From: Nitrosopumilus sp.
GTDB lineage: Archaea; Thermoproteota; Nitrososphaeria; Nitrososphaerales; Nitrosopumilaceae
Reading direction: 5' to 3'
DNA: 64,000 nucleotides
NCBI GenBank assembly: GCA_965207075.1
Contig: CBDBLO010000002.1
Coordinates: forward strand, 1,184,001-1,248,000
Shown here in pieces: positions 1 to 64,000 of the stretch (positions are counted from its first letter, which is position 1; the number at the start of each line of letters is the position of its first letter). The position numbers and the translations under genes are program-made. The notes beneath the pieces are model-generated. The model had not been told where the DNA came from, did not search any database, and saw nothing but the letters and a program-made list of their open reading frames with translations.

Positions 1-2
1 AC

Positions 3-431
3 CACAGCATACTCGGCGCCACACATATCCAAAGGTACGCATTCCTGCTGCACAAGCAGTGTCGCCGTGAACTGGACCGCATCGCCGCCGCGCATCCGGA
101 ACTTGCGTGGTACGACGACTGGGAGCCGAATTGGTCCGGCCCGTTCAGCCGCGGACTCAAAAACGACATGGACGCGTGCTTGCGCGGCGGCCTGGCGTTT
201 ACCCACACTCCAGTGGACACCATAGAGAGGCTCTTGGGGCAACGTGAGTACATGCTGTCCCGTGAGGGCAGAATCAAGTGGCGCAGCATGATGCACGCAT
301 TCCCACGCGAGGCGGAAGCCCTGCGCAAGAGGGTGAGTGGGTTGCAGAAGGTGGTATATGAACGGCTGCTTGAGGGGGTGTACTACGCGTACCCCGAATA
401 CACCAAACACGCCAGAGCCACGCCGGCTTAA
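3..431 (+). CDS. 5'-truncated YwgA/SocA(Panacea)-like protein, possible antitoxin
   Basis: Frame is open from the window edge: GATHIQRYAFLL..WYDDWEPNWSGPFSRGL..LLEGVYYAYPEY fits the G-x-T-x-x-Q-K/R..GPFS..VY..YPEY pattern. Confidence 0.5.
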   Translation, partial: HSILGATHIQRYAFLLHKQCRRELDRIAAAHPELAWYDDWEPNWSGPFSRGLKNDMDACLRGGLAFTHTPVDTIERLLGQREYMLSREGRIKWRSMMHAFPREAEALRKRVSGLQKVVYERLLEGVYYAYPEYTKHARATPA

Positions 432-454
432 ATCAGTCCGGCCGCACTGCTCGT

Positions 455-568
455 ATGGCGGACACAAACCACTGCTCGTCGTGCGGCAAACTACTGGAGC
501 CTTTCAAGTGCGCGTCCGACGGCAGGGGCGGCTTCCACTGTGCAAAGTGCGCCGGCTGGGAATCGTAA
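455..568 (+). CDS. 37-aa Zn-ribbon microprotein
   Basis: Read by hand: MADTNHCSSCGKLLEPFKCASDGRGGFHCAKCAGWES, two CxxC pairs. Confidence 0.5.
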   Translation: MADTNHCSSCGKLLEPFKCASDGRGGFHCAKCAGWES

Positions 569-601
569 GGTATGAGACTCGTAAAGGAATAACACGCGGC
601 G

Positions 602-754
602 TCAGTCCGAATAAAACCCCGCCGGCTTTGCAGAGTCAAACCCGCACCTCTTGCATACAAAGCGCCCGTCCGGGTTCTCCCGAGTCCTCTCCTCGCTCTC
701 TCTTGCCCCGCACCTCACGCAGAACACACGCCCGTCGCCAACCATGCACGCCAT
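602..754 (-). CDS. small Zn-ribbon protein (start uncertain)
   Basis: CVRC..CKRC pairs; minus-strand CTTTTAT box at 767-773. Confidence 0.45.
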   Translation of the reverse strand: MACMVGDGRVFCVRCGARESEERTRENPDGRFVCKRCGFDSAKPAGFYSD

Positions 755-810
755 GCAGCGGGATGGATAAAAGATGCAGTCGCTTTTATGAGAACCGCGG
801 CACCACACGC

Positions 811-933
811 ATGGGCGCATTCGACGTGTGCAGGTGCACTGATCACTTGGACAGGCACGAACCCCCCGACGAGGACGGGAACAGGAAGTGCACCAAGTGT
901 TTTTGCGGCGACTACGAGCAGGCGACGGACTGA
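811..933 (+). CDS. CxC..H..H..C..CxC Zn-binding microprotein
   Basis: MGAFDVCRCTDHLDRH..KCTKCFCGDY; TTTTATG box at 784-790. Confidence 0.55.
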   Translation: MGAFDVCRCTDHLDRHEPPDEDGNRKCTKCFCGDYEQATD

Positions 934-1125
934 CGGAGCCGACCTCTCATTTTTCGGTGCTGGTGCCAATTCGTGACATCTTCAATTCGGCAGGTGTGTG
1001 GGGTCTGTACCCATGATCTTCTTCGCAAAGAAACTGGAGTGCGGGTGCCGCCCGCAGTGCCTTACCTCGCACCCCCGACTAAAAGAGGCGGTTACATACC
1101 AAGGTAAACTAATCATAAAAACTGG

Positions 1126-1275
1126 CTAGTCTGAGTGCTGCGCGATCATCCACCTGATCTGTCCCACGTTGGTGCGCCCGTTGCGCCGCGCCAGCTTCTC
1201 GAGGGCGGCGTGGGTGTCCTCGTCCAGCATGACGGACTTGTTGGTGCGGCGGGGCGCCGTATCAGACGCGGGCAT
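1126..1275 (-). CDS. ribbon-helix-helix (Arc/CopG-like) DNA-binding protein, 49 aa
   Basis: Read by hand: MPASDTAPRRTNKSVMLDEDTHAALEKLARRNGRTNVGQIRWMIAQHSD; TGATG overlap with upstream gene. Confidence 0.7.
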   Translation of the reverse strand: MPASDTAPRRTNKSVMLDEDTHAALEKLARRNGRTNVGQIRWMIAQHSD

Positions 1276-1598
1276 CAGGAGCCGGCCTCCCCGCCCTTGA
1301 CACTGCCCTTGACACTGCCTCCGACATCGCCTCCGACATCGCCCGTGACACCGCCCACGACATTACCCCAGATATTGCCCTTGACATCACCCAAGACATC
1401 GTCTCCGACATCGCCCCCGACATCGCCCATGACTTCGCCATTGACATCGCCCCCGACATCGCCCCCGACATTGCCCTCGACATTGCCCTTGACATCGCCC
1501 TTGACGTGGCAAAAGAAGCCGTCCGGGATGACAACCGTCTTTTTCTCCGCGTCATAGTATGGCTCTGCCGCGCGTGCGGGTTCCGCGTCCGGCGGCAT
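1275..1598 (-). CDS. xGxV tetrapeptide-repeat protein, probable beta-helix/solenoid
   Basis: About 17 units KGDV/EGNV/GGDV; start at TGATG overlap with GGAGG upstream. Confidence 0.7.
   Translation of the reverse strand: MPPDAEPARAAEPYYDAEKKTVVIPDGFFCHVKGDVKGNVEGNVGGDVGGDVNGEVMGDVGGDVGDDVLGDVKGNIWGNVVGGVTGDVGGDVGGSVKGSVKGGEAGS
1293..1505. repeat. degenerate 12-bp coding tandem repeat
   Basis: Units such as GCCCCCGACATC/GCCCTTGACATC encode the xGxV repeat on the minus strand. Confidence 0.85.
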
Positions 1599-1835
1599 CA
1601 GTCCACGCCTCCACCGTGCGCCTGTGCTGCGCGGCCCGCATCTCTGCGGTCTTGCAGGAGTGGCAGTGACCGCGGCCCGTGCCAGGCCGAAAATACCAGG
1701 TCGTTCCTCTCCTGCTCGCATGCTTTGTATGCATTGTTCATGTTATAGGTATGTATAGATATGTATATAAATCTATGTTTCTACACCTGCCGAATTGAAG
1801 ATGTCACGAATTGGCACCGGCGGCGCCGGCAGCTG

Positions 1836-2408
1836 CTATGCGATTCCCTTTACGGCAGCGAGGTCGGCGTATGCATGCCCCCCGCCCCCGGCGGCCTCCA
1901 CGCTCTTCTTGATCTTGAATTCGTCAACCCCCTGGATGCCGAACGGCTTTTCGGCCGCCCGTCCGGCCAGCTTCCTTAAGATTTTCTCGCCGGCGCCATC
2001 TGTCATCCGGAGTATGGTGATGTGTGGGACGAATGGAAAGTCGCGCCTGTATCCCAATGGTGACAGCGCGTCGGACACCTTTTGTGCCAAGCTGTGCAGC
2101 CCGGGGCCACCTCCGACCGTCTTCATGCCAATCCATACCACCCTCGGCTCCCCGGAGTCCGGGAACACCCCGACCTCGCCGCCCACCTGCAGGTCGAACG
2201 GGTCGAACTTGATCGCGGACAGGGCGTCCACGACGGACTGTTGCGCGTCGTCCGGGACGTCCCCGAGGAACTGCAGCGTGATGTGCAATTTTTCAGTGTC
2301 CTGGAGTTTGACGCCCCCGTGTTCCGGCGGCGCCAGTTCGGTCTGCAGCCTCCGTATGCCGTCGAGCACCGCGGGCTTGGTGATCTCCACCGCGACAAAG
2401 GATCTCAT
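1836..2408 (-). CDS. thpR: RNA 2',3'-cyclic phosphodiesterase (2H family)
   Basis: MRSFVAVEI start, two HxT motifs (LHITLQFLG, PHITILR), PRVVWIG; TATA box near 2429-2435. Confidence 0.92.
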   Translation of the reverse strand: MRSFVAVEITKPAVLDGIRRLQTELAPPEHGGVKLQDTEKLHITLQFLGDVPDDAQQSVVDALSAIKFDPFDLQVGGEVGVFPDSGEPRVVWIGMKTVGGGPGLHSLAQKVSDALSPLGYRRDFPFVPHITILRMTDGAGEKILRKLAGRAAEKPFGIQGVDEFKIKKSVEAAGGGGHAYADLAAVKGIA

Positions 2409-2525
2409 GACATGAGTGTAGGCTGTTTGATATAAGGCGCCTGCGCCCAAGCGGCCCGGCGGTATTATTCCGCCCTTTAATGCGACTCCCGCGTGTTCGT
2501 GTTGACGACTAGTTCGACAACAGCG

Positions 2526-2596
2526 GCCATGATCGTACAGTGGCAGTACAACCGGCTGTGATCCGGTGGACGCGGGTTCGATTCCCCCTCGTGGCC
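2526..2596 (+). tRNA. tRNA-His(GTG)
   Basis: Cloverleaf GCCATGA/TCGTGGC, arm ACCGG-CTGTGAT-CCGGT, TTCGATT loop, encoded G-1 at 2525 and C73; one T-stem mismatch. Confidence 0.88.
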
Positions 2597-2599
2597 TTT

Positions 2600-2671
2600 G
2601 CCCCTGTAGCTCAGCGGCGGAGCGGTCCCCCCGTAAGGGACTGGTCATGCGTTCGAATCGCATCAGGGGCT
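2600..2671 (+). tRNA. tRNA-Thr(CGT) with C33
   Basis: GCCCCTG/CAGGGGC, arm GTCCC-CCCGTAA-GGGAC, ATGCG-TTCGAAT-CGCAT, U73. Confidence 0.88.
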
Positions 2672-2674
2672 TTC

Positions 2675-2747
2675 GACCCCGTGGCAGAGCCAGGCAATGC
2701 GGGAGCCTGCAAAGCTCCATACGCCGGTCCGAGTCCGGCCGGGGTCT
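2675..2747 (+). tRNA. tRNA-Cys(GCA), variant T-loop
   Basis: GACCCCG/CGGGGTC, arm GGAGC-CTGCAAA-GCTCC, T-loop TCCGAGT, U73. Confidence 0.85.
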
Positions 2748-3022
2748 TCACATTGACGGCGGCGCGTCCCGGACGGCGCCAACGCCACCCGGCCTGCCGC
2801 AAAAACTGATATGCCATGCACTGCACGCCACGTACGCGGGGGAGGCCCGAACGGGCCGACGCGGCGGCAGCCATGTTGCTGGGTTCGGGGCGCTCCGGCG
2901 TCCCGCATGTCCTGCCGCCGCCCCGCACTACCGTGACTCTGCTCCGTTGTTCGCATCCGCGACACTCCTGCCGCGTCCGCCTCCGTGCATGGGCACGCAC
3001 GCCGCCCTTGAAGGAATTTGCC

Positions 3023-3238
3023 GCTGGCTGGGCTTCCCGCCGGGCACGTGTCTTTAGGCCGGACGACCCGGCTCCCCCGCCCAAGCGATCATACACCTCG
3101 CCTGTACTACCGCTCCGGGACCCGGCGTCAGGAGTCCCTCTCCGGGCCCATCCCTTCGCCCCCTCGGCGGCAACCGCTTCGCTCCCGTCGCGGTTCCGGG
3201 GTTTCCATGGTAGCCTGGTCCGCGTGGAGTCTGCCAGC
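3023..3238 (-). ncRNA. candidate structured non-coding RNA (or ssDNA structure), family unknown
   Basis: Closing stem GCTGGC/GCCAGC, at least four internal stems, TATA-like box at 3261-3268, no convincing ORF. Confidence 0.35.
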
Positions 3239-3293
3239 AATACCGCTGCGGCGGCGGACGTTATAATTATTGTTATTTTTGAATAGTTTACAA

Positions 3294-3305
3294 AACATTT
3301 ATAAT
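3294..3305 (+). promoter_or_regulatory. archaeal TATA promoter of the 3328-7057 operon
   Basis: AACATTTATAAT ending 22 nt before ATG 3328; shares AACATTTATAA with the minus-strand motif promoters. Confidence 0.65.
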
Positions 3306-3327
3306 TACTTAACACTATACTATAACC

Positions 3328-3819
3328 ATGGGGTACTCTCATTACTGGTACTGGGGAAACCGGGTGCCAAAAAGCAAGATGGCCGCCGTGGCTGCCGACC
3401 TGCAAATTTTACGCCCGCGCCTAGAGCGCGAGATGGGCGTGCGGTTGGCGGGCAACCAAGGCAAGGGTGAGGCCGAAATCACCGACCAAAGGATACGGTT
3501 CAACGGACCGGAAAAATGTGGGCGCCAGACGTTTCTGTTCGACCCGCGCGAGGGCATGAAATTCGACAACTGCCAGGGGCTGTTCAACAGCTGCTCGACG
3601 GGGCGCCACCCGTACGACCTGGCAGTGACTGCGTGTTTGCTCGCCGCAAAGTACCACTTTGGCGCGCGCATCAGGATCGAGACCGACGGCGAGACCAAGG
3701 ACTGGGCCGACGCGGCTCGCATCATCGCCGAGGAGCTCGGGTACGGCATGGCCGTGGAAGTCCGGAAGTGCAGGGTCCTTTACGAGGCCGCCAAGCCGGT
3801 GCTGGAGGTGGCGGCCTGA
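3328..3819 (+). CDS. conserved mobile-element protein of unknown function (MGYxHYW family)
   Basis: MGYSHYW..IRFNG..TF..FNSCSTGRHPYDLAVTACL..TDG..W pattern recalled from plasmid/phage hypotheticals. Confidence 0.7.
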   Translation: MGYSHYWYWGNRVPKSKMAAVAADLQILRPRLEREMGVRLAGNQGKGEAEITDQRIRFNGPEKCGRQTFLFDPREGMKFDNCQGLFNSCSTGRHPYDLAVTACLLAAKYHFGARIRIETDGETKDWADAARIIAEELGYGMAVEVRKCRVLYEAAKPVLEVAA

Positions 3820-4487
3820 TGCCGTCCATGATGGAGCCGCCGGTTTCCGTCCAAAAGGACGCGCCGCGCAAGCACCACCACGACAAGCTGGTCGCGTGGG
3901 ACGTGGACAGCTGCATGGGGCAGTCCGAGTTCATGTGCGTGAACTGCGGCTCTAGCGGATTCAGCGTGCAGCTCGGCGGACGCGGATACGGACTGCACTG
4001 CCACTGCGGCGCGTCGTACTACATGTACACCTACAGGGGCACCGAGTACATCAAGGTGCTGGAGGACGACGACTGGGGGCGCATGGGCTTTGACTGCCCG
4101 CGCTGCAAGGCCGAGATGTGCCTCAGCACGCGCAGCCTCGACGAGGATCCGAAGTGCATGGAGTGCGGCAGGACGTGCACGTTCGCGGAAGCCAACGCGT
4201 ACCTAGAGTCCACCAAGCTCTACCATGCAGTGCCTCTGCAGGCCGGCGACGGCGAGCTGCTCGGCCGGGCGTCATACAACAACCTGATGGAGGCCGGCAG
4301 GAGCGCCTTTGGCGCGAGGTTCGAGTCCGTGCGCATCGACAGGGACGGACGGACGCCGGTCGGCATGCGCTTCGAGTATACGCGCGGCGAGAATCCCGGA
4401 CTGTCCGGGAGATTCGCGGGGCGTAGCGGCGGCGAGGAAAACCGCGCGCTGCTGGTCGAGCACCTCAGGCGGGAGGTTGAGGACTGA
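3819..4487 (+). CDS. multi Zn-ribbon protein
   Basis: CVNC, CHC, CPRC, CMEC; TGATG coupling at both ends. Confidence 0.65.
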   Translation: MPSMMEPPVSVQKDAPRKHHHDKLVAWDVDSCMGQSEFMCVNCGSSGFSVQLGGRGYGLHCHCGASYYMYTYRGTEYIKVLEDDDWGRMGFDCPRCKAEMCLSTRSLDEDPKCMECGRTCTFAEANAYLESTKLYHAVPLQAGDGELLGRASYNNLMEAGRSAFGARFESVRIDRDGRTPVGMRFEYTRGENPGLSGRFAGRSGGEENRALLVEHLRREVED

Positions 4488-4867
4488 TGCCGCTAATCCC
4501 ATCAAAGTACGTCGGCGGCATGCCCGACGGCTTTCTGCCGACCGAATACATGATGCTCCACCCGGACGGCAGGTGGCACCGCCTGAACGCATCCTCATCA
4601 GACGCGGCGATCGCCGCCGGCCGCGCGTCCGCTAGGACGTGGGTGCGCGAAGCGGCAGGCGAGGAACTGCAGCGGCACGAGGACGGGCTGCACACGCTGT
4701 ACACCGTCGACGACATCCACGTGGACGCGTTCGGCGATTCGTGCATCGAACTGCACGCGCTGTGGGAGATGTCGACCCGCGAGATATACGACGCGGTCCG
4801 GGCTGGCACGTGGCCAAATATGGCGCCGCGGGACGCGCCTAAATGCGAACCGGGGGTGGTGGCGTGA
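4487..4867 (+). CDS. hypothetical protein, paralog of 27562-27864
   Basis: Shared ML.PDG.W..AR..G..TLY.V..D.C.E...L.E.S pattern. Confidence 0.65.
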   Translation: MPLIPSKYVGGMPDGFLPTEYMMLHPDGRWHRLNASSSDAAIAAGRASARTWVREAAGEELQRHEDGLHTLYTVDDIHVDAFGDSCIELHALWEMSTREIYDAVRAGTWPNMAPRDAPKCEPGVVA

Positions 4868-7057
4868 TGGCAGACAACTTTACCACCGACCTCAACGACA
4901 ACGAGGTGCTGCGCAGCATCATCGAGGGGCTGGCATACGGCACCGAGTCCGACCGCATGGGCGCCATAGACCAGTACGAGCGCGGCCTGACCGACCTGCG
5001 GCGCAAGCACCTCGCCCTGCTGCAGGCCGGCCGCATCATCAGGGTCGCCGGCGACGAGATCAGCAGGCTGGACACCGGCACGGACACCGGCGACACCGAC
5101 GTGGACATGCTGCTGACGGACGTGCGCAACGTTTTGTCAAAGCAGGCAAAGCGCGTACGGGGGTTCAGGGGGGCGGTGGAATGATGCGCCACCCCGACCA
5201 GCCGAGGCCGACTCCCAAGGAGCTCGCCAAGGCGCACGACAAGCAGGGCATGTCCCACGAGACGACGGGGCAGATCAACGTGCTTGTACGCAAGTACGCC
5301 GAGCAGCAGACGACCGACGCGCTGATGCGGCTGTACTCTCGCGCCGCAAAGTGCGACACCGTCGACGCCGTCAGGCTCTGCATACGCGACGAGATCGAGG
5401 AGCACCTCGAGGCCCAGGGGTTGCTCTGATGCCCGCCGACACGATACTCGTGTCCTCCGACTCGGAGGGCTGGACCGGCGAGGCAACGCACGAGGACGCC
5501 GAGGACGAGGCAAAGTCGCTGTACGACGACCCGGAGGGGACGTGGGCCGAGGTGACCGTATACCGTATACCGGCCGGCAGGCTGGTCGACGGCTGGTCCG
5601 GCAGCCACCGCGCGAGCATACTGCGCGACCAGGAGAGCGCGTCGGAGCTGGACGAGTACGAGGTATCGTCGTGGTCAGGCCACGTGGACGAGGCCGAACC
5701 GGACTGCAGGCAGAGCCCGTACCACGACCCGCATCCTGACGGACACGACTGGACCGCGACCCGCGCGGTGGAGGGCGGCCTGGAGGAGAACCCCGGCGTG
5801 TTCGGCAACGGCGGAGGCGTGGTCATTCATACACACTGCACGAGGTGCCCCGCCACCCGGACGGAGGACACGTGGGCGACCGATCCCAGTGACGGCAGCC
5901 AGGGCCACACCGTGGTGACATACGGGAGGCGCGACGACTGATGCCTGACGCGCGGACCTACGCGGGACAGCGCCTCGCGGACAACGCGGACGCGGCGGCC
6001 TTTGCTGGTTCGGCGGCGCCCGTTCCGGCGCCAGCAGTAAAGGCGGCCGGCGGGCCTACGGTATATGTAATGCACTGCACCAAGTGCCTGTCCGAATGCC
6101 ACGTGAGCGCCTATGAGCCGCGTACCATCGGCATGTTCAACCGGGACATGGACGTTTCCATCATAATGTTCGAGCACAAGAACCATGGCCTCGGGCCGTG
6201 CCCGCACAAGCAGTCCATAACCGTAGGGATACTGGATATGGTGAGCATAACGCGCGAGTTCGTCCGGCATACCGTCGACGAGTACGGCGACCATTACATG
6301 CTGAACACCTACTTTGACAACGGCTCCATATCAGGGGGCGGGCTCTTGAAGGAGGAGATTCCGCCGGGCATGCCGATACTGGAAGCGGGGGAGGGCGGCG
6401 AGTGATGGCCGGAGGAATCCCGCTGATCGTAAAGTGCATGTCCTGCATGCAGTGGATGCCCAGGTCAGACGTGTATTTGCCGACGCGCAAGGACGAGCCG
6501 GTGCCGCCCTGCTCGCACGGCAAGGTGGAAATCGAGATATGCGGCAGGTGCGGGCACGCCGAGCACCTACACAAGGGCGGCCCAGGGGACCTGAAGGGGT
6601 GCGTCATATGCAACATGACCGCACGGCCGGACAGGCCGCCGGCGCCGTGCTGCGCCAGGATGCTCAAGATGGCGACCATGACGGCGATGATGGTTATAGC
6701 GGTGGAAACGGCCGCCCGTGGCGGCGGGGGGCCGGTGTTCTGATGCCCGTGTCGTCCTACTGCAATGAGGGAGAGCACAGGGCCTGCTCCAACAGGGTGT
6801 TCTGCGAGGAGGCCGGGTGGGTGATCTGCCGCTGCCTGTGCCACGAACTACAAAAGGTGCTGATCGTAGACATCCTGCCGCACCTGAATGTGATCGAGGC
6901 GGAAACCCACCTCATCGACAATGAGGAGTGCGACAAGCACGTGGCCGTTGGTAACATCCTGTCCGAACTCGACTTCGCCAGGCGCGCCCTGGCGTTCCCC
7001 GGCATCGACACGGACTACAAGGAGCCTGACGCAGCACGGGAGGCTGGGAATGGGTGA
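4867..7057 (+). other. six coupled small hypothetical CDS (4867-5184, 5181-5429, 5429-5941, 5941-6405, 6405-6743, 6743-7057), several Cys/His-rich
   Basis: Consecutive stop/start overlaps; 5429-5941 shares HDW..GG..G..HC..C with 23224-23910. Confidence 0.65.
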
Positions 7058-7145
7058 CCGCGATGGCTCCGACGGTCAGCGGCATTCATTGTCGCGCCCA
7101 AACAGTTTGCAAAACCATTTTTAACAGTACGGGCGCACGTGGCGC

Positions 7146-7676
7146 ATGGCCGGGCAGTCCAAGAAGTGCGCAAAGTGCGGCCGCGCGTTCGAGGCGTCGC
7201 ACGGAGCGCAAAAGTTCTGCAGCGGGGAGTGCGTGAGGTTGCACAGAAACGACTACCACGCGAAGCGCAGGGCGGGGAAGAAGCCCGCAAAGGCGGGGTG
7301 CGAGGTATGCGGCAAGCCCTATGAGAAGCGCGGCAACCAGAAGACGTGCAGTCCGGAGTGCTCGGAGGAACTGCGCATAAGATACCTCCAGGACTATCAC
7401 GACGAGGACGCCAAAGCGGACGCCGGCGACGGTACCGACACTGACGGAAAAGGTGGGGGAAATTGGGCAAAGTATCGGGAGACCGCGACCCGCAAGCGCA
7501 TAGAGGCGGCGGGCACCGTGCAGAGGACGTGCGTCATATGCCGCAGCGCGTTTACGACGCACGACCGGCGGCGCAAGACCTGCAGCCGCAAGTGTTCCAC
7601 TGCAAACAGCTCTGGTCCGGAGGCCGTGCGGGAGGCCGTGATGGCGGCCGTGCGGAAGGCGGACCTGAAGAAGTGA
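7146..7676 (+). CDS. protein with three CxxC..CSxxC treble-clef Zn fingers
   Basis: CAKC..FCSGEC, CEVC..TCSPEC, CVIC..TCSRKC; TTTTAA box near 7119. Confidence 0.75.
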   Translation: MAGQSKKCAKCGRAFEASHGAQKFCSGECVRLHRNDYHAKRRAGKKPAKAGCEVCGKPYEKRGNQKTCSPECSEELRIRYLQDYHDEDAKADAGDGTDTDGKGGGNWAKYRETATRKRIEAAGTVQRTCVICRSAFTTHDRRRKTCSRKCSTANSSGPEAVREAVMAAVRKADLKK

Positions 7677-7770
7677 CAGCCCGTCCTTAATAGCGCCCCG
7701 GGTGAGTGGGCTTGATGGCTTGTTGTTTTTACGGTCCGGCCTCGTTGACAGCGGCGGCGGGTGATTCCTG

Positions 7771-8796
7771 ATGGGCCGCCCGTACAGGCAGGAGATCACC
7801 GAACTGCCGGACACATACCTAGACGCGCTGGAAACCCCGATAGACGGACTGCTCGGATTTGTGAGCGAGTCGCTGAACTCTCCACTGCGCGCCGTCGGGT
7901 CGGGAGGCTCGGCGACCGCGTGCGTGTTCGCATCCGTCCTGCACGAACAGGCCACGGGCCTGGTGGCGCGCCACTCCACTCCGCTTGAACAACTCGACGC
8001 CCACGTATCGCCGGGCACGTCGGTGCTGCTGGCCAGCGCTGGCGGCAACAACAAGGACATACTCGCTGCCTTTGAACACGTGAACCGGGGGGACCGCCAG
8101 GCCCTGGGCGTCCTGTGCTCCAGCGGCGGCAGCGGGAAGCTGTCCAAACTGTGCGCGTCAAAGCCCGGTATCTGGCTGCACGACGCCGCAATACCCAACG
8201 GGGACGGGTTCCTCGCGACAAATTCGCTCTTGGCCGCGTGCGTGTGGCTGGCCCGCGCGTACGGCCGGCACGTGCCGGGGCAGCCGCTCCCGGAAAGGTT
8301 TGCCGACCTGCTGCCCCCGCGCGTGTACGCCGGCGGGTACACGGCGTGGCTGGACGACGTGCTCGGCGGCATGTCCGGCGTCCGAACCGTGGTGGTGCTC
8401 CATGACACTGCAAGCAGTGCTGCCGCCGCCGACCTGGAGTCCAAGCTCGTGGAGTCCGGCGTATGCAACGCGCAGCCCGCCGACTACCGGAACTTTGCCC
8501 ACGGGCGGCACAACTGGCTTGACAAGCACAAGGATACGGGCGTGATCATGCTGACTAATGCCGCGTGCGAGGGGCTTGCCAGGCGCACGGCAGACCCGCT
8601 TCCCGCGAGCATACCGGTCGTCACGCTTGACACTGAATTGGACGGGCCTGCCGGCATGCTCTCCCTGCTGGTGCAGTGCATGTGCGCCGCCGGCGTGCTC
8701 GGCAGGCAGCGCGGCATAGACCCCGGCAGGCCGGGGGTGGCTGACTTTGGCAGGAAGCTGTACGGCATGGGGCCGTACGGGGCTGCAGTCGATTGA
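7771..8796 (+). CDS. double SIS-domain (sugar isomerase/phosphosugar-binding) protein
   Basis: AVGSGGS, LASAGGNNKDI, ESKLVE, NFAHGRH are GlmS-like SIS motifs. Confidence 0.8.
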   Translation: MGRPYRQEITELPDTYLDALETPIDGLLGFVSESLNSPLRAVGSGGSATACVFASVLHEQATGLVARHSTPLEQLDAHVSPGTSVLLASAGGNNKDILAAFEHVNRGDRQALGVLCSSGGSGKLSKLCASKPGIWLHDAAIPNGDGFLATNSLLAACVWLARAYGRHVPGQPLPERFADLLPPRVYAGGYTAWLDDVLGGMSGVRTVVVLHDTASSAAAADLESKLVESGVCNAQPADYRNFAHGRHNWLDKHKDTGVIMLTNAACEGLARRTADPLPASIPVVTLDTELDGPAGMLSLLVQCMCAAGVLGRQRGIDPGRPGVADFGRKLYGMGPYGAAVD

Positions 8797-8811
8797 GCGG
8801 CGGCCGGAATC

Positions 8812-9171
8812 CTATCCTCTTAGTTCGCGCAGTCTCGCGGCGATGCCGTCGTTGTCGGCCTTGTGTTCGGCAATACGTTCGTCGTACATAGCGATCTCTC
8901 CCACATCGCCTGTATGCTGCGCGCCCGCTGACGCCTCCCCCCTGTGCCGGAGTGCACTGCGCAGCCCCCGCAGGCGCCCAATCTCGCGGTCGTTGTGCCT
9001 TTGGCACTCCTCCAGCACCCTGACGTCGCCGTCCGCACAGGAGGCTTCATGCCGTTCCTCGTATGATGCGGCAAGCCTTCTCGCGGTCTCGGCCAGTTCT
9101 GGGTGCCCTGCAGACTCGGCGCGTTCGCCAAGCCTGCGGTACTTGCCTATCTCGAGGGCGTAGTTTGCCAT
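8812..9171 (-). CDS. helical/coiled-coil hypothetical protein
   Basis: Charged helical ORF with minus-strand TTTTAT box near 9194-9200. Confidence 0.55.
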   Translation of the reverse strand: MANYALEIGKYRRLGERAESAGHPELAETARRLAASYEERHEASCADGDVRVLEECQRHNDREIGRLRGLRSALRHRGEASAGAQHTGDVGEIAMYDERIAEHKADNDGIAARLRELRG

Positions 9172-9262
9172 GCCTGATGTTGCACCCGGCGGCATAAAAA
9201 CTCCGCCGCGCGGGGCGCTGCCGACGCGTGTTGGACGTACCGGCTTTTATGGACTCACGCGC

Positions 9263-9526
9263 ATGCAGTGCGTGAACCTGCTCGACCTGTCATTTCCCGA
9301 CCGCTCCCTCGGCCTGAAGCCCTATGAGAAGGACGCACTCAACGGCATCTATACGTTGGCCGCGGCGGCCCGCACCAGCAAGTACGAACTGACCGGGATT
9401 GACACCACGGACGGGGAGATGGACGCGTTCATAACGCTGGCGGCCAAACTGGTGCTGCCTTTAGTGCATCCCGACGTCGGGGCCAGGGTGGGGGAGATAC
9501 TCCGGAAGGGGGGGATTGACGCATGA
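9263..9526 (+). CDS. hypothetical protein, tandem paralog 1
   Basis: PY..L..I..TD..K.VL..HPDV motif shared with next gene. Confidence 0.6.
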   Translation: MQCVNLLDLSFPDRSLGLKPYEKDALNGIYTLAAAARTSKYELTGIDTTDGEMDAFITLAAKLVLPLVHPDVGARVGEILRKGGIDA

Positions 9527-9852
9527 ATGCCGTGGACTTGGCCATTGCCGTGACCGAATACAAGCGGGACGGGGACATCGAGCCATATGTCATGATGCCG
9601 CTTCAGCACATCATATCGATGACCTCTGCCGTATCGCAGGGTGTGACACGCCTACAACACGACAGGGCTACAGACGAGCAGGGCGCCGAGATCGTCAAGA
9701 CCATGACCAAGGTCGTGCTTGAATGGCTGCACCCGGACGTCAGGGCCGCCGTGGAAAAGCGGCTGGAGGACGTGGAGGCCAACTGGGAGCAGCGGAAGGC
9801 GGAACATGATGAGGCGCAGAGGGAGGAGCGCGAATATGACGATGATTATTGA
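9523..9852 (+). CDS. hypothetical protein, tandem paralog 2 with acidic tail
   Basis: KVVLEWLHPDV; C-terminal EEREYDDDY; ATGA overlap. Confidence 0.65.
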   Translation: MNAVDLAIAVTEYKRDGDIEPYVMMPLQHIISMTSAVSQGVTRLQHDRATDEQGAEIVKTMTKVVLEWLHPDVRAAVEKRLEDVEANWEQRKAEHDEAQREEREYDDDY

Positions 9853-9922
9853 GGACGCGCCGCTTGGCGGGCTTTCCAGCTGTCCCGTTGACACGTCCCG
9901 CCTGATGAAAGCGGATTGAAAA

Positions 9923-10426
9923 TCAGGCGAACTCCTCAAGCGGCCGCAGCTGCAGCCGGTCCAGCCGGCGCTGTCCCGCAAGCATGCGCCGGTCGTCCGC
10001 CGTCTTGATCTTGTGGCACTTGCTGCAGAGCGTCTGCAAATTATCACGGTCCCACGGGTCGCCGCCGTTGCATATGGCAACGCGGTGGTCGACGTGCAGC
10101 AGGTACGGCACGTACCCGCCGTCCGGACCGGGACCGTCGCCGCACTGCACGCACCTGTACTGGTCGCGGTTCATCACGGCGTACCTGACGGTCGGCCAGA
10201 ACTCGAACTGCTCCCACCACATGTGGCGGTGCTTTTTGCTGCACGCCCACGCGTCCTGGTACCAGCGCAGCCCGCGCGTCATGGGCTCGGCGCCGCACCA
10301 GCACTTGCCGTCGTGCAGATTGCGCAGCGCGGTCTGCAGGTCCATGCCCTCCGGCCAGTTCCACACGATGTGCTCGACCGGCCGGCCGCCGCTTGCAACC
10401 AGTGAGGGCGTCTCATGCCTGTACAT
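9923..10426 (-). CDS. HNH endonuclease
   Basis: RDQYRCVQCG..LHVDHRVAICNGG..NLQTLCSKCHKIKT. Confidence 0.88.
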   Translation of the reverse strand: MYRHETPSLVASGGRPVEHIVWNWPEGMDLQTALRNLHDGKCWCGAEPMTRGLRWYQDAWACSKKHRHMWWEQFEFWPTVRYAVMNRDQYRCVQCGDGPGPDGGYVPYLLHVDHRVAICNGGDPWDRDNLQTLCSKCHKIKTADDRRMLAGQRRLDRLQLRPLEEFA

Positions 10427-10931
10427 CAGCGTATGCCTCCAGCGGCCTTGGTATGTTGTGCTTTTCGCGCTTGCGGCGGCCGGACAGTTCCCGTCTGTCC
10501 TCCGCGGTCTTCTTGTGGTGGCAATCGGAGCACAGCGTGCGCAGGTTGTCCCGGTCCCAGAAGGCGCCGCCGTTTGACACGGCTGTAATGTGGTCCACCT
10601 CCAGCCAGTCGTAGCTCAGTGTCCCGTTGCTGTACTTTTCCACGTGCCCGCACATCTGGCACGTATGCTTGTCGCGCCGGATGACCTCCAGGCGCACCGA
10701 AACCCACCGCTCGAACTGGGACCACCATACGGCGGTGTGTTCCTTGCTGCACGACCACCACGCCGAGTTGCGCGAGGGCTTGCCGCACCAGCACTTGCCT
10801 GCATGTAAGTTTGTCAGGGCGGTATGCAGTTCCATCCCCTCCGGCCACGTCCACACTATGTGCTCGTACGGGCGGCCGTTGGCCGAGCCGATGCATCCCG
10901 CCAGCGAGGGCGTCGGATAACTGTAGGGCAT
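10413..10931 (-). CDS. HNH endonuclease, tandem paralog
   Basis: RDKHTCQMCG..LEVDHITAVSNGG..NLRTLCSDCHHKKT. Confidence 0.88.
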   Translation of the reverse strand: MPYSYPTPSLAGCIGSANGRPYEHIVWTWPEGMELHTALTNLHAGKCWCGKPSRNSAWWSCSKEHTAVWWSQFERWVSVRLEVIRRDKHTCQMCGHVEKYSNGTLSYDWLEVDHITAVSNGGAFWDRDNLRTLCSDCHHKKTAEDRRELSGRRKREKHNIPRPLEAYADVQA

Positions 10932-11513
10932 CTACCGCGCACCCGCCCCGGCCTGCGGCGCGGGAGCCACCACCGTACTGCGGGCGCCCTCGGTCACGGC
11001 GGCATCCGGGGCGTGCCTTGCAGACGGCAGCATGACGACGGCCGTGCGCAGGCCGCTTGTCAGCCACGAGATTGCTTTGCCCCTCTCCATCCAACCACCT
11101 CCTCCCCTGCGCGGGCGCAGGTACCTAGCGCGCTCCCTCACCACTTCGAGCTTTTCGGACTCCAGCATGCCGTGCAGCGGCGGCGGGCCCACTACTTCCC
11201 ACGTGCACCGCCCGCCGCCGTTGTGCGCGGACATCTGCTCCGCCAGCAGACAGGCGTACCGCATGAGTTCCCGGCGCACCCTGCGGGCGTCGCCCCGCAC
11301 GTACGCGTACGTTCCGCCCCGTGCCGTACTGCGCGGCTGCCCCGGCGCGTGGCCGGCGTCGCACATGACGACGGCGGCCATGCCGGCGGAGGTCTCAACG
11401 TACACGACCTTGGCCTCGCGCGCGTGCTGCATGCGGCGCATGGCCCGCATCACCTGGCCGTCCCACACCGGGTACGTCGGCGGGTGCCGCCAGCCGCCGG
11501 CCTTATTTTTCAT
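10932..11513 (-). CDS. hypothetical protein
   Basis: Abuts the HNH gene; minus-strand TTTTAA box near 11535-11540. Confidence 0.55.
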   Translation of the reverse strand: MKNKAGGWRHPPTYPVWDGQVMRAMRRMQHAREAKVVYVETSAGMAAVVMCDAGHAPGQPRSTARGGTYAYVRGDARRVRRELMRYACLLAEQMSAHNGGGRCTWEVVGPPPLHGMLESEKLEVVRERARYLRPRRGGGGWMERGKAISWLTSGLRTAVVMLPSARHAPDAAVTEGARSTVVAPAPQAGAGAR

Positions 11514-11629
11514 ACGCGCAGGGACGCCGGATTGTTAAAAGCCATTCAGTCCGCCCGCGTTTGCCGCCGCACCGCGACGGCTGACTGTTGGCCGGCCTGT
11601 CGGCAGGCAGCGCGCGGCCGACGGCAAGG

Positions 11630-11785
11630 TCAGAAGGTGGCGTCGCAGTCCCTGCACTGCGTCTCGGATGTGTACCCGCCGCAGTCGGTTTCAGGATAGT
11701 AGGTGCGCGTGTTTGTGGAGCTGCATTCGGGGCACTTTGAGCCGCAGTCGCAGGGTCCTGGCGAGCCGCATTCGGAGCATGACAT
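11630..11785 (-). CDS. 51-aa Cys-rich Zn-ribbon microprotein
   Basis: Read by hand: MSCSECGSPGPCDCGSKCPECSSTNT..QCRDCDATF; TATAAA box near 11809-11814. Confidence 0.6.
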   Translation of the reverse strand: MSCSECGSPGPCDCGSKCPECSSTNTRTYYPETDCGGYTSETQCRDCDATF

Positions 11786-12487
11786 GCCTTTGATTGGCGG
11801 GCGTCCAATTTATACCGCGCCGCCCACCGCGGGAGGAAGGCAGATTCACCCGACCTCCGGGCTTGCATCCGCGCATTCCTCATGCACGTCGCGGCGGGGC
11901 GTTCCCCTGGCGCACCGTACCCAGCGCCCGCACACCCTGCAGTACATCACGGGTCACACTCCCAGAAGGGCACCCAGAAGAACCCGCGCTTGCACCCGGG
12001 GCAGACTGCAAATTTCAAATACTTCACGTAGTCTCTCTCCAGTTGGCTGCTCTGCAGCTTGCGCCTGCAGGACACGCAGACCACCGGAACGACGGCCGGA
12101 CCCGCCACGGAGAAATAGATGACCCTGAAGTGCGGACGCCGGCACTGCGGGCAGACGGCATGCTCTGACCTGTTGAGTCCCAGCAGTTCCCCCGCCCCGC
12201 AGGTCAGCCTGCAGAATGCGCACATGACCTGAACCATCAGGCCCCGTCCCCGCCCGGTCCGCACGCGGGACAGCTCCACGTCCGCACGATGCACCCGTGC
12301 TTCTCGACGTCCGTGGGGACCTGCGGTTCCATGCAGGACGGGCAGGGGTGGTTTGAGCGGCCGCGCTCGCGCTCGCAGCACGCGTGGGAGCAGAACCTGC
12401 CGGCAAACGGCCTCTTCCCGGCGGGCAGCGCGAAGCCGCACTCGGGGCACGAGTTTTTCCTGCCAGCGGTTTCTGCGACACCCGGCA

Positions 12488-13009
12488 TCATGCGCCGGCA
12501 GCCTCCCGGTACGCGGCGTCCTCCCACTCCGGTATGATCCACGTGCCGGCCGGCACCTCCTCCCCAAAGTACACGCGCCGCCCTGTCACCTCTTCGCTCG
12601 CGTACGTCAACTTTTTGAACGGCACGGCGATGCGGACGTCCGACGCCCCGCCCCGCCCCTCGAGCGCGCGCAGCACGGCGCGCAGGGTGTCGCCGGTCTC
12701 CAGCACGTCGTCCACTACGAGTATGCGCCCGCCGTCCAGGCGGATGTCCGTTCCCTCCGCCACGCACGCGTCGCGCACTGCGTTCCCCCGCTCGTCGTAC
12801 TTTGACGCCGTAATTCTAGCGAGCCCGGCCCGCGCGTGACACGAGGTGTTCACGCGCACCAACGCCATGTCCGCTGGGATGCGCCCCCCGCGCTCGACCG
12901 ATACGACGACGTCCGGCTCCCAACCGTCGGCGAGCACCCTGTTCATCACTGCATGCATGAGCTCACCCACGTCCGCGTACGACCTGGTCTCACGCGCCAT
13001 GACGGGCAT
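12488..13009 (-). CDS. type I phosphoribosyltransferase (purine PRTase-like)
   Basis: VERGG, PRPP-binding loop ILVVDDVLETGDT, C-terminal WIIPEWE. Confidence 0.88.
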   Translation of the reverse strand: MPVMARETRSYADVGELMHAVMNRVLADGWEPDVVVSVERGGRIPADMALVRVNTSCHARAGLARITASKYDERGNAVRDACVAEGTDIRLDGGRILVVDDVLETGDTLRAVLRALEGRGGASDVRIAVPFKKLTYASEEVTGRRVYFGEEVPAGTWIIPEWEDAAYREAAGA

Positions 13010-14195
13010 TCATCCTATCACGTAAAAACTACCTTTCCGGCGGCGCTGGCAACAGTCAGTAGGCGCCGTCGCCCGCGCCCTCGCGCGCCGTCCATCCCTT
13101 TGCATGGTGCACCCGCTGCGCGTGCTCTGTCATCTCGTCGGGCGTGGCGGCCACGTAGCGGCGGCACTCCCAGCGGCCGCTGGCGCACACGTAGCTGCCG
13201 TCGTTGCGCAGCCTCACCCTGAGCATGCCGTCGGCGTTGAGCGCGTACTGGGACATCACGTCCGCCCCGCGTACGCACCGTCGGGCTTTTTGCGCATCCA
13301 GTCGCTGCCTTTGCTGCCGCCCTCCTCCACGCGCTCGCTCCCCGGGTCGTTCATCACGTCCTGGTGCGTCTTCGTGCAGCCGCAGTCCAGGCACCCGGTC
13401 CCGTGCCCCGACTCGTCGTCGTGCGACGTAGCCCAGTGGCCGCAGGCGCACTTGTATTTGGTCATGCCATCACCGTCCGCCCCAGTCCTTCCCGGTACCC
13501 TCCTTCCACTTGCGGCACGGGTAACAGACAGTGTTGCCGCTGTTTGTCAAAAAATTCTCACCGCACTGCTCGCACGTGGCGGCCTTTTTCCCACGGCCTG
13601 CCGGTATCGGCATCAGGGCTCGCCCCCATGCACTAGGATCACTCTCAGCAGCAGCGCCAACGAACGGAATGAAACGCGGCGCATTTAACCGCCGTACTAG
13701 AGGTTTGTCCAGCAGTCGCACTCCGACGGCACGGTCGACCGGTCGGCGTGCCCGCAGTCTTTGCACTTCTGTACGGTGACCTGCGTGCCGCACTGGGGGC
13801 ACGGCTGCTTTTCATCGTGGATGCGCGGTCAGTGGCAGTTGCTGCACGAGGACGTAAGCGGCATATCCTGACTGCCACCCGGGAAATAAAAGGCCGTCAA
13901 ACGTCCTCATTGCAGGCGGCGCTCCCGTCGCATGGGACATGCCGCACGTACTCATACTTCCAACCGCCCGTGGCTTGGACCGCAGTACCTCCCACCCCAC
14001 TTCCGGTAGCAGTTGCCGCACATGGCGTCGCCACATCCGGCACAGTTCTCGTCGATGCCCTCGCCCATCGTCCCCTCCGGCAGGCCGCAGTCGGAGCATT
14101 TCTCGCTTGGCATCGGTCGCACAGCGCGCGGCGTCTTAAAAAGCGCGGGCCGCCGGATTCTGGGATGCTTTTACACGCGGCGGCGCATGTGGGGC

Positions 14196-14669
14196 ATGCC
14201 GTCCGACCCGCCGTCCGTGTACATCAGCAAGGCCAGGAGGGCGGACGCGCTGGAGTTCTATCAGGTGGAAGCAAAGTGCTTCGAGATGGACGCCAACGAC
14301 AGAGACACCACATACTACTGGACGCCCATACTGGAGCACGAATTTTGTTTGAAGGCAGTCACGGGGGACGCAAAAATTGTTGGCGGCGCGGTCACGATGC
14401 CCACGTACGACAAACGGTGGTATGTCAACTCGCTGTTCGTCCTGCCGGCATACCGGAGGTGCGGCGTCGCCCGCAAGATGATGGACATGGTGGTCGGCGA
14501 GGCGGAACAACGCGGATGCAGTATGGTGCTTGACGTAAAGACCGACCGGCCGCACCTGCTCAAGTTCTACGGCTCGCTGGGGTTTAGCACGTCGTACCGC
14601 TCGGTCGACCACTATCGCGACGGCGAGGACAGGTTCATTATGACCCGTCCCGCACCGGATTCGCGGTAA
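14196..14669 (+). CDS. GNAT acetyltransferase (RimI-like)
   Basis: SLFVLPAYRRCGVARKMM, KFYGSLGF, HYRDGED. Confidence 0.85.
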   Translation: MPSDPPSVYISKARRADALEFYQVEAKCFEMDANDRDTTYYWTPILEHEFCLKAVTGDAKIVGGAVTMPTYDKRWYVNSLFVLPAYRRCGVARKMMDMVVGEAEQRGCSMVLDVKTDRPHLLKFYGSLGFSTSYRSVDHYRDGEDRFIMTRPAPDSR

Positions 14670-14700
14670 TTTTTATTGGACGTCGGCGACTGCTCGCGGC

Positions 14701-14817
14701 ATGGCAGAAGAGGAAGAAGTACGGGACGCGGCGCCCGACATGGAGGAGTGGCGCCGCATGGCAAGCAGTATGATACGCGAGAACAGGGCGGTCTTCGACG
14801 AGCTGGTGGACAGGTGA
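14701..14817 (+). CDS. 38-aa putative Doc antitoxin peptide
   Basis: Read by hand: MAEEEEVRDAAPDMEEWRRMASSMIRENRAVFDELVDR; TTTTAT box upstream; TGATG overlap with doc. Confidence 0.6.
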   Translation: MAEEEEVRDAAPDMEEWRRMASSMIRENRAVFDELVDR

Positions 14818-15224
14818 TGCTTGTCCCCACTGCCGCCCACCTGCTGGCGGCCCACGTTGAGATACAGAGGGCGTACCCCGCGGTGCCCGGCGGACTCGCC
14901 GACACCAGCAGGCTTGCCTCCATAGCGGAGCGGCCGTTCCGCGCGACGTACGGTCAGCGAAGGTACGTCACGATTTACGAACAGGCGGCCTGCCTCATGG
15001 AAGGCATGATCAGGTTCCACCCGTTTCCAGACGGCAACAAGCGCACCGCCCTGCTGGTCGCATCACTTTTCCTTCGCGCCAACGGCATCCGCCTGGCAAT
15101 CGGCACGGACGCGGTGGACTTTGTCGTGGGCGTGGCCAGGAGCGGCGCCGGTACGGAGGACGAAATTTCCGAAATTATGCACCACATGGCCGACTGGCTC
15201 AAGACGCGCAGCACGGCCGCATGA
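14817..15224 (+). CDS. doc: Fic/Doc family toxin
   Basis: HPFPDGNKRTA Doc-type motif. Confidence 0.9.
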   Translation: MLVPTAAHLLAAHVEIQRAYPAVPGGLADTSRLASIAERPFRATYGQRRYVTIYEQAACLMEGMIRFHPFPDGNKRTALLVASLFLRANGIRLAIGTDAVDFVVGVARSGAGTEDEISEIMHHMADWLKTRSTAA

Positions 15225-15245
15225 CGCCGCACGCGTAAGGATCCG

Positions 15246-16142
15246 TCAGTGGGCGGCGCCCGGCCCGTGCTCAAAGAGATTGCGCGCGGCGTCCGCGACG
15301 GCGCTGCCACCGTCCCCGCCAGCCCTCAGCAGCCCCTGCCACACGTTCAGCCGCCCCAGAAACTCGTCAATGTAGTCCCGGGTGCGCGCCTTGAACACCT
15401 GCATGGTGTCCCCCTCGCTCGACGCCAGTATGACGGCCTGTTCCACCAGTACGCCGGACATCTCATAGTACATGGCCATGTAGGCGGCGGCCTGCAGGTA
15501 ATAGTCGTGCACCCACCCGGGCTTTTGCGGCCCGCGCTTTGTCTTGTAGTCGATTATGCTGAGCACGCCGTCGTACTCCGCTATGCAGTCCGACGTGCCT
15601 GCAAGCTGCAGGTTGTCCGAGTGCAGTATGAGTTCGGTCCCGCGCACCATGTCAATGCGGTCCAGATGCGGCAGGAAGTTCTCGTGGTGCGCCCTGGCCA
15701 TCAGCTTGAACGGCTCGTCCGACTCGTCCGGCACCATCCCGCGCACATAGTACTCGTTGAGCTGGTGCGCCTGCGTGCCGATCACTGCAGCCTCGCGCGT
15801 GATGTGGTCGGCCACATCGTACCCGACCCTACGCCTCCAGTCCTCCAGGCCGCGCGCGTCCTCCTCCGATTTGGTCGCGCCGAGTACCGTCGTGACGGAG
15901 GCGTACGCCCTTCCCTCCGGCGTCACGTACCTGTGCCCCGGGGTCATGCGGGCGGGCGCCCCGCGTATGCCGCTGGGAACATACGTGAACCTGCGGCGGG
16001 TTCTGGCCGGTTCTCCTCCTCCCCCCTCCGTCCCGGGCGCGTGGTCCGGCCCGACACCGCCGTACATCTTGGGTATCGGCAGGCGGCCGCCTGACGACGC
16101 GTCAAGCCACACGGCGCCCTCCGGCGCCCTCTCGAGCATCAT
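15246..16142 (-). CDS. PD-(D/E)XK exonuclease, phage-type
   Basis: YASVTTVLG, GTQAH, E, AGTSDCIAEYDG, IIDYKT, YLQAAAY. Confidence 0.85.
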   Translation of the reverse strand: MMLERAPEGAVWLDASSGGRLPIPKMYGGVGPDHAPGTEGGGGEPARTRRRFTYVPSGIRGAPARMTPGHRYVTPEGRAYASVTTVLGATKSEEDARGLEDWRRRVGYDVADHITREAAVIGTQAHQLNEYYVRGMVPDESDEPFKLMARAHHENFLPHLDRIDMVRGTELILHSDNLQLAGTSDCIAEYDGVLSIIDYKTKRGPQKPGWVHDYYLQAAAYMAMYYEMSGVLVEQAVILASSEGDTMQVFKARTRDYIDEFLGRLNVWQGLLRAGGDGGSAVADAARNLFEHGPGAAH

Positions 16143-16414
16143 GCCTTTTTGGACGCCCCCTTGGCGCGTATCTTCGTACTGTATGCCGGCTGCACCTCGT
16201 GGCACTTGGTGCACATCCATAACTCCACGCCGACTGACTGCACGTGCCCGCACGCGCGGCACGTGAGCAGCCTTTTGCCCCTCGTGTCTGTATGGCGCAC
16301 CGCCCGCTCGTCCACAAGCTGCCGCTTCTTGCACGCGCCGCAGTGCCACACCTCGTCGGACTTGACGCACTGCACGTGGCCGCAGTACTCGCAGGCGAGA
16401 TATTTTTTTTCCAT
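16139..16414 (-). CDS. double Zn-ribbon protein
   Basis: Four CxxC pairs in two repeats; ATGA overlap with the exonuclease. Confidence 0.7.
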   Translation of the reverse strand: MEKKYLACEYCGHVQCVKSDEVWHCGACKKRQLVDERAVRHTDTRGKRLLTCRACGHVQSVGVELWMCTKCHEVQPAYSTKIRAKGASKKA

Positions 16415-16475
16415 ATTTTTTCTATATGTTTTCTATAACTTAAGTGTGAGGGAGGCTTCCGGGCGTCAAAGGCGT

Positions 16476-16545
16476 CCGAAAATTCCTACTAATTGATTAA
16501 GCGGAAACAATTCTTTCCGCTTAATCGATTAACAGGAATATTTGG
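16476..16545. repeat. AT-rich imperfect palindrome, 32-bp stem with 6-nt loop
   Basis: Core TAATTGATTAAGCGGAAA-CAATTC-TTTCCGCTTAATCGATTA extended by ATTCCT/AGGAAT. Confidence 0.8.
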
Positions 16546-16605
16546 GGCGGACGGCATGCCCGGGGGGCTGGAACCGGCGCGCGTGGGTTTCATGACGCGG
16601 ACAGG

Positions 16606-16614
16606 AAAAAAAAA
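16606..16614 (-). terminator. archaeal oligo(T) terminator after ardC
   Basis: T9 on the minus strand about 20 nt after the stop codon. Confidence 0.55.
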
Positions 16615-16633
16615 GGGGGGGGGGGTCGGTCGG

Positions 16634-17473
16634 TCAGTTTGCGACCGGCAGCGGCACGGCCATGCCGCGTCCCGCCTCCGCGCACTTGGCGGCGTCCTCC
16701 AGTATGCGCTCTATGGCCTCACACGTGCGGTCAAGCACCTTCAGGCACTGCCTGCCCAGCTTCTCGCCGTCCGCCACGTCGCATCCCGCATACTGCGACA
16801 CGTACATGGCGGTCCACGCGGACACGTCCACGCCGTACATGTGCGCCAAGGCGCACGCCCCGAGCTGCGCGACCGTCTCCTGCACGGGGTCCTGCCCGTT
16901 CCTACGGTCCTCGCGGTCCCTGAGGTCGTACCAGTGCACCAGCTCGTGCAGGTACACGTCGGGAGACTCGCTGCTGAGCGTCATGTGCCCGCTCTTCACG
17001 TCGATGGCGCCGTACTCACCCGCGTGCGTGTTCATGTAGCGCACGTCGATGCCGTTGTACTCGGCCAGCCCGAACAGCGGGGGCAGTTCCCGGGGCTCGT
17101 ACTCCTGCAACGGAGCGCCCTCCGTGTCCTCGTAGCGGAACACCGGGACCGCGCGGAAGCCGACCATGATCTTGCGGTCTTCCTCCTCCTCCCCGTCCCT
17201 CTTGTTCGCGTTCACGAGCAGCGGGGCCAGGATATACAGGGACTTCGCCCCCCTGCGGACGTGCCGCCCTACTTTCTCCCACTGCCTGTAGCCGCGCGCA
17301 TCCGCGGTGCCTGAAAGCGCCACCAGTATGCGGTTGCAGCGGCTCCACTTCGACGACGGGACGTCGCCGGCCTGGATGTACGACTTTGCGATCGCCGCGG
17401 GCAGGTCGCCGGACGCCATGCGCCCGACAAGCCCCTCCAGGACTGTTTTTGCCGTTGATGAATTTCTTGACAT
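16634..17473 (-). CDS. ardC: ArdC-like ssDNA-binding antirestriction protein with zincin domain
   Basis: WSRCNRIL, ARGYRQWEKVGRHVRRG, VPVF..TEG, HELVH and downstream ETVAQ. Confidence 0.82.
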   Translation of the reverse strand: MSRNSSTAKTVLEGLVGRMASGDLPAAIAKSYIQAGDVPSSKWSRCNRILVALSGTADARGYRQWEKVGRHVRRGAKSLYILAPLLVNANKRDGEEEEDRKIMVGFRAVPVFRYEDTEGAPLQEYEPRELPPLFGLAEYNGIDVRYMNTHAGEYGAIDVKSGHMTLSSESPDVYLHELVHWYDLRDREDRRNGQDPVQETVAQLGACALAHMYGVDVSAWTAMYVSQYAGCDVADGEKLGRQCLKVLDRTCEAIERILEDAAKCAEAGRGMAVPLPVAN

Positions 17474-17486
17474 GATATGGTTACGG

Positions 17487-17524
17487 ACTATTAATATTTA
17501 ATAGTTTATCTGATTTTATCAGAT
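17487..17524. promoter_or_regulatory. divergent promoter region with two palindromes
   Basis: ACTATTAA-TAT-TTAATAGT and ATCTGAT-TTT-ATCAGAT between ardC and the TadC-like gene. Confidence 0.6.
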
Positions 17525-17592
17525 TAAGTTTGATGCCGTCCGATACTTTTCCGCTGGTTTGGTGCTTAAACCCATGCGGTATGGGTGGGGGT

Positions 17593-19425
17593 ATGGGTGT
17601 TGGGACGGGCGCCGGTTCCGCGGGCGGCGGGAGGCGCAACGGCAGGAGGGGCGGCAAGAAAAAGAAGAAGGGACAGGGCGGTGTCTCCGTGGGCTCCGTG
17701 CAGGGCGGCGGCCGCACGGTGCGCATACTGATGAAGTACGGGGCGGTGCGCAAGGCCCACGACTGGTTTGCCGAGAGGATCGCGGCCGACGTGCCGGTGG
17801 CGGGCGTGGCGGTGAGCCCGCGCGTAAAGGCGGCGGAGGCCGTCGGGCAGGTGGCATACGCCGCGCCGCCGTCCGTGGCGGCCGCGGTGCTGCTGTTCCT
17901 CATAGTGGGAAGCCCGCTGGCGCTCGCGTGCATGGCGGCCCCCGCCCTCGTATACTTTGCAAGGTTGTACGGGCTGCGCGACAAGATACGCAGGCGGGCG
18001 CAGGACGTGGAGTCCGAACTGTTCTTCTTCGTCATTTTTTGCGACATCATGGAAAAGACCGGCCGCGGGCTGTTCGGGGCGTTTGAGGCGGTGAGGGACG
18101 CCGGTTCGGGGGCCGCTGCCGCCGGCGGCGAAGACCCCGGCGGCAAAAAGGGCAGGAACCTGTTCCCCGCGCTCCACCGCGAGGCCCTGATCATACGCAG
18201 GGAGATGGAGGTGTTCATGAGGTCGTTTGGGGACATGCTCCACGAGCTTGGATACATGCACCCCAGCACGGAGTTCCGCGACTTTCTGCGCGGGTATGCG
18301 GTCTCGCAGAACACGGGGGGCGTCGGCACGGCCGCCTACCTGTCAGAAAAGCTCCGGGAGTACCACGTGGCCGCCAAGATGCGCATGGAGTCCTACGTGT
18401 CCACCGCGGAGATGCTGGCGACCGTGGGCTCGTTCGGCCTGGTGATGTTCCCCATGTTCGTGGTGGTGGGCGGCATCATGATCGACGGCAGCACGCTGCT
18501 GTTCATGTGCGCCTTTGGCATCATGCTCATACCCATCATAATCCTGATGCTGATCAAGAAGGCGTCGGCCGCCAGCCCGGTGCCCGCGCCGTCGGTGAAG
18601 CTGGACAGGCGCCCGCTGATTGCGGCCGGCGCGGCGGGCGCCGCGTGCGCCGTACTGCAGATGGAGTGGTGGGAGTGCGTGGCCATACCGCTGATCGTGT
18701 GGTCCATTGCAAACCACGTCGCCAGCAGGCGGCTCATCGCGGGCGCGGCGGGGCTGGAAAAGTCAATCCCGGCGTGGATCCGCGACATCGGGCAGAAGAC
18801 AAGGTCAAACCCGAGCTTCTTCGCGGCGTTCAAGGCGACGGAGGGCACGGGCGCGTACACGAAGCAGTTCAACTCCGTATTACGCGCCATCAAGTCGCAG
18901 GTGTCGCTGGGCGTCACGATGTCGCAGGCCATGCAGGACGCCCGCACGGGCTCGTGGCTCGCGGACTGTGTGATGCGGCTCATGTCCCACGCGTCAAAGA
19001 GCGGGTCCGTCACGCCGGCCGTATTGGAGAGGCTGGCGCTGTTCGCCTCGCAGTACCTGGAGACCAAGCAGGAGATGGCGAGCAAGACCGTAAACTCGCT
19101 GATGACCGGGTACATGGGGTCGATAATAGTGGTCATGATGCTGCTGATGATACCGAGCATGTCGTTTGACCAGTTCGGCGCCTACGAGGAAATTCTGCAG
19201 ACCGGTGCGTCCGGCGTCAACCTCACGGACCCCACGTACGACCCCGGCTCGCTGGTTGCGGATTTGAACCTGGTGCTCGTGGTGGTGGGCGGTTTCTGCT
19301 CCATGATGCTGGTGACGCAGATAAGGTACAGCACGGTGCTGTACTCGCTGCACACCGGCGCGCTGCTCACGGCCATCACGGCGCTGTTCCTCTATGACAA
19401 GTACGTGGGCGTCTCGCTCGGGTGA
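17593..19425 (+). CDS. FlaJ/TadC-like (T2SS F domain) pilus platform membrane protein; start uncertain
   Basis: Two cytoplasmic domains (ESELFFF..HPSTEFRDFL; EKSIPAWIRD..G) separated by multiple TM segments. Confidence 0.75.
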   Translation: MGVGTGAGSAGGGRRNGRRGGKKKKKGQGGVSVGSVQGGGRTVRILMKYGAVRKAHDWFAERIAADVPVAGVAVSPRVKAAEAVGQVAYAAPPSVAAAVLLFLIVGSPLALACMAAPALVYFARLYGLRDKIRRRAQDVESELFFFVIFCDIMEKTGRGLFGAFEAVRDAGSGAAAAGGEDPGGKKGRNLFPALHREALIIRREMEVFMRSFGDMLHELGYMHPSTEFRDFLRGYAVSQNTGGVGTAAYLSEKLREYHVAAKMRMESYVSTAEMLATVGSFGLVMFPMFVVVGGIMIDGSTLLFMCAFGIMLIPIIILMLIKKASAASPVPAPSVKLDRRPLIAAGAAGAACAVLQMEWWECVAIPLIVWSIANHVASRRLIAGAAGLEKSIPAWIRDIGQKTRSNPSFFAAFKATEGTGAYTKQFNSVLRAIKSQVSLGVTMSQAMQDARTGSWLADCVMRLMSHASKSGSVTPAVLERLALFASQYLETKQEMASKTVNSLMTGYMGSIIVVMMLLMIPSMSFDQFGAYEEILQTGASGVNLTDPTYDPGSLVADLNLVLVVVGGFCSMMLVTQIRYSTVLYSLHTGALLTAITALFLYDKYVGVSLG

Positions 19426-22400
19426 TGGCCGCGTGCAGGCGCCCATCTTGTTGTCCCGCATGCTCGCGGCCGCCGGCGGCATAGGCGCGGCCGCCATCGC
19501 ACTGTGCATCGTTGCCGTCGTCTTCATGGCCGTGTTCGGAGACACGCGCGAGGCGTCGGCCGACCACGAGTCCACGGAATGCATACTGCGCGTGAGCGGC
19601 TCGACGCACCCCGTAACATACTTGGGCGAGGAGCGGAGGAACCCCGACGGCACGTACTACCCGGGGGACGCCTTCTACTACGTGTTCCGGTGGTCCGAGC
19701 AGTCCGACGACCCCGCGGGCTGCGCCGTACGCGCCCCGTTGCTCGAGACGAGCCGCCTGCACCTTGACCACCGCGCCGTGTGGGTTGATGCGAACGGCCA
19801 CGAGAACAGGCGCGCCCCCCTGACGCACCAGGACCTCGACCCGTCCGTCGCGTTCCTGAGCAGCACTGACTTTTACGCGGGCAGGCTGGCGGCCGAGTGC
19901 AGGGAGACGTTTTCAAAGCCCGGCGAGTCGCATACGTGGAAGCGCGAACTGTGGACCGTATATGACAGGGTATTCCTCACGAAGGTGGGCGACGACAGGC
20001 TGACCGACTTTGAAAAGACGCTAAAGTCCAAGGGCTACCGCGGGGAGCCCGCGTGGACGTGGTGGACGGAGAGGATGCCGAGGCCCGGGAGCGCCGTCGA
20101 CCACCTGCTGTTTTGCCCGTGGCAGAAGTACTTTGGAAGCAACGTCAAAGGCGGCATCATACCGGACGAGCAGAAGCTGAACGTCACGGGGATCGAGCTG
20201 ACCGGCGCCCCCCCGCACATGGAGCGCTACGGCGGCAGCAGCAGTGACATATTCTACGCCACGACGCACGGCTGGGGGATAACTGCGGGCGGCAACGCGT
20301 CACACGCCCATCTCATAACGACGCCGGCGGATCCGGACAGCGCGGCGTGGCTCGAGGAGCGCGTGCGCGAGTGCGACGGGCTGCCAGCCAGGTCGGGCTG
20401 CGTGTACGGGACGGCCGAGGTAAGGGGCAACAGCGGCGTGTGCGCCTCGGAGGTCGTGGGCGCGTACGACGCCGCGCTGGACGCGTGGCACAAGCGGCTG
20501 CCGCCGTACGATACCGTGGACGAGCACGGGAACCGTGAAAAGCCCCCGCCCCCTCCGGGGTACCCCGCCTCGTCGTGGGAGCACTGGCTGTCCAACCGCA
20601 CGCACTACCGCGCGCACGCCTTCGACCTGCATGCCGTGCCGCCGGGCATGCACTCGGAGGCGTATCAGGTGCCGCCGGGCGGCGATGTGTGCGCAAGGCC
20701 GGCGACGGACGGCGCCAAGCTGGATCTCACGGTGTCCGGCTCGTACTGGACGTCGCAGCACATACACAACAACATACCGGTGAGGGGCGTCAAGGAGGTG
20801 AACCTCGACCGCGGGCCGCCTCTGCAGGACGGCGAGCTGCTCATCATACTGACAAAGCCGCCGCTCCACCACCGGGAGGGGTACGGCGCCAAGAACATGG
20901 ACGGCACGTACTACCACGACGACCCCGCGTACATACGGCACGAGCCGTCATGGGAGTGGAGGGAGCACCGGAGCGCGCACATCAACTTTACGACGAACAG
21001 GCTACCGCCGTCAGCCCTACCGGCGGTCGACGAGTTCGACTGCATTACGACGCCGGAGGAGAGGGGGAACGACACCTCGTCGCCCGTATGGCTGCGGGCC
21101 TCCGTGCCGTCGTGCGTGCACGAGGCCGGCGTGGAGTCGCCCCCGTGGCTGCGCGAACAGCTGGGGTTCGTCAACGGGGACGGCCTGACCATACGCGTTG
21201 CCGACGCGTCGCGCGCGTTCGGGACGTACGGCTTTGCGTACAACATGACCGCGTTCAACTTGGGCAAGGAGGCTGCATATGCAGAAAACTCTACTGACAT
21301 CGAGATCGTCCCGTACGAGCCGGTCTACGAGTCCGTCTACTCGTACCCCGTGCTCGCCGACGCGCAGGAGTACGCCTTTGACGACAGGCGCGGCATCGTC
21401 GTAAAGTACGCGGGCAGCCTGCAGGACGGGCAGGTGCACGAGCAGAGGAGGTCGTTTGTCAACTGGTGGAACGCGTCTGGCGGCGGGCACAATCCCTTCG
21501 GGTACACCGAGTTCGACCAGGAGCACGTGCTGTCAGGCGGGCGCAGCGCGCCGCCCGGCGCGGAGCCGCCGGTACTGGAGTACAATTACAACGGCGCGCA
21601 GTCTGCGATGTTCACCAGCGCGGGGTACGGCGTGCTGCACATGGAGTGGCCCGTTTCGGAGCACGTCTTTGCGGAGATGGTCGACGAGCGCACTAACCGC
21701 ACCGCCCGCGGGGCGAACTTTGCCAACATAACGGCGCAGTCAGAGTTCCAGAGCGTGGAGTTCGCCGGGCATCAGAACGTCCCGCTCTTTTCGGACGCCA
21801 TGCGCTACCCGGAGATGCCGTTTGCCAAGCAGGTAGTGGTGAAGTCGGTCGACCAGCAGGGAAACATACAGTACGGCGACGCGCTTACCCTGCGCGTCAC
21901 GCCTTACGGCGGCATCGCCGAGGACCAGGCCGACACCGAGGACACGTGGTGGGAATCATCGGGCGGGTGGCTTGACTGGCTGCTGGGACCTGGTGATAAT
22001 AGCACGTCGACGACTGCCGGCAACGCGTCGTCCCGGCAGGAGCAGGACCCGCAGCTGGAACAGGAGGTGCTGGAGGGATCCGAGTTTCTCACGGACTACA
22101 TGCGCGACAAGATAATGCACGACACCGGCGGCGACCTCGTTATCGTGGAGTCCGCGCTCAACGATACCCATAGCATGACGCAGGAGTGGGCCGGGCGCGG
22201 GCAGATAGACGCCACCGTGCTGCGCACGTCGGCGTACTTTGCCGACATAGCCGTGCAGAACGACACGCTGGCGACCATGCTCCCCGCGGGGCCTGCCATT
22301 CCCGGTACCGGGGCAGCTGCCGAACCGCTCCCCCTGCCAGACCTCGACGACCTGTTTGGCAGGCTTGCCGGCGAGCCCGAAAAACTGCGCATGGCTGTGC

Positions 22401-22885
22401 CGCTTGACGTCGGGCTGTCCGCACTGCCGCCCACCTCCGTATACATATCGGTGAACGGCGGGCCGGAGCGGGCGTTCCACCACAAGTACTACGCGTTCGG
22501 CGGATCCGAGACCGTGTCGATCAACATACAGACGGACAACGTGCTGGACGCGGAGCGCGTCGGCACGAACGGCACGGGATTGGTGGTGCAGCAGCCCGAC
22601 AACTTTGGGGCGATCACGGGGCTGCAGGTCAACGGCACCGACCGGCATGTGCCCTGCGCCGCCGGCTGCACCCTCGAGGTTCCGTACAACGAGACCGTGT
22701 CCGTTACGGCGTACAACGAGTGGGGCGGCGAGGCGCACGCCGTGGTGCCGCCCGACCTGCTGCCCGCCGCCGCGCCGGTGGCGGAGGACGCGGACTGGCG
22801 CATATTCGCCGGCATGGCCGTGGTGCTCGTTCTGGGCGCGTACATAATGAAGAAGTTCTTCGGCCGGGGCATGTTCGACAGGTGA
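19394..22885 (+). CDS. large exported, C-terminally anchored surface protein (true start probably near 19433-19460)
   Basis: N-terminal hydrophobic signal, C-terminal TM plus KK tail, many NxS/T sequons, repeated NxDGTYY motif. Confidence 0.75.
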   Translation: MTSTWASRSGDGRVQAPILLSRMLAAAGGIGAAAIALCIVAVVFMAVFGDTREASADHESTECILRVSGSTHPVTYLGEERRNPDGTYYPGDAFYYVFRWSEQSDDPAGCAVRAPLLETSRLHLDHRAVWVDANGHENRRAPLTHQDLDPSVAFLSSTDFYAGRLAAECRETFSKPGESHTWKRELWTVYDRVFLTKVGDDRLTDFEKTLKSKGYRGEPAWTWWTERMPRPGSAVDHLLFCPWQKYFGSNVKGGIIPDEQKLNVTGIELTGAPPHMERYGGSSSDIFYATTHGWGITAGGNASHAHLITTPADPDSAAWLEERVRECDGLPARSGCVYGTAEVRGNSGVCASEVVGAYDAALDAWHKRLPPYDTVDEHGNREKPPPPPGYPASSWEHWLSNRTHYRAHAFDLHAVPPGMHSEAYQVPPGGDVCARPATDGAKLDLTVSGSYWTSQHIHNNIPVRGVKEVNLDRGPPLQDGELLIILTKPPLHHREGYGAKNMDGTYYHDDPAYIRHEPSWEWREHRSAHINFTTNRLPPSALPAVDEFDCITTPEERGNDTSSPVWLRASVPSCVHEAGVESPPWLREQLGFVNGDGLTIRVADASRAFGTYGFAYNMTAFNLGKEAAYAENSTDIEIVPYEPVYESVYSYPVLADAQEYAFDDRRGIVVKYAGSLQDGQVHEQRRSFVNWWNASGGGHNPFGYTEFDQEHVLSGGRSAPPGAEPPVLEYNYNGAQSAMFTSAGYGVLHMEWPVSEHVFAEMVDERTNRTARGANFANITAQSEFQSVEFAGHQNVPLFSDAMRYPEMPFAKQVVVKSVDQQGNIQYGDALTLRVTPYGGIAEDQADTEDTWWESSGGWLDWLLGPGDNSTSTTAGNASSRQEQDPQLEQEVLEGSEFLTDYMRDKIMHDTGGDLVIVESALNDTHSMTQEWAGRGQIDATVLRTSAYFADIAVQNDTLATMLPAGPAIPGTGAAAEPLPLPDLDDLFGRLAGEPEKLRMAVPLDVGLSALPPTSVYISVNGGPERAFHHKYYAFGGSETVSINIQTDNVLDAERVGTNGTGLVVQQPDNFGAITGLQVNGTDRHVPCAAGCTLEVPYNETVSVTAYNEWGGEAHAVVPPDLLPAAAPVAEDADWRIFAGMAVVLVLGAYIMKKFFGRGMFDR

Positions 22886-25141
22886 TCACGCGGCGGGCCG
22901 TCTCTTGCGGTCGCGCTTCAGCGCGCCCGGCACCAGGTACGCCCCGCACTTCCTGCAGTACACCCTGCCGGCCTTTGCGGTGTCGGGGCGCGGGTACATG
23001 CGGGTATCACACTTTTTGCACATGTATCCCTGGCGCACGGTGGGCTCAAAGTGCTCCGGCCTGGCCGTCTTGCACTTGGGGCACATGGTACGGGTTGTCC
23101 GCCGGGCGGACCTGTCGCGCCAGACGTGCCCGCAGTTGAGGCATTTGGTCGCCGGCACGTCGATCTGCACGATGCGGTTCCCGTGGGGACGCCTGACTGG
23201 CATGTTCTTTGTGGCCATTTCTGTCATTTCACACCCCCTGCATCCATTTTTACCTTTTCCCCGCGGCCGTCAGGCGCGCCTGCGTCGTCGGCCGCAGTGA
23301 CGTCGCCGTCACTGTCTGCACTGTCGTCGACTTTGCCGGCTTTGTTTGTACCATATGCGTCCTCGTGGGCCGCCAATCCCGTCCCGCCGAGCTTGCCGTA
23401 CTGCACGAACGGCACGTCTGTCTCGTACGCGTCCGGCCGGTCGCACTGGTCGGCCCACTGCTTTGTGATGTGGCACTCGGGCCGCCGGCAGTGTGCGGAC
23501 TTCAGTCCGTCCGTGTGGCCGCCGTCTATGCGCGGGTCAGACGACCAGTCGTGTCCGTCGTCCACTATGCAGCCGGGCTCGGCCGGGTGCGCGCATTCCG
23601 TGAGGCTGTACAGCCTAAAGTCGTTCTCGACGGCGCGTATCTTGTTCGCGCTGAGCAACTCGCGGATGTCGCGGGCCTGGCGCAGCTCCTCTGCTGCCGG
23701 CAGCAGGCGCCGCGGCACCTCGTGCAGCCCGGCGTTCACGTAGCGCGTGCTGTCTGCAGGCGCGCCTGCAGGCGGCTCCCAGGAGCGCATGGCCCGGCGC
23801 GCCGCGGCAAACTCGGAGTCGCCCGGGGGGACGTCCAGCAGGAGGAGTCGCCCGGACTGGTCGGATATGAGAGGCACGTGCGCGGAGGGGGCGGGGCCGT
23901 CGTTGTTCATCACAATCACGCCCCCCTTCCCCCGGCGCGCCCCCCGGCTTCGGCGGCAAAGCGCCTGCATCCGCACCTTTCCCCCGCGCCCGCGTGCCCG
24001 GATCCGGCCGCAATGTGGCCGCACCTGCCGGAGCCGCTGACGTGCACGTCGCGGCGGTGGGGACACTGGGCGCACCTGTCGGACATTCTCAGGACGGCGG
24101 CGGCCGCGGCGGGCAGCCTGGAGCCGCTTCCCTTCCTCCTCCTCCTAGTTCGGCCGGACTTGACGCATTTCAACTCGTACTTGTCCCCCTTGCCGCTGCG
24201 GTTGTCGCCGGCGTCCGCGAGCGCGTACATGCGGAGGTCCGCGCCGTTGCACCACATGCAGTGCACGAGGCCGCGCATGGACGCGGGGTGGGCTGGCAGG
24301 ACGCCGGCGTCGCGGCCGCAGTTGCGGCAGCGCAGGAGGACTATCACGGATGCCGCCCCCCGTCTGCGGCCGGCCTGCTTGCCGCTAGGCAATTTCCTTC
24401 CTCCGCATCTCATTGGCAATCCGGTCCTCCAACGCGACTCCGTTCTTGTCGCAGTCTTCACTGCTGATTAGCACGTAGGGCACTTCCAACCAGTCGTAGA
24501 CCGGATGGGAGTCAAAGTCGGCGCGCTTCCCGGAGCCGACGACCTCCACGATAACCCGGAGCTGCCCGTACTTGTTAAAGCACGTAACGCCGGTCCGCGC
24601 GGATACCCGCCACCGCCTTCGCATGTGTCCGTACACCCGGTCTGTCGCAAAGCAGTGCTTGTCGATGTCGGGTTTTTTCTTCGCCATCAGGTACTGGCCG
24701 GCCTTGCACTGGTAACCCAGGGACTCCATGATCTTCATGATCCTGCGGCGGCAGGCGGGGTCCGTCCCTTTGTCTGGATACTGGGCGAGGCGGGCGCGCG
24801 GCTCCGCAAGCTTTGTGTTGTCGCGGGTCATGCTCCTTCCGCCTCCAGTCCAGGTTCCTGCACGCGTCCAGGCGCCGGAGCGCCGCCGTCCTCCAGTTTG
24901 AACGAAAACCTGCCGTGCTTGGAGAGCACGTGGTCGGACACCTCCTGCAGGTCGACCGTGAGCGTCTGGCCGCACTCGCAGTCAAAGACAAAGTCGCGGT
25001 ACGGCCTGTTCTCAAGGTAGCGCACCTTGATTACGGGCGGACGGCGCGCCAGCAGCCCCCTTGCCATGCGCAGCAGCACGTGCGGTGCCTCGCCCCGCGT
25101 AATGGGGAACCCGACTCCCGTGATGATGCGCCTTGTAGCCA

Positions 25142-25474
25142 TCAGGCCGCGACCTCCCTGGGCATGTGCAATCCGGGCTCCTGCGCGTGCTCCCGCATGT
25201 CGGCGAACCTGGAGCCGCACTTGCGGCAGTACCGGGCGCCTGGAACGTACGCGGGACCGCTGTTGCCAAGCGCGATGCGGCCGCCACAGTCCGGGCATCC
25301 TGGGTATGCGCTTAGGCCCATGAAGCAGTCGCCGCATTTGTCCGCGCCCTCTGGTAGCGGCAGGCTGACATTCTGGTCCGTGGCCTCCACGTACGCGCCG
25401 CTGATGCAGTAGCGCCGGCGGCGGCCGTCCGGCCCGTCAGAGTGAATCAGTTCGCGCTCTAGCGTGCGGGGCAT
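25142..25474 (-). CDS. LERE/YPxCPDCGG family Zn-ribbon protein, copy 3
   Basis: LERE..VEA..NVSL..YPGCPDCGG..VPG..CRKCGSRFADMR. Confidence 0.75.
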   Translation of the reverse strand: MPRTLERELIHSDGPDGRRRRYCISGAYVEATDQNVSLPLPEGADKCGDCFMGLSAYPGCPDCGGRIALGNSGPAYVPGARYCRKCGSRFADMREHAQEPGLHMPREVAA

Positions 25475-25911
25475 CAGGCGAACACCTCCGGGTGCGCGCC
25501 ATTGACATGGCAGGCGAACTCCAAGAACGAGTCGTACCGGCTGCCGCACTTTACGCACTGCAACACGGAGACGGTTCGGCTTGCCCGCTCGCACGCGGCC
25601 GCCTTTTCGGGGTCGGCAACCAGATCGGCCGCCACCGATGACGACGGTCCGGGCATGAACCGCCCGGGCTTCTGCTCGCTCAGGCGCATATCGGCAAACC
25701 GGCTGCCGCAATTAGTGCAGGCGCACCTGCCAGGCACCGTCCGGCCGTCCGGCGATATTGTACCGCCGCAGTCGGGGCACGGCGGGTACGAGCCGTCGGG
25801 TATGTGCAGGGAAATATTGTTCTCACTGCACTTGACGCGGTAGTGGCCGATCACGTAGGCGGGCGTGCCGTCAACCAAGAAGCGCTGCTCGCGCTCCAGT
25901 ATGTCGGGCAT
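25474..25911 (-). CDS. LERE/YPxCPDCGG family protein, copy 2, fused to a C2H2 finger
   Basis: YPPCPDCGG..CGSRFADMR plus CVKC..HVNGAHPEV. Confidence 0.75.
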   Translation of the reverse strand: MPDILEREQRFLVDGTPAYVIGHYRVKCSENNISLHIPDGSYPPCPDCGGTISPDGRTVPGRCACTNCGSRFADMRLSEQKPGRFMPGPSSSVAADLVADPEKAAACERASRTVSVLQCVKCGSRYDSFLEFACHVNGAHPEVFA

Positions 25912-26008
25912 CAGTCAAACGGCCTCCCGCAGTTCTGGCACTCCTGAGGGCCTTCTATCTGCCCGCCATGCGGGGTCCACGCCCCACACTCGAGGCATTC
26001 AGTGATCA

Positions 26009-26305
26009 TCAGGCACCGGCCTCCTTGATCGGCATGTTCTGTCCCGGCGTCTGCGCGTGATAACGCAGGTCGGCAAACTGCGAACCGCACTCCTTGCACG
26101 CGCGAGAACCCGGTACGTGCCCCGCCTCGTTCCAGACGACTATGCCGCCGCAGTCCGGGCAGTCCGGGTACGTGCCGTCGTCCGCCGCGCCTGGGCGCAC
26201 GCCCACCGAGATATTGTTGCCGTCGGCCTCCACGTACTCGTCGCCGATCCTGTACACGACAGTACCGTCGGCCAGTATGCTCTCCTCGCGCTCCATGAGA
26301 GCCAT
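26009..26305 (-). CDS. LERE/YPxCPDCGG family protein, copy 1
   Basis: MERE..VEADGNNISV..YPDCPDCGG..CGSQFADLR. Confidence 0.75.
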   Translation of the reverse strand: MALMEREESILADGTVVYRIGDEYVEADGNNISVGVRPGAADDGTYPDCPDCGGIVVWNEAGHVPGSRACKECGSQFADLRYHAQTPGQNMPIKEAGA

Positions 26306-27561
26306 CAATCGGGCACCTCCGGGTGCTTGTCGCGCACGTGCGCAAAGGCCGAGTCGTATGACGTGAGGACGAGGCCGCACAGGGTGCACCGCACCGGGCA
26401 CAATTCACAGATGTGCATCCCAGTATCGTACTCAGGCATTCAGGCCGCCACCTCCACCACGGCCCTTACGCCGTGTTTGTCCTCCGCGTGCCGTATCATG
26501 CGGTCCAAGTGGTGCGACCCCTCGGGGCACCTGCTGCACTTGTAGTACGTCTCGCCGTCCAGGCCGTCCGTGTCCACCATGCGGGTGAACGTCTCCGTGA
26601 GTGTGATGAGTGGGGGCATCATGACCGCTCCCCCTTCCGTTGTGAGATCTTTTTCACGAACGCGGGTAGCGCGTCCCGCAGGTTGTAAAAGCACTCCATA
26701 CACAGCGTGTACTCTACGTTCCAGTGGGCGTTCAGCGGGTCCAGCCTGCGCAGGGACAGGACGTTCTCATACTTGGTCTTGTATATGCCCTCGCCGCACC
26801 GGCTGCATTTCTTGAACCCATGACCGTCGGACATCAGGTTTCGCCCCCTTTGCTCCCGATCTTCGCCTGCCCGTGCATCCGGCGGGCCTCGTTGCGCGCC
26901 TCCTTGACGGCCTTGTGCATCCTGTCGTACGTCTTGCGTTCGGCGCCATTGGCGTCGTGATTGCGCGTCCAGTCTATGACGTCCAGTGCCCGGTCCAGTT
27001 CGTTGACCAGCAGCCTGAGCTTGATTACCTCCTTCTGCTTGGGAGTCAGGGCGTCATGGAACGCATGCTTTGCGAGGTTCTTCTCGGGTGGGTTGCCGTA
27101 CAGCAAATCCTGTATGAGTTCGCCAAGGTCGGTGTGGGGCGTGGCGGCGTTGTCCCTAGACATCAGCGGCCTCCTCCCAGCATTCAGTTCCGGCGAACGT
27201 GTTGCGCCGCGGAACGACATGTGCATGACACGCGGGACAGGACAGTGTCGTGGTGCCGGACGCTGATATTGGCTGCACGTTCCTTTTACATGAAAAACAA
27301 TAAAAGACGACGGCCCGGCCGACCGGCGCTTTCATGTTGAGCCGCAGTATTTTGGGCGAACTCAATCCCCGACCACCCCCGCGCACACCTGCTTCTCGAC
27401 CTCCGCGTGGTTCTTGCGGAAGTGCTCGACCAGCTGGTCCCCGACATACTTGCCGCGCTTGTTGGATGCCACGACGTCGTAGGTTTCTGCAAGGTAGTTG
27501 CAGACGGCGCACGGCATCATGTTGGCGACGTACTTTATGCCCTGGAACGACAAATGTGGCA

Positions 27562-27864
27562 TCAGGCGGACACCTCCCCGCGCATGCGGGCCTCCTGCAC
27601 CAGGTATCCCGCGGAAAACTCCGACAACGGCGTGAACTCCACGCACGGGTCGAACAGCTGGGACGGCCTGGTCACTTGGTACAGCGTGTACACTCCACCC
27701 GGGTCGGCCGACTCCCTGTTCTCCACGGCGTGCTCCCTGGCCGCGTGGAAGGCCCCGGCCAGTGCCAGATCGAACCCGCCGTCAAACGCGCGCCACGTGC
27801 CGTCGGGACACAGCAGCATGTGCCCCTTGGACAGCGGGTGGCCTGCCGGAAGCGCGACTTGCAT
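27562..27864 (-). CDS. hypothetical protein, paralog of 4487-4867
   Basis: MLLCPDGTW..GVYTLYQV..DPCVEF. Confidence 0.65.
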   Translation of the reverse strand: MQVALPAGHPLSKGHMLLCPDGTWRAFDGGFDLALAGAFHAAREHAVENRESADPGGVYTLYQVTRPSQLFDPCVEFTPLSEFSAGYLVQEARMRGEVSA

Positions 27865-28675
27865 CAGTCTACGTTCCTCCCCTTCAGTTGTTCCGCGAGC
27901 AGCCCGTAGATCTCCTCATCGCGCCCGCGGCACCGGTCAAAGAGTCCGGAGTTCTCGCCGACCGGGTACCGCCCGAAGACGTTCACGAACCGGCGTTTGC
28001 GGGTTATCCAGACCTTGCTGAATGTGGCGCCAAACGCCGCCTCCATGGCCTTGTGCAGTGTGCCGTTTTTTTCGGCCCGCTCTGCCGCGGCTATCAGGGC
28101 GTCGTCCCCGCCGATCGGCATGGGGACGTTGTGGTAGCAGTGGCGCACGCGTCCTGACATCAGGCCGCGACCTCCACCTTCTCCAGAGCCGCGAGTTCGG
28201 CGTCCACGTCGTACTTGTCGCCACAGTAGCGGCACCTCAGCGGCCCGTGTTTGTCGCACCGCTTGACCTTTGTGGCTTTTCTGCCGCACTCGACCGCCTC
28301 AATCACCACGTACCCGCCGAGGTCGTTGACCCCCTTGCCGGTCATGTGCCTGTAGTCGTGGCGTCCGTCGTGTTCGTGGTCGATCTTGCAGTGTTCCGGT
28401 CCGCCCGGCCTGCTTACGGCGCATGCGTAGTATTCGAGATCATCCCAGGCATGCCGTATCAGGACGATGTTGTCGAGTGCAGCCCACGGGCCCAGCAGCC
28501 TCTCGCGTTCCGCCTGGTCTTCCACAATGTAGCCGCCCATCAGGCGCTCACCCTCACTACGAGCGGAGGCAGTCCGTCCATGCGTACCACGAATGAAAAA
28601 ACAGGGTACCCGCGGACGGACTTGTTGGCCGCGCCTGGCGGCGCGGACTTTGCTGAATCTACCATGCTTCATATT

Positions 28676-28705
28676 ATAACCTATTGTTTATAAATGTTAG
28701 GTTAT
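28676..28705 (-). promoter_or_regulatory. TATA box flanked by palindromic arms (motif copy A)
   Basis: ATAACCTA-ttgtttataaatgt-TAGGTTAT; ATG at 28665. Confidence 0.8.
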
Positions 28706-28926
28706 TGCTTTTTGCACCTGTTCGGCAGGCCCATCTTCAGTCCAAAAAACGCCGCGTTTTCCGTGCCTGAAATGCCGGTGGACTGTTAATGGGCCCGCTT
28801 TTGTGGGGTGTGGGGAATCTGGCATATCGATAGTGACTTGCCATGTCAAGTATCGATAGTGAATACCGATACTGAGCATCGGTACTTGCATGCCCCTAAT
28901 TGCAGGCAGCCGGGTCTGCCGCGCGG

Positions 28927-30060
28927 TCACGGCCGCACGGGCGGAGGGATTGGAAACCGCCTCGCGTGCAGGACCATGTGTCCCCGCTGGATGCCGTCGG
29001 TTACGAGGGCGCGCAACGCGGAAAAGTTCTGACACAGCCCGACGGCGGCCATTATCTGGGCCAGTTCCCCGGCCGTCGGGGAGCCGAGAATATCATGGAG
29101 GCACGCGGCCGCCACGGGGTGGCGCGTGGTGAGCCCGCCCACGGTGCCGACCGCAAGCGGCACGGACAGGCTGCCGTGCAGCCTGCCGTCCCTGACCTCC
29201 CAGGCGGACAGCGGGCCGTACGTTCCTTTCCCTGGCTCGGTCGACGCGTACGCGTGCGCCCCAGCCTCTATGGCGCGGGTGTCCTGCCCGGTCGCCAGGG
29301 CCACGGCCGTGATGCCGTTCATGATCCCCTTGTTGTGCGTGACGGCCCTGGACACGTCGAGGCGGGCGAACCTGCAGGCGTTCACCACGTTTGCGGCCAC
29401 GTCCTGTGGGACGTCAAAAACTGATTCGGCGTACGCCACGCGTTGCATGTGGTTTGACAGTATGCGCAACAGTGCGGTGCCCCCTGTGGCGTCCTCTATC
29501 AATGGGGCCACGCCCTCGCACGCCGTGTTGACGGAGTTGGCTCCCATCGCGTCGACAGTATTGACGTAGAACGCCACCCTGAGCATGTCCTCCGCAAGCA
29601 TTGCGTATGACAGGCCGTTCTCCGGCCAGTCCTCGTCCACGCGCATGCGTGCAGACGGCAGGGATTTGTTGGCCGCGTCTATGATCTCCCTCCTCCTGTC
29701 CTTCAATGATTCCAGGGCGTTGCTGTCAGGGTTCATCACCAGTACCTGCCCGGCGACGCGCGGCTCTGACGAGCTTGCGTTCAGGTCGATGGCGGCCTTT
29801 GCGCCCGCGCCGGCGGCCGCTATCACGGACGGTTCCTCCGTGGCCATCGGGACGCCGGCGTACGGGCGGCCGTTGATCACAAAGTGCTCCGCCACACCGA
29901 GCGGCACGCCGTACGCGCCCACCGCATTCTCCACCAGTACGTCGGCATCCGTCGCGGACATGCCGCCGGCCGACAGGTAGGCGGCGGCGTCACTGCCCAG
30001 TTCCGGGGCGACCCGTGCAAGCCGCTCGTGTGGCTTCATGTCGCGGAGCTTTGGTGGCAT
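28927..30060 (-). CDS. mvaA: HMG-CoA reductase, class II
   Basis: ENAVG, MATEEPSV, DAMGAN, RILSN, THNKGIMNG, GQDTRA, GIQRGHMVLH. Confidence 0.93.
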   Translation of the reverse strand: MPPKLRDMKPHERLARVAPELGSDAAAYLSAGGMSATDADVLVENAVGAYGVPLGVAEHFVINGRPYAGVPMATEEPSVIAAAGAGAKAAIDLNASSSEPRVAGQVLVMNPDSNALESLKDRRREIIDAANKSLPSARMRVDEDWPENGLSYAMLAEDMLRVAFYVNTVDAMGANSVNTACEGVAPLIEDATGGTALLRILSNHMQRVAYAESVFDVPQDVAANVVNACRFARLDVSRAVTHNKGIMNGITAVALATGQDTRAIEAGAHAYASTEPGKGTYGPLSAWEVRDGRLHGSLSVPLAVGTVGGLTTRHPVAAACLHDILGSPTAGELAQIMAAVGLCQNFSALRALVTDGIQRGHMVLHARRFPIPPPVRP

Positions 30061-30108
30061 GACATGACGTATGCCCCGTGTTTCATATAAAATGAGGCGC
30101 GGTGTTTT

Positions 30109-30426
30109 ATGCAGTACGTATTACTGCCGGTGTTGGATGAAAGCACAAAGCCGGAGGCGGGTTGGGCGCGCCGTCTGGCGGCACACATGTGGACATCGGT
30201 AAGGAACGACCTGACGTTCCTGTTTTATTGCAAGACCTGGAAGAGGAATCACGCAGTGGACAAGACGGTGGTGGACAGGCTGTTTGCAAACTGGCTGAAC
30301 GACGGAGAGAATGACTTTGTCGAGACCGAGTGTCTGCGGTGCCATAGCCCCGTCTACGTATGCTCGGACCCCGACGACCCGGCGTATTATCTGGTATCGG
30401 AAGCCCCGTACTTGTTCGGGTACTGA
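30109..30426 (+). CDS. hypothetical protein
   Basis: ORF divergent from mvaA, sharing an ATATAAAA box at 30085-30092. Confidence 0.55.
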   Translation: MQYVLLPVLDESTKPEAGWARRLAAHMWTSVRNDLTFLFYCKTWKRNHAVDKTVVDRLFANWLNDGENDFVETECLRCHSPVYVCSDPDDPAYYLVSEAPYLFGY

Positions 30427-30730
30427 CAGGCCGGGTCCGGGACTGGCAGTGCGGGCGCCCTACCACATGCTGTTCATGCAGCTGTTACAGATCCCCTCGA
30501 AGCATCCCCCGCGCTCGCGGCCCTCTGACATCTCGGCGTCGGCGCGCTCCTTGTTGCACGACGTACATACAGGCATGCCCGGCATGATGCGTGACGGATA
30601 AAAGGGCGGGACGGATCCATTCCATCCTGCATGCATCCGATTAACACAATCCGCCGAAAAATTCAATCCGCTAAAAAACGTCAACAAACGTGACGACCGA
30701 TGCCGGACTCGGGGGACCCGGCGGTTTCAG

Positions 30731-32125
30731 TCATGTGTCAGCCTTGAAATGATCGTCGACCCTGGCCCGTATGCGGTCAAAGTCGTCCGCCCCGTATATG
30801 GATCCGTCTTGGAACACCACGCCCAACTGGTTCTCGTACTTGGCGTGCTCGTCGTCGTCCCTCACGGTCAGGTATATGCCGTGCTCCCTGATCAGCTTCA
30901 GTCTGCCGCGCTTGGACTGTTTCGAGCGGTCGCTCCGGGGGTCCTTATACACGTCCCGGGTCTCGCCGTTGACGTCGGCCCAGTTGCACTTGATGGCGAA
31001 TTTCTGCGTGTCGCGGTTGCAGTCCTGCAGAAGTCCGCCGCCGCTGCCGAACACGAGGTTGTCCGCGGACCACCCCTCGTCCATTATGCGCTTGATTATC
31101 TTGGGCAGCGTGCGGTATGATATGCCGTCGCCCTGCAGTATGCTGACGTGCCCCAGCACCTTGTATCCCTTGCCGTTCACCGTATATCCGAACGCCTCGG
31201 ACAGAGCCTCAAGGCAGGACAGTATGCCGGCGGCTGGCTCCCCGGAGTCCGGCCTGATGACCAGGTTTCTTGACGTGTTCTCTGTTATCTCCTTATGCAG
31301 CTTCCTTCCGTATATCTCCCTGCAGGCGTTCGTTATGTCCCACGAGTCGCTTACGATGCTGACCGTGCCCGTTGGGAACTGGCTGAGTATGTGGCGGTAC
31401 GCCTCGTGTTCGCCGTCCCTGCCCCACATTGTAACCGTGGAATGCTCGGCAGCCGGGACAGACTCGCCGACCGGGACGGACGCGCCGTAGTGCTTGGACG
31501 CGAACCGCATGCCAGCGATGTTGTCAGAGCCGCGGAAGTTCAGCAGGTGAGCCGCGCCGCCGATGCCGGCCGACTCGAGCGACGAGCTGCCGCGGAAGCC
31601 GAAATCATGCAGCATGTGGGGCAGCCTGCCCGGGGTGCCGGACCTTTCCAGCGCCGCGTGCAGCGCCTTGCGCTGGTAGTACGATATGGTCGCGACGGTG
31701 CTGGGGTACCAGACCTGCAGCAGCAGCGTCTCCACGTGGTTTGTCAACCACGGCACTTCGGGGTCGGTGTTCTCCACGGTCAGCATTACGTCGCTGGTCG
31801 GTATGACGCTGCCCTCCGGCACGGCCCGTATGAGCAGTGGCAGCCTGCCGTCATGCACCGACAGTATACGCTCCCAACCCGCGCGGTTGAAGACGCCGGC
31901 GCCCATGTGGGACTCGACCAGCGCCTCGGCCTCGTCTATCTTTTCTCGCGTGACCACGGCACCCGCAAGGTGCTTCTCCATCAGATACCGCAGCCCGAAG
32001 AACACTGTGCGGGTGAACTCGGCTCCCAGCCGGGCTTCAAGGTATGATCCCATATACCTGAGCCCTGGCGGGTACATCTTGTGATGGGACATCTTGTAGC
32101 TGTCGGTGTTGAGTATGGCGTTCAT
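30731..32125 (-). CDS. nadV: nicotinamide phosphoribosyltransferase (NAMPT)
   Basis: TDSYKMSH, HDFGFRG, PAAEHS, VSDSWD, VIRPDSG, QGDG, FGSGGGLLQ, KDP..K.SKRGRL. Confidence 0.93.
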   Translation of the reverse strand: MNAILNTDSYKMSHHKMYPPGLRYMGSYLEARLGAEFTRTVFFGLRYLMEKHLAGAVVTREKIDEAEALVESHMGAGVFNRAGWERILSVHDGRLPLLIRAVPEGSVIPTSDVMLTVENTDPEVPWLTNHVETLLLQVWYPSTVATISYYQRKALHAALERSGTPGRLPHMLHDFGFRGSSSLESAGIGGAAHLLNFRGSDNIAGMRFASKHYGASVPVGESVPAAEHSTVTMWGRDGEHEAYRHILSQFPTGTVSIVSDSWDITNACREIYGRKLHKEITENTSRNLVIRPDSGEPAAGILSCLEALSEAFGYTVNGKGYKVLGHVSILQGDGISYRTLPKIIKRIMDEGWSADNLVFGSGGGLLQDCNRDTQKFAIKCNWADVNGETRDVYKDPRSDRSKQSKRGRLKLIREHGIYLTVRDDDEHAKYENQLGVVFQDGSIYGADDFDRIRARVDDHFKADT

Positions 32126-32193
32126 TTTTGGTCGTTCCCCCACCGCTGCGGCTTCACGGTATCGTATCGCGGCATGCCGATAAAAGGCAAAGG

Positions 32194-32268
32194 CGAACCC
32201 GGCAGGACTCGAACCTGCGATCTGGCGCTCCGCGGGCGCCCGCACTCTCCGGGCTGTGCTACGGGTCC
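32194..32268 (-). tRNA. tRNA-Arg(GCG) with C33
   Basis: GGACCCG/CGGGTTC, arm GGCGC-CCGCGGA-GCGCC, GCAGG-TTCGAGT-CCTGC; starts 1 nt after the ligase stop. Confidence 0.9.
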
Positions 32269-32269
32269 A

Positions 32270-33325
32270 TCATGAATATTCAGTTCCACCACCCCTGACC
32301 AAATATTTCGGGCTCACGCTCTTGAGCATCACCCGTCCCTGCATGTCCGACCGCTCCGGCACGGGCCGCACTACCACGCCCTCGCGTACGTGGTCCGCCC
32401 CCGGTACGAGCGACGGGCCGGACGTATGTTCTTCCAGCGCCTCCAGTGAGAACGGGCCCTTGTAGGCCAACGGGGCATGTCTCAGCCTCAGGCCGCCTCG
32501 GACCAGGTCTATGTCCGACTGCGTGACGTACGTGCCGTCGGACAGCATGACGTCAAAGACGGCCATGTCAAGATCAGTCCCGTAGTGCAGGTCCTGCACA
32601 TCGCGGCCGTAGATCTCGCAGAACACGTGGACCGGCCCGTCGTCACCGTCCTTGCCGCGTGTTGCGCGCAGATCCTTGGTAATCGCGTACAGGTCGTGCG
32701 CGTACCGTCCGGCCATCCGCGTGTAGATGTTGTCCACGCCGTCGGCAAACACGAGCTGGGATGCGGCCCACCCCTTGCTGGACACCGCTATGGAGTCGTA
32801 CGGCCTGACCGCGCAGTAGCACAGCACGCCGTGCACCTTCTCGTGCATCGTGACGGGCTCGCCCTCCTGCAGCCTGCCGGGGTGGTTCTTGATGTTCTCA
32901 ACGTCGTATGACGCGAGTTTGTCATTGCCGCCGTACCGCACGACCTTGCCCCTCATGTCCGTGGGTATGACCGGCTCGTACTTTGTCACTCCGAGCAGCT
33001 CCGTGCAGTCGGCCCCCTCCTTCCATTTCCACCCGTCGAGTTGTTTGCCGCTGTATATCAGCCCCTGGGAGAGCACGCCGCGCAGCCGCTGGGCGCTCAC
33101 GCGGTTGTGCTTCTTCCCGCCCAGCTTGCCGACCAGCCCCATCTCCTCCAGTATCGATTTGGGGACGATCGCCTGCTCCGGTATGTACGCGGCCAGGTCG
33201 CCCGTCTTGTACATGCCCTTGGGCACGACGCACTTGTACCCCATCACCACGGCAATCTCCAGCCTGTCGGCCTCGGGGTGCTTCTCGACCTGCAGCCTAT
33301 GCATCTCTACTGCAAAGCTGGCCAT
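32270..33325 (-). CDS. ATP-dependent RNA ligase, DRB0094/Rnl5 family
   Basis: N-terminal HPEADRLE..SQGL OB module; motifs EKVHG, EIYG, FDV, EGVV, KSVS..YL. Confidence 0.9.
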   Translation of the reverse strand: MASFAVEMHRLQVEKHPEADRLEIAVVMGYKCVVPKGMYKTGDLAAYIPEQAIVPKSILEEMGLVGKLGGKKHNRVSAQRLRGVLSQGLIYSGKQLDGWKWKEGADCTELLGVTKYEPVIPTDMRGKVVRYGGNDKLASYDVENIKNHPGRLQEGEPVTMHEKVHGVLCYCAVRPYDSIAVSSKGWAASQLVFADGVDNIYTRMAGRYAHDLYAITKDLRATRGKDGDDGPVHVFCEIYGRDVQDLHYGTDLDMAVFDVMLSDGTYVTQSDIDLVRGGLRLRHAPLAYKGPFSLEALEEHTSGPSLVPGADHVREGVVVRPVPERSDMQGRVMLKSVSPKYLVRGGGTEYS

Positions 33326-33441
33326 CAGCTACCCGCCCCACCCACGGGTCCGAAATACGCGACGTAAAGCATGAACAACGCAAAGGCCACGAACATAACT
33401 ATGCATGCAACCGACAAGTTTGACCTCCCGCGGGCGGCCAT
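33325..33441 (-). CDS. 38-aa single-pass membrane peptide
   Basis: Read by hand: MAARGRSNLSVACIVMFVAFALFMLYVAYFGPVGGAGS; stop/start overlaps on both sides. Confidence 0.55.
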   Translation of the reverse strand: MAARGRSNLSVACIVMFVAFALFMLYVAYFGPVGGAGS

Positions 33442-33740
33442 TACGGATTACCCCGAAACTCATCACAAGAGCAAGGCATGGTGACTCCCTCGCCGCAGTA
33501 TTCGGCCTTGATGGATACGGTGCACTCACCGCCGCCTATCTTATGATACTCGTAGCCGTGGCCGCAGTCGCAGAGCGGGGACATTAGGTTGGCACCTCCG
33601 CGCTTATTGGTGCCTCCCCGACTGGTTCAAAAAACGACGCCGGGTTGGGTTCGTCCTCCACCAGCAGTATGAGTACCATCAGCCCACCCACTCCTCTGCC
33701 GAACCGTATTTTCCCATAACATCACCAATATTATCATATC

Positions 33741-33763
33741 ATTTATAAATGTTAGGTTATTAT
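33741..33763 (-). promoter_or_regulatory. motif promoter copy B (one arm only)
   Basis: ATTTATAAATGTTAGGTTATTAT identical to 49952-49974. Confidence 0.8.
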
Positions 33764-33880
33764 GCCCTGCGGTATTTCCAGCATACCCACGGGGCGGCGG
33801 TCTCGCTCATTGCACACACACAACGCGTTTGTACATAAGGCGCCGGCCTCCAGCGGACAGGCAGAATGACGCGTGTATGG

Positions 33881-34625
33881 TCATGGCGCGGACTTCTGCG
33901 GCCTTCGTATGATCCGCAGCCGCACGGCGCATTCCTCGCAGTAGATGTACTTTCGGATGCCCGGCCTAGAGTTCTTGCTCACCACGGCGGTCCCCGGAAA
34001 GCACTCCGCGCCGCACTGGCGGCAGTCCGTATGGTGTCCGAGACGGCGCCTGTTGCTGTACTTGGCCGTGTCCATGACAAAGCGCTTGGCGGGCATCAGG
34101 CGGCCGTCACCTCTGAAAGTTCGCACACGCCGAGCCGGACGGCGCACTCGGCGCAGTATCGCTTGCCGTTCAGGCGCCGGGGCTTGGAGACGGCGACGTC
34201 CCCGGGCGCGAACTCGCGGCGGCAGTTGCCGCATCCCGTATAGGGGGTGCGGCGTCCCGAGGCGTGCCCGCGCCTAGCGTCCGTCGCCTGCTGCCTGCGC
34301 CGGCGGCCGTCCTGCTGGTCCAGCCACTTCTGGCTGACGTGTATCACCGTGACCGGAGCCACGCGTCCACCTCCGAAGCGGTGCATATTCCAAGCCTCAC
34401 GGCGCATTCCACGCACCAGTGTTTGCGGTGCTTGCCGCTCGGCCTGCTCACGGCCAGGCTTCCCACGGACAGTTCCGTCCTGCATTCGCAGCACGCGGTA
34501 TACGGCGACTTGCGCCCGGCCGAGCGACTGCTCCGCATGGTGGCGTGGGCCTTGAGTTCCTTGTCCTGCAGGGTGCGCTGGTATGTCAGCCACCGGCGTT
34601 CTATGCGCATTATGAATGCCGGCAT
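33881..34625 (-). other. three tandem CAVRL-family Zn-finger CDS (33881-34096, 34096-34362, 34344-34625)
   Basis: CxxC..G..VS..CxECAVRL in each. Confidence 0.75.
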
Positions 34626-35037
34626 CAGGGGGGAGCCCCCTGCCTCGCCGCGTCCACAATGCGGCGGACCTCCTGCATGCTTTCCACGCGCCGCATGGAG
34701 AACGCGCCGGCGCGGTGCGGCTCGTAGAACGCGTGCTCGACGGCCGCCATCAGGGGCGTCCAGATGCCGGGAACCTGGACCGCCCTGTTGCGCGGCATCC
34801 CGGCGCAGCACTCCACGCAGTAGTAACGCTCGCCGGCTCCGTCGTAGTTGAGGACAAGCATGGTTATCGCGCCGGCGGCGTGGACGTCGCTCATCTTACG
34901 CCGCCTCCCTGTACGTGCGGCACCCGCAGGAGGGGCAGCCGCCGGGCGCCACGCACGACCCGCGGCACGGGCACCGCAGGCACTTCCGCTCGCCCATGTA
35001 GTGGTCGTCCCTGGGGCAGCCGCACATGCAGGGCATG

Positions 35038-35424
35038 TCAGCACCCCTCCTCCCCCGGGCGGTGGGCCAGCGTGTCCACGTTGCGGATGATCGGGTTCCC
35101 AACACCGCGCTTCCCCAGTTCCTCCCGCGCTATATCGCATGACTCTGGAAGTATCTCCATGTGCTCGATGCGGGCCGCCGTCTCGGGCGTGATGATCCCG
35201 GCGTCCATGCCGCGCGTGGTGAAGTTGGCCTCGCCCGCGAACGGGTCGATGATGTGGACGCGCTCCCCGTTGAGGCCATCGGCAACGCCGAACTCGGTCT
35301 TCAGGATGTGGTCTACGGAGTTCTCGATAAAGTCGATGAGCTCGGGCGGGGTGAACACCTGCACCTTTTTCTTGTCTTGGCGGGCCTTTGCGACGTCCTC
35401 GTCCGTGAGGGGCTTGTCCGTCAT
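35038..35424 (-). CDS. stand-alone N-terminal half of an N6-adenine DNA methyltransferase (type ISP-like)
   Basis: VFTPPELIDFI..ILKTEFG..VHIIDPFAG..EIL..DTL; no NPPY motif. Confidence 0.7.
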   Translation of the reverse strand: MTDKPLTDEDVAKARQDKKKVQVFTPPELIDFIENSVDHILKTEFGVADGLNGERVHIIDPFAGEANFTTRGMDAGIITPETAARIEHMEILPESCDIAREELGKRGVGNPIIRNVDTLAHRPGEEGC

Positions 35425-36002
35425 GTCAACACCTGCTGCCCTGCACCCCGGTTCTTCTGGGCGATCTCCTCCAGTATCTTTGTCCGCTTGGCCTCTATTA
35501 GCTCGCGTTCATGCTTGATTGCGTTATTGGTCATGCCCATGCGCGGCTCCCCCATGGCGGCGCTGCGGCGTTCGATTGCAGTCTTCTCGGCGTGGCATGG
35601 CTTGCACATCAGTTGCAGGCGTTCCTTGGCAAGGTCGGGGTTGCGTAGGTAGTACCTCACTATCGAATTAGAGTTTCCGATGGCCTTGCGGTCTACGGAG
35701 CCGTCCGACCTGATGTGGTCTAAATGTAGGTTGGACGTGACATGGCACACGACGCAGGAGCCGCCGAGCAGCTTGAGGATGTCGCGGCGCATGGCATAGT
35801 ACATCTTGCTCTTTGAATCCGCGTCGCATTTCTTGCACCACGTCTTAAGCCCGTGCGAGTTGACCTTGCTCTTGCTGAAGTGGTCGTAGGACAGGGTCAG
35901 CCCGCACTTCTTGCAGATGCGCATCTTGTTCTTGTCCAAAAGCTGCCTTTGGCGGCGCTTTAGATCCAGACTGCGAATTGCAATCTCGTCAAGCTCGCTC
36001 AT
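35421..36002 (-). CDS. HNH endonuclease-like protein with N-terminal Zn finger
   Basis: CKKC..WCKKC; LGGSCVVC..LHLDHI..LQLMCKPCHAEKT. Confidence 0.75.
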   Translation of the reverse strand: MSELDEIAIRSLDLKRRQRQLLDKNKMRICKKCGLTLSYDHFSKSKVNSHGLKTWCKKCDADSKSKMYYAMRRDILKLLGGSCVVCHVTSNLHLDHIRSDGSVDRKAIGNSNSIVRYYLRNPDLAKERLQLMCKPCHAEKTAIERRSAAMGEPRMGMTNNAIKHERELIEAKRTKILEEIAQKNRGAGQQVLT

Positions 36003-36523
36003 TTGGCGGCCTCCTGTTTTCTGCGTCGCATGATTGTAAGCCTTGCCCATCGACAGTCGTTGCACAGTATTTTGAGGTGCTTGACGGCCTGCTCCGGGCG
36101 CTTGAGATAGTACGCGTACCGCATCGAGGGGAACGTTGGAACGTCGGGGTTGTGTACGACCTGCGTGACATAGGCGCGACTGCTGTCTTTTATGGCGGTC
36201 TTGCAGATGTGGCATGTCGTGCCGCCTAACAGCGACAGGATTCCGGCGCGTACGCTGGAGTTGTGCCTGTGGGATTCCGCGCTGTGGCATTTCCGGCAGA
36301 TGTGCTGCAGCCCGTCTGCCGTGCGGCAGTGGCGCGCGAACTTCTCGCGGGGCAGTGGCTTTCTGCATCTAAAGCACATCTTCAGGTTGTTGGCGGCGGC
36401 CTGCCTCTTGATCAGTGTGGCCAGCTTTACCTGCAGTTCTAGTTCCCGCTGATTGATCGCGTCAAGTTCCTCCTGCGTGGTGATGTATCCGGGAGTCGGC
36501 TTTTTCTCACGGTTGGTGTGCAT
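35999..36523 (-). CDS. degenerate HNH paralog
   Basis: Same Cys scaffold (CFRC..CRKC, LGGTTCHIC..LKILCNDC) but DH and terminal H absent. Confidence 0.65.
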   Translation of the reverse strand: MHTNREKKPTPGYITTQEELDAINQRELELQVKLATLIKRQAAANNLKMCFRCRKPLPREKFARHCRTADGLQHICRKCHSAESHRHNSSVRAGILSLLGGTTCHICKTAIKDSSRAYVTQVVHNPDVPTFPSMRYAYYLKRPEQAVKHLKILCNDCRWARLTIMRRRKQEAAK

Positions 36524-37081
36524 TACGACATGTCCCTCCTCGGCTGGTATGACATGCATCCGCAGGACGACACCATGCAACGGCGCGTGCGCTCCATCGG
36601 CTTTGTCTGCTCGTGGGCGTCGGACGGGTGGCGGCACCCGCGGCATGTCGAGTCGTTGGCCGCCACGTTGCGGATTGCCTGCGCGCGTCTCTGCATTTTT
36701 TCGGCGATGTACATGGCTTTGCAGTCGCATATCATGCAGCCCTTTTGGTGGGAGGTTGCGGGGTGGCCGCACCCGTCGCATGTGACGCGTTCTGCCGCAG
36801 AAGGTATGGCGCGCTGGCGGTACTTTACGCGCTTCCTCATGCCTATGGCATTGAGGTGTCCTGTCTTCGGGTGGACGTCAGACCAGCGGGGCATTATCCT
36901 GTTGACACCTCCGGCATCCTGACCGGTCCCTGCCTTTTTTGAGCCTCCCACAGCAGGCACGTGCATATGACAAAGTCGCCCGCCTCGTTGGTGTCTATGT
37001 GGGTGCACCGCGGGCCTGCCTTGCCGAAATGCAAATGGATGCGTTCAAGGTGGCCGCAGCCGCGGCAGAACTTTTCGTCGA

Positions 37082-37567
37082 TCAGCCGGATCCTCCCCCC
37101 CGCTGCATGTGCTGCTCGAGCATCCCCCTGTACTCCCACGCCTTCTCCTGCATGGCACCGGGCCACGGCCAGTTGCCGCCGTCTGCTATGAGCTCAAGCG
37201 AGCCGCACTTTACGGAGCCGTCGGGCTGCCTGCCGAACGGCATCAGGCGGATGTCCAGCAGGTCGGCGTCCTTGCACCGTTCGCGGGCGGCCTTTACGGC
37301 GTCCCCGTTGATGTCGGCGCCGTATATCTCGACGCGTGCGGCGCCCCGGTCGCGGGCTTGGCGCATGCCCTCTGCCAGCAGTATGCCGGAGCCGCAGGCG
37401 GGATCGAATATGCGGACGCGCCTGCCCCTGTGGTCCTCGGCCCCAAACGTCATCCCCACGAGCAGCGTCGCCGCGGCGGAGGACGTATAGTAGGAGGCGG
37501 CCTCCTTGCGGTGCTCACTGTCACCGGTTTCGGGGTCGTACTTGACTGGCCTTTTTTCGTTTGTCAT
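37082..37567 (-). CDS. stand-alone SAM-binding half of an N6-adenine DNA methyltransferase
   Basis: RK..SYYT, IFDPACGSGILL, IYGADIN, GSLELI; no NPPY/F motif. Confidence 0.75.
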   Translation of the reverse strand: MTNEKRPVKYDPETGDSEHRKEAASYYTSSAAATLLVGMTFGAEDHRGRRVRIFDPACGSGILLAEGMRQARDRGAARVEIYGADINGDAVKAARERCKDADLLDIRLMPFGRQPDGSVKCGSLELIADGGNWPWPGAMQEKAWEYRGMLEQHMQRGGGSG

Positions 37568-38023
37568 TTCTTCACACGCCTCCGGGTGTCATTCCGGCTG
37601 CCCGACCGGGCGTAGCGGCCCTGGTGGTCGGTGCGCGGCATGACTGCCTGCGCGGTCTGGGTGGGCATCTGCGACGCGTCCTCCCCGGGCATGTCCATCG
37701 GGCGGCCGCACTCGACGCACTCCATGTTGGACGTCCAGCCCGTGCCGCCGTCGCCGGTGTCGCCGAACGTCTCGTAGTATACGGTGCCGCCGCACTTGGG
37801 GCACACTGGGGGCTTGGTCAACCCGCGGCCTCCTTCAGCATTTGCGACACGCTCTTGTGGTACGTGCGTATCCTGAGCTGCTTGCCGCAGCAGGGGCAGT
37901 GCCTGCCATCCCAGTCAGTCTGCATGTCACATGGGCGGCAAACCTTGGTTGCGCCGCGCCTGCGCTGGCCTCCTTCCATCAGCGTGCCGAGCGAGTATCT
38001 GTCGCATTTGCCGCGGCATGCCA

Positions 38024-38683
38024 TCAGTCCCGCACCAACCTGTTCTTGCGCGCGTGTCTGTTGTTGCCGACCGTCCCCCTTGCGCGGCGGGCGGCTATTG
38101 CGCGGTGTCCCATGCCGGTTGACGGCGCGGCGGCGTCGCAGCCCGTGCGGCGGCACGTTCCAAGGAGGCGGTAACATCTTTGGCAGTACGACCCCGGTTC
38201 CTGCTCCGCGCGGCGGCGCATCTCGGCCACTCCGCCGTCGCTGACCCCAAGGCCGCGGGCGGTGCGCCGCGATACTGTGCGCTGCGACCTGACCTTGCCT
38301 ACGGTGACATGCTCGCGGGCGGCATGCACCTGCAACCGCTCCCTTGTTTGTTCGTCCTCGGGACGGGCGGAGTATATCTCGCAGGCCAGGTGCTCGGGGG
38401 CCACGCACGTGGTGTTGCGGCACGATCTCGTTATGGTGGCGCCGGCGGGGGGCGCGTGTCCGCGCCACGCCCTGAACAAGTGCGGCAGTATGCCGACGCG
38501 CTTGCCGCCGATCTTGGCCTCCGGCTGTCCCTTCTTGGACTTGCCCGTCCAGGGGCGGCAGCCGTTCTTGTCGGCCGCGCCAATCGCTCCGCGCCGCAGC
38601 ATGTCGCACGCCCGTTCGCGTACAGCGGCGGTCGCGGGATCACCGGCGGCCTCGGCCAGCCTGCCGTAGGTCAGGGGTGGCAC
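38024..38683 (-). CDS. degenerate phage-type HNH (His-Me finger) protein
   Basis: GCRPWTG..G..CRNTTCVAPEHL scaffold; TRSC in place of the usual xHxC. Confidence 0.6.
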   Translation of the reverse strand: MPPLTYGRLAEAAGDPATAAVRERACDMLRRGAIGAADKNGCRPWTGKSKKGQPEAKIGGKRVGILPHLFRAWRGHAPPAGATITRSCRNTTCVAPEHLACEIYSARPEDEQTRERLQVHAAREHVTVGKVRSQRTVSRRTARGLGVSDGGVAEMRRRAEQEPGSYCQRCYRLLGTCRRTGCDAAAPSTGMGHRAIAARRARGTVGNNRHARKNRLVRD

Positions 38684-38747
38684 CCCCCGCCGTCAGGGCC
38701 GTGGACGCCGGCGCCATGGCCGCAGCCGGCGTACGCAGAGTCCCGAC

Positions 38748-39080
38748 TCACTGTGGTGCGGCCTCCTCTACTGCGTTCCCGTATACCGCGCGGGACTTGC
38801 GCGTCGCAAGCACCGCGTCGATGTCGGCCTGCGTGCAGATGCCCAGGCGGACGGCGCACGTGCCGCACCGGTACACGCGGTTCCTGCCCGACCGGCTCAC
38901 GTAGGTGTCGCCCAGTTCAAACTTGTGGCTGCAGTGGTTGCACGAGTCCCACGGGGCGGCGCGCACGTGCCCGCCGGTATGCGGCATGGTCTCGCGCTGC
39001 CTCTCGTGTTCGCGCTGCGTGGGTTGCTGCCGCGCAAGCCACAGCCTCGTGACGAGCCTGACCCGGAAGGAGGACGTCAT
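38748..39080 (-). CDS. CAVRL-family Zn-finger protein, copy 4
   Basis: CNHC..GDTYVS..CGTCAVRLGIC. Confidence 0.7.
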   Translation of the reverse strand: MTSSFRVRLVTRLWLARQQPTQREHERQRETMPHTGGHVRAAPWDSCNHCSHKFELGDTYVSRSGRNRVYRCGTCAVRLGICTQADIDAVLATRKSRAVYGNAVEEAAPQ

Positions 39081-40997
39081 GGGCCGGCCTCCGCAGTGGG
39101 GGTGTCGGGGACGGGCTCGATGTCCCTCCTGCGCGCGCCGCAATCAAGGCAGGCAAGGCCGCCAGCGCCGCTGTCGAGGTACCAGCGGTGCCCCCCGGGG
39201 CGTTGGCCGCAGGCCTCGACGGCCTTTTCGGTGGCGGTCTTCCAAGGGGGCGCCTCGGAGGGTGGAGGGGACTGCTCGCTGGCGGGCATGTGGCAGACGG
39301 TGCACACATCTTGGCCGAGCAGATCGCTGTACTGGTTTTTGTGTACTATGCACCTCAATGTCCGGACCTCCCGGCGGGACTGGAACCCTTGCCCTTACCG
39401 CGGCACCGCAGGCAGCACCCGCAGGGCCGGCTGACGCGCAGCACCCTGACGTACGGCCAGTGCCTCAGTGAAAGTTCCATTATCAGCGCGCGGTGCTCGG
39501 GCAGCCGCTCCGGGCAGTGCCTGCCCTCGTGGGCGGCGTGCCCGCAGAGGGAGCACGTCCTGCCGTTCCGCCCCGCCCCGCCCGGGCCGGTTTCTTCCGC
39601 CGTTCCGCCCTCTTGCGGCGGCGGGCTTATCCACCATCCGGGCTGCTCGGTGTCGGCCTCCGTCAGTATGTCGGTGCCGTCTGACGGGACGCCGTGCGGC
39701 GCGTCCGTTCCTCTTCTGCCGCGCCCCGCCGTCGCTGTGTCGTCGCTTTCTGCCATCCGATTCACTCCTTTCCCTACCCGCGGTTCTCCCGTCCGTCCCC
39801 GCATCCCGCGACGTGAACACCGGCGGCCGCAGTAGGCGGTACCGGTTCCCCCAACGCCCGCGTCAGGGACTGGCGGCACAGCGCGAGTATGCGCAGGTCG
39901 TCGTCCTGCAGCCCCTCGTACCTTTCAAACGAGGACATGTCGTTTCTCGTCGCGCGTATTATCCTGGCCGCCGCATGCACGGTGTCGTCCTCCTCCGGCA
40001 TTTCCAGCATGCCGGCCGCCCGCCTGAGTGACTTGGTGTCGGCGTGCAGGTGGTCCAGCGCCGCGGCGTTCTCCAGTTTGAGCTGCGTGCGGTTGAGCAT
40101 GTGCTCCATGCGCTCGACGGCCCTGCGCACGGACTTGGCGGCGTCGAACCTGCCGGGCGGCGACAGCATGAGCCACCACGGGAGCCGCCTCGGCCTTCTT
40201 GGCAGGGGGACGTACACTTGCATCATCTCCTGTGGCCCGGGCCCGGGTCCGCAATCCCCGCCCCGACGCGGGCCAGTTTTTCCCTCGTGTACGCGTCGGC
40301 GACATGCTCCTCCATGGTGGCAAAGGAGTTGCCGGCGTACTGGCAGGCGCCGCATTTGTAGATGTGGGTGGATTCCAACCCGCATACGGTGATCAGTCCG
40401 TACAGGTCTTGCCCAGTCGACACGGGCGTGTAATGCGGGGACGGCCGGTCCATCACGCGCCACCCTCCCCGGGCCCGCAGTTCTCCAAGTCCCACTCGCG
40501 GCCCTCGAACACCTCGTCGAGGGCGCGTATGTCGTCCTTCAGGCGTATGATGTGTGGGGGCATGTCGTCCACGCCGCATCTGGCGACCTGGGCGTGGCCC
40601 GTGCCCGCGCAGTTCTTGCGGGCGGATTCGGCAAAGTGCTCCACGTCGTCGAGCTTTTTGCGCATGCCGCTTACGGATGCAGTGATGCTGTCGCAGCGCT
40701 TCCCGACAATCTCATCCGGGTCCTCGACGGCCCTTGAACCGGGTCCGGCCGGGCCGTCAACCAGGACGGGCACCATGAACCGCACGCGGCTGAAGCCAGC
40801 GTTCAGGTCGCACTTGTCGCAGTCGCTGTCCCCCGGCGGGTCAGTGCACGTATCTGTGCTCTGCATCACCAGCATGTAGCCGCACCCGTTGCACCGGTAT
40901 GCGATGATCGTTTCCCGGCTGAAGCGCTCGCAGTACCAGCAGATGCCGCCCTCTTGTATAGACGCGGTGGGCAGCCCGCACCGCCTGCAGTCGGGCA

Positions 40998-41630
40998 TCA
41001 CTTCCGCCTCCCGGTATCGGCTAGGGCACGCGCGAGGTCCGACAGCGAGTCCGGAAGGCATCCGCCGGGCGGCGTCCGCGGGCCGGGGGCCGGGGAGGAG
41101 GTAGGAGGGTCGTCCGGCGCGTTTGCGCGCCACATAGCATCCAGTACGTGACCGATGGCCGGAAAGCCGTCGGCCTTCTGGATGACCAGGACTTTGGCAT
41201 GGTGCGGGCTGCCGAGGGCGTGCTCCACCACCTCTTCCTCCTCGTACTGCTGGATGTAGTGGCTGCCGTCGGGGGGCGGGTCGTGGCCCAATATGCGGGC
41301 GTTCGCGCACTCCATGCAGTAGTGGTATTCGGTTTCCGTGTCGAGCATTATGAGGGTCTCCCTGCCGCCCACCGCCTCCCAGGCGCCCCCCTGCGACGCC
41401 AGGGCGGCCGCCGACCCGCCTGACACGGCGACGCCGCTGAACACCATGCTGAGCGCAGGGATGCGGTTCCGGCGGTGGAACACGACCGCGTCGGCGTTGT
41501 GCGGCTTTCCCAGCGCGTGGCTCGTCGCGTCGTAGACGCTGAGCGGCTCGCCGTCCGCGCATGCGGTGCAGAAAATATCGCACGTGCTGTCGTCGTACAG
41601 CATGAGCACGGTCTTGTATGGGGGGGCCAT
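40998..41630 (-). CDS. two-repeat C2H2-type protein related to 34625-34894
   Basis: CTAC..SHALGKPH and CMEC..EHALGSPH versus CVEC..EHAFYEPH. Confidence 0.65.
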   Translation of the reverse strand: MAPPYKTVLMLYDDSTCDIFCTACADGEPLSVYDATSHALGKPHNADAVVFHRRNRIPALSMVFSGVAVSGGSAAALASQGGAWEAVGGRETLIMLDTETEYHYCMECANARILGHDPPPDGSHYIQQYEEEEVVEHALGSPHHAKVLVIQKADGFPAIGHVLDAMWRANAPDDPPTSSPAPGPRTPPGGCLPDSLSDLARALADTGRRK

Positions 41631-44600
41631 CAGTCGGTTCCACCTCCGGCTCCGGCGGCGTCCTCCCGGCAGTGGCAGGATCCGCCGTGCTTGCACACGA
41701 CGCCGCACGCCGCGCAGTACGTGTTGCCGTCGGCGTCGGTCTGCCAGTCGCACTCGTCGCACGGTATGGAAATCTCAACGGGCGGCAGGCAGTCGGACAG
41801 CCGCTCCAGGCTGCTGCGTATCTTTGACACGTGTTCCATGATGGCGCCCTTTTTGCGCGCCTCGTCGTACGACCCGCCGATCATGCCGCCGGCCAGCGAG
41901 TCTATGCCGTCAAGGTGGGCGTGCGCGATGTTGAGCTCGCGGTCGGTGCTTGTGGTGGTGGTGGTGCCGACGGCGCTCAAAGTCTGGAAGCCTCCCTTTC
42001 CTCGTTTGTCAGGTCCCACCGCGGCCTGCCGCAGTCAGAGCAATAGTCGCCCTCGAAGCGATGGCCGCCGCGGCGTCTGCCGCACTCCGCCATGCTGCGG
42101 GATATGCGGTCGGCAGCCTCGAGGCGCCTGCGCATCTCGTCCACCGCGGCGTCCGTCTTGCCGGCGTCGCCGTCCGTGCCGGTTATCGCGCGCAGGCACT
42201 CCCGTATGGTGTCGGTCTGCTCGCCCACCAGGCGGGCCAGCGTCTTGCCGCTTGCGCGCGGGCCGTCGTCATTGTCGCCGCCGACCAGGTACTCGATGAC
42301 GCCGAGGCGGCGGTACGCCTCGGACGCCGACACGACCGTTTCGGCCATGCGCACGGACTCGGCGTTGGCGGCCGCGTCGGCGTCACTTCCGTGCGCCTCG
42401 TGCCCGCAGTGGCGGCACCTGTACGTGGGTATGTGCAGGGTCGCCGTATTGTCCGGGTGGCGCGCGTCCGTGTCGCTCATGCCCCCGCCGCCACCTCCCG
42501 GATGCGCCTGGCGTCCCCCGAGCTCAATGAGCATGGCATGCACTCGTACGAGTCACCCGCGCCGGCGGACGCGCCCGGCACGGCCAGCACGTACTCGCCG
42601 AACGCGTCGAGCGGGCGGCCGCAGGAGATGCACGCCGGATACGCGGCCGGTCCGGTTGAGCGCGAGGCCCGCCACCGGCGGAGCAAATGAATTGTAATGG
42701 GTATTATCCGCGAGGCGGACACCGCGGTGGCCGCGGGGACGTATATTCTGCGGCGGCGGCGGCAGTCCGCGCAGTGGCCGTTGACTTCCTGGAACGACCC
42801 GCGGCGGAAGGCCGACTCGTCTGCCGGGTCGGGGATGCGGTACCTGAACCCGCCGCAGCGGACGCAGGCGACCGGCGCCCGCACCACCAGTACGGCGGCA
42901 TACGCGTTGCGCACCCTCTGCAGGGCGGCCGCCTCGCGGACGTCCCGCGGGCGGGGCGGCGCACGGAGGAAACCCAGCAGGCTCATGCGGGCGCCTCCAC
43001 GTCCCTCAGGGCCAGGTGGTGGCGGACGCCGTCCCTGTCCAAGTATATGTCGCCCTGCTGCAGGACACAGAACGTCTTACATGCCCCGCATACCAGGCCG
43101 GTATCCGTGTTGCTGATCGCATAAACGTCGAAGCCGCCGCCCTCCGCGCACCCTGGGCATATGATACGTATCCCGCTGCGCGCCTTGGCCGCCTTGTCGC
43201 CGCTGCTACTCAGAGTCACGCACCTCCCTTACCATGCATGCGCTGCACCTGGCATCGTCGACTTCCTCGGGCACGACGCGTAGCGGAGTCCCGCAGTTGC
43301 GGCACTTGGCATCTATTCGCTTTACTGGCACGTTCCACCCGCGGCAGCCGCACATGGCCGCATACGTGCACGTCCTGCCTGGCTTTTTCTTGTGCGACCC
43401 CGGGCCGTGCCCGCAGCCCCGGCAGGCCGGGACTGGCGCATCGGCGGCAACGGCGGCTGACATCATTGTTGGCTGCCGCCTCCTTCGACGTTTTCGCCAC
43501 CGGCATCCGGACCGTCGTCACCGTCATTATCACCGCCCTCCTTCACGTCATACACGTAGTACATGACGGGACCGCGCGTGTACTTTGTGTAGGGGCGCGT
43601 CCCGCGGTGGTGGCGGACCAGGCCGCATTTCCCGCATACCGGGCGCTGCGTCTCCACGTTGGAGACCCACGCGTGCCCATACAAGCGGCCGGGGCGGCAG
43701 CCTGGCTCGCGGTCGCCCTTGACGATGCGGAATATACGTTCGATTGCCTCGTCGGCGTACACGCTGCCGCTTGACGGGAATACGTCGTCCAGCTGGAACG
43801 TGTCGTCAGTGGTGTCGTCATCGTCCGCTTGGCCGAACAGGGTCGCGCCTGCTGGGAGAAGGCTTCTAGGTATGATGAGGAACATGCACGTGTGGGCGTC
43901 GCGTTCGCCCCCGGGCACGCGCTCCATGAGCGCGTCAAGCCGGTCCTCGGCGTCGCGCACCGACATGTCGTACCCGAGGAGCGTGCAGCCGCCGTCCTCG
44001 TCGGCCATCAGGCAGGCGGTGCCGCCGGGCCTGTCCGGTACGGAGGTCGCGCAGTCCGCTTTGTCATCTTGCACGGCTTGCATGAGCCGGTTTTCATTTA
44101 ACCCCCCGGGCTTGTCAGGCGCCATCAGTCCTCCGGCCTCCTGAAATTGTTCCGGCCGCCGCCCGGCTTCTTCTTTGCGTCGATGTGCCCGTTTGTACGG
44201 CGCCGGCGCTGCACCATGCGGTCGGGCTTCGCCCCGGTGGAGTTCTTTACGGCCTGCGCGTGGAGCGGCAGCGTGCCGTACGTGTGCGTCGGGTTGCCAT
44301 CATTGTCGCGCGAGTCGGGGCGCCCGTCGGTGTGGCGCGTGACGTGGCACCCGCGGCGCGTGCAGTGCTCGTCGGCCTCGTAGCTGGTGCTGGTGCACCG
44401 TTTTTTGCCGGCGGCAGATGTGGGGCTTCCGCCGTCGGGGTATGTCGTGACAGATCCGTATATCGCGGTGACTGAAAAGGCGTGCCCGAAGCGGCTGGCG
44501 CACTTTGGCGGCTTGGTCATTTTTTTCGGCGGCCTGGACTGTTCGGATCCCGGCTCGGCCTTGAAGGTGGCCCGGGAGGTGGCGGCCTGGTAACTGTGCC

Positions 44601-45956
44601 GGCGGCGGTCGCGGCGGCTGCTCATGGCGGCGCGCCCCCCGTGTCGCCGACCAGTACCGACTTCTTGTCCTCGTGCTTGAGGACGAACTCGGTGCGTATG
44701 CCGGCGAACTGTATGACGAACCTGACCCTTGGCTGGGACAGCAGCCATGTGAGTTCCTCGGTCCTGTTCCTTCCGAGCCGCATGGTCATGGCGCTGTCAT
44801 GCGGACCGTCCACGCGCACGCAGGCGCGCCTGTCGCCACTCTGTTTCGCGGCCGCCGGCACCCGCCCTCCTGCGCGGCACGGGTTGCAGACCCGCCTGCC
44901 GTCCGGCGCGGTGGATACTGAGTTGGTCTTTTTCCGGCACGCGTCGCACGTGATGGTCTTGGCGCCGCCGAGCGTGCACTCGCCGGCCGGTCGCAGCGGC
45001 ATCATGGGGCGTCCCCCTCCTTCGGTTGGAACCCCGGGCAGTCGCACCCCATTGTCATGCAGTGGTGGCGGCCGCCCGCCAGCTCAAAGTGATAGCCTTC
45101 CTGGTGCCCGCACCCTTCGTTGGCGCACGTGTTCCCCTGGCACTGCTCGTGCCGTTCGCATGATATTTTGTCCGGCGCCTCCAGCACGTGGCAGTCGCAC
45201 GTGGGACACTTGGAGCCGGGGGCGTCCAGCCACATGCCGTTTATCCACGCGCCCATCAGGTCACCCTCCTTCGATCGTTGCGGGCGCACCTCTTGCAGGT
45301 GTCAGTGTAGCCGACCTGCTTGTCCAGACACTGCGAGCAGAAGGGGCCGCTGCAGATGGAGCAGTACGTGTCGCCGTCCCTGGCCCCGTTTTCTGCGTCG
45401 TGGTTTTCACAGTAGGGCATCATGCACCGGCCTCCACGTAGTCGTGCAGCCCGTCGTGGCCGCACTCGGGGTCGGAGCATGTCAGGTTGCCGCCGTCCTG
45501 CCCGGTCTTCTCGTCGGGCTCCGGGAAGTGGAGGTCGTCGCCGTTGCACTCGCCGCAACGGACCACGTATCTGCCCATCAGCAGTCCCCTCCCCCGTCGC
45601 AGTAGCACTCACGGCCGGTCGTATGGCAGCAGCAGTCGCACGCCCCGCCGTATGTGGTTCCGTTGCACAGGGTGTGCATCTTCTGCATGCAGTCGCTGGA
45701 CTTTGCCATTATTGCGCCCACGGCTCCTTTGGCAGCAGGTCGGCCACCGTCGATTCCCCGTACGGTATGTCTGGGTTGATGCCCTGGCACTCCTTGAGTG
45801 TGTATTCTGTGTTGGGCGGGCAGGGGCACGGCGGGTTCGGGAAGGGGAAGGAGTCGCCGATGCCGGTGGTCCCACGCGGAAACCAGTATCGTCCGCTGTA
45901 GTCCGAGTATTCGTAGCCGCAGTTGTCGCAGGTGGCGCGGACAAGGAAGCGGGGCA

Positions 45957-46211
45957 TCAGGAACCGACCCCCCACGACGGCCCACAGGCGACCGTGCACT
46001 GCTCGACGGCGGACGGCATGACCGCGTACGACATGGCCACGGCGAGGTCCACCGTTCCCAAGGCGGCAAATATGCAGCCGGACACGTAGTGCCTGGGGCG
46101 CAGTCGGATCAGGTAGATGTACGCGAGCGCATACATCATGGCGGACAACACGAGCAGCACGAACATGAGCGCGAGCGGCACGGCCGCTTCCGGCGTGGCC
46201 GGCCAGAGCAT
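45957..46211 (-). CDS. two-TM membrane protein, paralog of 50437-50730
   Basis: AMMYALAY..GTVD..QCxVACGP. Confidence 0.7.
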   Translation of the reverse strand: MLWPATPEAAVPLALMFVLLVLSAMMYALAYIYLIRLRPRHYVSGCIFAALGTVDLAVAMSYAVMPSAVEQCTVACGPSWGVGS

Positions 46212-47002
46212 CAGGCGAACACCTCCACGGCGTCGGCGCATATGTCGCGCGCCCTGACTGACGGGACCGTGCACTTGATGTTGTCCGGTTCCGTTATCTT
46301 CGCATAGACCATGATGTCCCTGACGGTGCGGATCTGGCTTGACGTGGCCCCTGCGGGCGCGCCGGATATTGTGATCTTTGAGTTGTATTTCTGCGCGCAG
46401 ACGACGCCGGTCTGCGCGATGTACTCCTTCACATCCACGCTGCGCCTTATGTCGAGCCCGCTCATTCTCATGGCCTCGTCGGCCATGCCGGTGTGGGCGC
46501 CAAAAACTGACGCCACAGTATAGCCGTCTTTCAGTATGAACGCCGAAAAGTCCGTGTGCGGGCCGATGTGCGTGATGTCGGTATGCAGGTCGATGCGGTC
46601 CTCCAATCTGCGGAGGTTATCCGGGTTGTAGGGGTTTGACTTTAGTGGCTTGGGCACATCCTTTGGATCTGGGTCATGCAGGTGGTTGCTCATGTGCTTC
46701 CAGACCTCGGACTCGGTGCGCGCAATCGAGCCGCGCTTGAGGCACCACGGGCATGAATACGCATACGCCTTCTTCTTCTTGCCGGCATCCTGCTTGGCCG
46801 ACTCCTCGGCCAGCATCACGCGGTAGCGGTACATCTTGTCCTTGGCCTTGTACCATTTCCTGTCATACTCTTCGTACACGCGCTCCCTGTCATCACGCGG
46901 TATCCGGCTGTCACTGGCGTGCACGCTCCCGCGCTTTGCCTCCAACTGGTCCATCTCGCGGCGAGCGGACTCGATCTTCTCGGTGATCGTTGCGGCCTTC
47001 AT
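46211..47002 (-). CDS. coiled-coil plus C2H2 finger hypothetical protein
   Basis: CPWC..HMSNH; AFILKDG..H C-terminal domain. Confidence 0.6.
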   Translation of the reverse strand: MKAATITEKIESARREMDQLEAKRGSVHASDSRIPRDDRERVYEEYDRKWYKAKDKMYRYRVMLAEESAKQDAGKKKKAYAYSCPWCLKRGSIARTESEVWKHMSNHLHDPDPKDVPKPLKSNPYNPDNLRRLEDRIDLHTDITHIGPHTDFSAFILKDGYTVASVFGAHTGMADEAMRMSGLDIRRSVDVKEYIAQTGVVCAQKYNSKITISGAPAGATSSQIRTVRDIMVYAKITEPDNIKCTVPSVRARDICADAVEVFA

Positions 47003-49938
47003 CAGTCCCCGGCCTCCGCTGACGACGTCCGCACCCTCCTGCCGGTGCTGTTGTCTATTACCGTCTTGGCCTCGTGCCCGCACATGCTGCAGGTCGCAAT
47101 GTTTGTCTGGACGTTGATCCTTGCAATGCATCCGCACTTGACGCAGGAATAGGAATGCGGCATTAGGGATACCCCTCCACCAGTCCGTGCGTCTTGCCGC
47201 GTATGAAGCGCTTGTCGGGCACGCCGTGCTTGGCGCACATCGGGTGGTCGCGCATCTGCACGGTGGGCGCCTGCCTGTCCCGCGTAAAGTACAGGCCGTC
47301 GGCCGCCTCGCCGCAGTGGTGGCAGGTCATTATCAGGTTGCCGCAGCGCCCGCAGTCGTCGCCGCGCATCGTGCACACCGGCTTGTCGCACTTGCAGGTA
47401 GCGCGGGGCATCAGTCCTCAGGCCCCCTGGTGTCCTTGAGCAGGCCGTCAAGCTCCCGCTGGACGCGCGCCGGGTCTTTCAGCATGCAGTCCATGCAGTA
47501 CGAGATGCACCTGTCGTTGCTGGAAGCGGTCATGCCCCAGTCGTCACTAATGGCGCTGTGGCAGGAGTCGCACGTGCCGATTATGCCCATCAGTCATCGG
47601 CCTCCGGTTCAGATGGGGCGACCCATCGGGTTTCGTATGGGTTTACAAGCAGGTTTGGTTCGTCCGAACTAACACATGTTCTGTGCACCTGTTCAAACAA
47701 CTCAACGAGTCCATCATCGTTGTGGTGCAGACGAACCTCCAAGTCGTCCTGCCTGATTGGCTCCCTACACACATTGCAATCTGCCATCAGTCCTTCACCC
47801 CCTCCCTGTTGCACGCGCCCTCGTGGCACGTCTCGGCGTGGCACGCGCCGGGGTCGCAGAACTCCCTGACGTACAGGCCGCACTGCCCGCACTTTGCATG
47901 GCCGCATCCGTCGTCTGACACGTGGTCGGGCGAGGCGCAGCAGCACCATTTTTGGGACATCAGAGCCCGGCCTCCCTGCGGTACATGTTCAGCATGTTCT
48001 GCTCGAACCGGGCGCGGTGCTCCATGACAAAGTGGTTGGCGAACTCGCGGGCGACTGACAGCGCGAACTCCCTGCCGCCGTGCTCGTACGCGGCGGGTAT
48101 CCAGATTGAATGGCTGACGCATTCCCGGCAGAGCGTGCCGTCGCGCGTGTACGCGTCGGTAAAGCCCCAGGGCTCGGCCACCGCGCAGGCGGCGGGCGAC
48201 TCGATCAATGCATGCTCGTGTTCCTCGCTGAGGCGCCCGGTTCCGGCGAGCCTGCCGCTCCACGCGGGGCACACCAGTTCCAGCACGGTGGCCTTTTCGG
48301 CGGCTGGCGCCAGGACGGTCGCGGTACTGGACATCAGGCCAAAACCTCCGGTTTCCTTTTAGCCTCCCGGCGGAGCGCCCTGAGTTCCTCCAGGGCCTTC
48401 CGGCAGCACTCCCTCTGGGCGGGCGTGTGCAGGTGGCGCTTTTCACGGCGGCACGGCGCGCAGACGGCGATCACGCTGCAGAACCCCTCGGGGCACCGGA
48501 AGTAGCGCAGCCTCTCCACGCCGTCGCCGGGTCGGCGGCCGCACATGTCGCAGCACCGCCGGCCGTCAAGCGTGTATATGCCGCCCATCAGGCCGGCACC
48601 CCCGGGGCCGCTGCCGCCAGCGGCTTTTCCTGCTGGCCGCCTTCGCGCGGGGCCTCTATGATATATTCGGAGTACCCAGGGCACTTGCACGGCTCGCAGT
48701 ACTTGTGCTTGTCCTCGCCGCGCCTTTGCCAGCTCAGCGGAAGGCAGTCATGTATGGTTGCCTTGCACGGGCCTTCACCGCCGTCGTGCTCGTCCTCGTC
48801 GTGGAAGCACCGGATGCAGTAATGGTCGGTCTGCGGCGCGTTGCCGAGCCCGCGTGCTTCCTGCAGTATCTCTGGATGCCCGGTCTCAACCACCCACGGC
48901 TGCCGCCTGTGGCACTCCTTGCAGGCCACGCATCCCTCGTCGCCGCACTCAAAGCTGGTGGAGTCGCAGGCGGGGTTCACGCATCCCATCCCAAACTCGC
49001 CCATCAGGCCGCCACCCCCGCCAGTACCATGACGCGCTCGCGGATTTCGTCAGAGGTTTTGCCCTCCACGTGTATCCTGCGCGCCTCCTTGCAGATCTTT
49101 CGGTGCGTATTGCCGTCGCCCTCGCGGGTGTTGATGCAGCTGGCGTAGCGGTGCTTCCCGGCCAGGCGGCAGTCCGTGCACACGGCCCACTTCTGGCACC
49201 AGTCGTAGGGGCACCGCACGCACCTTACCTCGAACGGGACGCTCCTTTCATACCGCAGTATCTTCTCGCCCGGATCCACCGCATCCGTGTACAGGGTCCA
49301 CTCGTACCCGTTGCGAAGCACCACGGGGTGGTACCCGCGCTTGGGCACGTCGCTCCTGAGAACGCGCGTGCGGCCACTGCGGCGCGTCTTGCCGCAAAAG
49401 TCGCAGCACAGCAGGCCGTCGTCGCTGTAGCAAAAACCCATTACGCCCCGGCCTCCGTCGAACCGACTTCGGGCGCCCCCGCGACGGTTGGCGCGCAGGC
49501 CATCCACCAGGACAGCTCGAACACGTGCCCGCCGCAGAACCTGCACGTGAGTCGGCGGTTTTCGTCCTCGCTGAGCGCGCCGGACTGCTCGTACTTGCCG
49601 CAGCCCTCGTTGGTGCATTTTGATACAAGCACGCGCATGAGGCGTGGCTGCTGCACGACTGTGGGCGCTTCGACGACTGACATCAGCGTCTCGCCTCCCG
49701 CCGGCAGCTGTTGCATATGCCGGCGCCGCCAAACCTGACGACGCGCCTGAGCATCTCCATGCTCTCGACTGCGCACCCCGGGCAGCCCTTCGTGGACTGC
49801 CTGCCCTGCGGCCGGACGTCGGAGCGCCGCGCCCTTTTTGGCGCTGGAAAGAACGACGCTACGCTGTATCCGGCTTCTTTTACGGCCTGCTCGACTGTCA
49901 TGCCGGGCCCGGCCAGAATAGATTTTGACATGCTTTGT

Positions 49939-49974
49939 ATAATAACCTATTATTTATAAATGTTAGGTTATTAT
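49939..49974 (-). promoter_or_regulatory. TATA box flanked by 11-bp palindromic arms (motif copy C)
   Basis: ATAATAACCTA-ttatttataaatgt-TAGGTTATTAT; ATG at 49931. Confidence 0.85.
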
Positions 49975-50294
49975 TTTGGGTGTTTTGTGATACATGCGGG
50001 CGCGGCGGCTGGAAGTTCCAGCCCGGCGCGGAGCACGTCGAGTTTGGACACGACGTTTTTGGACAGGGCGCACGCGAGGCAGTAGAATTTGTGACCGCGG
50101 CGGACCGGGACGTACGGCAGGCCAGGGCGCGCCGGTATGTTGCAGACGGCGCAGTGGTCGCACCTTATGCGCGCCATGGCGGCGTAGCGGGTAAGGTGCC
50201 CCGAATGTATGTCGGCGGCTGCCTCCCTGGCGTACCTCCGGTAGCGCGAGGCGGTGATGGCAGACATTATGCGGGGGGCGCCGGACCGGGACAT
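49971..50294 (-). CDS. divergent CAVRL-family Zn-finger protein
   Basis: CAVC..PG.PYV..FYCLACAL. Confidence 0.55.
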   Translation of the reverse strand: MSRSGAPRIMSAITASRYRRYAREAAADIHSGHLTRYAAMARIRCDHCAVCNIPARPGLPYVPVRRGHKFYCLACALSKNVVSKLDVLRAGLELPAAAPACITKHPK

Positions 50295-50436
50295 CGTGGA
50301 CGGTCTCCTGATTAATCCGGCCAGTTCCTCGCCTTCAGGGTCTTGCCGCACCTGCAGCCGCTGGCGCATACGCATGAAAGAACGTAGAAGATGCCGGCGA
50401 CTGGACGCACAGGCAATATGAGCAGGTCTGCCGCAA

Positions 50437-50730
50437 TCATGACCCGATGCCCCCGTCCAAAGGCCCGCAGGCCACCACGCACTGCCCGGCCGGCGCCTGC
50501 GGCATAACGTACATCAGGACTACCACGATGTCAACCGTCCCCATGAACGCGTACAAGGCGCCTACGATTACAAGCCTGCGGCGCGTCGATGCGCTGGCGC
50601 CCGCCCCGCCGCCCGTGCTCCTGTACATGGACAGGGCCCTGTATGCGAGCGCGTACATCATGGCCGCCAGCACGAACAGCCCGAACGTGATGGCAAGCTG
50701 GGCGGCCTCGTCGGCAGTCGGCAGCATCAT
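50437..50730 (-). CDS. two-TM membrane protein
   Basis: AMMYALAY..GTVD..QCVVACGP. Confidence 0.7.
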   Translation of the reverse strand: MMLPTADEAAQLAITFGLFVLAAMMYALAYRALSMYRSTGGGAGASASTRRRLVIVGALYAFMGTVDIVVVLMYVMPQAPAGQCVVACGPLDGGIGS

Positions 50731-51204
50731 ATGACGGAGCCCCCCACTGCCGATCCCAAATGCGTGTGACGCAACATCAGGGCGACGCCCCCACCATGAT
50801 CTGCTCCTCGATGTCCCGATGCTCCTGCCTCCAGTGCGTGAGCGCCGCGTTCAGGGCGGCCTCCTTGCACTGCCGGGCGGTGGAGCCGGTGTCCGGCAGG
50901 CTCATGACGTCGTCGTAGGCGCGGAGGACCAGGGTGCAGGAGCCGCACTCCTTGGCCTTGCGGAGCAGGCGCATGATGTAGACGGTGCCCTGCGCGGTGA
51001 GACGTGCCGGCATCAGTCTTCACCCCCGCCGAGCGTGGACACGCCGCCGTCGTAGGTGCATATGATTTTGTCGCCGTCCGGCACGTGGCCGTGCTCGCGG
51101 CACTTGCCGCAGCGGCCGCATACCAGGTTGCAGTTCTGGCAGCCCATGGGTGGTGTGCGGCGGGCTGCGTTTAAGGGGGATGCGCCGGTTCCGGGCGGGC
51201 CTGT

Positions 51205-51843
51205 TTAGGGGGCGTGCGGCGGCGTGCCGGCGGGCGGGGGATCCCCGTCCTGGGCGGTACTGGGCTGGCCGTGCTTGCGCGAGGCCGACGCTATTATTTC
51301 GCGCAGAGCCACGCCGTTCATGAGCTTGACGCCAGTGGAGGCGGCCAGGTCACGGGCGGCCTTTGTAAAGTCGTTGTTCGTGATGACCCACCCCTCGTCG
51401 GCGTTGTAGTGCTGGACGCCGGCGAACACCTGCTGGACCGCCTCGATGCCGACTGAAGATGAATAATGCTTGGCCTGGATGGCGATGCGCCTCCCCTTCT
51501 TACGCACGAGCACGTCCACCCCGTAGTCTCCGCTGGCCTGGGTGGCCTCCGACTCGTAGCCGAGGCGGGCGAACAGCGCCTCAAGGAATTTTTCAAAGGA
51601 TATGCCGTCCATGCTGTCTAGGTTCTGCACGCCCATCTCGACGAGCACCCGGGCCGCGCGGTTGCGCCGGCGCCGGCGCAGTATGAAGAAGGCGGCGAGT
51701 GACGGAACCAGTATGATTATGACGAGGAGAGCGAGTCCTGAGCTGACCTGCGTGTACGTAAACCAGAGGAGGAACAGCGCGAGCAGGACGGCGACGGCCT
51801 TGGACTTGCGCCTCTTCTTCCTCTTCTGCTCCCCTGACGCCAC
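51205..51843 (-). CDS. membrane-anchored Mrr-family restriction endonuclease
   Basis: Two N-terminal TM helices; FEKFL..GDYGVDV..IQAKHY..TNNDFT..A. Confidence 0.88.
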   Translation of the reverse strand: MASGEQKRKKRRKSKAVAVLLALFLLWFTYTQVSSGLALLVIIILVPSLAAFFILRRRRRNRAARVLVEMGVQNLDSMDGISFEKFLEALFARLGYESEATQASGDYGVDVLVRKKGRRIAIQAKHYSSSVGIEAVQQVFAGVQHYNADEGWVITNNDFTKAARDLAASTGVKLMNGVALREIIASASRKHGQPSTAQDGDPPPAGTPPHAP

Positions 51844-51928
51844 GGGCCGTATGGGCTCGGCGGCTTTTAAGCCCGCGGCGGGGTCCTGAGCTGTCGTCGT
51901 TTTTATTGGACGGCGCCGTTATACGGCC

Positions 51929-52861
51929 ATGAACTAACGTGCACGAGTTTCAGTGGACGCCCTGAGGGAGAAGATGCCCAAGCACCGCGATACGGTGTGC
52001 CTCTACGTGTTCGGCTCGCAGGCGCGCGGCGACGAGCGGCCGGACAGCGACCTTGACGTACTGCACATAGTCAACAGGTGGTGCAGCAAGTACAGCGACA
52101 CCCACTACAGCGTGGTGCGGGACATCGTACGCGATACCCCGGGCGGCGTGCAGGACGTCACGGTGCTCGTGGAGACAACGCTGACCATACAGAAGCAGGG
52201 CAACCTGTACGGCGCCGCCGAGTACGGCGCGCTGCGCGAGGGGCGCGTGATATACGGGGAGGAGAACGCGCACATGGTGCACACGTATGACATGCCCGCC
52301 GCGGAGGCCGCCCGCAGGTGGCTGTCGCGGGCGTACATGTGCATCCTGCACGGGCGCCAGATGGAGGTGGCGGCCGGACGGTTCTCCGGTCTCGACGACA
52401 TGTGGGCCAGGTCCGTGGAGTTCTCGCTTAATTCCATACTGTGCGCGGGGGGCGTGAGGTTTCCGTTCGTGCGCGGCGACCTCCGCAGGTTGCACGGGAT
52501 GCTGCCTGACGGGGAGGCGGTAGTGGACATCGGCGACGGCGTGGCGCCCGGAAGGCGCGACGCCGAGCGCGTGTACGGGCAGGTCCGGGAGCTCCTGGGG
52601 GACGGCGTTCAGGAGACGTTTGCCATGGACGACGGCCTGTGGGACACGTCAAGCATACTGACGGGAATTGCAGACTTGGAGCTGCTGCGGTCAGTTCCGG
52701 CCGACCGGCTGCGGTCGGTACTGGACGAGAGGATCAGGATACTGCGCGGGAGGCTCGAACTGCTGACCGGGATTGCAGACGGCGTAGTGGTAAGGCCTGC
52801 GGGCCGGGCGGCCGGCGGTGAGTGTCCACCTGGACCGCGTGGGACTGCCCGACTCCTTTAA
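51929..52861 (+). pseudogene. MNT-HEPN-like fusion copy 1 with TAA at codon 3 (open from GTG 51953)
   Basis: ATG AAC TAA CGT GCA CGA GTT TCA GTG aligns with MNQQAKVSV of copy 2; FGSQARGD..DSDLD. Confidence 0.6.
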
Positions 52862-52886
52862 AACACCACGCGTGTATACCAACAAG

Positions 52887-53051
52887 ATGACAAGCTTTTA
52901 CAGCGCCGACGGCTACAACGACGCCGAAAGCATACGCGCGAGGATAGCATACCTGGAGGGCATGGACGATAAATATGCAGGCGACAACCCGGGTGCGCGT
53001 CAGGCATGCATAGACGAACTGCGGGCCAAACTGGCCGACCTGGAGGAATGA
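52887..53051 (+). CDS. 54-aa helical protein resembling the C-terminal module of the flanking fusions
   Basis: DGYNDAESIRARIAYLE; own TTTAAAA box at 52857-52863. Confidence 0.65.
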   Translation: MTSFYSADGYNDAESIRARIAYLEGMDDKYAGDNPGARQACIDELRAKLADLEE

Positions 53052-53102
53052 ACCGCATGCACGAACTTTCATACTTTTAAGGAAGGACGCAGTTTAACCT
53101 GC

Positions 53103-54035
53103 ATGAATCAGCAGGCCAAGGTATCGGTTGATGCCATACGGGAAAAGGTGTCAAAGAACTTGGACACGCAGCGGGTCTTTGTATTCGGCTCGCAGGCACG
53201 CGGTGACCAGCGGCCTGACAGCGACCTCGACATACTGCACATAGTACGCAAGGGATGCGACAAGAACAACTACATGCACCACCGCGCGATAAAGGACGCG
53301 GTGGACGGGGCGGCCGGCGGCGTCAAGGACGTCACGATACTGGTGGAGACGCCGATAACGATACAAAAATACGGCAACCTGTATGGGTCGACCGAGTACA
53401 ATGCGCTGCGCGAGGGTGTCGCAGTGTATGAGTCCAAGAATGCGCAACATATTCACACGTATGAGATGTCCAACGCGGAAAACGCGCGTAGGTGGCTGTC
53501 GCGGGCGTACATGCACATACTATATGGGCGGCAGTTGGCGAAGTACAAGAGGCCCAGCGCGAGGTCGGACCGCGATACGATGTGGAACCTGTCAGTCGGG
53601 GACTCGTTAAGGTCGGTGCTGTGCTCCAGGGGTGTCAAGTTTCCGTTCACGCGCGGCGACCTGCGCAGGCTGCACGGGTGGCTGCCGGACGGCGCGGGGG
53701 ATGTGCTGGGTTTTGACACGGGCATGCTGGAGCACCCGGGGGAGCGCGACGCGGAGCGCGCGTACAGCGCGGCCCTGACGTGGCTGGGGGACGGCGTCCC
53801 AGAGTCATTTGCGGTCGACGACGGCCCGTGGGACGTACTCGAGCTTCCGACGAGGATCGCCGAACTGGAGGTGCTGCGCGCGGTCCCGGCCGACCACATA
53901 CACTCGGTGTTGGACGAACATTACAAGATACTGCGCAGGCGGTACGAGATGCTGACGAAGATTGCGGACGGCGTGGCGGTGGAAGCCGGTGGCGCCGGTG
54001 GCGGTAGAGGCGGGAAGTCCGCCGGCGGCAGCTGA
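53103..54035 (+). CDS. MNT (minimal nucleotidyltransferase)-HEPN-like fusion copy 2 with C-terminal helical module
   Basis: FGSQARGDQRPDSDLD, ALREG, RRWLSRAY..SLRSVL..FPFTRGDLRRL. Confidence 0.8.
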   Translation: MNQQAKVSVDAIREKVSKNLDTQRVFVFGSQARGDQRPDSDLDILHIVRKGCDKNNYMHHRAIKDAVDGAAGGVKDVTILVETPITIQKYGNLYGSTEYNALREGVAVYESKNAQHIHTYEMSNAENARRWLSRAYMHILYGRQLAKYKRPSARSDRDTMWNLSVGDSLRSVLCSRGVKFPFTRGDLRRLHGWLPDGAGDVLGFDTGMLEHPGERDAERAYSAALTWLGDGVPESFAVDDGPWDVLELPTRIAELEVLRAVPADHIHSVLDEHYKILRRRYEMLTKIADGVAVEAGGAGGGRGGKSAGGS

Positions 54036-54088
54036 AGGACAGTGTAGCCCTGCACATGTTAGGTGTTATGCGCCGGCGCATGCACCGG

Positions 54089-54793
54089 TCATTGATGCCT
54101 CACTGCCACCAGTTCCCACTGCCTCCACGCGCCGGTCTCCGGCGGCCTCCGTTCCTCCGACACTTCGTCCGGGTCGCCCAGCACGCCGAACCCCGCCAGG
54201 TGCAGCCTGTACTCGAGCTCCCGGTCCGTGAAGAAGTGGATGGGGAGCCCGGCCTTGGGGCCGTCGTCGTACAGTATGGTGAGGCCGCCGAGTGAATTTT
54301 TCTCGATTACCTGGTGCCGGCGGTATATGTCTGTGCGCGCGGAGTTCACCCGCAGGAACAGCAGGCCGCCGGGGCGCAGCACGGCGGCCGCGTGTTCGAG
54401 GTATCTGCGGACCGTCTGCCCGTCGCCGTGCTGGAACGCCTGTATGGATATTACGTAATCGTGCTGGACGTCCGGGCTGACGGCGAGAAAGTCTTCACAC
54501 GACACGCGTCCGGCGCATTCGGGGGACCTTGCAAGCAGCCGCTGCAGCCCGGCTTCGGACACGTCGATGCCGCGGAGCCCCGGAAGCGCGGCCGCCAGCG
54601 GTATGTAGTTGCGGCCGTTGCCGCACCCGGCGTAGAGGCCACGCCCGTCAGCCAGTCCGCGCCCGCGGAGTGTGTCGATGATCGTGCTAACGAACGGCAC
54701 GGGCGGCTCGCCCTCGTACCGGCCCGATCTGTACTCCGCGTCCCAGCGCCGCGCCATGCGGGCGCCGTCACTATCGTTGTCCCGGCAATCCAT
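54089..54793 (-). CDS. class I SAM-dependent methyltransferase
   Basis: WDAEY, YAGCGNGRN, GIDVS, LRPGGLLF. Confidence 0.85.
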   Translation of the reverse strand: MDCRDNDSDGARMARRWDAEYRSGRYEGEPPVPFVSTIIDTLRGRGLADGRGLYAGCGNGRNYIPLAAALPGLRGIDVSEAGLQRLLARSPECAGRVSCEDFLAVSPDVQHDYVISIQAFQHGDGQTVRRYLEHAAAVLRPGGLLFLRVNSARTDIYRRHQVIEKNSLGGLTILYDDGPKAGLPIHFFTDRELEYRLHLAGFGVLGDPDEVSEERRPPETGAWRQWELVAVRHQ

Positions 54794-54930
54794 GCCACGG
54801 CCATGCACATGACTGCATAAAACAGTCATCATAATACTTGGGGCCGCCGCCTGCACCGCGCGCCTGGCGGCAGAATCGAAAAGCACACTCCAGATCACAT
54901 TTTAAGGGAGGTGGACGGAGGGGTTGCTGT

Positions 54931-55449
54931 TTGGCAGGAAGCGACGGGCTTGACGGCATCAATGTCTTTTCTGACGACGACAAGCTGAAGATCCTGGGCG
55001 AGCTGCTCGGCAACAAGTCAAGCAGGGACATCATAAGGCTGCTCATCTGCAGGGAGTGCTACACGAACGACATTGCAACCACGCTGAACATGCGGTCGAA
55101 CCTGGTGGTCCACCACCTCAAGAAGATGGAATCGATTGGCTTGGTGGAGGTAAGGGAAGGGAGGCTGACCCGGAAGGGGCAGACGCACCGGTTCTTCAGG
55201 ATCAGGCCGGGGATCCTGGTGCTGCCGGAATCCGCGGAAAGCGGCAGCCTCCTGAAGAGGCTGGCCGGAGGGGTGGTAAAGTTTGCGGCGGTGGGTGCCG
55301 CGGCCGCGCTGTCCTACTTTTTAGTCGACGCGCTGCGGGCGACGGAAGGCATAGTACCGCAGACAAAACCCCTGGATCCGCTGGTCTACTCGCTCGTCGT
55401 GGTTGTCGCGGGTCTGGCCGTAATGTATTATAAAAAAAGGACTAGGTGA
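54931..55449 (+). CDS. ArsR-family winged-helix regulator with C-terminal TM segments
   Basis: KLKILGELLGNKSSRDII..LVVHHLKKMESIGL; TTG start after TTTAAG box. Confidence 0.8.
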   Translation: MAGSDGLDGINVFSDDDKLKILGELLGNKSSRDIIRLLICRECYTNDIATTLNMRSNLVVHHLKKMESIGLVEVREGRLTRKGQTHRFFRIRPGILVLPESAESGSLLKRLAGGVVKFAAVGAAAALSYFLVDALRATEGIVPQTKPLDPLVYSLVVVVAGLAVMYYKKRTR

Positions 55450-56569
55450 AATCCCAGGACAAGCCCGGGATCTCATCTAGTATGTTTGCCTGTTTTGAGT
55501 ACGTGGATAATATGCCGTTGTACCCGACGTGTGTTCCCTTGAAGTTCTTTGACGGGACGTAGCTGTACACCGGTGCGCCGCTGTCTCCATCCTGTCCGAC
55601 ATAATTGGTGGCCGCCATGTCGTTTATCCAGACGCCGTCGACGTAGTTGCTGTATGACGCGATGACCACGACACCTGACACTCCACGCGTGACATGTCCT
55701 TCCATATGTACGCCGTCAAAGAGCGCCGTGTATCCTGCCACGTTGACGTCGAGGTTGTTGTATATGCGGTCGCTGATGTTTTCATCCGCATTCACGAACA
55801 GCGCGTCGGCGGTGCTTCCGGCACTGTAGCTGTTGGCGGTTACCGTGCCGATGTGGTCCCAGTAGAAGTAGTTTGGCTGGCCGACGGTTTCACCGGTGTT
55901 GCCGCCGGTGCAGTGTCCCGCAGTGACAAAGCCTGTCTCTCCGTTGCGCTCCGCCTTGAAGCCAACGCTGCAAGCCCCGTGCAGGGTTGAGATTTTGACC
56001 CCACCTTGCGCTGGTTCGCAGTCTCCAGTCTGGGAGCATTGCGGCGTTGTCGCCGCCATGGGTTGCACTATTATGGACACGTCGTTGCCCACGAGTTCCC
56101 TGACCTTGCTCAGAACACCCGCTGAGTGCTCGGCAAGCTTGTCGGGAAAGACGTTGACAACGAGATTGTTGGAGGTGTCCACGTACAGGCCGGATACCGG
56201 AAACTCGGCCGTAAAGTCGTCAAACGACTTGGAGGCCAGATTGGACGTGATGTACCCGGATACCAGGTCCCTCTTGTCCAGCGCTGCTTGTCTTGCCGTG
56301 TTGTCTACCCCCTGCTCGTAGGAGGACTTGATCTGCTGCGCCTCCTCGACCAATGCGGTCCTCTCTGCGTCCGTTATGTTCTCGTTGTGTAGTTGCTGGG
56401 CGATCTCTGTCATCCGCTGTACGTCCGGCGTGTCGAATGTCGGCGGCTCGGTTCGTATCGAGTCCTGCCCGGGGTTCTGTGCCGTCACGTCCTGCGACAG
56501 CGCGACCGTGAATCCGACCAGCCCGACGGCCAGCATCGCTACAAGGATCGTCGTTGTAGTTTTCTTCAT
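55442..56569 (-). CDS. secreted S1 (alpha-lytic/chymotrypsin-like) serine protease with pro-region
   Basis: Signal peptide, GFVTAGHC, ADAL, GDSGAP triad motifs. Confidence 0.88.
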   Translation of the reverse strand: MKKTTTTILVAMLAVGLVGFTVALSQDVTAQNPGQDSIRTEPPTFDTPDVQRMTEIAQQLHNENITDAERTALVEEAQQIKSSYEQGVDNTARQAALDKRDLVSGYITSNLASKSFDDFTAEFPVSGLYVDTSNNLVVNVFPDKLAEHSAGVLSKVRELVGNDVSIIVQPMAATTPQCSQTGDCEPAQGGVKISTLHGACSVGFKAERNGETGFVTAGHCTGGNTGETVGQPNYFYWDHIGTVTANSYSAGSTADALFVNADENISDRIYNNLDVNVAGYTALFDGVHMEGHVTRGVSGVVVIASYSNYVDGVWINDMAATNYVGQDGDSGAPVYSYVPSKNFKGTHVGYNGILSTYSKQANILDEIPGLSWDFT

Positions 56570-56605
56570 TGAACTGCGTTAATGTGAAGTCGTAATAAGA
56601 AAATG

Positions 56606-56657
56606 CTCAATTTGGATTGAATGAGTTTGCCATGTTCGACTCAATCCGGATTGAATG
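56606..56657. promoter_or_regulatory. two palindromic operator-like sites upstream of the protease
   Basis: CTCAATTTGGATTGAATG and CTCAATCCGGATTGAATG; TCAATCCGGATTGA is a perfect palindrome. Confidence 0.65.
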
Positions 56658-56771
56658 CTCCCGCTTGTCATCTTATACTGATGCCATGATGGTGGCAAAG
56701 CCGCCAACACTCCGAAGTGGCTGCCGCGGGTGGAATACACTATGCCGCCTTGACCACCCTGACTTTTCGAC

Positions 56772-57710
56772 TTAATCACCGGGACGGGGCCCGGGCAGGT
56801 GAGCCTGTTCAACCGCGGTGAAGTGCTTCGGGTGCGTCGGCACGTGCCTGATGGCGTCCAGTACGGGACGACGCGGTGTGGGCTTCCTGCGCCGCGCGGA
56901 GCGCACAAGTTTTGACGCTAGAGAGTACATGCGGCGGGCCGAGCGTGTGGCGCGGTCGACGTCCTGCGGCTCGTACGTCCGGGACCCGAGCTTGATGCGG
57001 CGGGACCCCCAGTGGTGCAGGGCGCCGAGGTCGAGGTCCGGCGAGGGGCGGCAGTCCGGGGGGAGCAGGCCGTACAGTACGCGCTGGTCGCGCGCGTACG
57101 GGAACATGATGCGGCGGGCCAAAAGACACGCCTTCATGGAGTGGCCGATCGAATCATACAGGGTGTTGCACGCGGGCTCCAGGTTGAGCCCGAGGTTGTC
57201 CGTACTTCTCGCCCACGACCTGCCGGCGGACAGGCGACGCGCGGAGATGCGCAGGTACCAGTCGGCGCACCACGCGGTGTCGCATGTGTCGGGGCCGTTG
57301 TGGCCGTTTGCGGGGCAGCCGCCTACTCCTGCCGGCAGCAGTGGGTCCAGCGCGCGGCACGCCACGGGGGAGCGGTAGAGTATGCGGCTTTCGCCTTTGT
57401 GGTAGTCGCGGAGGGCGTGGTACTCGGGCGTGCCGTAGAGGTTGGCATTGCGCCCTATGGTGCGGGGGGTGTGCTCGAAGACCGTGGCCTGTTTTACACC
57501 GCCGCGCGTGCCGGCCAAAACGTTGCACAACGACTCGTAGAACTTCTTGGAGCCCGTGCGCGTTATGCACAGGATGTCCAAGTCGCTGTCGGGGGACTGG
57601 GTGTTGCGGACCTGCGAGCCGAATATGATGAACAGCAGCAGTCCGGCGGGCGGGTCGGAGAGCAGGCCGTTCCTGATGGACCTGACGGATGCGGCGGCCC
57701 GGCGGTTCAC
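56772..57710 (-). CDS. MNT-HEPN-like fusion copy 3
   Basis: FGSQVRNTQSPDSDLD, NLYGTPEYHALR, SMKACL..FPYARDQRVL. Confidence 0.75.
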   Translation of the reverse strand: MNRRAAASVRSIRNGLLSDPPAGLLLFIIFGSQVRNTQSPDSDLDILCITRTGSKKFYESLCNVLAGTRGGVKQATVFEHTPRTIGRNANLYGTPEYHALRDYHKGESRILYRSPVACRALDPLLPAGVGGCPANGHNGPDTCDTAWCADWYLRISARRLSAGRSWARSTDNLGLNLEPACNTLYDSIGHSMKACLLARRIMFPYARDQRVLYGLLPPDCRPSPDLDLGALHHWGSRRIKLGSRTYEPQDVDRATRSARRMYSLASKLVRSARRRKPTPRRPVLDAIRHVPTHPKHFTAVEQAHLPGPRPGD

Positions 57711-57875
57711 GTGTGGTATGCGGGGCGTTTCATATTAACGCCCGCGGCGGGGGCCTGACGGCGGTGTCGTCGTTCCTGCGGCGCATTTCACGGCCATGCG
57801 CCAGTTCCGCATAAAACGGTCCGCACCGGTACCGATGTGTCTGGACTTAAATACGGAGCATTGTGATATGCACTG

Positions 57876-57995
57876 ATGTCCCGCAAATGTCCCAGATGTG
57901 GCTTCGAGTATCCACCGGAACTGCCCGAGAGCGCAGTAAGGATACTCATGGAACATCATGATAGACAGGCGGCCCACAGAAAAGGGACTGCCTGA
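57876..57995 (+). CDS. 39-aa C2H2-type microprotein
   Basis: Read by hand: MSRKCPRCG..MEHHDRQAAH; CTTAAATA box upstream. Confidence 0.5.
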   Translation: MSRKCPRCGFEYPPELPESAVRILMEHHDRQAAHRKGTA

Positions 57996-58142
57996 ATCTT
58001 ACTGTCATAACGCCACAACCGTATCACAAATTCACAAGTGCTGTGCCGGAGCGCGTGATCTGCCGGCGGGTACCGCGCCGCGACGCCCTGCCAAGCTTCG
58101 CGGGGTACGCAGTTGTTAAATGCGCGTGCGACAAGCGCGTGT

Positions 58143-58469
58143 ATGGTACGGCGGCGGACCGAAGGCTTGCGTTACTCCCTGCCGCTGGACAGGCTCTTCC
58201 CGGGCCACCCGAACGCCAGGATAATGGACTGCCTTTTGTCCAACCACGGGTTAGGGCAGTCGGTTGAAAACGTGGTGGGGTTCACCGGGCTCAAAAGGGA
58301 CGAGGCGGTGTCCGGGTTGGAGTGGCTGGCGGGGGAGAAGTTGATCAGCACGCGCGGCGGCAACTACGTGGCCGAACCCGGAACAGGTTCCGCCAGGCTG
58401 GACGGGCTGTACGCGTATTATCGGGCGACTGTGGGGTCAAACCTGGACAACGCGTTTCCGCCCGGGTGA
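58143..58469 (+). CDS. winged-helix DNA-binding protein
   Basis: LDRLF..ARIMDCL..TGL..L..L...LI..Y pattern. Confidence 0.6.
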   Translation: MVRRRTEGLRYSLPLDRLFPGHPNARIMDCLLSNHGLGQSVENVVGFTGLKRDEAVSGLEWLAGEKLISTRGGNYVAEPGTGSARLDGLYAYYRATVGSNLDNAFPPG

Positions 58470-58518
58470 TGACACAGCGCCCGGGGCGCGGGCGCCGCTC
58501 TGTTCAGGTCCCAGTAGG

Positions 58519-58833
58519 TTAGGCGGGAACCTCCGTTATTCTGTACCGCCTGGAGGAGTGGCAGTGCGTGCACCGCGTTGATACGTGCTCGCCGTCCGCC
58601 CCGTCGTGGTGCAGTATGCCGCCGCACCTCGGGCACGTGAATACGATCATCTTCTCCTTTGCGCAGCTGTCATGCTCGACGGCCTCCGCGACTTCGTTGA
58701 TCGTCATGCTCCTGCAGACGTCCCTCCGGCGCGTGACTTTCTCGTTCATCTCCGTGCCGCATCTGAAGCAGAACGGCTCGCGCGTGCCCTCGGTCTCCGT
58801 GTGGCACCTTGGGCATTGGTGTACGCTCATCAA
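58519..58833 (-). CDS. double Zn-ribbon protein
   Basis: CPRC..CFRC, CPRC..CTHC. Confidence 0.65.
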   Translation of the reverse strand: MMSVHQCPRCHTETEGTREPFCFRCGTEMNEKVTRRRDVCRSMTINEVAEAVEHDSCAKEKMIVFTCPRCGGILHHDGADGEHVSTRCTHCHSSRRYRITEVPA

Positions 58834-58927
58834 TTATGGCCACTTGTATTTTTTAAAAACGACGGAACCGGAGACGGAACCCCCCCCCGGAAGGACGAGT
58901 TATAACAAAGGCGTGCGTATAATATGC

Positions 58928-59890
58928 ATGGAGAACCACCACGCGGTGCTCGGCGTCAGCCGGGGCGCGGACCGCAGCGAGATACGGGAGGCGTTCCGCC
59001 GCCGGGCGCTGGAGTGCCACCCGGACGTCAGCGGGGGCGATAGTGGTGAGTTCATGGCCGCGAGGAGGGCGTACGAGGCGCTCGTGAATCCCGTGGTGAG
59101 CAGGGAGGACGAGGCCGCCAGGCTGCACGCGGAAATGCTCAGGGCCGAGAAATGGTGCGCCGACCCGTCGTCGTTCGGGACGGCGGACTTTGGAGATGCG
59201 ACGTTTGAAAAGTATGGCGGGTCCGTCAGGATTGCGGGCAGGCTGAGGGCCGGCACCCTGAGGTTCGGGGGGCGCGTCCTGGTGTATGGCGACGTGTCGA
59301 GCCCGCCGTGGGGCGGGCCGCATAGAACGGTGCTGCAGGGAGGCGGCGGCGTGGACGTGCGCGGCAGCATACTGAACGGCGCGGAGGTCAGGGGGCGCGA
59401 CGTCTTTGCGGTCGACGTGTTTGGACTGAGGCGCGTGGAAATGGACGCGGTGCGCGTGGGTGTGAGCTGGGACGCGTCGCTGCACGCGAGCATAACTGCA
59501 GACGGGGGGAACGCGGTGTTGCGCAACTGCACGGGACCTGCCCGCATACGCGGGGACGTGGTGGACGTCTGGGACGTGCGCGACGGGTGCGTTCTGGAGG
59601 GGCGGCGTGTGGTGGTGCGCGGCAACACGGTGACGCACGACTGCACCATACGGGTGTCGGAGTCTCTGTCGTTCACGACAGGCCAGATGCTCGGGCTTTC
59701 GGACAACTGCACCATATCTTGGGACGGCGGCGAGGTGAAGCTGGGGCGGCTGAAGACGTACAGGACGGGCCGGCTGCCGGGCCTCGATGGCGCCCAGGGC
59801 ACCATGGTGGGCGGCGGGTTTGTCATGACCGTGCAGATGCTGCAGCACGCGGCCGCAAGGCGCGGATGGAACCCGTTTACACGCGGCTAG
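58928..59890 (+). CDS. J-domain (DnaJ) protein with C-terminal beta-helix-like region
   Basis: VLGV..EIREAFRRRALECHPD..AYEAL; V/G-rich repeats downstream. Confidence 0.8.
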   Translation: MENHHAVLGVSRGADRSEIREAFRRRALECHPDVSGGDSGEFMAARRAYEALVNPVVSREDEAARLHAEMLRAEKWCADPSSFGTADFGDATFEKYGGSVRIAGRLRAGTLRFGGRVLVYGDVSSPPWGGPHRTVLQGGGGVDVRGSILNGAEVRGRDVFAVDVFGLRRVEMDAVRVGVSWDASLHASITADGGNAVLRNCTGPARIRGDVVDVWDVRDGCVLEGRRVVVRGNTVTHDCTIRVSESLSFTTGQMLGLSDNCTISWDGGEVKLGRLKTYRTGRLPGLDGAQGTMVGGGFVMTVQMLQHAAARRGWNPFTRG

Positions 59891-60081
59891 GAGGAACCGG
59901 CGCCAGCCTCCTTGGCGTCTTCCTCGTCTGCCTTCTTTCGTTCCCTCTCAGCCCACTCCATGAACATCACGCGTTTGTTCTCCCAGATGGCCTCGTCCTC
60001 CGGGTCGTGCTGCTTGTGGGCCTCTATGCTTGACAGCTCACTGGAAATGTGGGACTCCAGGGCGTCCCTGCGCTTGCCCAT
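59887..60081 (-). CDS. small charged helical protein
   Basis: 64-aa ORF with TTAAA box upstream. Confidence 0.5.
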   Translation of the reverse strand: MGKRRDALESHISSELSSIEAHKQHDPEDEAIWENKRVMFMEWAERERKKADEEDAKEAGAGSS

Positions 60082-60229
60082 ACAACGACAGGCGCGGATG
60101 CATTTAACGCAGCCGTACTCCCGGAGCGCCGCCCGGCAGTGTCTGTGGATTCGGACGCAGGGCTGCGCCGTCCTGCATGACCGGTCTTACTGTGACCATT
60201 TGGAACCTAAAACACCTGACGGTTTTTGA

Positions 60230-60760
60230 TCCGGCAGATTTTCATTTTTTCCAGATATGTGTTCAAAAACACTAATCAGTTTTAACCGTTTGTGTAAAAT
60301 TTGCATTTAAGGGGGTGCAAAAAATCCCGGTACGGTACGTTCGAGTATTTACGATTATTAATTTTCTGCTGAATTTGGTTGGTTTTTAATAATCTAGCTG
60401 CATGGAGGTCTTTTCGTGCAGCTGAAATGCAGCTGACGTATTACATCTTTTTTCAATATTCTTGTAATTATTTCAATATATATGAATTTCTTGTAATTAT
60501 TAGATGATATGTGGATTATTATGTAAAAAGTTAGATCAGCTGCATAGCTGCATGGTGAAAACTAGCATTCTGGAACAAGTAGTTACAGAAAAAGAGTTAT
60601 GACCGTGCAGCTACGCAGCTGGGGGGTGTTTTTTGCAATAATTACAGCTTTCTATCATGCACCGTTCTACATATTACAATAATCCGTAAGAAACCATATC
60701 ATATTTCCAAAAAACGCAGCTTCATTCCAGCTGCATGAAAAAACAAAAACCCAGCTGAAC
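60230..60760. repeat. AT-rich non-coding locus with about 11 AGCT-core repeats (candidate origin or partition site)
   Basis: (TG)CAGCTG(CA) variants in clusters at 60395-60435, 60538-60553, 60606-60650, 60716-60757; TTCTTGTAATTATT twice in the AT core. Confidence 0.65.
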
Positions 60761-60886
60761 AGATACGGTCTCGGTATCTGCGCGTTTGCATGAAAACCTG
60801 ATGGCAGGTTTCGAGAGACGTGTGTCATGGTCCCGATTGAGGAATGTGTCGACCGACGGGTGAAGAACTGAGCAGTCACAGCCACG

Positions 60887-61633
60887 TCAGGACATGCCGC
60901 CCGCCATAGTCACAAACACGGCCACCAGTACCAGCACTGCCAGAAACACCACGTTCATCGGGGCGGCCGTTACGACCAGCCTGCCGACCGGCACGCTGTC
61001 CCAGTCGCGCCTGTCAAAGTACGTCGTACGCATTATGCTGAACGACCCGCGCCCGTCCTCCCACACCGGCACGGCGAACTTGTCCCACGGGCGCTTGTAG
61101 TGGGCGGCGAACAGGCAGAACACCCTCGTCCACGGCCTTGCCCGCGGGTACCCTGCAAACAGCGGCGGCACGCCCCTGGCGCCGCGGCGGCAGTCCACGG
61201 CCTGCCATACGTTCATCACGAGGTTGTACGACACGATCAAAAAGGCGGCCGCCGTGATGGCCAGCAGTGCGACCGCGACGGGGACAAAGTACACGCCGCC
61301 GTATGACGGCAGCGTGACGGATACGACCAGCAGTATGATGCAGTCACCGGCAGCCAGCCCCCTGACCCGCCACATCACCAGTGCGATGGTTATGCCGGCG
61401 GCCATGCTGAATATCGCGTTCAGGTCCTGCCACCCCCCGGACAGTAGAAACATTGCAAGCCCCGCGCCGCCGATCATCGCGTAGTGGCGGTCCCGTCCCA
61501 TGAGTTCGCGGTATTTCAGGTCCCCGTAGGATTCCACTGCGAGTAGTCCCAGCACCAGCGCCAGCCTGCCATATTCCAGGTACTGCGGCAGCAGGACGGC
61601 CGCCGCGCCGTCAGCAGGAAGAAACGGGGGCAA
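60887..61633 (-). CDS. A24 prepilin/prearchaellin peptidase (FlaK/PibD-like)
   Basis: Multi-TM; catalytic Asp motifs GDLKYRE and LAAGD. Confidence 0.78.
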   Translation of the reverse strand: MPPFLPADGAAAVLLPQYLEYGRLALVLGLLAVESYGDLKYRELMGRDRHYAMIGGAGLAMFLLSGGWQDLNAIFSMAAGITIALVMWRVRGLAAGDCIILLVVSVTLPSYGGVYFVPVAVALLAITAAAFLIVSYNLVMNVWQAVDCRRGARGVPPLFAGYPRARPWTRVFCLFAAHYKRPWDKFAVPVWEDGRGSFSIMRTTYFDRRDWDSVPVGRLVVTAAPMNVVFLAVLVLVAVFVTMAGGMS

Positions 61634-62210
61634 CCAGTATGCGCCTCATCTGTTCTGACGTCGATTCGACCCAGGCATCGATCTCTACCAACTTGTCGTG
61701 CAGCCCGGCCAAGCGGTCCACGGCGCATTCCACGCGCCGGTGCCTGCACCTTGGCAGCAGCCCTACGGCCCGTAGGTGTGATATGGACTTGCGAACCTCA
61801 CTGTCCCCGCGCGGCCAGTCTACCAGGTAGTTCTGTATTGTGCGCATTGGGACGGTCGCCGGCTCCACCGGTGTTGGCTGCTCCTGTCCTTGCCTTGACA
61901 CCGCGCGCGCAAACCGGTACACCACGGACAGTACGCATACGTCGAAGAACCTCAGTCCCAGCCCGTCGGCCATGAGGAGCCCCGTGCCGACCGGCGTGAG
62001 CCTGGGCGCCCCACACCCGTCACTCCACTCCATCAGTCCGCCGTCCACGAGCCTCCGGACCACGTGATCGCCCGCCTCGCCCCGCTCCGCCTTTCCAATG
62101 TCGTTGAGTACGGCGCGCCCCATGCGGCGCCCATGCTGGGACAGCACGACCACGGCCTTTCTTGCGGCCGCGGCGGTGTCAGTACTCCCGGCGCGTTCCC
62201 GCCCGCTCAT
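61611..62210 (-). CDS. hypothetical protein, probable tandem winged helix
   Basis: RRLVDGGLM..RLTPVG and VRKSISHLRAVGLL. Confidence 0.5.
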   Translation of the reverse strand: MSGRERAGSTDTAAAARKAVVVLSQHGRRMGRAVLNDIGKAERGEAGDHVVRRLVDGGLMEWSDGCGAPRLTPVGTGLLMADGLGLRFFDVCVLSVVYRFARAVSRQGQEQPTPVEPATVPMRTIQNYLVDWPRGDSEVRKSISHLRAVGLLPRCRHRRVECAVDRLAGLHDKLVEIDAWVESTSEQMRRILVAPVSSC

Positions 62211-63739
62211 TTGTAGATCACCACCCCCCGGCTCCTGCCGTCCTTCTTCTTCTCCTGCTGGCGCAATAACTTTGCCAGGCCCGCCGGACTGTCGAACTTG
62301 AACACGCGCACAGCATTACCATCACCGGAACCGGCACCGTTCCCGGCCGCCGCACCGCCGTCTGACTGCGACGCCACGGCGGCCGCAGTGCCTGGCAGTC
62401 CGAGCCACTCGGACGCCTGCACGGGCATCAGGTACGCCCCCCTCCTGGATGCGGCGTCCCCGACCTCCCGGAGCACGGTAACCTTCTCGTGTTCGTCGAC
62501 GACCGACACGCGGCGCGTGCGCACGTCCACCAAGTACGGTGGATGTTTCTTGTTGCCCGGTATGACCACGGCATCGCGCGAGTTCTGCAGCAACACTTGG
62601 TCGGCAGGGCCTTGTGGCTTCTTGGCCGGCGGCTGCGCGGCAGTACCCGATCCCGCCGGCGCCCGGCCTCGTGAGCGCTGCCCGCCGCCCGCAGGGCTGT
62701 CTGGCCCTGCATCATCCTCGTCCTCGTCCTCTTCACCTCCCGACTTTGCCACGCCCCGTCCAGTACCACTGCCGTTGTGTCGACCGTCTGTGATCGCCCC
62801 CGACCCGGAGCGGAACCTCGGTGTGTCGGCGGCAACCTCTATCTCCTCCGGCGCCGGCCAGCTGAACTTCACGTCACTCACCGCCCCGTGGCGCACCAGT
62901 TGCGACACGTGCTCGGCGAACTCGCCCTGCAGACCGGACGGCACCTTTGATATGGCATGCGGTATGTAGTACGGCAGCACGAACCTGGAGAGCCTGTTTC
63001 CCAGCCATTCGCACAGCTCTGACAGCTCTTGCGAGGCGTCCTCGTCGAGCTTCAGGTTGATGAACTTCTGGTCCACGGTGTCCCTGCACGCCCTCATCAC
63101 GTCCTCCACCGCGCGTCGAGCGCCGTCCGCCTCCGACTGCGATATGGTGCGGCCGTCCTGGGCTGCCCCGCCGTGGGACAGCGCCTGCAGGTGCCTGACG
63201 ACGCGTCCCAGGCGCATCGGGTCGTACCCCGTGGGCCGCTGGTTGGCCACGGTGTGCCGCGCCAAAAAGTCCGACTCGTCGGCGCATTGTACGACGATGC
63301 ATTCCACCTCCTTGACGCCACCCGACCTCGAGTACCCGCGGTACATGTCGCCGTCGGCCAGCAGGTAGTACGACTTGGGAACGTACTCGGTAAGTTCTGG
63401 CACGTTGTCTGCGACGCCCCCGTTCTCCTTAGCCCTGGTACTGACGCGTCCGTTGCCGCCCTTTGCACTGCTTGCTGCATACACCGCGGGGACGCTGGCA
63501 TCCCGGGCAATCCAGTATCCCACCCTTATGGGAGGCAGCGTCCCGGCGCGCGCCGCCGGACCGGAGGACATGTTCGCATATACGGCCACCTGTTTGGCGA
63601 TCGGCACTGACACGTCCATCGGGTGCATGACGATGTCCTTGAGCCTGACCTTCCGCCTGACCTCGCCGCCGTCCACCAGTACGCGCGACGCCTCGACTGC
63701 CGCTGCGGCGGGCACCAGTCCTTTCACATTGCCGCTCAT
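62207..63739 (-). CDS. protein with divergent ParB/Srx-like N-terminal domain
   Basis: VRLKDI..LPPIRV..YYLLADG..KEVECIV..N; canonical GxxR absent. Confidence 0.4.
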   Translation of the reverse strand: MSGNVKGLVPAAAAVEASRVLVDGGEVRRKVRLKDIVMHPMDVSVPIAKQVAVYANMSSGPAARAGTLPPIRVGYWIARDASVPAVYAASSAKGGNGRVSTRAKENGGVADNVPELTEYVPKSYYLLADGDMYRGYSRSGGVKEVECIVVQCADESDFLARHTVANQRPTGYDPMRLGRVVRHLQALSHGGAAQDGRTISQSEADGARRAVEDVMRACRDTVDQKFINLKLDEDASQELSELCEWLGNRLSRFVLPYYIPHAISKVPSGLQGEFAEHVSQLVRHGAVSDVKFSWPAPEEIEVAADTPRFRSGSGAITDGRHNGSGTGRGVAKSGGEEDEDEDDAGPDSPAGGGQRSRGRAPAGSGTAAQPPAKKPQGPADQVLLQNSRDAVVIPGNKKHPPYLVDVRTRRVSVVDEHEKVTVLREVGDAASRRGAYLMPVQASEWLGLPGTAAAVASQSDGGAAAGNGAGSGDGNAVRVFKFDSPAGLAKLLRQQEKKKDGRSRGVVIYK

Positions 63740-64000
63740 TTGGTCAGATCCCCCCCGGACATCCCCGCAGTGCACAAGAACACGTCGCATTCATCTATCA
63801 ACCCGGACAGACCTAAAGCCAGAAACATAAACCACGACGGCAGCATGACAATGACGCCGAACACGCCGAAATACGCAACGCGGTTCCATCTGTCGCCGTG
63901 TCTGTTAATTCCCTTCGTGCCGGCAATCAACCCAATAACTAACAAGTATATCATGTGCAACGTAAAAGCTGCAAATACGAAATCGAAAGGGTTCAGTGGA

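Follow-up and report, generated by a model that had tools for sequence, protein, structure and literature searches.

The closest described systems are the integrative-conjugative elements (ICEs) of ammonia-oxidising archaea, whose gene set has been published (Krupovic et al. 2019, PMC6563490), with archaeal elements lacking a relaxase also described in the part of that account drawn on here. On the same part of the paper (PMC6563490), the element considered below resembles them in its VirD4, VirB4, secretion ATPase, TadC, prepilin peptidase, TFIIB paralogue, PrimPol-helicase and ArdC. The 64,000-nucleotide stretch analysed (the window: C2:1184001-1248000, contig C2 of genome G000 being 2,185,281 bp long; coordinates without a contig name are window positions) is very probably the middle portion of an ICE of 150.9 kb, integrated into an ammonia-oxidising archaeal chromosome. 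The element is of a known, self-transmissible kind and is unusually large. Novel are its size, five divergent tRNAs of its own, some 100 kb of microprotein operons with Shine-Dalgarno coupling and a shared palindromic promoter, and its phage-like cargo: NadV, RNA ligase, exonuclease and ribonucleotide reductase.

An insertion between core genes

The window sits mid-chromosome, within a 150,897-bp insertion, C2:1127781-1278677 (window -56,220 to 94,677), and a 10-bp direct repeat flanks it at C2:1127771 and C2:1278668. The site is intergenic, with a DRG GTPase gene on one side and a HAD-type gene on the other; core genes lie beyond, the DRG GTPase to the left and, as named by eye from translations, a DNA-ligase-like gene, EF-1alpha and S10 to the right. 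In 14 of 15 same-genus genomes the DRG gene and a 669-aa gene share a contig and lie 0.86-3.3 kb apart (in the fifteenth the two are on different contigs); here 151.9 kb separates them. Contigs from sequencing runs X6 and X8 track the left flank to C2:1127780 and then jump to sequence right of the second repeat, agreeing with it at 28/30 and 24/30 positions, respectively, compared by eye. Their host flank is near-identical (X6) or ~95% alike (X8), and a contig of run X1 spans the occupied left junction. With a 10-bp att core the odds of a chance 10-mer match within the pair of regions compared are roughly 0.1, and the core is credible because of the empty-site contigs.

The large archaeal mobile element of the original prediction is borne out, and of the three forms offered then, the conjugative element is the right one. 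The megaplasmid is rejected: the window is at 1.184-1.248 Mb of a 2.185-Mb chromosomal contig that reaches core genes on both sides. Continuation into core genes with no element boundary had been held to speak against mobility; core genes are reached, but the boundaries are sharp. Archaeal 16S and amoA (387 bits) make the host an ammonia-oxidising archaeon, in line with the GC-rich Nitrososphaerota-like host expected.

The element is of foreign origin, as its deviating GC (63.3% versus 60.0%) and its five tRNAs, all duplicating host anticodons (41-58 positions identical over alignment lengths of 71-77 nt), attest. The four tRNAs in the window, in agreement with the earlier reading, are a cluster of His-GTG, Thr-CGT and Cys-GCA at 2525..2747 (+), with 52, 50 and 47 positions identical to the host copies in global alignments of 72-77 nt, and Arg-GCG at 32192..32268 (-), with 58 (all four by ARAGORN and Rfam).

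Conjugation and replication backbone

The 256 genes of the element comprise 26 conserved backbone and 230 accessory genes, the former being common, at roughly 30-75% identity, to two sibling elements, B and C, elsewhere in the genome. The idea that the window lacks the replication and transfer core is partly right. Outside it, in the same element, are the integrase, a VirD4-like coupling ATPase, a PrimPol-helicase (Prim-Pol 47.6 bits, with D5_N and DUF5906), a VirB4/HerA-like ATPase adjoined by small membrane proteins, a T2SSE-type ATPase and a TFIIB paralogue, along with ribonucleotide reductase, Tmk and a tRNA-Met (Pfam for the secretion genes: TrwB_AAD_bind 38 bits, AAA_10 40.5, T2SSE 63.8); neither a relaxase nor an oriT was identified. 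Inside it are a 610-aa TadC-like membrane protein (T2SSF 50.2 bits) and an 1141-aa surface protein with hydrophobic stretches at both its N and C termini, at 17593..22885 (+), a segment with 54-58% identical paralogues in both sibling elements; two surface proteins of >1100 aa are encoded in the element. Also inside is a backbone operon at 60887..63739 (-), with the same gene order in B and C: a 510-aa protein, putatively ParB-like by gene order only, a 199-aa protein and a probable prepilin peptidase. The last, named in the original prediction, does have a Peptidase_A24 match, but at 21.2 bits, under the cut-off of 26.5. Heading this operon, beyond the window edge, is the TFIIB paralogue (C2:1249436-1250293). 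Its AF2 model has a mean pLDDT of 57.6 and a best Foldseek PDB match of E 8.5e-4 (TM about 0.25); most of its 23 leading PDB matches, the best five included, are TFIIB/Brf chains, taken from transcription pre-initiation/initiation complexes or from stand-alone structures of TFIIB/Brf.

The tyrosine-recombinase gene at the left edge begins 52 nt inward of the left repeat. Its Pfam Phage_integrase score is 22.3 bits, under the cut-off of 27.1; a profile of five integrase paralogues has as its sole PDB match archaeal XerA (4a8e, E 8e-5). The gene has five further paralogues or fragments in the genome, each within 170 nt of a tRNA gene. From this gene set, the element would be excised by its own recombinase, replicate via the PrimPol-helicase, have its genes transcribed with its own TFIIB, and be transferred by VirB4/VirD4 and a pilus-type apparatus, a short att site then receiving it on re-integration.

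Microprotein arrays and their promoters

With a codon-usage gene caller trained on the same genome, 122 genes touch the window and 121 are wholly inside (85.6% coding bases; GC 64.2% against 60.3% for the contig). Gene length has a median of 109 aa, versus 212 aa in the rest of the chromosome, with 54/121 genes at <=100 aa, and overlaps of 1 or 4 nt (8-14 nt in a few cases) join 58 of 99 neighbouring pairs on the same strand, versus 172/1262 elsewhere; the longest co-directional run is of 47 genes. The tiny coupled ORFs noticed originally, on the order of 100, hold up, and, also as noticed, there is no ribosomal or other housekeeping operon within the window. Cys makes up 3.27% of residues against 1.07% in the rest of the chromosome, and a zinc-ribbon pattern (two CxxC/CxxxxC knuckles with 5-40 residues between) is found in 44/121 window genes against 109/2049 (5%) elsewhere on it. 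No other match in the genome was found for 90 of the 121. ORFs of <=100 aa have GC1/GC2/GC3 of 0.59/0.51/0.83, resembling long genes, a likeness partly dependent on the caller, which favours high GC3.

An eight-gene coupled operon lies at 3433..6743 (+); its proteins are of 82-222 aa, three with the zinc-ribbon pattern and, among the members tried, none with a Pfam or PHROG match. Array I, at 22886..28665 (-), is made up of 17 small genes, which together with the HMG-CoA reductase gene form a co-directional run of 18; a three-paralogue zinc-ribbon family within the array, at 25142-26296, has 159 representative clusters at E<=1e-3. Arrays II-III, at 33325..51147 (-), hold about 50 co-directional genes, mostly coupled and many for zinc ribbons, together with split N6-methylase-like fragments (35038-35424, 37082-37567) and two membrane paralogues; 300 family genomes gave no DNA match to them. 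All of 10 microproteins scanned lack a Pfam family above cut-off, a 263-aa array protein matched only itself in a word-indexed search, and the array proteins tried against PHROGs had no match.

Of the 99 coupled genes in the element, 52 carry, at -18..-5, a GGAGG/GAGGT/AGGTG core that is complementary to the 3′ end of the 16S rRNA. Archaeal promoters, also noticed originally, are apparent as an A/T-rich hexamer starting -30..-26 from the ATG of 39/125 first genes of its transcription units, other 5-nt bins each having <=6. At 28663..28711 (-) an inverted repeat, AACCTA..TAGGTT, surrounds a TTTATAAA box that precedes the ATG by about 27 nt; further copies are at 33718-33766, 49929-49977 and C2:1130226, and these four sites, all in the element, are the only ones in the genome. 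One palindromic operator over the TATA box at the head of at least four operons therefore suggests a common switch. The accessory part, about 100 kb, consists of leaderless TATA-driven operons for about 230 mostly unique small proteins. Coupling of the internal genes is by overlapping stop and start codons together with a Shine-Dalgarno core that lies within the gene upstream.

That these microproteins are genuine genes is indicated by the coupling and Shine-Dalgarno statistics, the 159-cluster zinc-ribbon family and a related locus, L025, in a congeneric MAG. L025 holds homologues of about 15 window genes and gives 15 reciprocal-best pairs (32-84% identity), and judging by dN/dS of 0.13-0.82 in all 14 computable pairs (rough values, the genes being GC3-rich with pS about 0.55), the genes in common appear to be under purifying selection. 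That the element is built around zinc-finger microprotein operons was nevertheless an overstatement: they are abundant, but the 71 proteins with the zinc-ribbon pattern are all among the 230 accessory genes, and none is among the 26 of the backbone.

That partition is also the starting point for an unlikely contender, in which an ICE backbone of roughly 50 kb took up at least one other mobile genome of a virus-like or plasmid-like kind. The microprotein arrays would have come in this way, along with PrimPol-helicase, tRNAs, NadV, RNA ligase and exonuclease, and the arrays would be part of a different, still unrecognised kind of element riding the ICE. Sibling ICEs B and C, of about 50-66 kb, are without microprotein operons (zinc-ribbon-pattern genes 0/48 and 1/63), one congeneric genome having them; the related L025 array is 20 kb without a backbone gene, and several cargo genes are phage-type. 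Nesting within an ICE has a precedent in the portion of the published account used here, NitEve-E7 in NitEve-E6 (PMC6563490). Against absorption, the left-edge integrase is the only match to its family inside the element, its paralogues all being outside, and Pfam Phage_integrase has no other match there, a model that scores even the left-edge family under cut-off. The arrays are spread over at least six blocks, which use both strands and alternate with backbone genes, and one promoter motif heads operons 103 kb apart. Further contigs of the L025 MAG encode VirB4 as well (69% and 76% identity).

Cargo and a possible establishment programme

Within the single-ICE reading, the accessory part may be a programme for establishment and counter-defence that is switched on when a new cell is entered, a tentative proposal held with somewhat less than even confidence and leaning on analogy to phages and bacterial plasmids. 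Against restriction there would be an ArdC-like protein, 16634..17419 (-) (ArdcN 25.3 bits, cut-off 22.6; a 39.5% identical homologue is in an element of another genus), and orphan methylases. Cleavage of tRNA or other RNA could be met by the element's own tRNAs with a LigT/ThpR 2′,5′-RNA ligase-family phosphoesterase, 1836..2408 (-) (PF02834, 78.7 bits; host paralogue at C2:172442, 42% identical), and a phage-type RNA ligase with an OB domain, 32270..33325 (-) (RNA_ligase 48.6 bits and PHA02142; phrog_968, E 1e-34; 31-34% identical to jumbo-phage ligases). NAD+ depletion might be countered by a NadV/NAMPT nicotinamide phosphoribosyltransferase, 30731..32125 (-) (159.8 bits), which is 45-48% identical to NadV of large phages and for which no host paralogue was found, and dNTPs supplied by ribonucleotide reductase and Tmk. 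The microproteins would serve establishment, counter-defence or regulation, those with zinc ribbons perhaps inhibiting host functions or regulating them by binding nucleic acids. HMG-CoA reductase, 28927..30060 (-) (279.6 bits), is 46% identical to a host copy at C2:2112957; like the other metabolic and RNA-repair cargo, ArdC and TadC, all named originally, it is above the curated Pfam cut-off.

Mobile elements often carry defence genes, and the arrays could instead serve the host or the resident element in defence or exclusion against other mobile elements, which is rather unlikely. Such a role is suggested by genes among them: two tandem HNH endonuclease paralogues, 9923..10931 (-) (34 bits; 51% identical); a 38-aa ORF coupled to a Fic/Doc-family gene, 14701..15224 (+) (Fic 54 bits), probably a toxin-antitoxin-like pair; and the mixed cargo of 51205..59890, with, by Pfam, a membrane-anchored Mrr-type nuclease, three nucleotidyltransferase paralogues and a SAM methyltransferase. 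The same mixed cargo also holds an ArsR-type regulator, a secreted 375-aa protein and a DnaJ-domain protein. However, among 10 proteins tried, none of them an array microprotein, PADLOC gave partial-domain matches only, for the mixed cargo, and no complete defence system.

Distinctly improbable is a fixed island, an old ICE kept by the host for its cargo. Much of that cargo duplicates host functions, making domestication conceivable, and assembled contigs of the sequencing runs include no excised or circular form. Yet the site is empty in close strains, down to the near-identical flank of X6, VirB4 is intact where both sibling copies have an in-frame TGA, the integrase, VirD4, TadC and PrimPol genes are all open, and GC and tRNAs still differ from those of the host.

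A large provirus, to which the tRNAs, NadV, RNA ligase, exonuclease, ribonucleotide reductase, Tmk and many tiny ORFs lend a resemblance to large phages, is barely credible: Terminase_6N, Phage_capsid and Phage_portal have 0 matches genome-wide (controls positive in 4-5/14 genomes), so that by these three models it is not a head-tail virus, 7 of 10 window proteins tried have no PHROG match, and the element has a full conjugation gene set, including the VirB4 and VirD4 sought originally. The exonuclease, of PD-(D/E)XK type at 15246..16142 (-), is phage-type by phrog_298 (E 4e-53; PDDEXK_1 27.8 bits). Between it and ArdC is a 70-bp palindrome of perfect spacing (16476..16545). The genome has three copies of the palindrome, each within the element; the other two are near C2:1152161 and C2:1278473.

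The insertion and its conjugation genes

The assembly has 2 contigs, and the window lies mid-way along the one of 2,185,281 bp (C2), with a GC content of 64.2% vs 60.3% for the contig as a whole. The host is an ammonia-oxidising archaeon, since the genome contains an archaeal 16S rRNA gene (1459 bits) and archaeal amoA (387 bits; none of 14 control genomes gave a match). In a 20-kb profile along the contig, small genes, high cysteine content and zinc-ribbon patterns are confined to approximately 1.12-1.29 Mb. The last ordinary gene on the left encodes a DRG GTPase (C2:1126621-1127739); ordinary genes resume on the right with a HAD-type gene (C2:1278886), where a 669-aa gene is also present, and farther right are a DNA-ligase-like gene, EF-1alpha and S10 (names assigned by eye). 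The DRG and 669-aa genes are 0.86-3.3 kb apart on one contig in 14 of 15 same-genus genomes, and on separate contigs in the fifteenth; here 151.9 kb separates them. The extrachromosomal megaplasmid offered by the original prediction is not borne out, since the DNA forms part of a 2.19-Mb contig with conserved chromosomal genes on both sides.

The sole exact repeat of at least 10 nt, CTATTGGATT, emerged when short regions around the two junctions were compared; its copies are at C2:1127771 and C2:1278668 (before this narrower search, exact repeats of at least 12 nt shared by the element ends were just chance-level 12-15-mers). Public contigs over the left junction settle the borders. In sequencing runs X6 and X8, a contig tracks the left host flank (nearly identical in X6, ~95% alike in X8) up to C2:1127780, the final base of the left repeat, beyond which 28/30 positions in X6 and 24/30 in X8 agree, by eye, with the DNA right of the right repeat; these are therefore empty sites. 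In a further run, X1, a contig spans the occupied left junction. The element extends from C2:1127781 to 1278677, i.e. 150,897 bp counting one repeat copy, with a GC content of 63.3% vs 60.0% for the remaining DNA. Alignment of the junction DNA to congeners ends at gene starts, the intergenic DNA being too diverged. At C2:1130220-1130251, where a repeated promoter motif lies (see below), contigs break off or have loose ends; cross-matching of repeats, and not an inversion, is the preferred reading.

Starting 52 nt inward of the left repeat, a gene encodes a 433-aa protein that scores 22.3 bits with the Pfam integrase model, below the cut-off of 27.1; a profile built from it and four paralogues has the archaeal tyrosine recombinase XerA (4a8e) as its sole PDB match (E 8e-5). 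Elsewhere in the genome are five more paralogues or fragments, each within 170 nt of a tRNA gene, the classic location of an integrase; among them are those at C2:449677-450885, 583973-584170, 1912431-1913741 and 2129338-2130639, next to tRNA Arg-TCT, Ser-GCT, Lys-TTT and Lys-CTT, respectively. With moderate confidence, and from sequence comparison, the 433-aa protein is read as a tyrosine-recombinase integrase.

VirB4 and VirD4, for which the original prediction proposed a check of the whole contig, are both present in the element with Pfam matches over cut-off: a VirD4/TraG-type protein of 1342 aa (TrwB_AAD_bind 38 bits, TraG-D_C 32.3 bits) and a VirB4/HerA-type ATPase of 704 aa (AAA_10 40.5 bits, DUF87 27 bits), the gene for the latter being adjoined by those for four small membrane proteins. 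There are also a T2SSE-type ATPase (Pfam T2SSE 63.8 bits), TadC (T2SSF 50.2 bits), surface proteins of 1141 and 1252 aa, a secreted SNase-domain protein, a PrimPol-D5 helicase as replication gene, a Hjc-like resolvase at the right end, ArdC, and several DNA methylases. The prepilin peptidase named from the window at the outset is a weak match (21.2 bits, below the Pfam cut-off) and is treated as probable; pilin candidates were picked from hydrophobic N-termini by eye only.

The operon whose last gene is that for the prepilin peptidase is headed by a gene for a 285-aa protein with an N-terminal zinc ribbon. Its match to Pfam Zn_Ribbon_TF is sub-threshold, nothing significant was found in PDB by phmmer or paralogue profile, and Pfam searches with the paralogues added nothing. 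When its AF2 model (pLDDT 57.6) was compared by Foldseek, TFIIB/Brf chains of initiation complexes made up the first five PDB matches and the majority of the top 23, the best at E 8.5e-4 with a TM of only ~0.25. Directly after it, a 510-aa protein occupies the place of a ParB-like gene, and this TFIIB-paralogue/ParB-position order is kept in three elements. The ParB-position protein has no Pfam match (all paralogues included) and no PDB match by phmmer or paralogue profiles, and its AF2 model is unusable (pLDDT 35.3).

The original prediction is thus borne out in part, the mobile element standing as a precisely bounded, recently mobile insertion with intact integrase, conjugation and replication genes, and as a member of a published class of archaeal integrative and conjugative elements (ICEs). 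Its presumed cycle would involve excision, replication driven by PrimPol, transcription of the transfer operon under the direction of the putative TFIIB paralogue, mating assisted by a pilus with DNA passage powered by VirB4 and VirD4, and re-insertion at the 10-bp site. Archaeal elements may transfer double-stranded DNA (PMC6563490).

The thaumarchaeal ICEs, including NitEve-E6, NCAV2-E1/E2 and NitIsl-E3, range in size up to 140 kb with a median of 64 kb, have att sites down to 8 bp, and intergenic targets occur (Krupovic et al. 2019, PMC6563490). As they are described there, the likeness extends to site-specific integration by a tyrosine recombinase at a very short att, intergenic here; to VirB4/VirD4, TadC, a FlaI/PilT-type ATPase, a prepilin peptidase (here probable, below cut-off) and small pilin-like proteins (here candidates); to a TFIIB paralogue (here putative) heading an operon with a ParB-like gene (here ParB by position); and to backbone genes that are non-syntenic among elements. 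A PrimPol-S3 helicase replication protein is common to the element, NCAV2-E1 and NitIsl-E3, and at 150.9 kb the element is above the published size range (PMC6563490). Sulfolobales conjugative plasmids, by description, share VirB4/VirD4-like ATPases, the lack of a recognisable relaxase and many small ORFs of unknown function, but are free and have hyperthermophile hosts, whereas the element is integrated (PMC6563490, PMC9905601).

Small coupled genes and shared control sites

Genes were called with codon log-odds from 683 ORFs of at least 400 aa in the genome, non-overlapping ORFs being picked by dynamic programming. The preponderance of microproteins first noticed by inspection holds against the rest of the chromosome in gene size, cysteine content and coupling. 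The window is touched by 122 genes, 121 of them wholly within it, with a median of 109 aa vs 212 aa for the other 2049 contig genes, and 54 window genes are of 100 aa or fewer. Cysteine makes up 3.27% of residues vs 1.07% elsewhere, two Cys knuckles 5-40 residues apart (the zinc-ribbon pattern) are present in 44/121 window proteins vs 109/2049 elsewhere, and 1- or 4-nt overlaps link 58 of 99 same-strand neighbours, compared with 172 of 1262. Pfam bears out the named genes, LigT/ThpR, ArdC-N, TadC, HMG-CoA reductase, NadV and RNA ligase, and the four window tRNAs are likewise confirmed.

One co-directional run comprises 47 genes, and is longer if an opposite-strand call at 49717-49959 (window coordinates, + strand) is an artefact, which is likely because the match in L025, a locus of a congeneric metagenome-assembled genome (MAG), sits on the other strand. 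On that - strand, an 82-aa ORF (49683-49931) starts directly after a shared promoter motif, and two L025 operons are headed by homologues of it, a SDVRPQGR...CPxC stretch being common to them; it, and not the + strand call, is probably the real gene. GC3 of the small ORFs is 0.83, the same excess as in long genes, though this gives weak coding support because the gene caller selects for it. Element-wide, a 5-nt Shine-Dalgarno core at -18 to -5, complementary to the 16S rRNA tail ...GATCACCTCCT, precedes 52/99 coupled genes and just 9/125 first genes of transcription units. An A/T-rich hexamer starts 26-30 nt 5' of the ATG in 39 of those 125 first genes, with other 5-nt bins holding at most 6. 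In archaea, first genes are typically leaderless and internal genes Shine-Dalgarno-led, and the distribution here is of that pattern.

A promoter motif heads three operons in the window, at 28663-28711, 33718-33766 and 49929-49977, and a fourth copy heads an operon 54 kb leftward (C2:1130226). It is an inverted repeat, AACCTA..TAGGTT, around a TTTATAAA box ~27 nt before the ATG, with no further occurrence in the genome at up to 8 mismatches in 32 nt. A different, ~70-bp palindrome has three copies in the genome, none of them outside the element: one adjoins ArdC (window 16476-16545), one follows VirD4 (C2:~1152150-1152230) and one is ~130 bp in from the right end (C2:~1278473-1278545). Speculatively, they may act in partition, as a transfer origin or as terminators.

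Attention is also drawn to a pattern, CxxCGH-x(3-5)-H ... C ... CxC-x(2)-F/W, seen by eye only in at least 10 otherwise unrelated microproteins, e.g. those encoded at window 13256-13465, 33441-33584, 45002-45256 and 43206-43466, and at C2:1137587, 1139270 and 1277023. The four members scanned have no Pfam family.

Relatives of the small proteins

Paralogy is limited, with 39 of the 256 element proteins forming 18 clusters, and by sequence the small proteins appear mostly unrelated to one another. All ten microproteins scanned against Pfam were without a match over cut-off, and four of them had sub-threshold matches to generic zinc-ribbon models. Haloarchaeal zinc-finger mu-proteins (Pfam PF23137, HVO_0758) are similarly small with paired Cys knuckles, though the HVO_0758 match is sub-threshold (E 0.03), as the generic zinc-ribbon models are all below cut-off; the haloarchaeal proteins come from single chromosomal genes, whereas the element has arrays on a mobile element. 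Among 1.84 billion proteins, the profile of a three-member zinc-ribbon family gave 159 representative clusters at E<=1e-3, of which 23 were at E<=1e-10, and the ten inspected were all unnamed metagenome proteins.

Scanning species genomes with a 3-row alignment of this family recovered L025, a 30-kb contig. In the 20 kb examined there are 54 genes with a median of 86 aa, 24 of them with the zinc pattern, a Cys content of 4.6%, and 1-nt overlaps as in the element arrays. Matches in L025 exist for 19 element proteins, 15 as reciprocal-best pairs of 32-84% identity, with dN/dS of 0.13-0.82 in all 14 computable pairs and gene order scrambled between the two. On such comparative grounds we judge that the microproteins are real genes. 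Other contigs of the MAG with L025 encode VirB4 at 69% and 76% identity. The zinc-ribbon family was found in 3 of 401 sampled genomes of the taxonomic family, the studied one counted. VirB4 homologues of 24-34% identity occur in 37 of 121 genomes sampled from that taxonomic family, again counting it. A second locus from the scan, L026 in a bacterial MAG, has 48% identity over 33 residues.

For a 263-aa array protein, a word-indexed search matched the protein itself only; tblastn gave a 38-41% identical homologue in L025, and the blank is therefore a limit of sensitivity. At the nucleotide level, 17.9 kb of array DNA gave just short, chance-like matches of 36-79 nt against 300 family genomes. 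Weak leads from a homologue to unnamed small viral proteins (score 0.91) were set aside, recognition being below the usual level.

A proposed accessory programme and its alternatives

Beyond the 26-gene backbone shared with two further ICE-like elements of the same genome, the other 230 genes include a varied cargo. The element has five tRNA genes of its own, four in the window (His, Thr, Cys, Arg) and one for Met just beyond it. All of them repeat an existing host anticodon, with only 41-58 positions identical to the host copies. LigT, HMG-CoA reductase, a phosphoribosyltransferase, ribonucleotide reductase and Tmk are diverged doubles of host genes (41-58% identity), and NadV and the RNA ligase have no host counterpart in the genome. 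Phages of 160-340 kb encode NadV proteins with 45-48% identity to that of the element, CcrColossus-type phages encode RNA ligases with 31-34% identity, and a PD-(D/E)XK exonuclease of the element has a phage-family match at E 4e-53.

Tentatively, and with rather less than even confidence, we read the accessory operons as a programme for establishment and counter-defence, controlled through an operator that they have in common, by analogy with large-phage early regions and bacterial plasmid leading regions (PMC11541004). ArdC and the methylases would counter restriction, the tRNAs, LigT and RNA ligase would counter RNA-cleaving defences, NadV would counter NAD+ depletion, ribonucleotide reductase and Tmk would supply precursors, and the zinc-ribbon microproteins would inhibit or regulate. 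Counter-defence by NAD+ rebuilding is described for phages (bioRxiv 10.1101/2024.02.11.579819, PMC13464706); of that route, only the Nampt step is seen in the element. Plasmid leading-region anti-defence islands, as presented in PMC11541004, are a functional analogy, with dense co-oriented small genes near ArdC-type genes on a conjugative element. Such islands lie next to oriT, are first to enter the recipient and contain proven anti-defence genes. In the element ArdC-N is the sole recognisable gene of this type; known anti-defence families have no match among the array proteins, the best being a sub-threshold one to Lar (E 0.0024).

The sibling elements, which came to light when all 256 element proteins were searched by tblastn in the genome, lie at ~C2:710-761 kb and ~C2:1718-1784 kb and share the backbone at roughly 30-75% identity in shuffled order. 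They act as a control: zinc-ribbon-pattern genes number 0/48 and 1/63 in them (Cys 1.0% and 0.9%), and in the element itself 0/26 of the backbone and 71/230 of the remaining genes. The microprotein operons thus belong to the accessory part of a single element and do not characterise this ICE family. A composite, with the arrays derived from another, as yet unrecognised element that the ICE carries, is unlikely, though this uneven distribution would speak for it. Run X8, whose site is empty, yet has contigs (L002:10006-12673) ~90-97% identical to two large zinc-ribbon genes at C2:1130424-1132080, so that related array genes are elsewhere in that community. In another genus, 40 kb (G039:C1:1449001-1489000, GC 38%, loci L037 and L038) contain homologues of ArdC (39.5%), SNase (50%) and PrimPol-helicase (26%) together with one zinc-ribbon-family member, with a VirB4 homologue ~97 kb away and the zinc pattern in just 2/100 crude ORFs; the accessory gene pool therefore extends past the genus.

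That the arrays serve defence rather than counter-defence is likewise unlikely. For the ten proteins tried, all from outside the array microproteins, PADLOC reports no complete defence system, with partial-domain matches only. Quite improbable is a fixed remnant. Each sibling has one in-frame TGA in its VirB4 gene. The element, with base-exact borders, intact genes, empty sites in close strains and these two decaying siblings for comparison, is a good candidate for work on excision and transfer. To our knowledge, conjugation in ammonia-oxidising archaea is known from genome reading only. Its mechanism has, in the account of PMC9905601, not been studied. A provirus, akin to the large virus first proposed, is hardly credible. 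NadV, tRNAs, an RNA ligase and ribonucleotide reductase also occur in the auxiliary kits of jumbo phages, but the Pfam models for head-tail terminase, capsid and portal (PF03237, PF05065 and PF04860, one per function) have no match in the whole genome.

Returning to the counter-defence reading, a fuller version is more doubtful than the programme itself, namely that some 70 unrelated zinc-ribbon microproteins and ~150 other small proteins form a new arsenal, organised in operons and switched on via one palindromic TATA-box operator, a phage-like 'early programme' to disarm or take over a new host, assembled by shuffling of a genus-wide element pool and largely missing from protein-family databases. 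The main text of PMC6563490 has no mention of nicotinamide, ribonucleotide reductase or ArdC, has 'Zinc' once, within a provirus figure legend, and, in its ICE passages, has tRNA genes as integration targets only, whereas the element carries its own. We did not find in that text (annotations in its supplements may bear on this) an ICE of this size, tRNAs with a phage-like kit, or ~100 kb of co-regulated microprotein operons, nor coupled operons that encode ~70 zinc-ribbon proteins and have one operator in common; a literature search for such arrays in archaeal ICEs gave nothing relevant. The accessory two-thirds indicate that archaeal ICEs can hold a jumbo-phage-type kit of tRNAs, NAD+ salvage, RNA repair and dNTP synthesis, and the element is a source of ~230 short proteins, conserved and orphan in databases, with a simple promoter in common. 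Any of these that turn out to inhibit archaeal defence systems or transcription would count among the earliest such factors known from the phylum.

Several smaller features merit record. Near the window's left end, a 39-nt inverted repeat, 97% complementary (arms 959-997 and 1783-1821), encloses 785 nt; of the three small genes in the bracketed stretch, one encodes an RHH-like protein of 49 aa and another a protein of 107 aa made of a 12-nt tandem repeat (1292-1505) that specifies GDV-type tetrapeptide repeats. By its sequence, 959-1821 could be a small inserted or invertible cassette. ORFs at window 35038-35424 (128 aa) and 37082-37567 (161 aa), with two zinc-ribbon genes between, resemble the N-terminal part of N6-adenine DNA methylases, among them the product of the 982-aa Eco57I-like gene at C2:1164599, and have the look of minimal domains or of fragments. 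The sibling at ~C2:1717900-1784000 starts with an integrase paralogue beside tRNA-Leu-CAA. Additional VirD4-like genes are at ~1.92 and ~1.94 Mb of C2 and a TFIIB/ParB-position pair at 2.055 Mb, and the genome probably has several further integrated elements.

Follow-up and report, generated by a model that had tools for sequence, protein, structure and literature searches.

Stand-alone front halves of methyltransferase domains in a Nitrosopumilus mobile element as candidate mimics of restriction enzymes

Two methyltransferase front halves in a coupled operon

We analyzed a 64,000-nt stretch of a Nitrosopumilus sp. genome (hereafter, the window) and found, in a cluster at 35038–38683 with all genes on the minus strand, two short genes that each encode only the front half of an N6-adenine methyltransferase domain. 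Sequence comparisons predict that the two products, half1 and half2, represent two independent conserved families of stand-alone S-adenosylmethionine (SAM)-binding front sub-domains, and that the source of both was the methyltransferase module of single-chain restriction enzymes that unite nuclease, helicase, and methyltransferase. Each unit combines a motif X helix with a three-stranded beta-alpha-beta-alpha-beta fold that bears motifs I, II, and III. The two proteins are encoded in a tightly coupled accessory operon within a large integrated mobile element, and the host is an ammonia-oxidizing archaeon: AmoA is present in its genome. A methanogen host, considered at first, was discarded, as MCR alpha is absent. 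It is very probable that half1 and half2 are real families of short proteins maintained by selection; that their job is anti-restriction we hold tentatively, at slightly less than even chances. Our best explanation as a whole, in which conserved stand-alone methyltransferase front halves serve as counter-defense mimics of a restriction enzyme, seems to us evenly balanced between right and wrong.

Reading along the minus strand, the cluster opens with a 219-aa degenerate homolog of HNH_3-like endonucleases (38024..38683; GC3 0.83), which matched phrog_1872 (endonuclease, 4.5e-13) and phrog_6254 (HNH, 2.2e-6) and no Pfam family; its first catalytic His is presumably lost, judging from ITRSCRNTTCVAPEHL against what we take to be the HNH consensus. 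An 85-aa Zn-ribbon protein with weak Zn-ribbon Pfam matches only (37564..37821; GC3 0.92) is coupled to half2 (37082..37567; 161 aa; GC3 0.84), the TGA of the former overlapping the ATG of the latter in an ATGA. After half2 comes a Cys/His-rich reading frame of up to 161 aa with an uncertain start and no Pfam or PHROG family match (36523..37008; GC3 0.72), whose TAA overlaps the ATG of HNH-B (35999..36523; 174 aa) as TAATG. ATGA overlaps then link the stop of HNH-B to the start of HNH-A (35421..36002; 193 aa) and the stop of HNH-A to the start of half1 (35038..35424; 128 aa; GC3 0.87). GC3 is of the coding type for both halves. A 46-aa Cys-rich ORF, read from the sequence and without a family match (34896..35036), starts 2 nt past the half1 stop, so no methyltransferase remnant lies behind half1.

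HNH-A joins a Zn ribbon to an HNH endonuclease with an intact motif, the catalytic histidines being kept in HLDH...CHAEK. Measured on a longer reading of the gene (35421–36047), it matched phrog_4234 (HNH, 3.9e-15) and phrog_2255 (7.5e-12), and its Zn ribbon matched the Lar-like phrog_5558 (2.1e-9). HNH-B is a paralogous Zn-ribbon protein (28% identity to HNH-A over 151 aa by BLASTP, E 2e-15) in which the HLDH and CH positions are replaced, with no His at the aligned sites; its PHROG matches, to endonuclease VII and a Lar-like Zn-ribbon, were weak. A previous interpretation of this DNA, made from the sequence alone (the sequence-only reading), had described an HNH protein with a catalytically eroded paralog, which agrees with our results, and had taken the HNH proteins for disarmed parts of a restriction-modification (R-M) system, which does not. 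HNH-A is a Zn-ribbon/endonuclease-VII-like nuclease with HNH-B as a dead paralog, both of the kind carried by mobile elements and not R-M parts, with a composition (GC 56% for HNH-A and 58% for HNH-B) unlike that of their neighbors (64%–70%).

A phage setting was rejected: in Pfam searches, the window is surrounded by core genes of archaea and by genes of the conjugation type, and it belongs to a large integrated element. Of 48 ORFs from the window compared with PHROGs, none was recognized as a virion gene, and a phage collection held no DNA or protein match to the region except for two weak Listeria phage matches to half1. The earlier phage/R-M framing of the cluster was abandoned, the genome being archaeal and the HNH genes encoding Zn-ribbon nucleases of the mobile-element type. 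Elsewhere in the window are further candidate counter-defense genes (an anti-restriction-like PHROG match, NAMPT, RNA ligase, LigT, and tRNAs).

Anatomy, relatives, and parent enzymes of the two halves

Half1 contains FTPPELIDF, DPFAGEANF, the acidic residue E90, and NVDTL, and stops 9 residues after NVDTL; half2 contains YYTSS, DPACGSG, YGADIN, and DIRLMPFG...GSLELI, followed by a 34-residue tail. Neither has NPPY (motif IV). Both have the four motifs whose residues bind SAM in gamma-class N6-adenine methyltransferases: X, I (DPxxGxG), II, and III. Motifs X, I, and II and the endings before NPPY were thus as first described, with motif III an addition. An Ala takes the place of the second glycine in motif I of half1 (DPFAGEANF) and of its nearest relatives, and may weaken the predicted SAM binding.

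Half1 is the front half of a Type ISP methyltransferase domain of the LlaGI/LlaBIII kind. It has no Pfam match, and its match to the PADLOC model PDLC03597 (2.7e-14) covers only model positions 878–949 of 1646. A profile of its family (A1) retrieved LlaGI (5ffj, 8.4e-23) and LlaBIII (4xqk, 1.2e-22) as the top PDB matches, aligning with the first ∼140 residues of their gamma methyltransferase domain (motif X, DPFxGxGxF, the acidic motif II, and DTF). A Foldseek search with the AF2 model (pLDDT 90.6) placed ISP-type enzymes at ranks 1–4, with 5ffj, 4xqk, and DrdV as top matches, and all PDB fold matches were methyltransferases. An ISP-lineage methyltransferase domain was found in half1 only, as a front half only.

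Type ISP R-M enzymes combine an N-terminal Mrr-like nuclease and an SF2 translocase in one chain (PMC3874165). Neither half has an Mrr-like nuclease or an SF2 translocase (Pfam, PADLOC). Unlike LlaGI and LlaBIII, which span about 1,400–1,580 aa, half1 consists of 128 aa without the Mrr nuclease, translocase, coupler, motifs IV–VIII, or target-recognition domain. The Type_ISP_C specificity domain and the coupler, absent from half1 (Pfam), are found in the host's own Type ISP gene (Type_ISP_C and ISP_coupler), which an IS element interrupts. ISP-kind restriction enzymes are common in the host's family: the half1 profile aligned over positions ∼7–126 of its 130 with long open frames, mostly of 1000–1700 aa, in 44 of 401 host-family genomes (G000 included). 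In a sample of the phylum, seven of 401 genomes had profile matches (G000 included), and all seven belong to the host family.

Half2 is closest to the methyltransferase modules found in a further set of host-genus enzymes that likewise unite nuclease, helicase, and methyltransferase in a single chain. It matched Pfam N6_Mtase (PF02384) at 5.6e-7 (29.6 bits, cut-off 20.4) over profile positions 20–93 of 311 only, and its AF2 model has a beta-alpha-beta-alpha-beta core of moderate confidence and is poor outside it (pLDDT 58). The half2 profile matched the front half of the methyltransferase (E 1e-11 to 2e-9) in host-genus Mrr-helicase-N6_Mtase/Eco57I enzymes and in N6_Mtase proteins of ∼900–980 aa (for example, L051, 1382 aa; L052, 1443 aa; L002, 982 aa; P0004, 892 aa); the best long matches in the genus combined Mrr_cat_2, ResIII/Helicase_C, and N6_Mtase/Eco57I. 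An 892-aa open frame in G063, from another genus, was matched at 1.7e-21. Half2 and these long relatives share YYT...D[PF]ACG[ST]G...G.D[IV]...IRLMP.G...GSL[ED]L. Unlike them, half2 stops where they continue for about 30–50 residues to NPPY, and it has a tail of its own (WPW..., a predicted helix). These likenesses suggest an origin either in a second lineage with ISP-like architecture or in the related ∼900-aa methyltransferases.

Short relatives of both halves were recovered. A HMMER search of 1.84 billion representatives yielded 442 proteins at E≤0.001 for half1, and among the best 150 of these, 26 were of half1 length (105–172 aa), reached at least position 122 of the 130-position profile, and ended at most 27 aa beyond. 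Several sit inside contigs of 17–87 kb, and one 90% cluster has four members, all 134 aa long. Across an alignment of 23 short members, T25, P26, F32, F45, P61, G64, and F68 are invariant, and E28, S36, G46, D60, E90, and D117 are conserved at ≥90%; the conserved columns are those of motifs X, I, II, and III. For half2, the seven short homologs listed (P0002 and P0157–P0162; 40%–64% alignment identity) have a common end, shared by the half2-like C-terminal ∼165 aa of P0003, and contigs of 115,328 bp and 88,181 bp carry half2 homologs. The ESM Atlas holds many clusters of N6_Mtase-only proteins of 119–204 aa, some of them viral.

A tree was built only from sequences that most resembled the short query, 93 of 150 rows having been left out because their length was intermediate or their coverage partial. 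In it, one branch separated 27 short forms from 31 long N-halves, with support of 100/91 and presence in 100% of 200 bootstrap trees. The short forms are deeply diverged among themselves. This bears on whether the halves are leftovers of two broken restriction genes in neutral decay, as the IS element in the host's own Type ISP gene and the many ORFs of the region without a family match might suggest. We regard such debris as extremely improbable: same-length homologs at 27%–64% identity retain the motif residues, the start and stop codons are clean and overlapping, the third-position composition is that of coding DNA, and one strongly supported branch sets the short forms apart. The sequence-only reading had likewise argued against random decay and had called for same-length homologs, and the two families recovered here supply them.

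The missing catalytic half

Motif IV was found downstream of neither half in any frame, and both lack motifs V–VIII and a target-recognition domain or partner S subunit. With motif IV and target recognition missing, methylation is not possible. Each half could instead pair with a separately encoded half bearing NPPY and the target-recognition domain to form an active methyltransferase; split methyltransferases exist, and a bare three-stranded half-Rossmann unit would, judging from the secondary structure, expose an edge normally paired with strand 4. We therefore looked for the complementary halves, a check that the sequence-only reading had also proposed. A tblastn search (E≤10) with C-halves taken from the two closest host enzymes gave no match in the window, in keeping with the earlier claim of clean, coupled genes without a downstream remnant, and nothing in the whole genome besides the queries themselves and chance-level matches. 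All PF02384 matches across the genome were accounted for by the relatives of the two halves and type I HsdM, with no orphan C-half. Within 150 kb, [NDS]PP[YFW] occurred in likely genes only in the 982-aa enzyme and in complete beta-class N6_N4 methyltransferases, and the frames directly after half1 and half2 are the small Cys-rich and the Cys/His-rich ones, respectively. A split enzyme is accordingly very unlikely, and the halves are better read as proteins in their own right.

Candidate roles in counter-defense

Our best guess is that the halves mimic a part of the restriction enzyme. As counter-defense proteins, they would imitate part of a host restriction enzyme, for example, by taking the place of the intact enzyme's front half on a partner surface, perhaps with SAM bound, and they may cooperate with the Zn-ribbon protein whose gene lies immediately upstream. 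Because a Type ISP enzyme folds as one chain, it is hard to see where a free front half would dock. The host's own Type ISP gene, being interrupted, offers no current target.

The halves could instead soak up SAM and starve SAM-dependent defenses, as proposed in the sequence-only reading. Within the short family, conservation is highest at the motif X, I, II, and III residues, and there is a precedent in the phage T3 SAMase, whose removal of SAM reportedly defeats type I R-M and BREX (10.1101/2023.02.27.530186). On the other side, the binding cleft is reduced to half, everything from motif IV onward being absent, and the second motif I glycine is replaced in half1. SAM is abundant in cells, and a stoichiometric binder would have to match that amount. 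Moreover, LlaGI, which typifies the parent family of half1, cuts without AdoMet and is only mildly stimulated by it (PMC2790903). On that account, removing SAM would block protection and not attack, and we consider a SAM sponge quite improbable.

The halves might also render some other service to the element, as a SAM-sensing regulator, as a subunit of the adjacent Zn-ribbon/HNH nuclease, or as a weapon against competing elements. The overlap that couples half1 to the Zn-ribbon HNH gene points in this direction, as do the N-terminal CxxC...CxxC extensions of three half1-family members (P0008, P0057, and P0141) and the two complete N6_N4 methyltransferases of the island, which could need control. 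In a distant low-GC genome of the same family, a small Zn-ribbon ORF again directly precedes a half1 homolog, with weak matches to PHROGs shared with the window's Zn-ribbon (phrog_2633, 5e-4; phrog_5558, 1.3e-3); the Zn-ribbon ORFs of the two loci are, however, not significantly alike by BLASTP (E 0.04–0.12). The halves carry no regulator or DNA-binding domain, and a service of this kind would leave their specific descent from restriction-enzyme modules unexplained. We judge it possible but rather doubtful.

Returning to mimicry of the restriction enzyme, half1 and half2 resemble Ocr, ArdA, T3 SAM lyase, and Lar/Ral in being small accessory genes of a mobile element, with action on an R-M enzyme or cofactor here only proposed. 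Neither half matched known anti-restriction families in Pfam or PHROG (Ocr, ArdA/B/C, KlcA, SAM lyase), and their PADLOC matches were to models of R-M methyltransferases; the Lar-like named PHROG was matched only by the Zn-ribbon of the neighboring HNH-A and by neither half. Unlike the DNA mimicry of Ocr and ArdA or the cleavage of SAM, the proposed principle is imitation of a piece of the enzyme itself. A parallel is an anti-CRISPR proposed to replace Cas11 and so poison the complex (10.1101/2025.06.06.658234), where a mobile element likewise keeps a cut-down homolog of a host defense component. The Cas11 case differs in concerning a multi-subunit CRISPR effector, whereas the parents of half1 and half2 are single-chain enzymes and docking is here only proposed.

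In full-text literature searches, we found no account of half-methyltransferases that occur on their own as proteins of mobile elements. To our knowledge, no inhibitor has been described for Type ISP or related single-chain ATP-dependent restriction enzymes, and we are aware of very little on counter-defense in archaea. If the halves block restriction, they would embody a new principle, in which a piece of an enzyme is turned against that enzyme, and would offer a compact tool for moving DNA into microbes that are hard to transform. Even without anti-restriction, the halves would show that selection maintains a three-stranded half of the Rossmann-type methyltransferase fold as an independent protein, which bears on ideas about the origin of that fold.

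A bolder and, in our view, improbable extension is a widespread class of inhibitors in archaeal and bacterial mobile elements, built from the SAM-binding front halves of the restriction enzymes that these elements face. Here, two halves from two ISP-type lineages would act as a set that blocks ATP-dependent restriction enzymes of the single-chain type. The two might pair as a pseudo-symmetric half-Rossmann dimer, or the PIP-box-like tail seen in the half2 family might serve as a tether.

Alignment scans of IMG/VR viral contigs found no short homologs of half1 or half2 (the half1 contig scan used a seven-row alignment), and scans of genome and metagenome contigs with both alignments gave weak partial matches only. 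Among representative genomes besides the host, the sole short-form candidate was a copy cut by the contig end in G063; with the empty IMG/VR scans, this makes the evidence that half1 and half2 are mobile-element genes thin. On the joint occurrence of the two families, the records of a half1-like protein (P0008) and of a half2-like protein (P0002) each give an ENA contig of 25,247 bp, a link that rests on recorded contig sizes; among the 18 half1 homologs with such records, this was the only one to match a half2 contig.

Two half-methyltransferase genes in a minus-strand row

The locus is a run of small, closely packed minus-strand genes. From the upstream end, these encode a 219-aa homolog of PHROG endonuclease families (38024–38683; 4.5e-13 and 2.2e-6), which had no Pfam match; an 85-aa Zn-ribbon protein (37564–37821); half2, a 161-aa N-terminal half of an N6-methyltransferase (37082–37567); a Cys/His-rich ORF ending at 36523; the Zn-ribbon HNH proteins HNH-B (174 aa; 35999–36523) and HNH-A (193 aa; 35421–36002); half1, a 128-aa half of the same kind (35038–35424); and a 46-aa Cys-rich ORF that begins 2 nt past the half1 stop. 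At four junctions (Zn-ribbon gene/half2, Cys/His ORF/HNH-B, HNH-B/HNH-A, and HNH-A/half1), the stop codon of one gene overlaps the start codon of the next (ATGA/TAATG); these include the coupled starts reported for both halves in the sequence-only reading.

Both halves have motif X, motif I (DPFAGEANF in half1, DPACGSG in half2), the acidic motif II, and the motif III region, and end before NPPY, as had been described. They share a truncation boundary as well, each being cut between strand 3 and motif IV, the NPPY-type catalytic motif. The half1 protein had no Pfam match and aligned to positions 878–949 of 1646 in a PADLOC nuclease-methyltransferase fusion model (2.7e-14); half2 scored above the Pfam N6_Mtase cut-off but covered only profile positions 20–93 of 311. 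An AlphaFold model of half1 (pLDDT 90.6, pTM 0.81) has two N-terminal helices and three strands with helices between.

The HNH-A motif is intact and the histidines of its paralog HNH-B are replaced, in agreement with the eroded pair first noted. GC3 is 0.84–0.92 in half1, half2, and the Zn-ribbon gene, and the two HNH genes differ in composition (GC 56%–58%, GC3 0.75–0.78), the lower GC being suggestive of a different origin. Mobile elements typically carry nucleases of this kind, which are not parts of a restriction-modification system, so describing the locus as a cluster of disarmed restriction-modification parts overstates its unity.

A second tandem HNH endonuclease pair lies 25 kb away (9923–10426 and 10413–10931, minus strand; phrog_589, 3e-17 and 1e-23). 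At least four paralogous small minus-strand ORFs (33881–34234, 34096–34659, 34344–34811, and 38748–39143) have a common C-terminal Zn-ribbon with a near-identical end motif, C.ECAVRLG[IV]C then ..[DE][IV][DT]A; Pfam gave just a weak DUF6510 match (2.7e-4) to one of them. They form a locally expanded family flanking the half-methyltransferase operon.

Short families and their ISP-type parents

A HMMER search of 1.84 billion representatives recovered 442 half1 homologs (E ≤ 0.001). Among the best 150 of these, 26 were short (105–172 aa), covered the profile to at least position 122 of 130, and ended no more than 27 residues beyond. Several lie interior to contigs of 17–87 kb and are therefore not truncated by contig ends, and one 90% cluster has four members, every one 134 aa long. 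Across 23 aligned short members (27%–61% identity to half1), the invariant or near-invariant columns (T25, P26, E28, F32, S36, F45, G46, D60, P61, G64, F68, E90, and D117) are residues of motifs X, I, II, and III. We inferred a maximum-likelihood tree from 27 short forms together with the corresponding segment of 31 long proteins (≥700 aa), leaving out 93 of the 150 rows owing to a length of 181–699 aa or partial profile coverage. A single branch splits short from long (support 100/91; 200/200 bootstrap trees), and the short forms are deeply diverged among themselves; because the long rows were the ones closest to the short query, what the tree establishes is that the two sets are separate, not which descends from which.

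For half2, an initial word-based search yielded a single short homolog, P0002, plus a 353-aa ORF, P0003, whose last ∼165 residues align to half2 with the same end point, and a profile search added P0157–P0162 (135–192 aa). The seven short homologs have 40%–64% alignment identity to half2, and all end soon after GSLELI and a WPW-type tail. Same-length homologs of both halves, the conserved half1 columns, and the short/long split uphold the earlier argument against random decay, and by these comparisons half1 and half2 appear to be real, selected genes. By eye, the family tails (half2 residues ∼139–155; P0158, P0003, P0002, P0159, and P0160) resemble PCNA/clamp-binding peptides (QARLDMYY in P0158, RESLDAYL in P0003, RGMLEQHM in half2, others ending RQETL or RQETLI).

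The best solved relatives of the half1 profile are LlaGI (8.4e-23) and LlaBIII (1.2e-22), the two type enzymes of the Type ISP class (single-chain nuclease-helicase-methyltransferase restriction enzymes), followed by DrdV; a fold search with the half1 model again placed these three structures first. Within the host family, the profile matched long open frames, mostly of 1000–1700 aa, over near-full length in 44 of 401 genomes, the host included. In a phylum sample, seven of 401 genomes matched (E ≤ 1e-12), again including the host, and all seven belong to its family. In the host itself, the Type ISP gene encodes ISP_coupler, N6_Mtase, and Type_ISP_C domains and is broken by an IS transposase gene. 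At that site (G000:C2:428000–438000 of the host genome), a DDE transposase gene separates an 863-aa SNF2-type helicase part from an 823-aa coupler-methyltransferase-TRD part, whose TRD runs on in an extra 258-aa frame.

The best long half2 matches in the genus are proteins of 1382, 1443, and 1223 aa. The first two contain Mrr_cat_2, ResIII/Helicase_C, and N6_Mtase/Eco57I domains, which is an ISP architecture with another methyltransferase lineage; the third has helicase and methyltransferase domains with no Mrr match. Further long relatives are methyltransferases of ∼890–980 aa, one of them 17 kb upstream of the window. Half1 and half2 belong to two families that descend from restriction enzymes of the ISP type.

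The NPPY-bearing complement for which a search had been proposed was not found in the host genome. When the C-terminal halves of the two nearest host enzymes were used as tblastn queries (E ≤ 10), only the enzymes themselves and chance-level matches came back; PF02384 matches across the whole genome were confined to type I HsdM, the broken ISP gene, a 982-aa protein, half2, and one 1358-aa frame; and among likely genes over 150 kb, a motif IV scan picked out the 982-aa enzyme, a pair of complete beta-class N6_N4 methyltransferases, and nothing else.

Possible function of the halves

Neither half is capable of methylation. Cofactor-contact residues are kept over deep divergence, which suggests that SAM binding, or a shape stabilized by it, matters. 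The SAM sponge proposed earlier would act by depriving SAM-dependent defenses of cofactor; a plain sponge would probably gain little against the parent enzymes because, for LlaGI, "AdoMet was not obligatory" for cleavage and was only mildly stimulatory (PMC2790903). We favor mimicry instead, in which an unattached front half of the enzyme would compete for a surface or partner; as an anti-restriction mechanism this is our leading hypothesis, to which we give a little less than an even chance. In principle, two beta-alpha-beta-alpha-beta halves could also dimerize to remake a six-stranded sheet.

One 25,247-bp contig is recorded as carrying both the half1-like P0008 and the half2-like P0002, and the two may therefore move as a pair. 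In a genome of another genus of the family (G063), a 59-aa Zn-ribbon ORF directly precedes the half1 homolog and weakly matches PHROGs that are also hit by the Zn-ribbon of HNH-A and HNH-B; direct BLASTP between these Zn-ribbons was not significant.

The ESM Atlas holds many clusters of N6_Mtase-only proteins of 119–204 aa, some labeled viral, and stand-alone half-methyltransferases are therefore a phenomenon wider than this locus. Within its reach, a full-text literature search returned no description of them as mobile-element or anti-restriction proteins. Passages of a preprint catalog of 268 anti-defense proteins (10.1101/2025.06.06.658234) mention no half-methyltransferase, and its supplementary tables could bear on the point.

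An archaeal island

The window lies within a GC-rich stretch of ∼100 kb. This stretch and its flanks encode TraG-like and HerA/VirB4-like ATPases, T2SSE/F-type proteins, a PrimPol-D5 primase, a ribonucleotide reductase, and two N6_N4 methyltransferases. PHROGs recognized no virion genes among 48 window ORFs, and some 35 ORFs between 33.4 and 51 kb had no family match whatever. A bacterial prophage setting was rejected given the archaeal AmoA (1e-116) in the host genome (2.23 Mb, 60% GC; MCR alpha absent) and the archaeal core genes nearby (EF-1 alpha, tRNA-intron endonuclease, class V FBPase, and ATP-dependent ligase). Archaea of this group are known to harbor large elements, both integrative-conjugative and cryptic (PMC6563490); excerpts of that paper contain no reference to anti-restriction genes or half-methyltransferases.

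Other possible counter-defense genes in the window comprise an anti-restriction-like PHROG match, NAMPT (phrog_448, 3.8e-149), an RNA ligase (PF09414), a LigT-like protein (2′,5′ RNA ligase family), and four tRNA genes. The last four kinds, with the tRNAs as tRNA-Arg and a tRNA-His/Thr/Cys cluster, occupy 30731–32245, 32192–32268, 32270–33325, 1836–2720, and 2525–2747 of the same region, and could form an NAD-restoring, tRNA-repair counter-defense kit in an archaeal element.

Directly upstream of the window (G000:C2:1160000–1172000 and 1172001–1184000), the 982-aa N6_Mtase/Eco57I protein is flanked by a NucS_C-like protein (PADLOC PDC-S11, 1.4e-35) and a RecB/Cas4-like nuclease, near an Mrr gene, a PrimPol-D5 primase, and a row of DUF5131, DUF488, ThiF, and N6_N4 methyltransferase genes; these may be defense and DNA-modification cargo of the same island. 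HMG-CoA reductase, a core gene of archaeal lipid synthesis, is encoded inside the GC-rich island (28927–30060) with accessory genes on either side, which means either a mosaic island or a second copy of the gene there.
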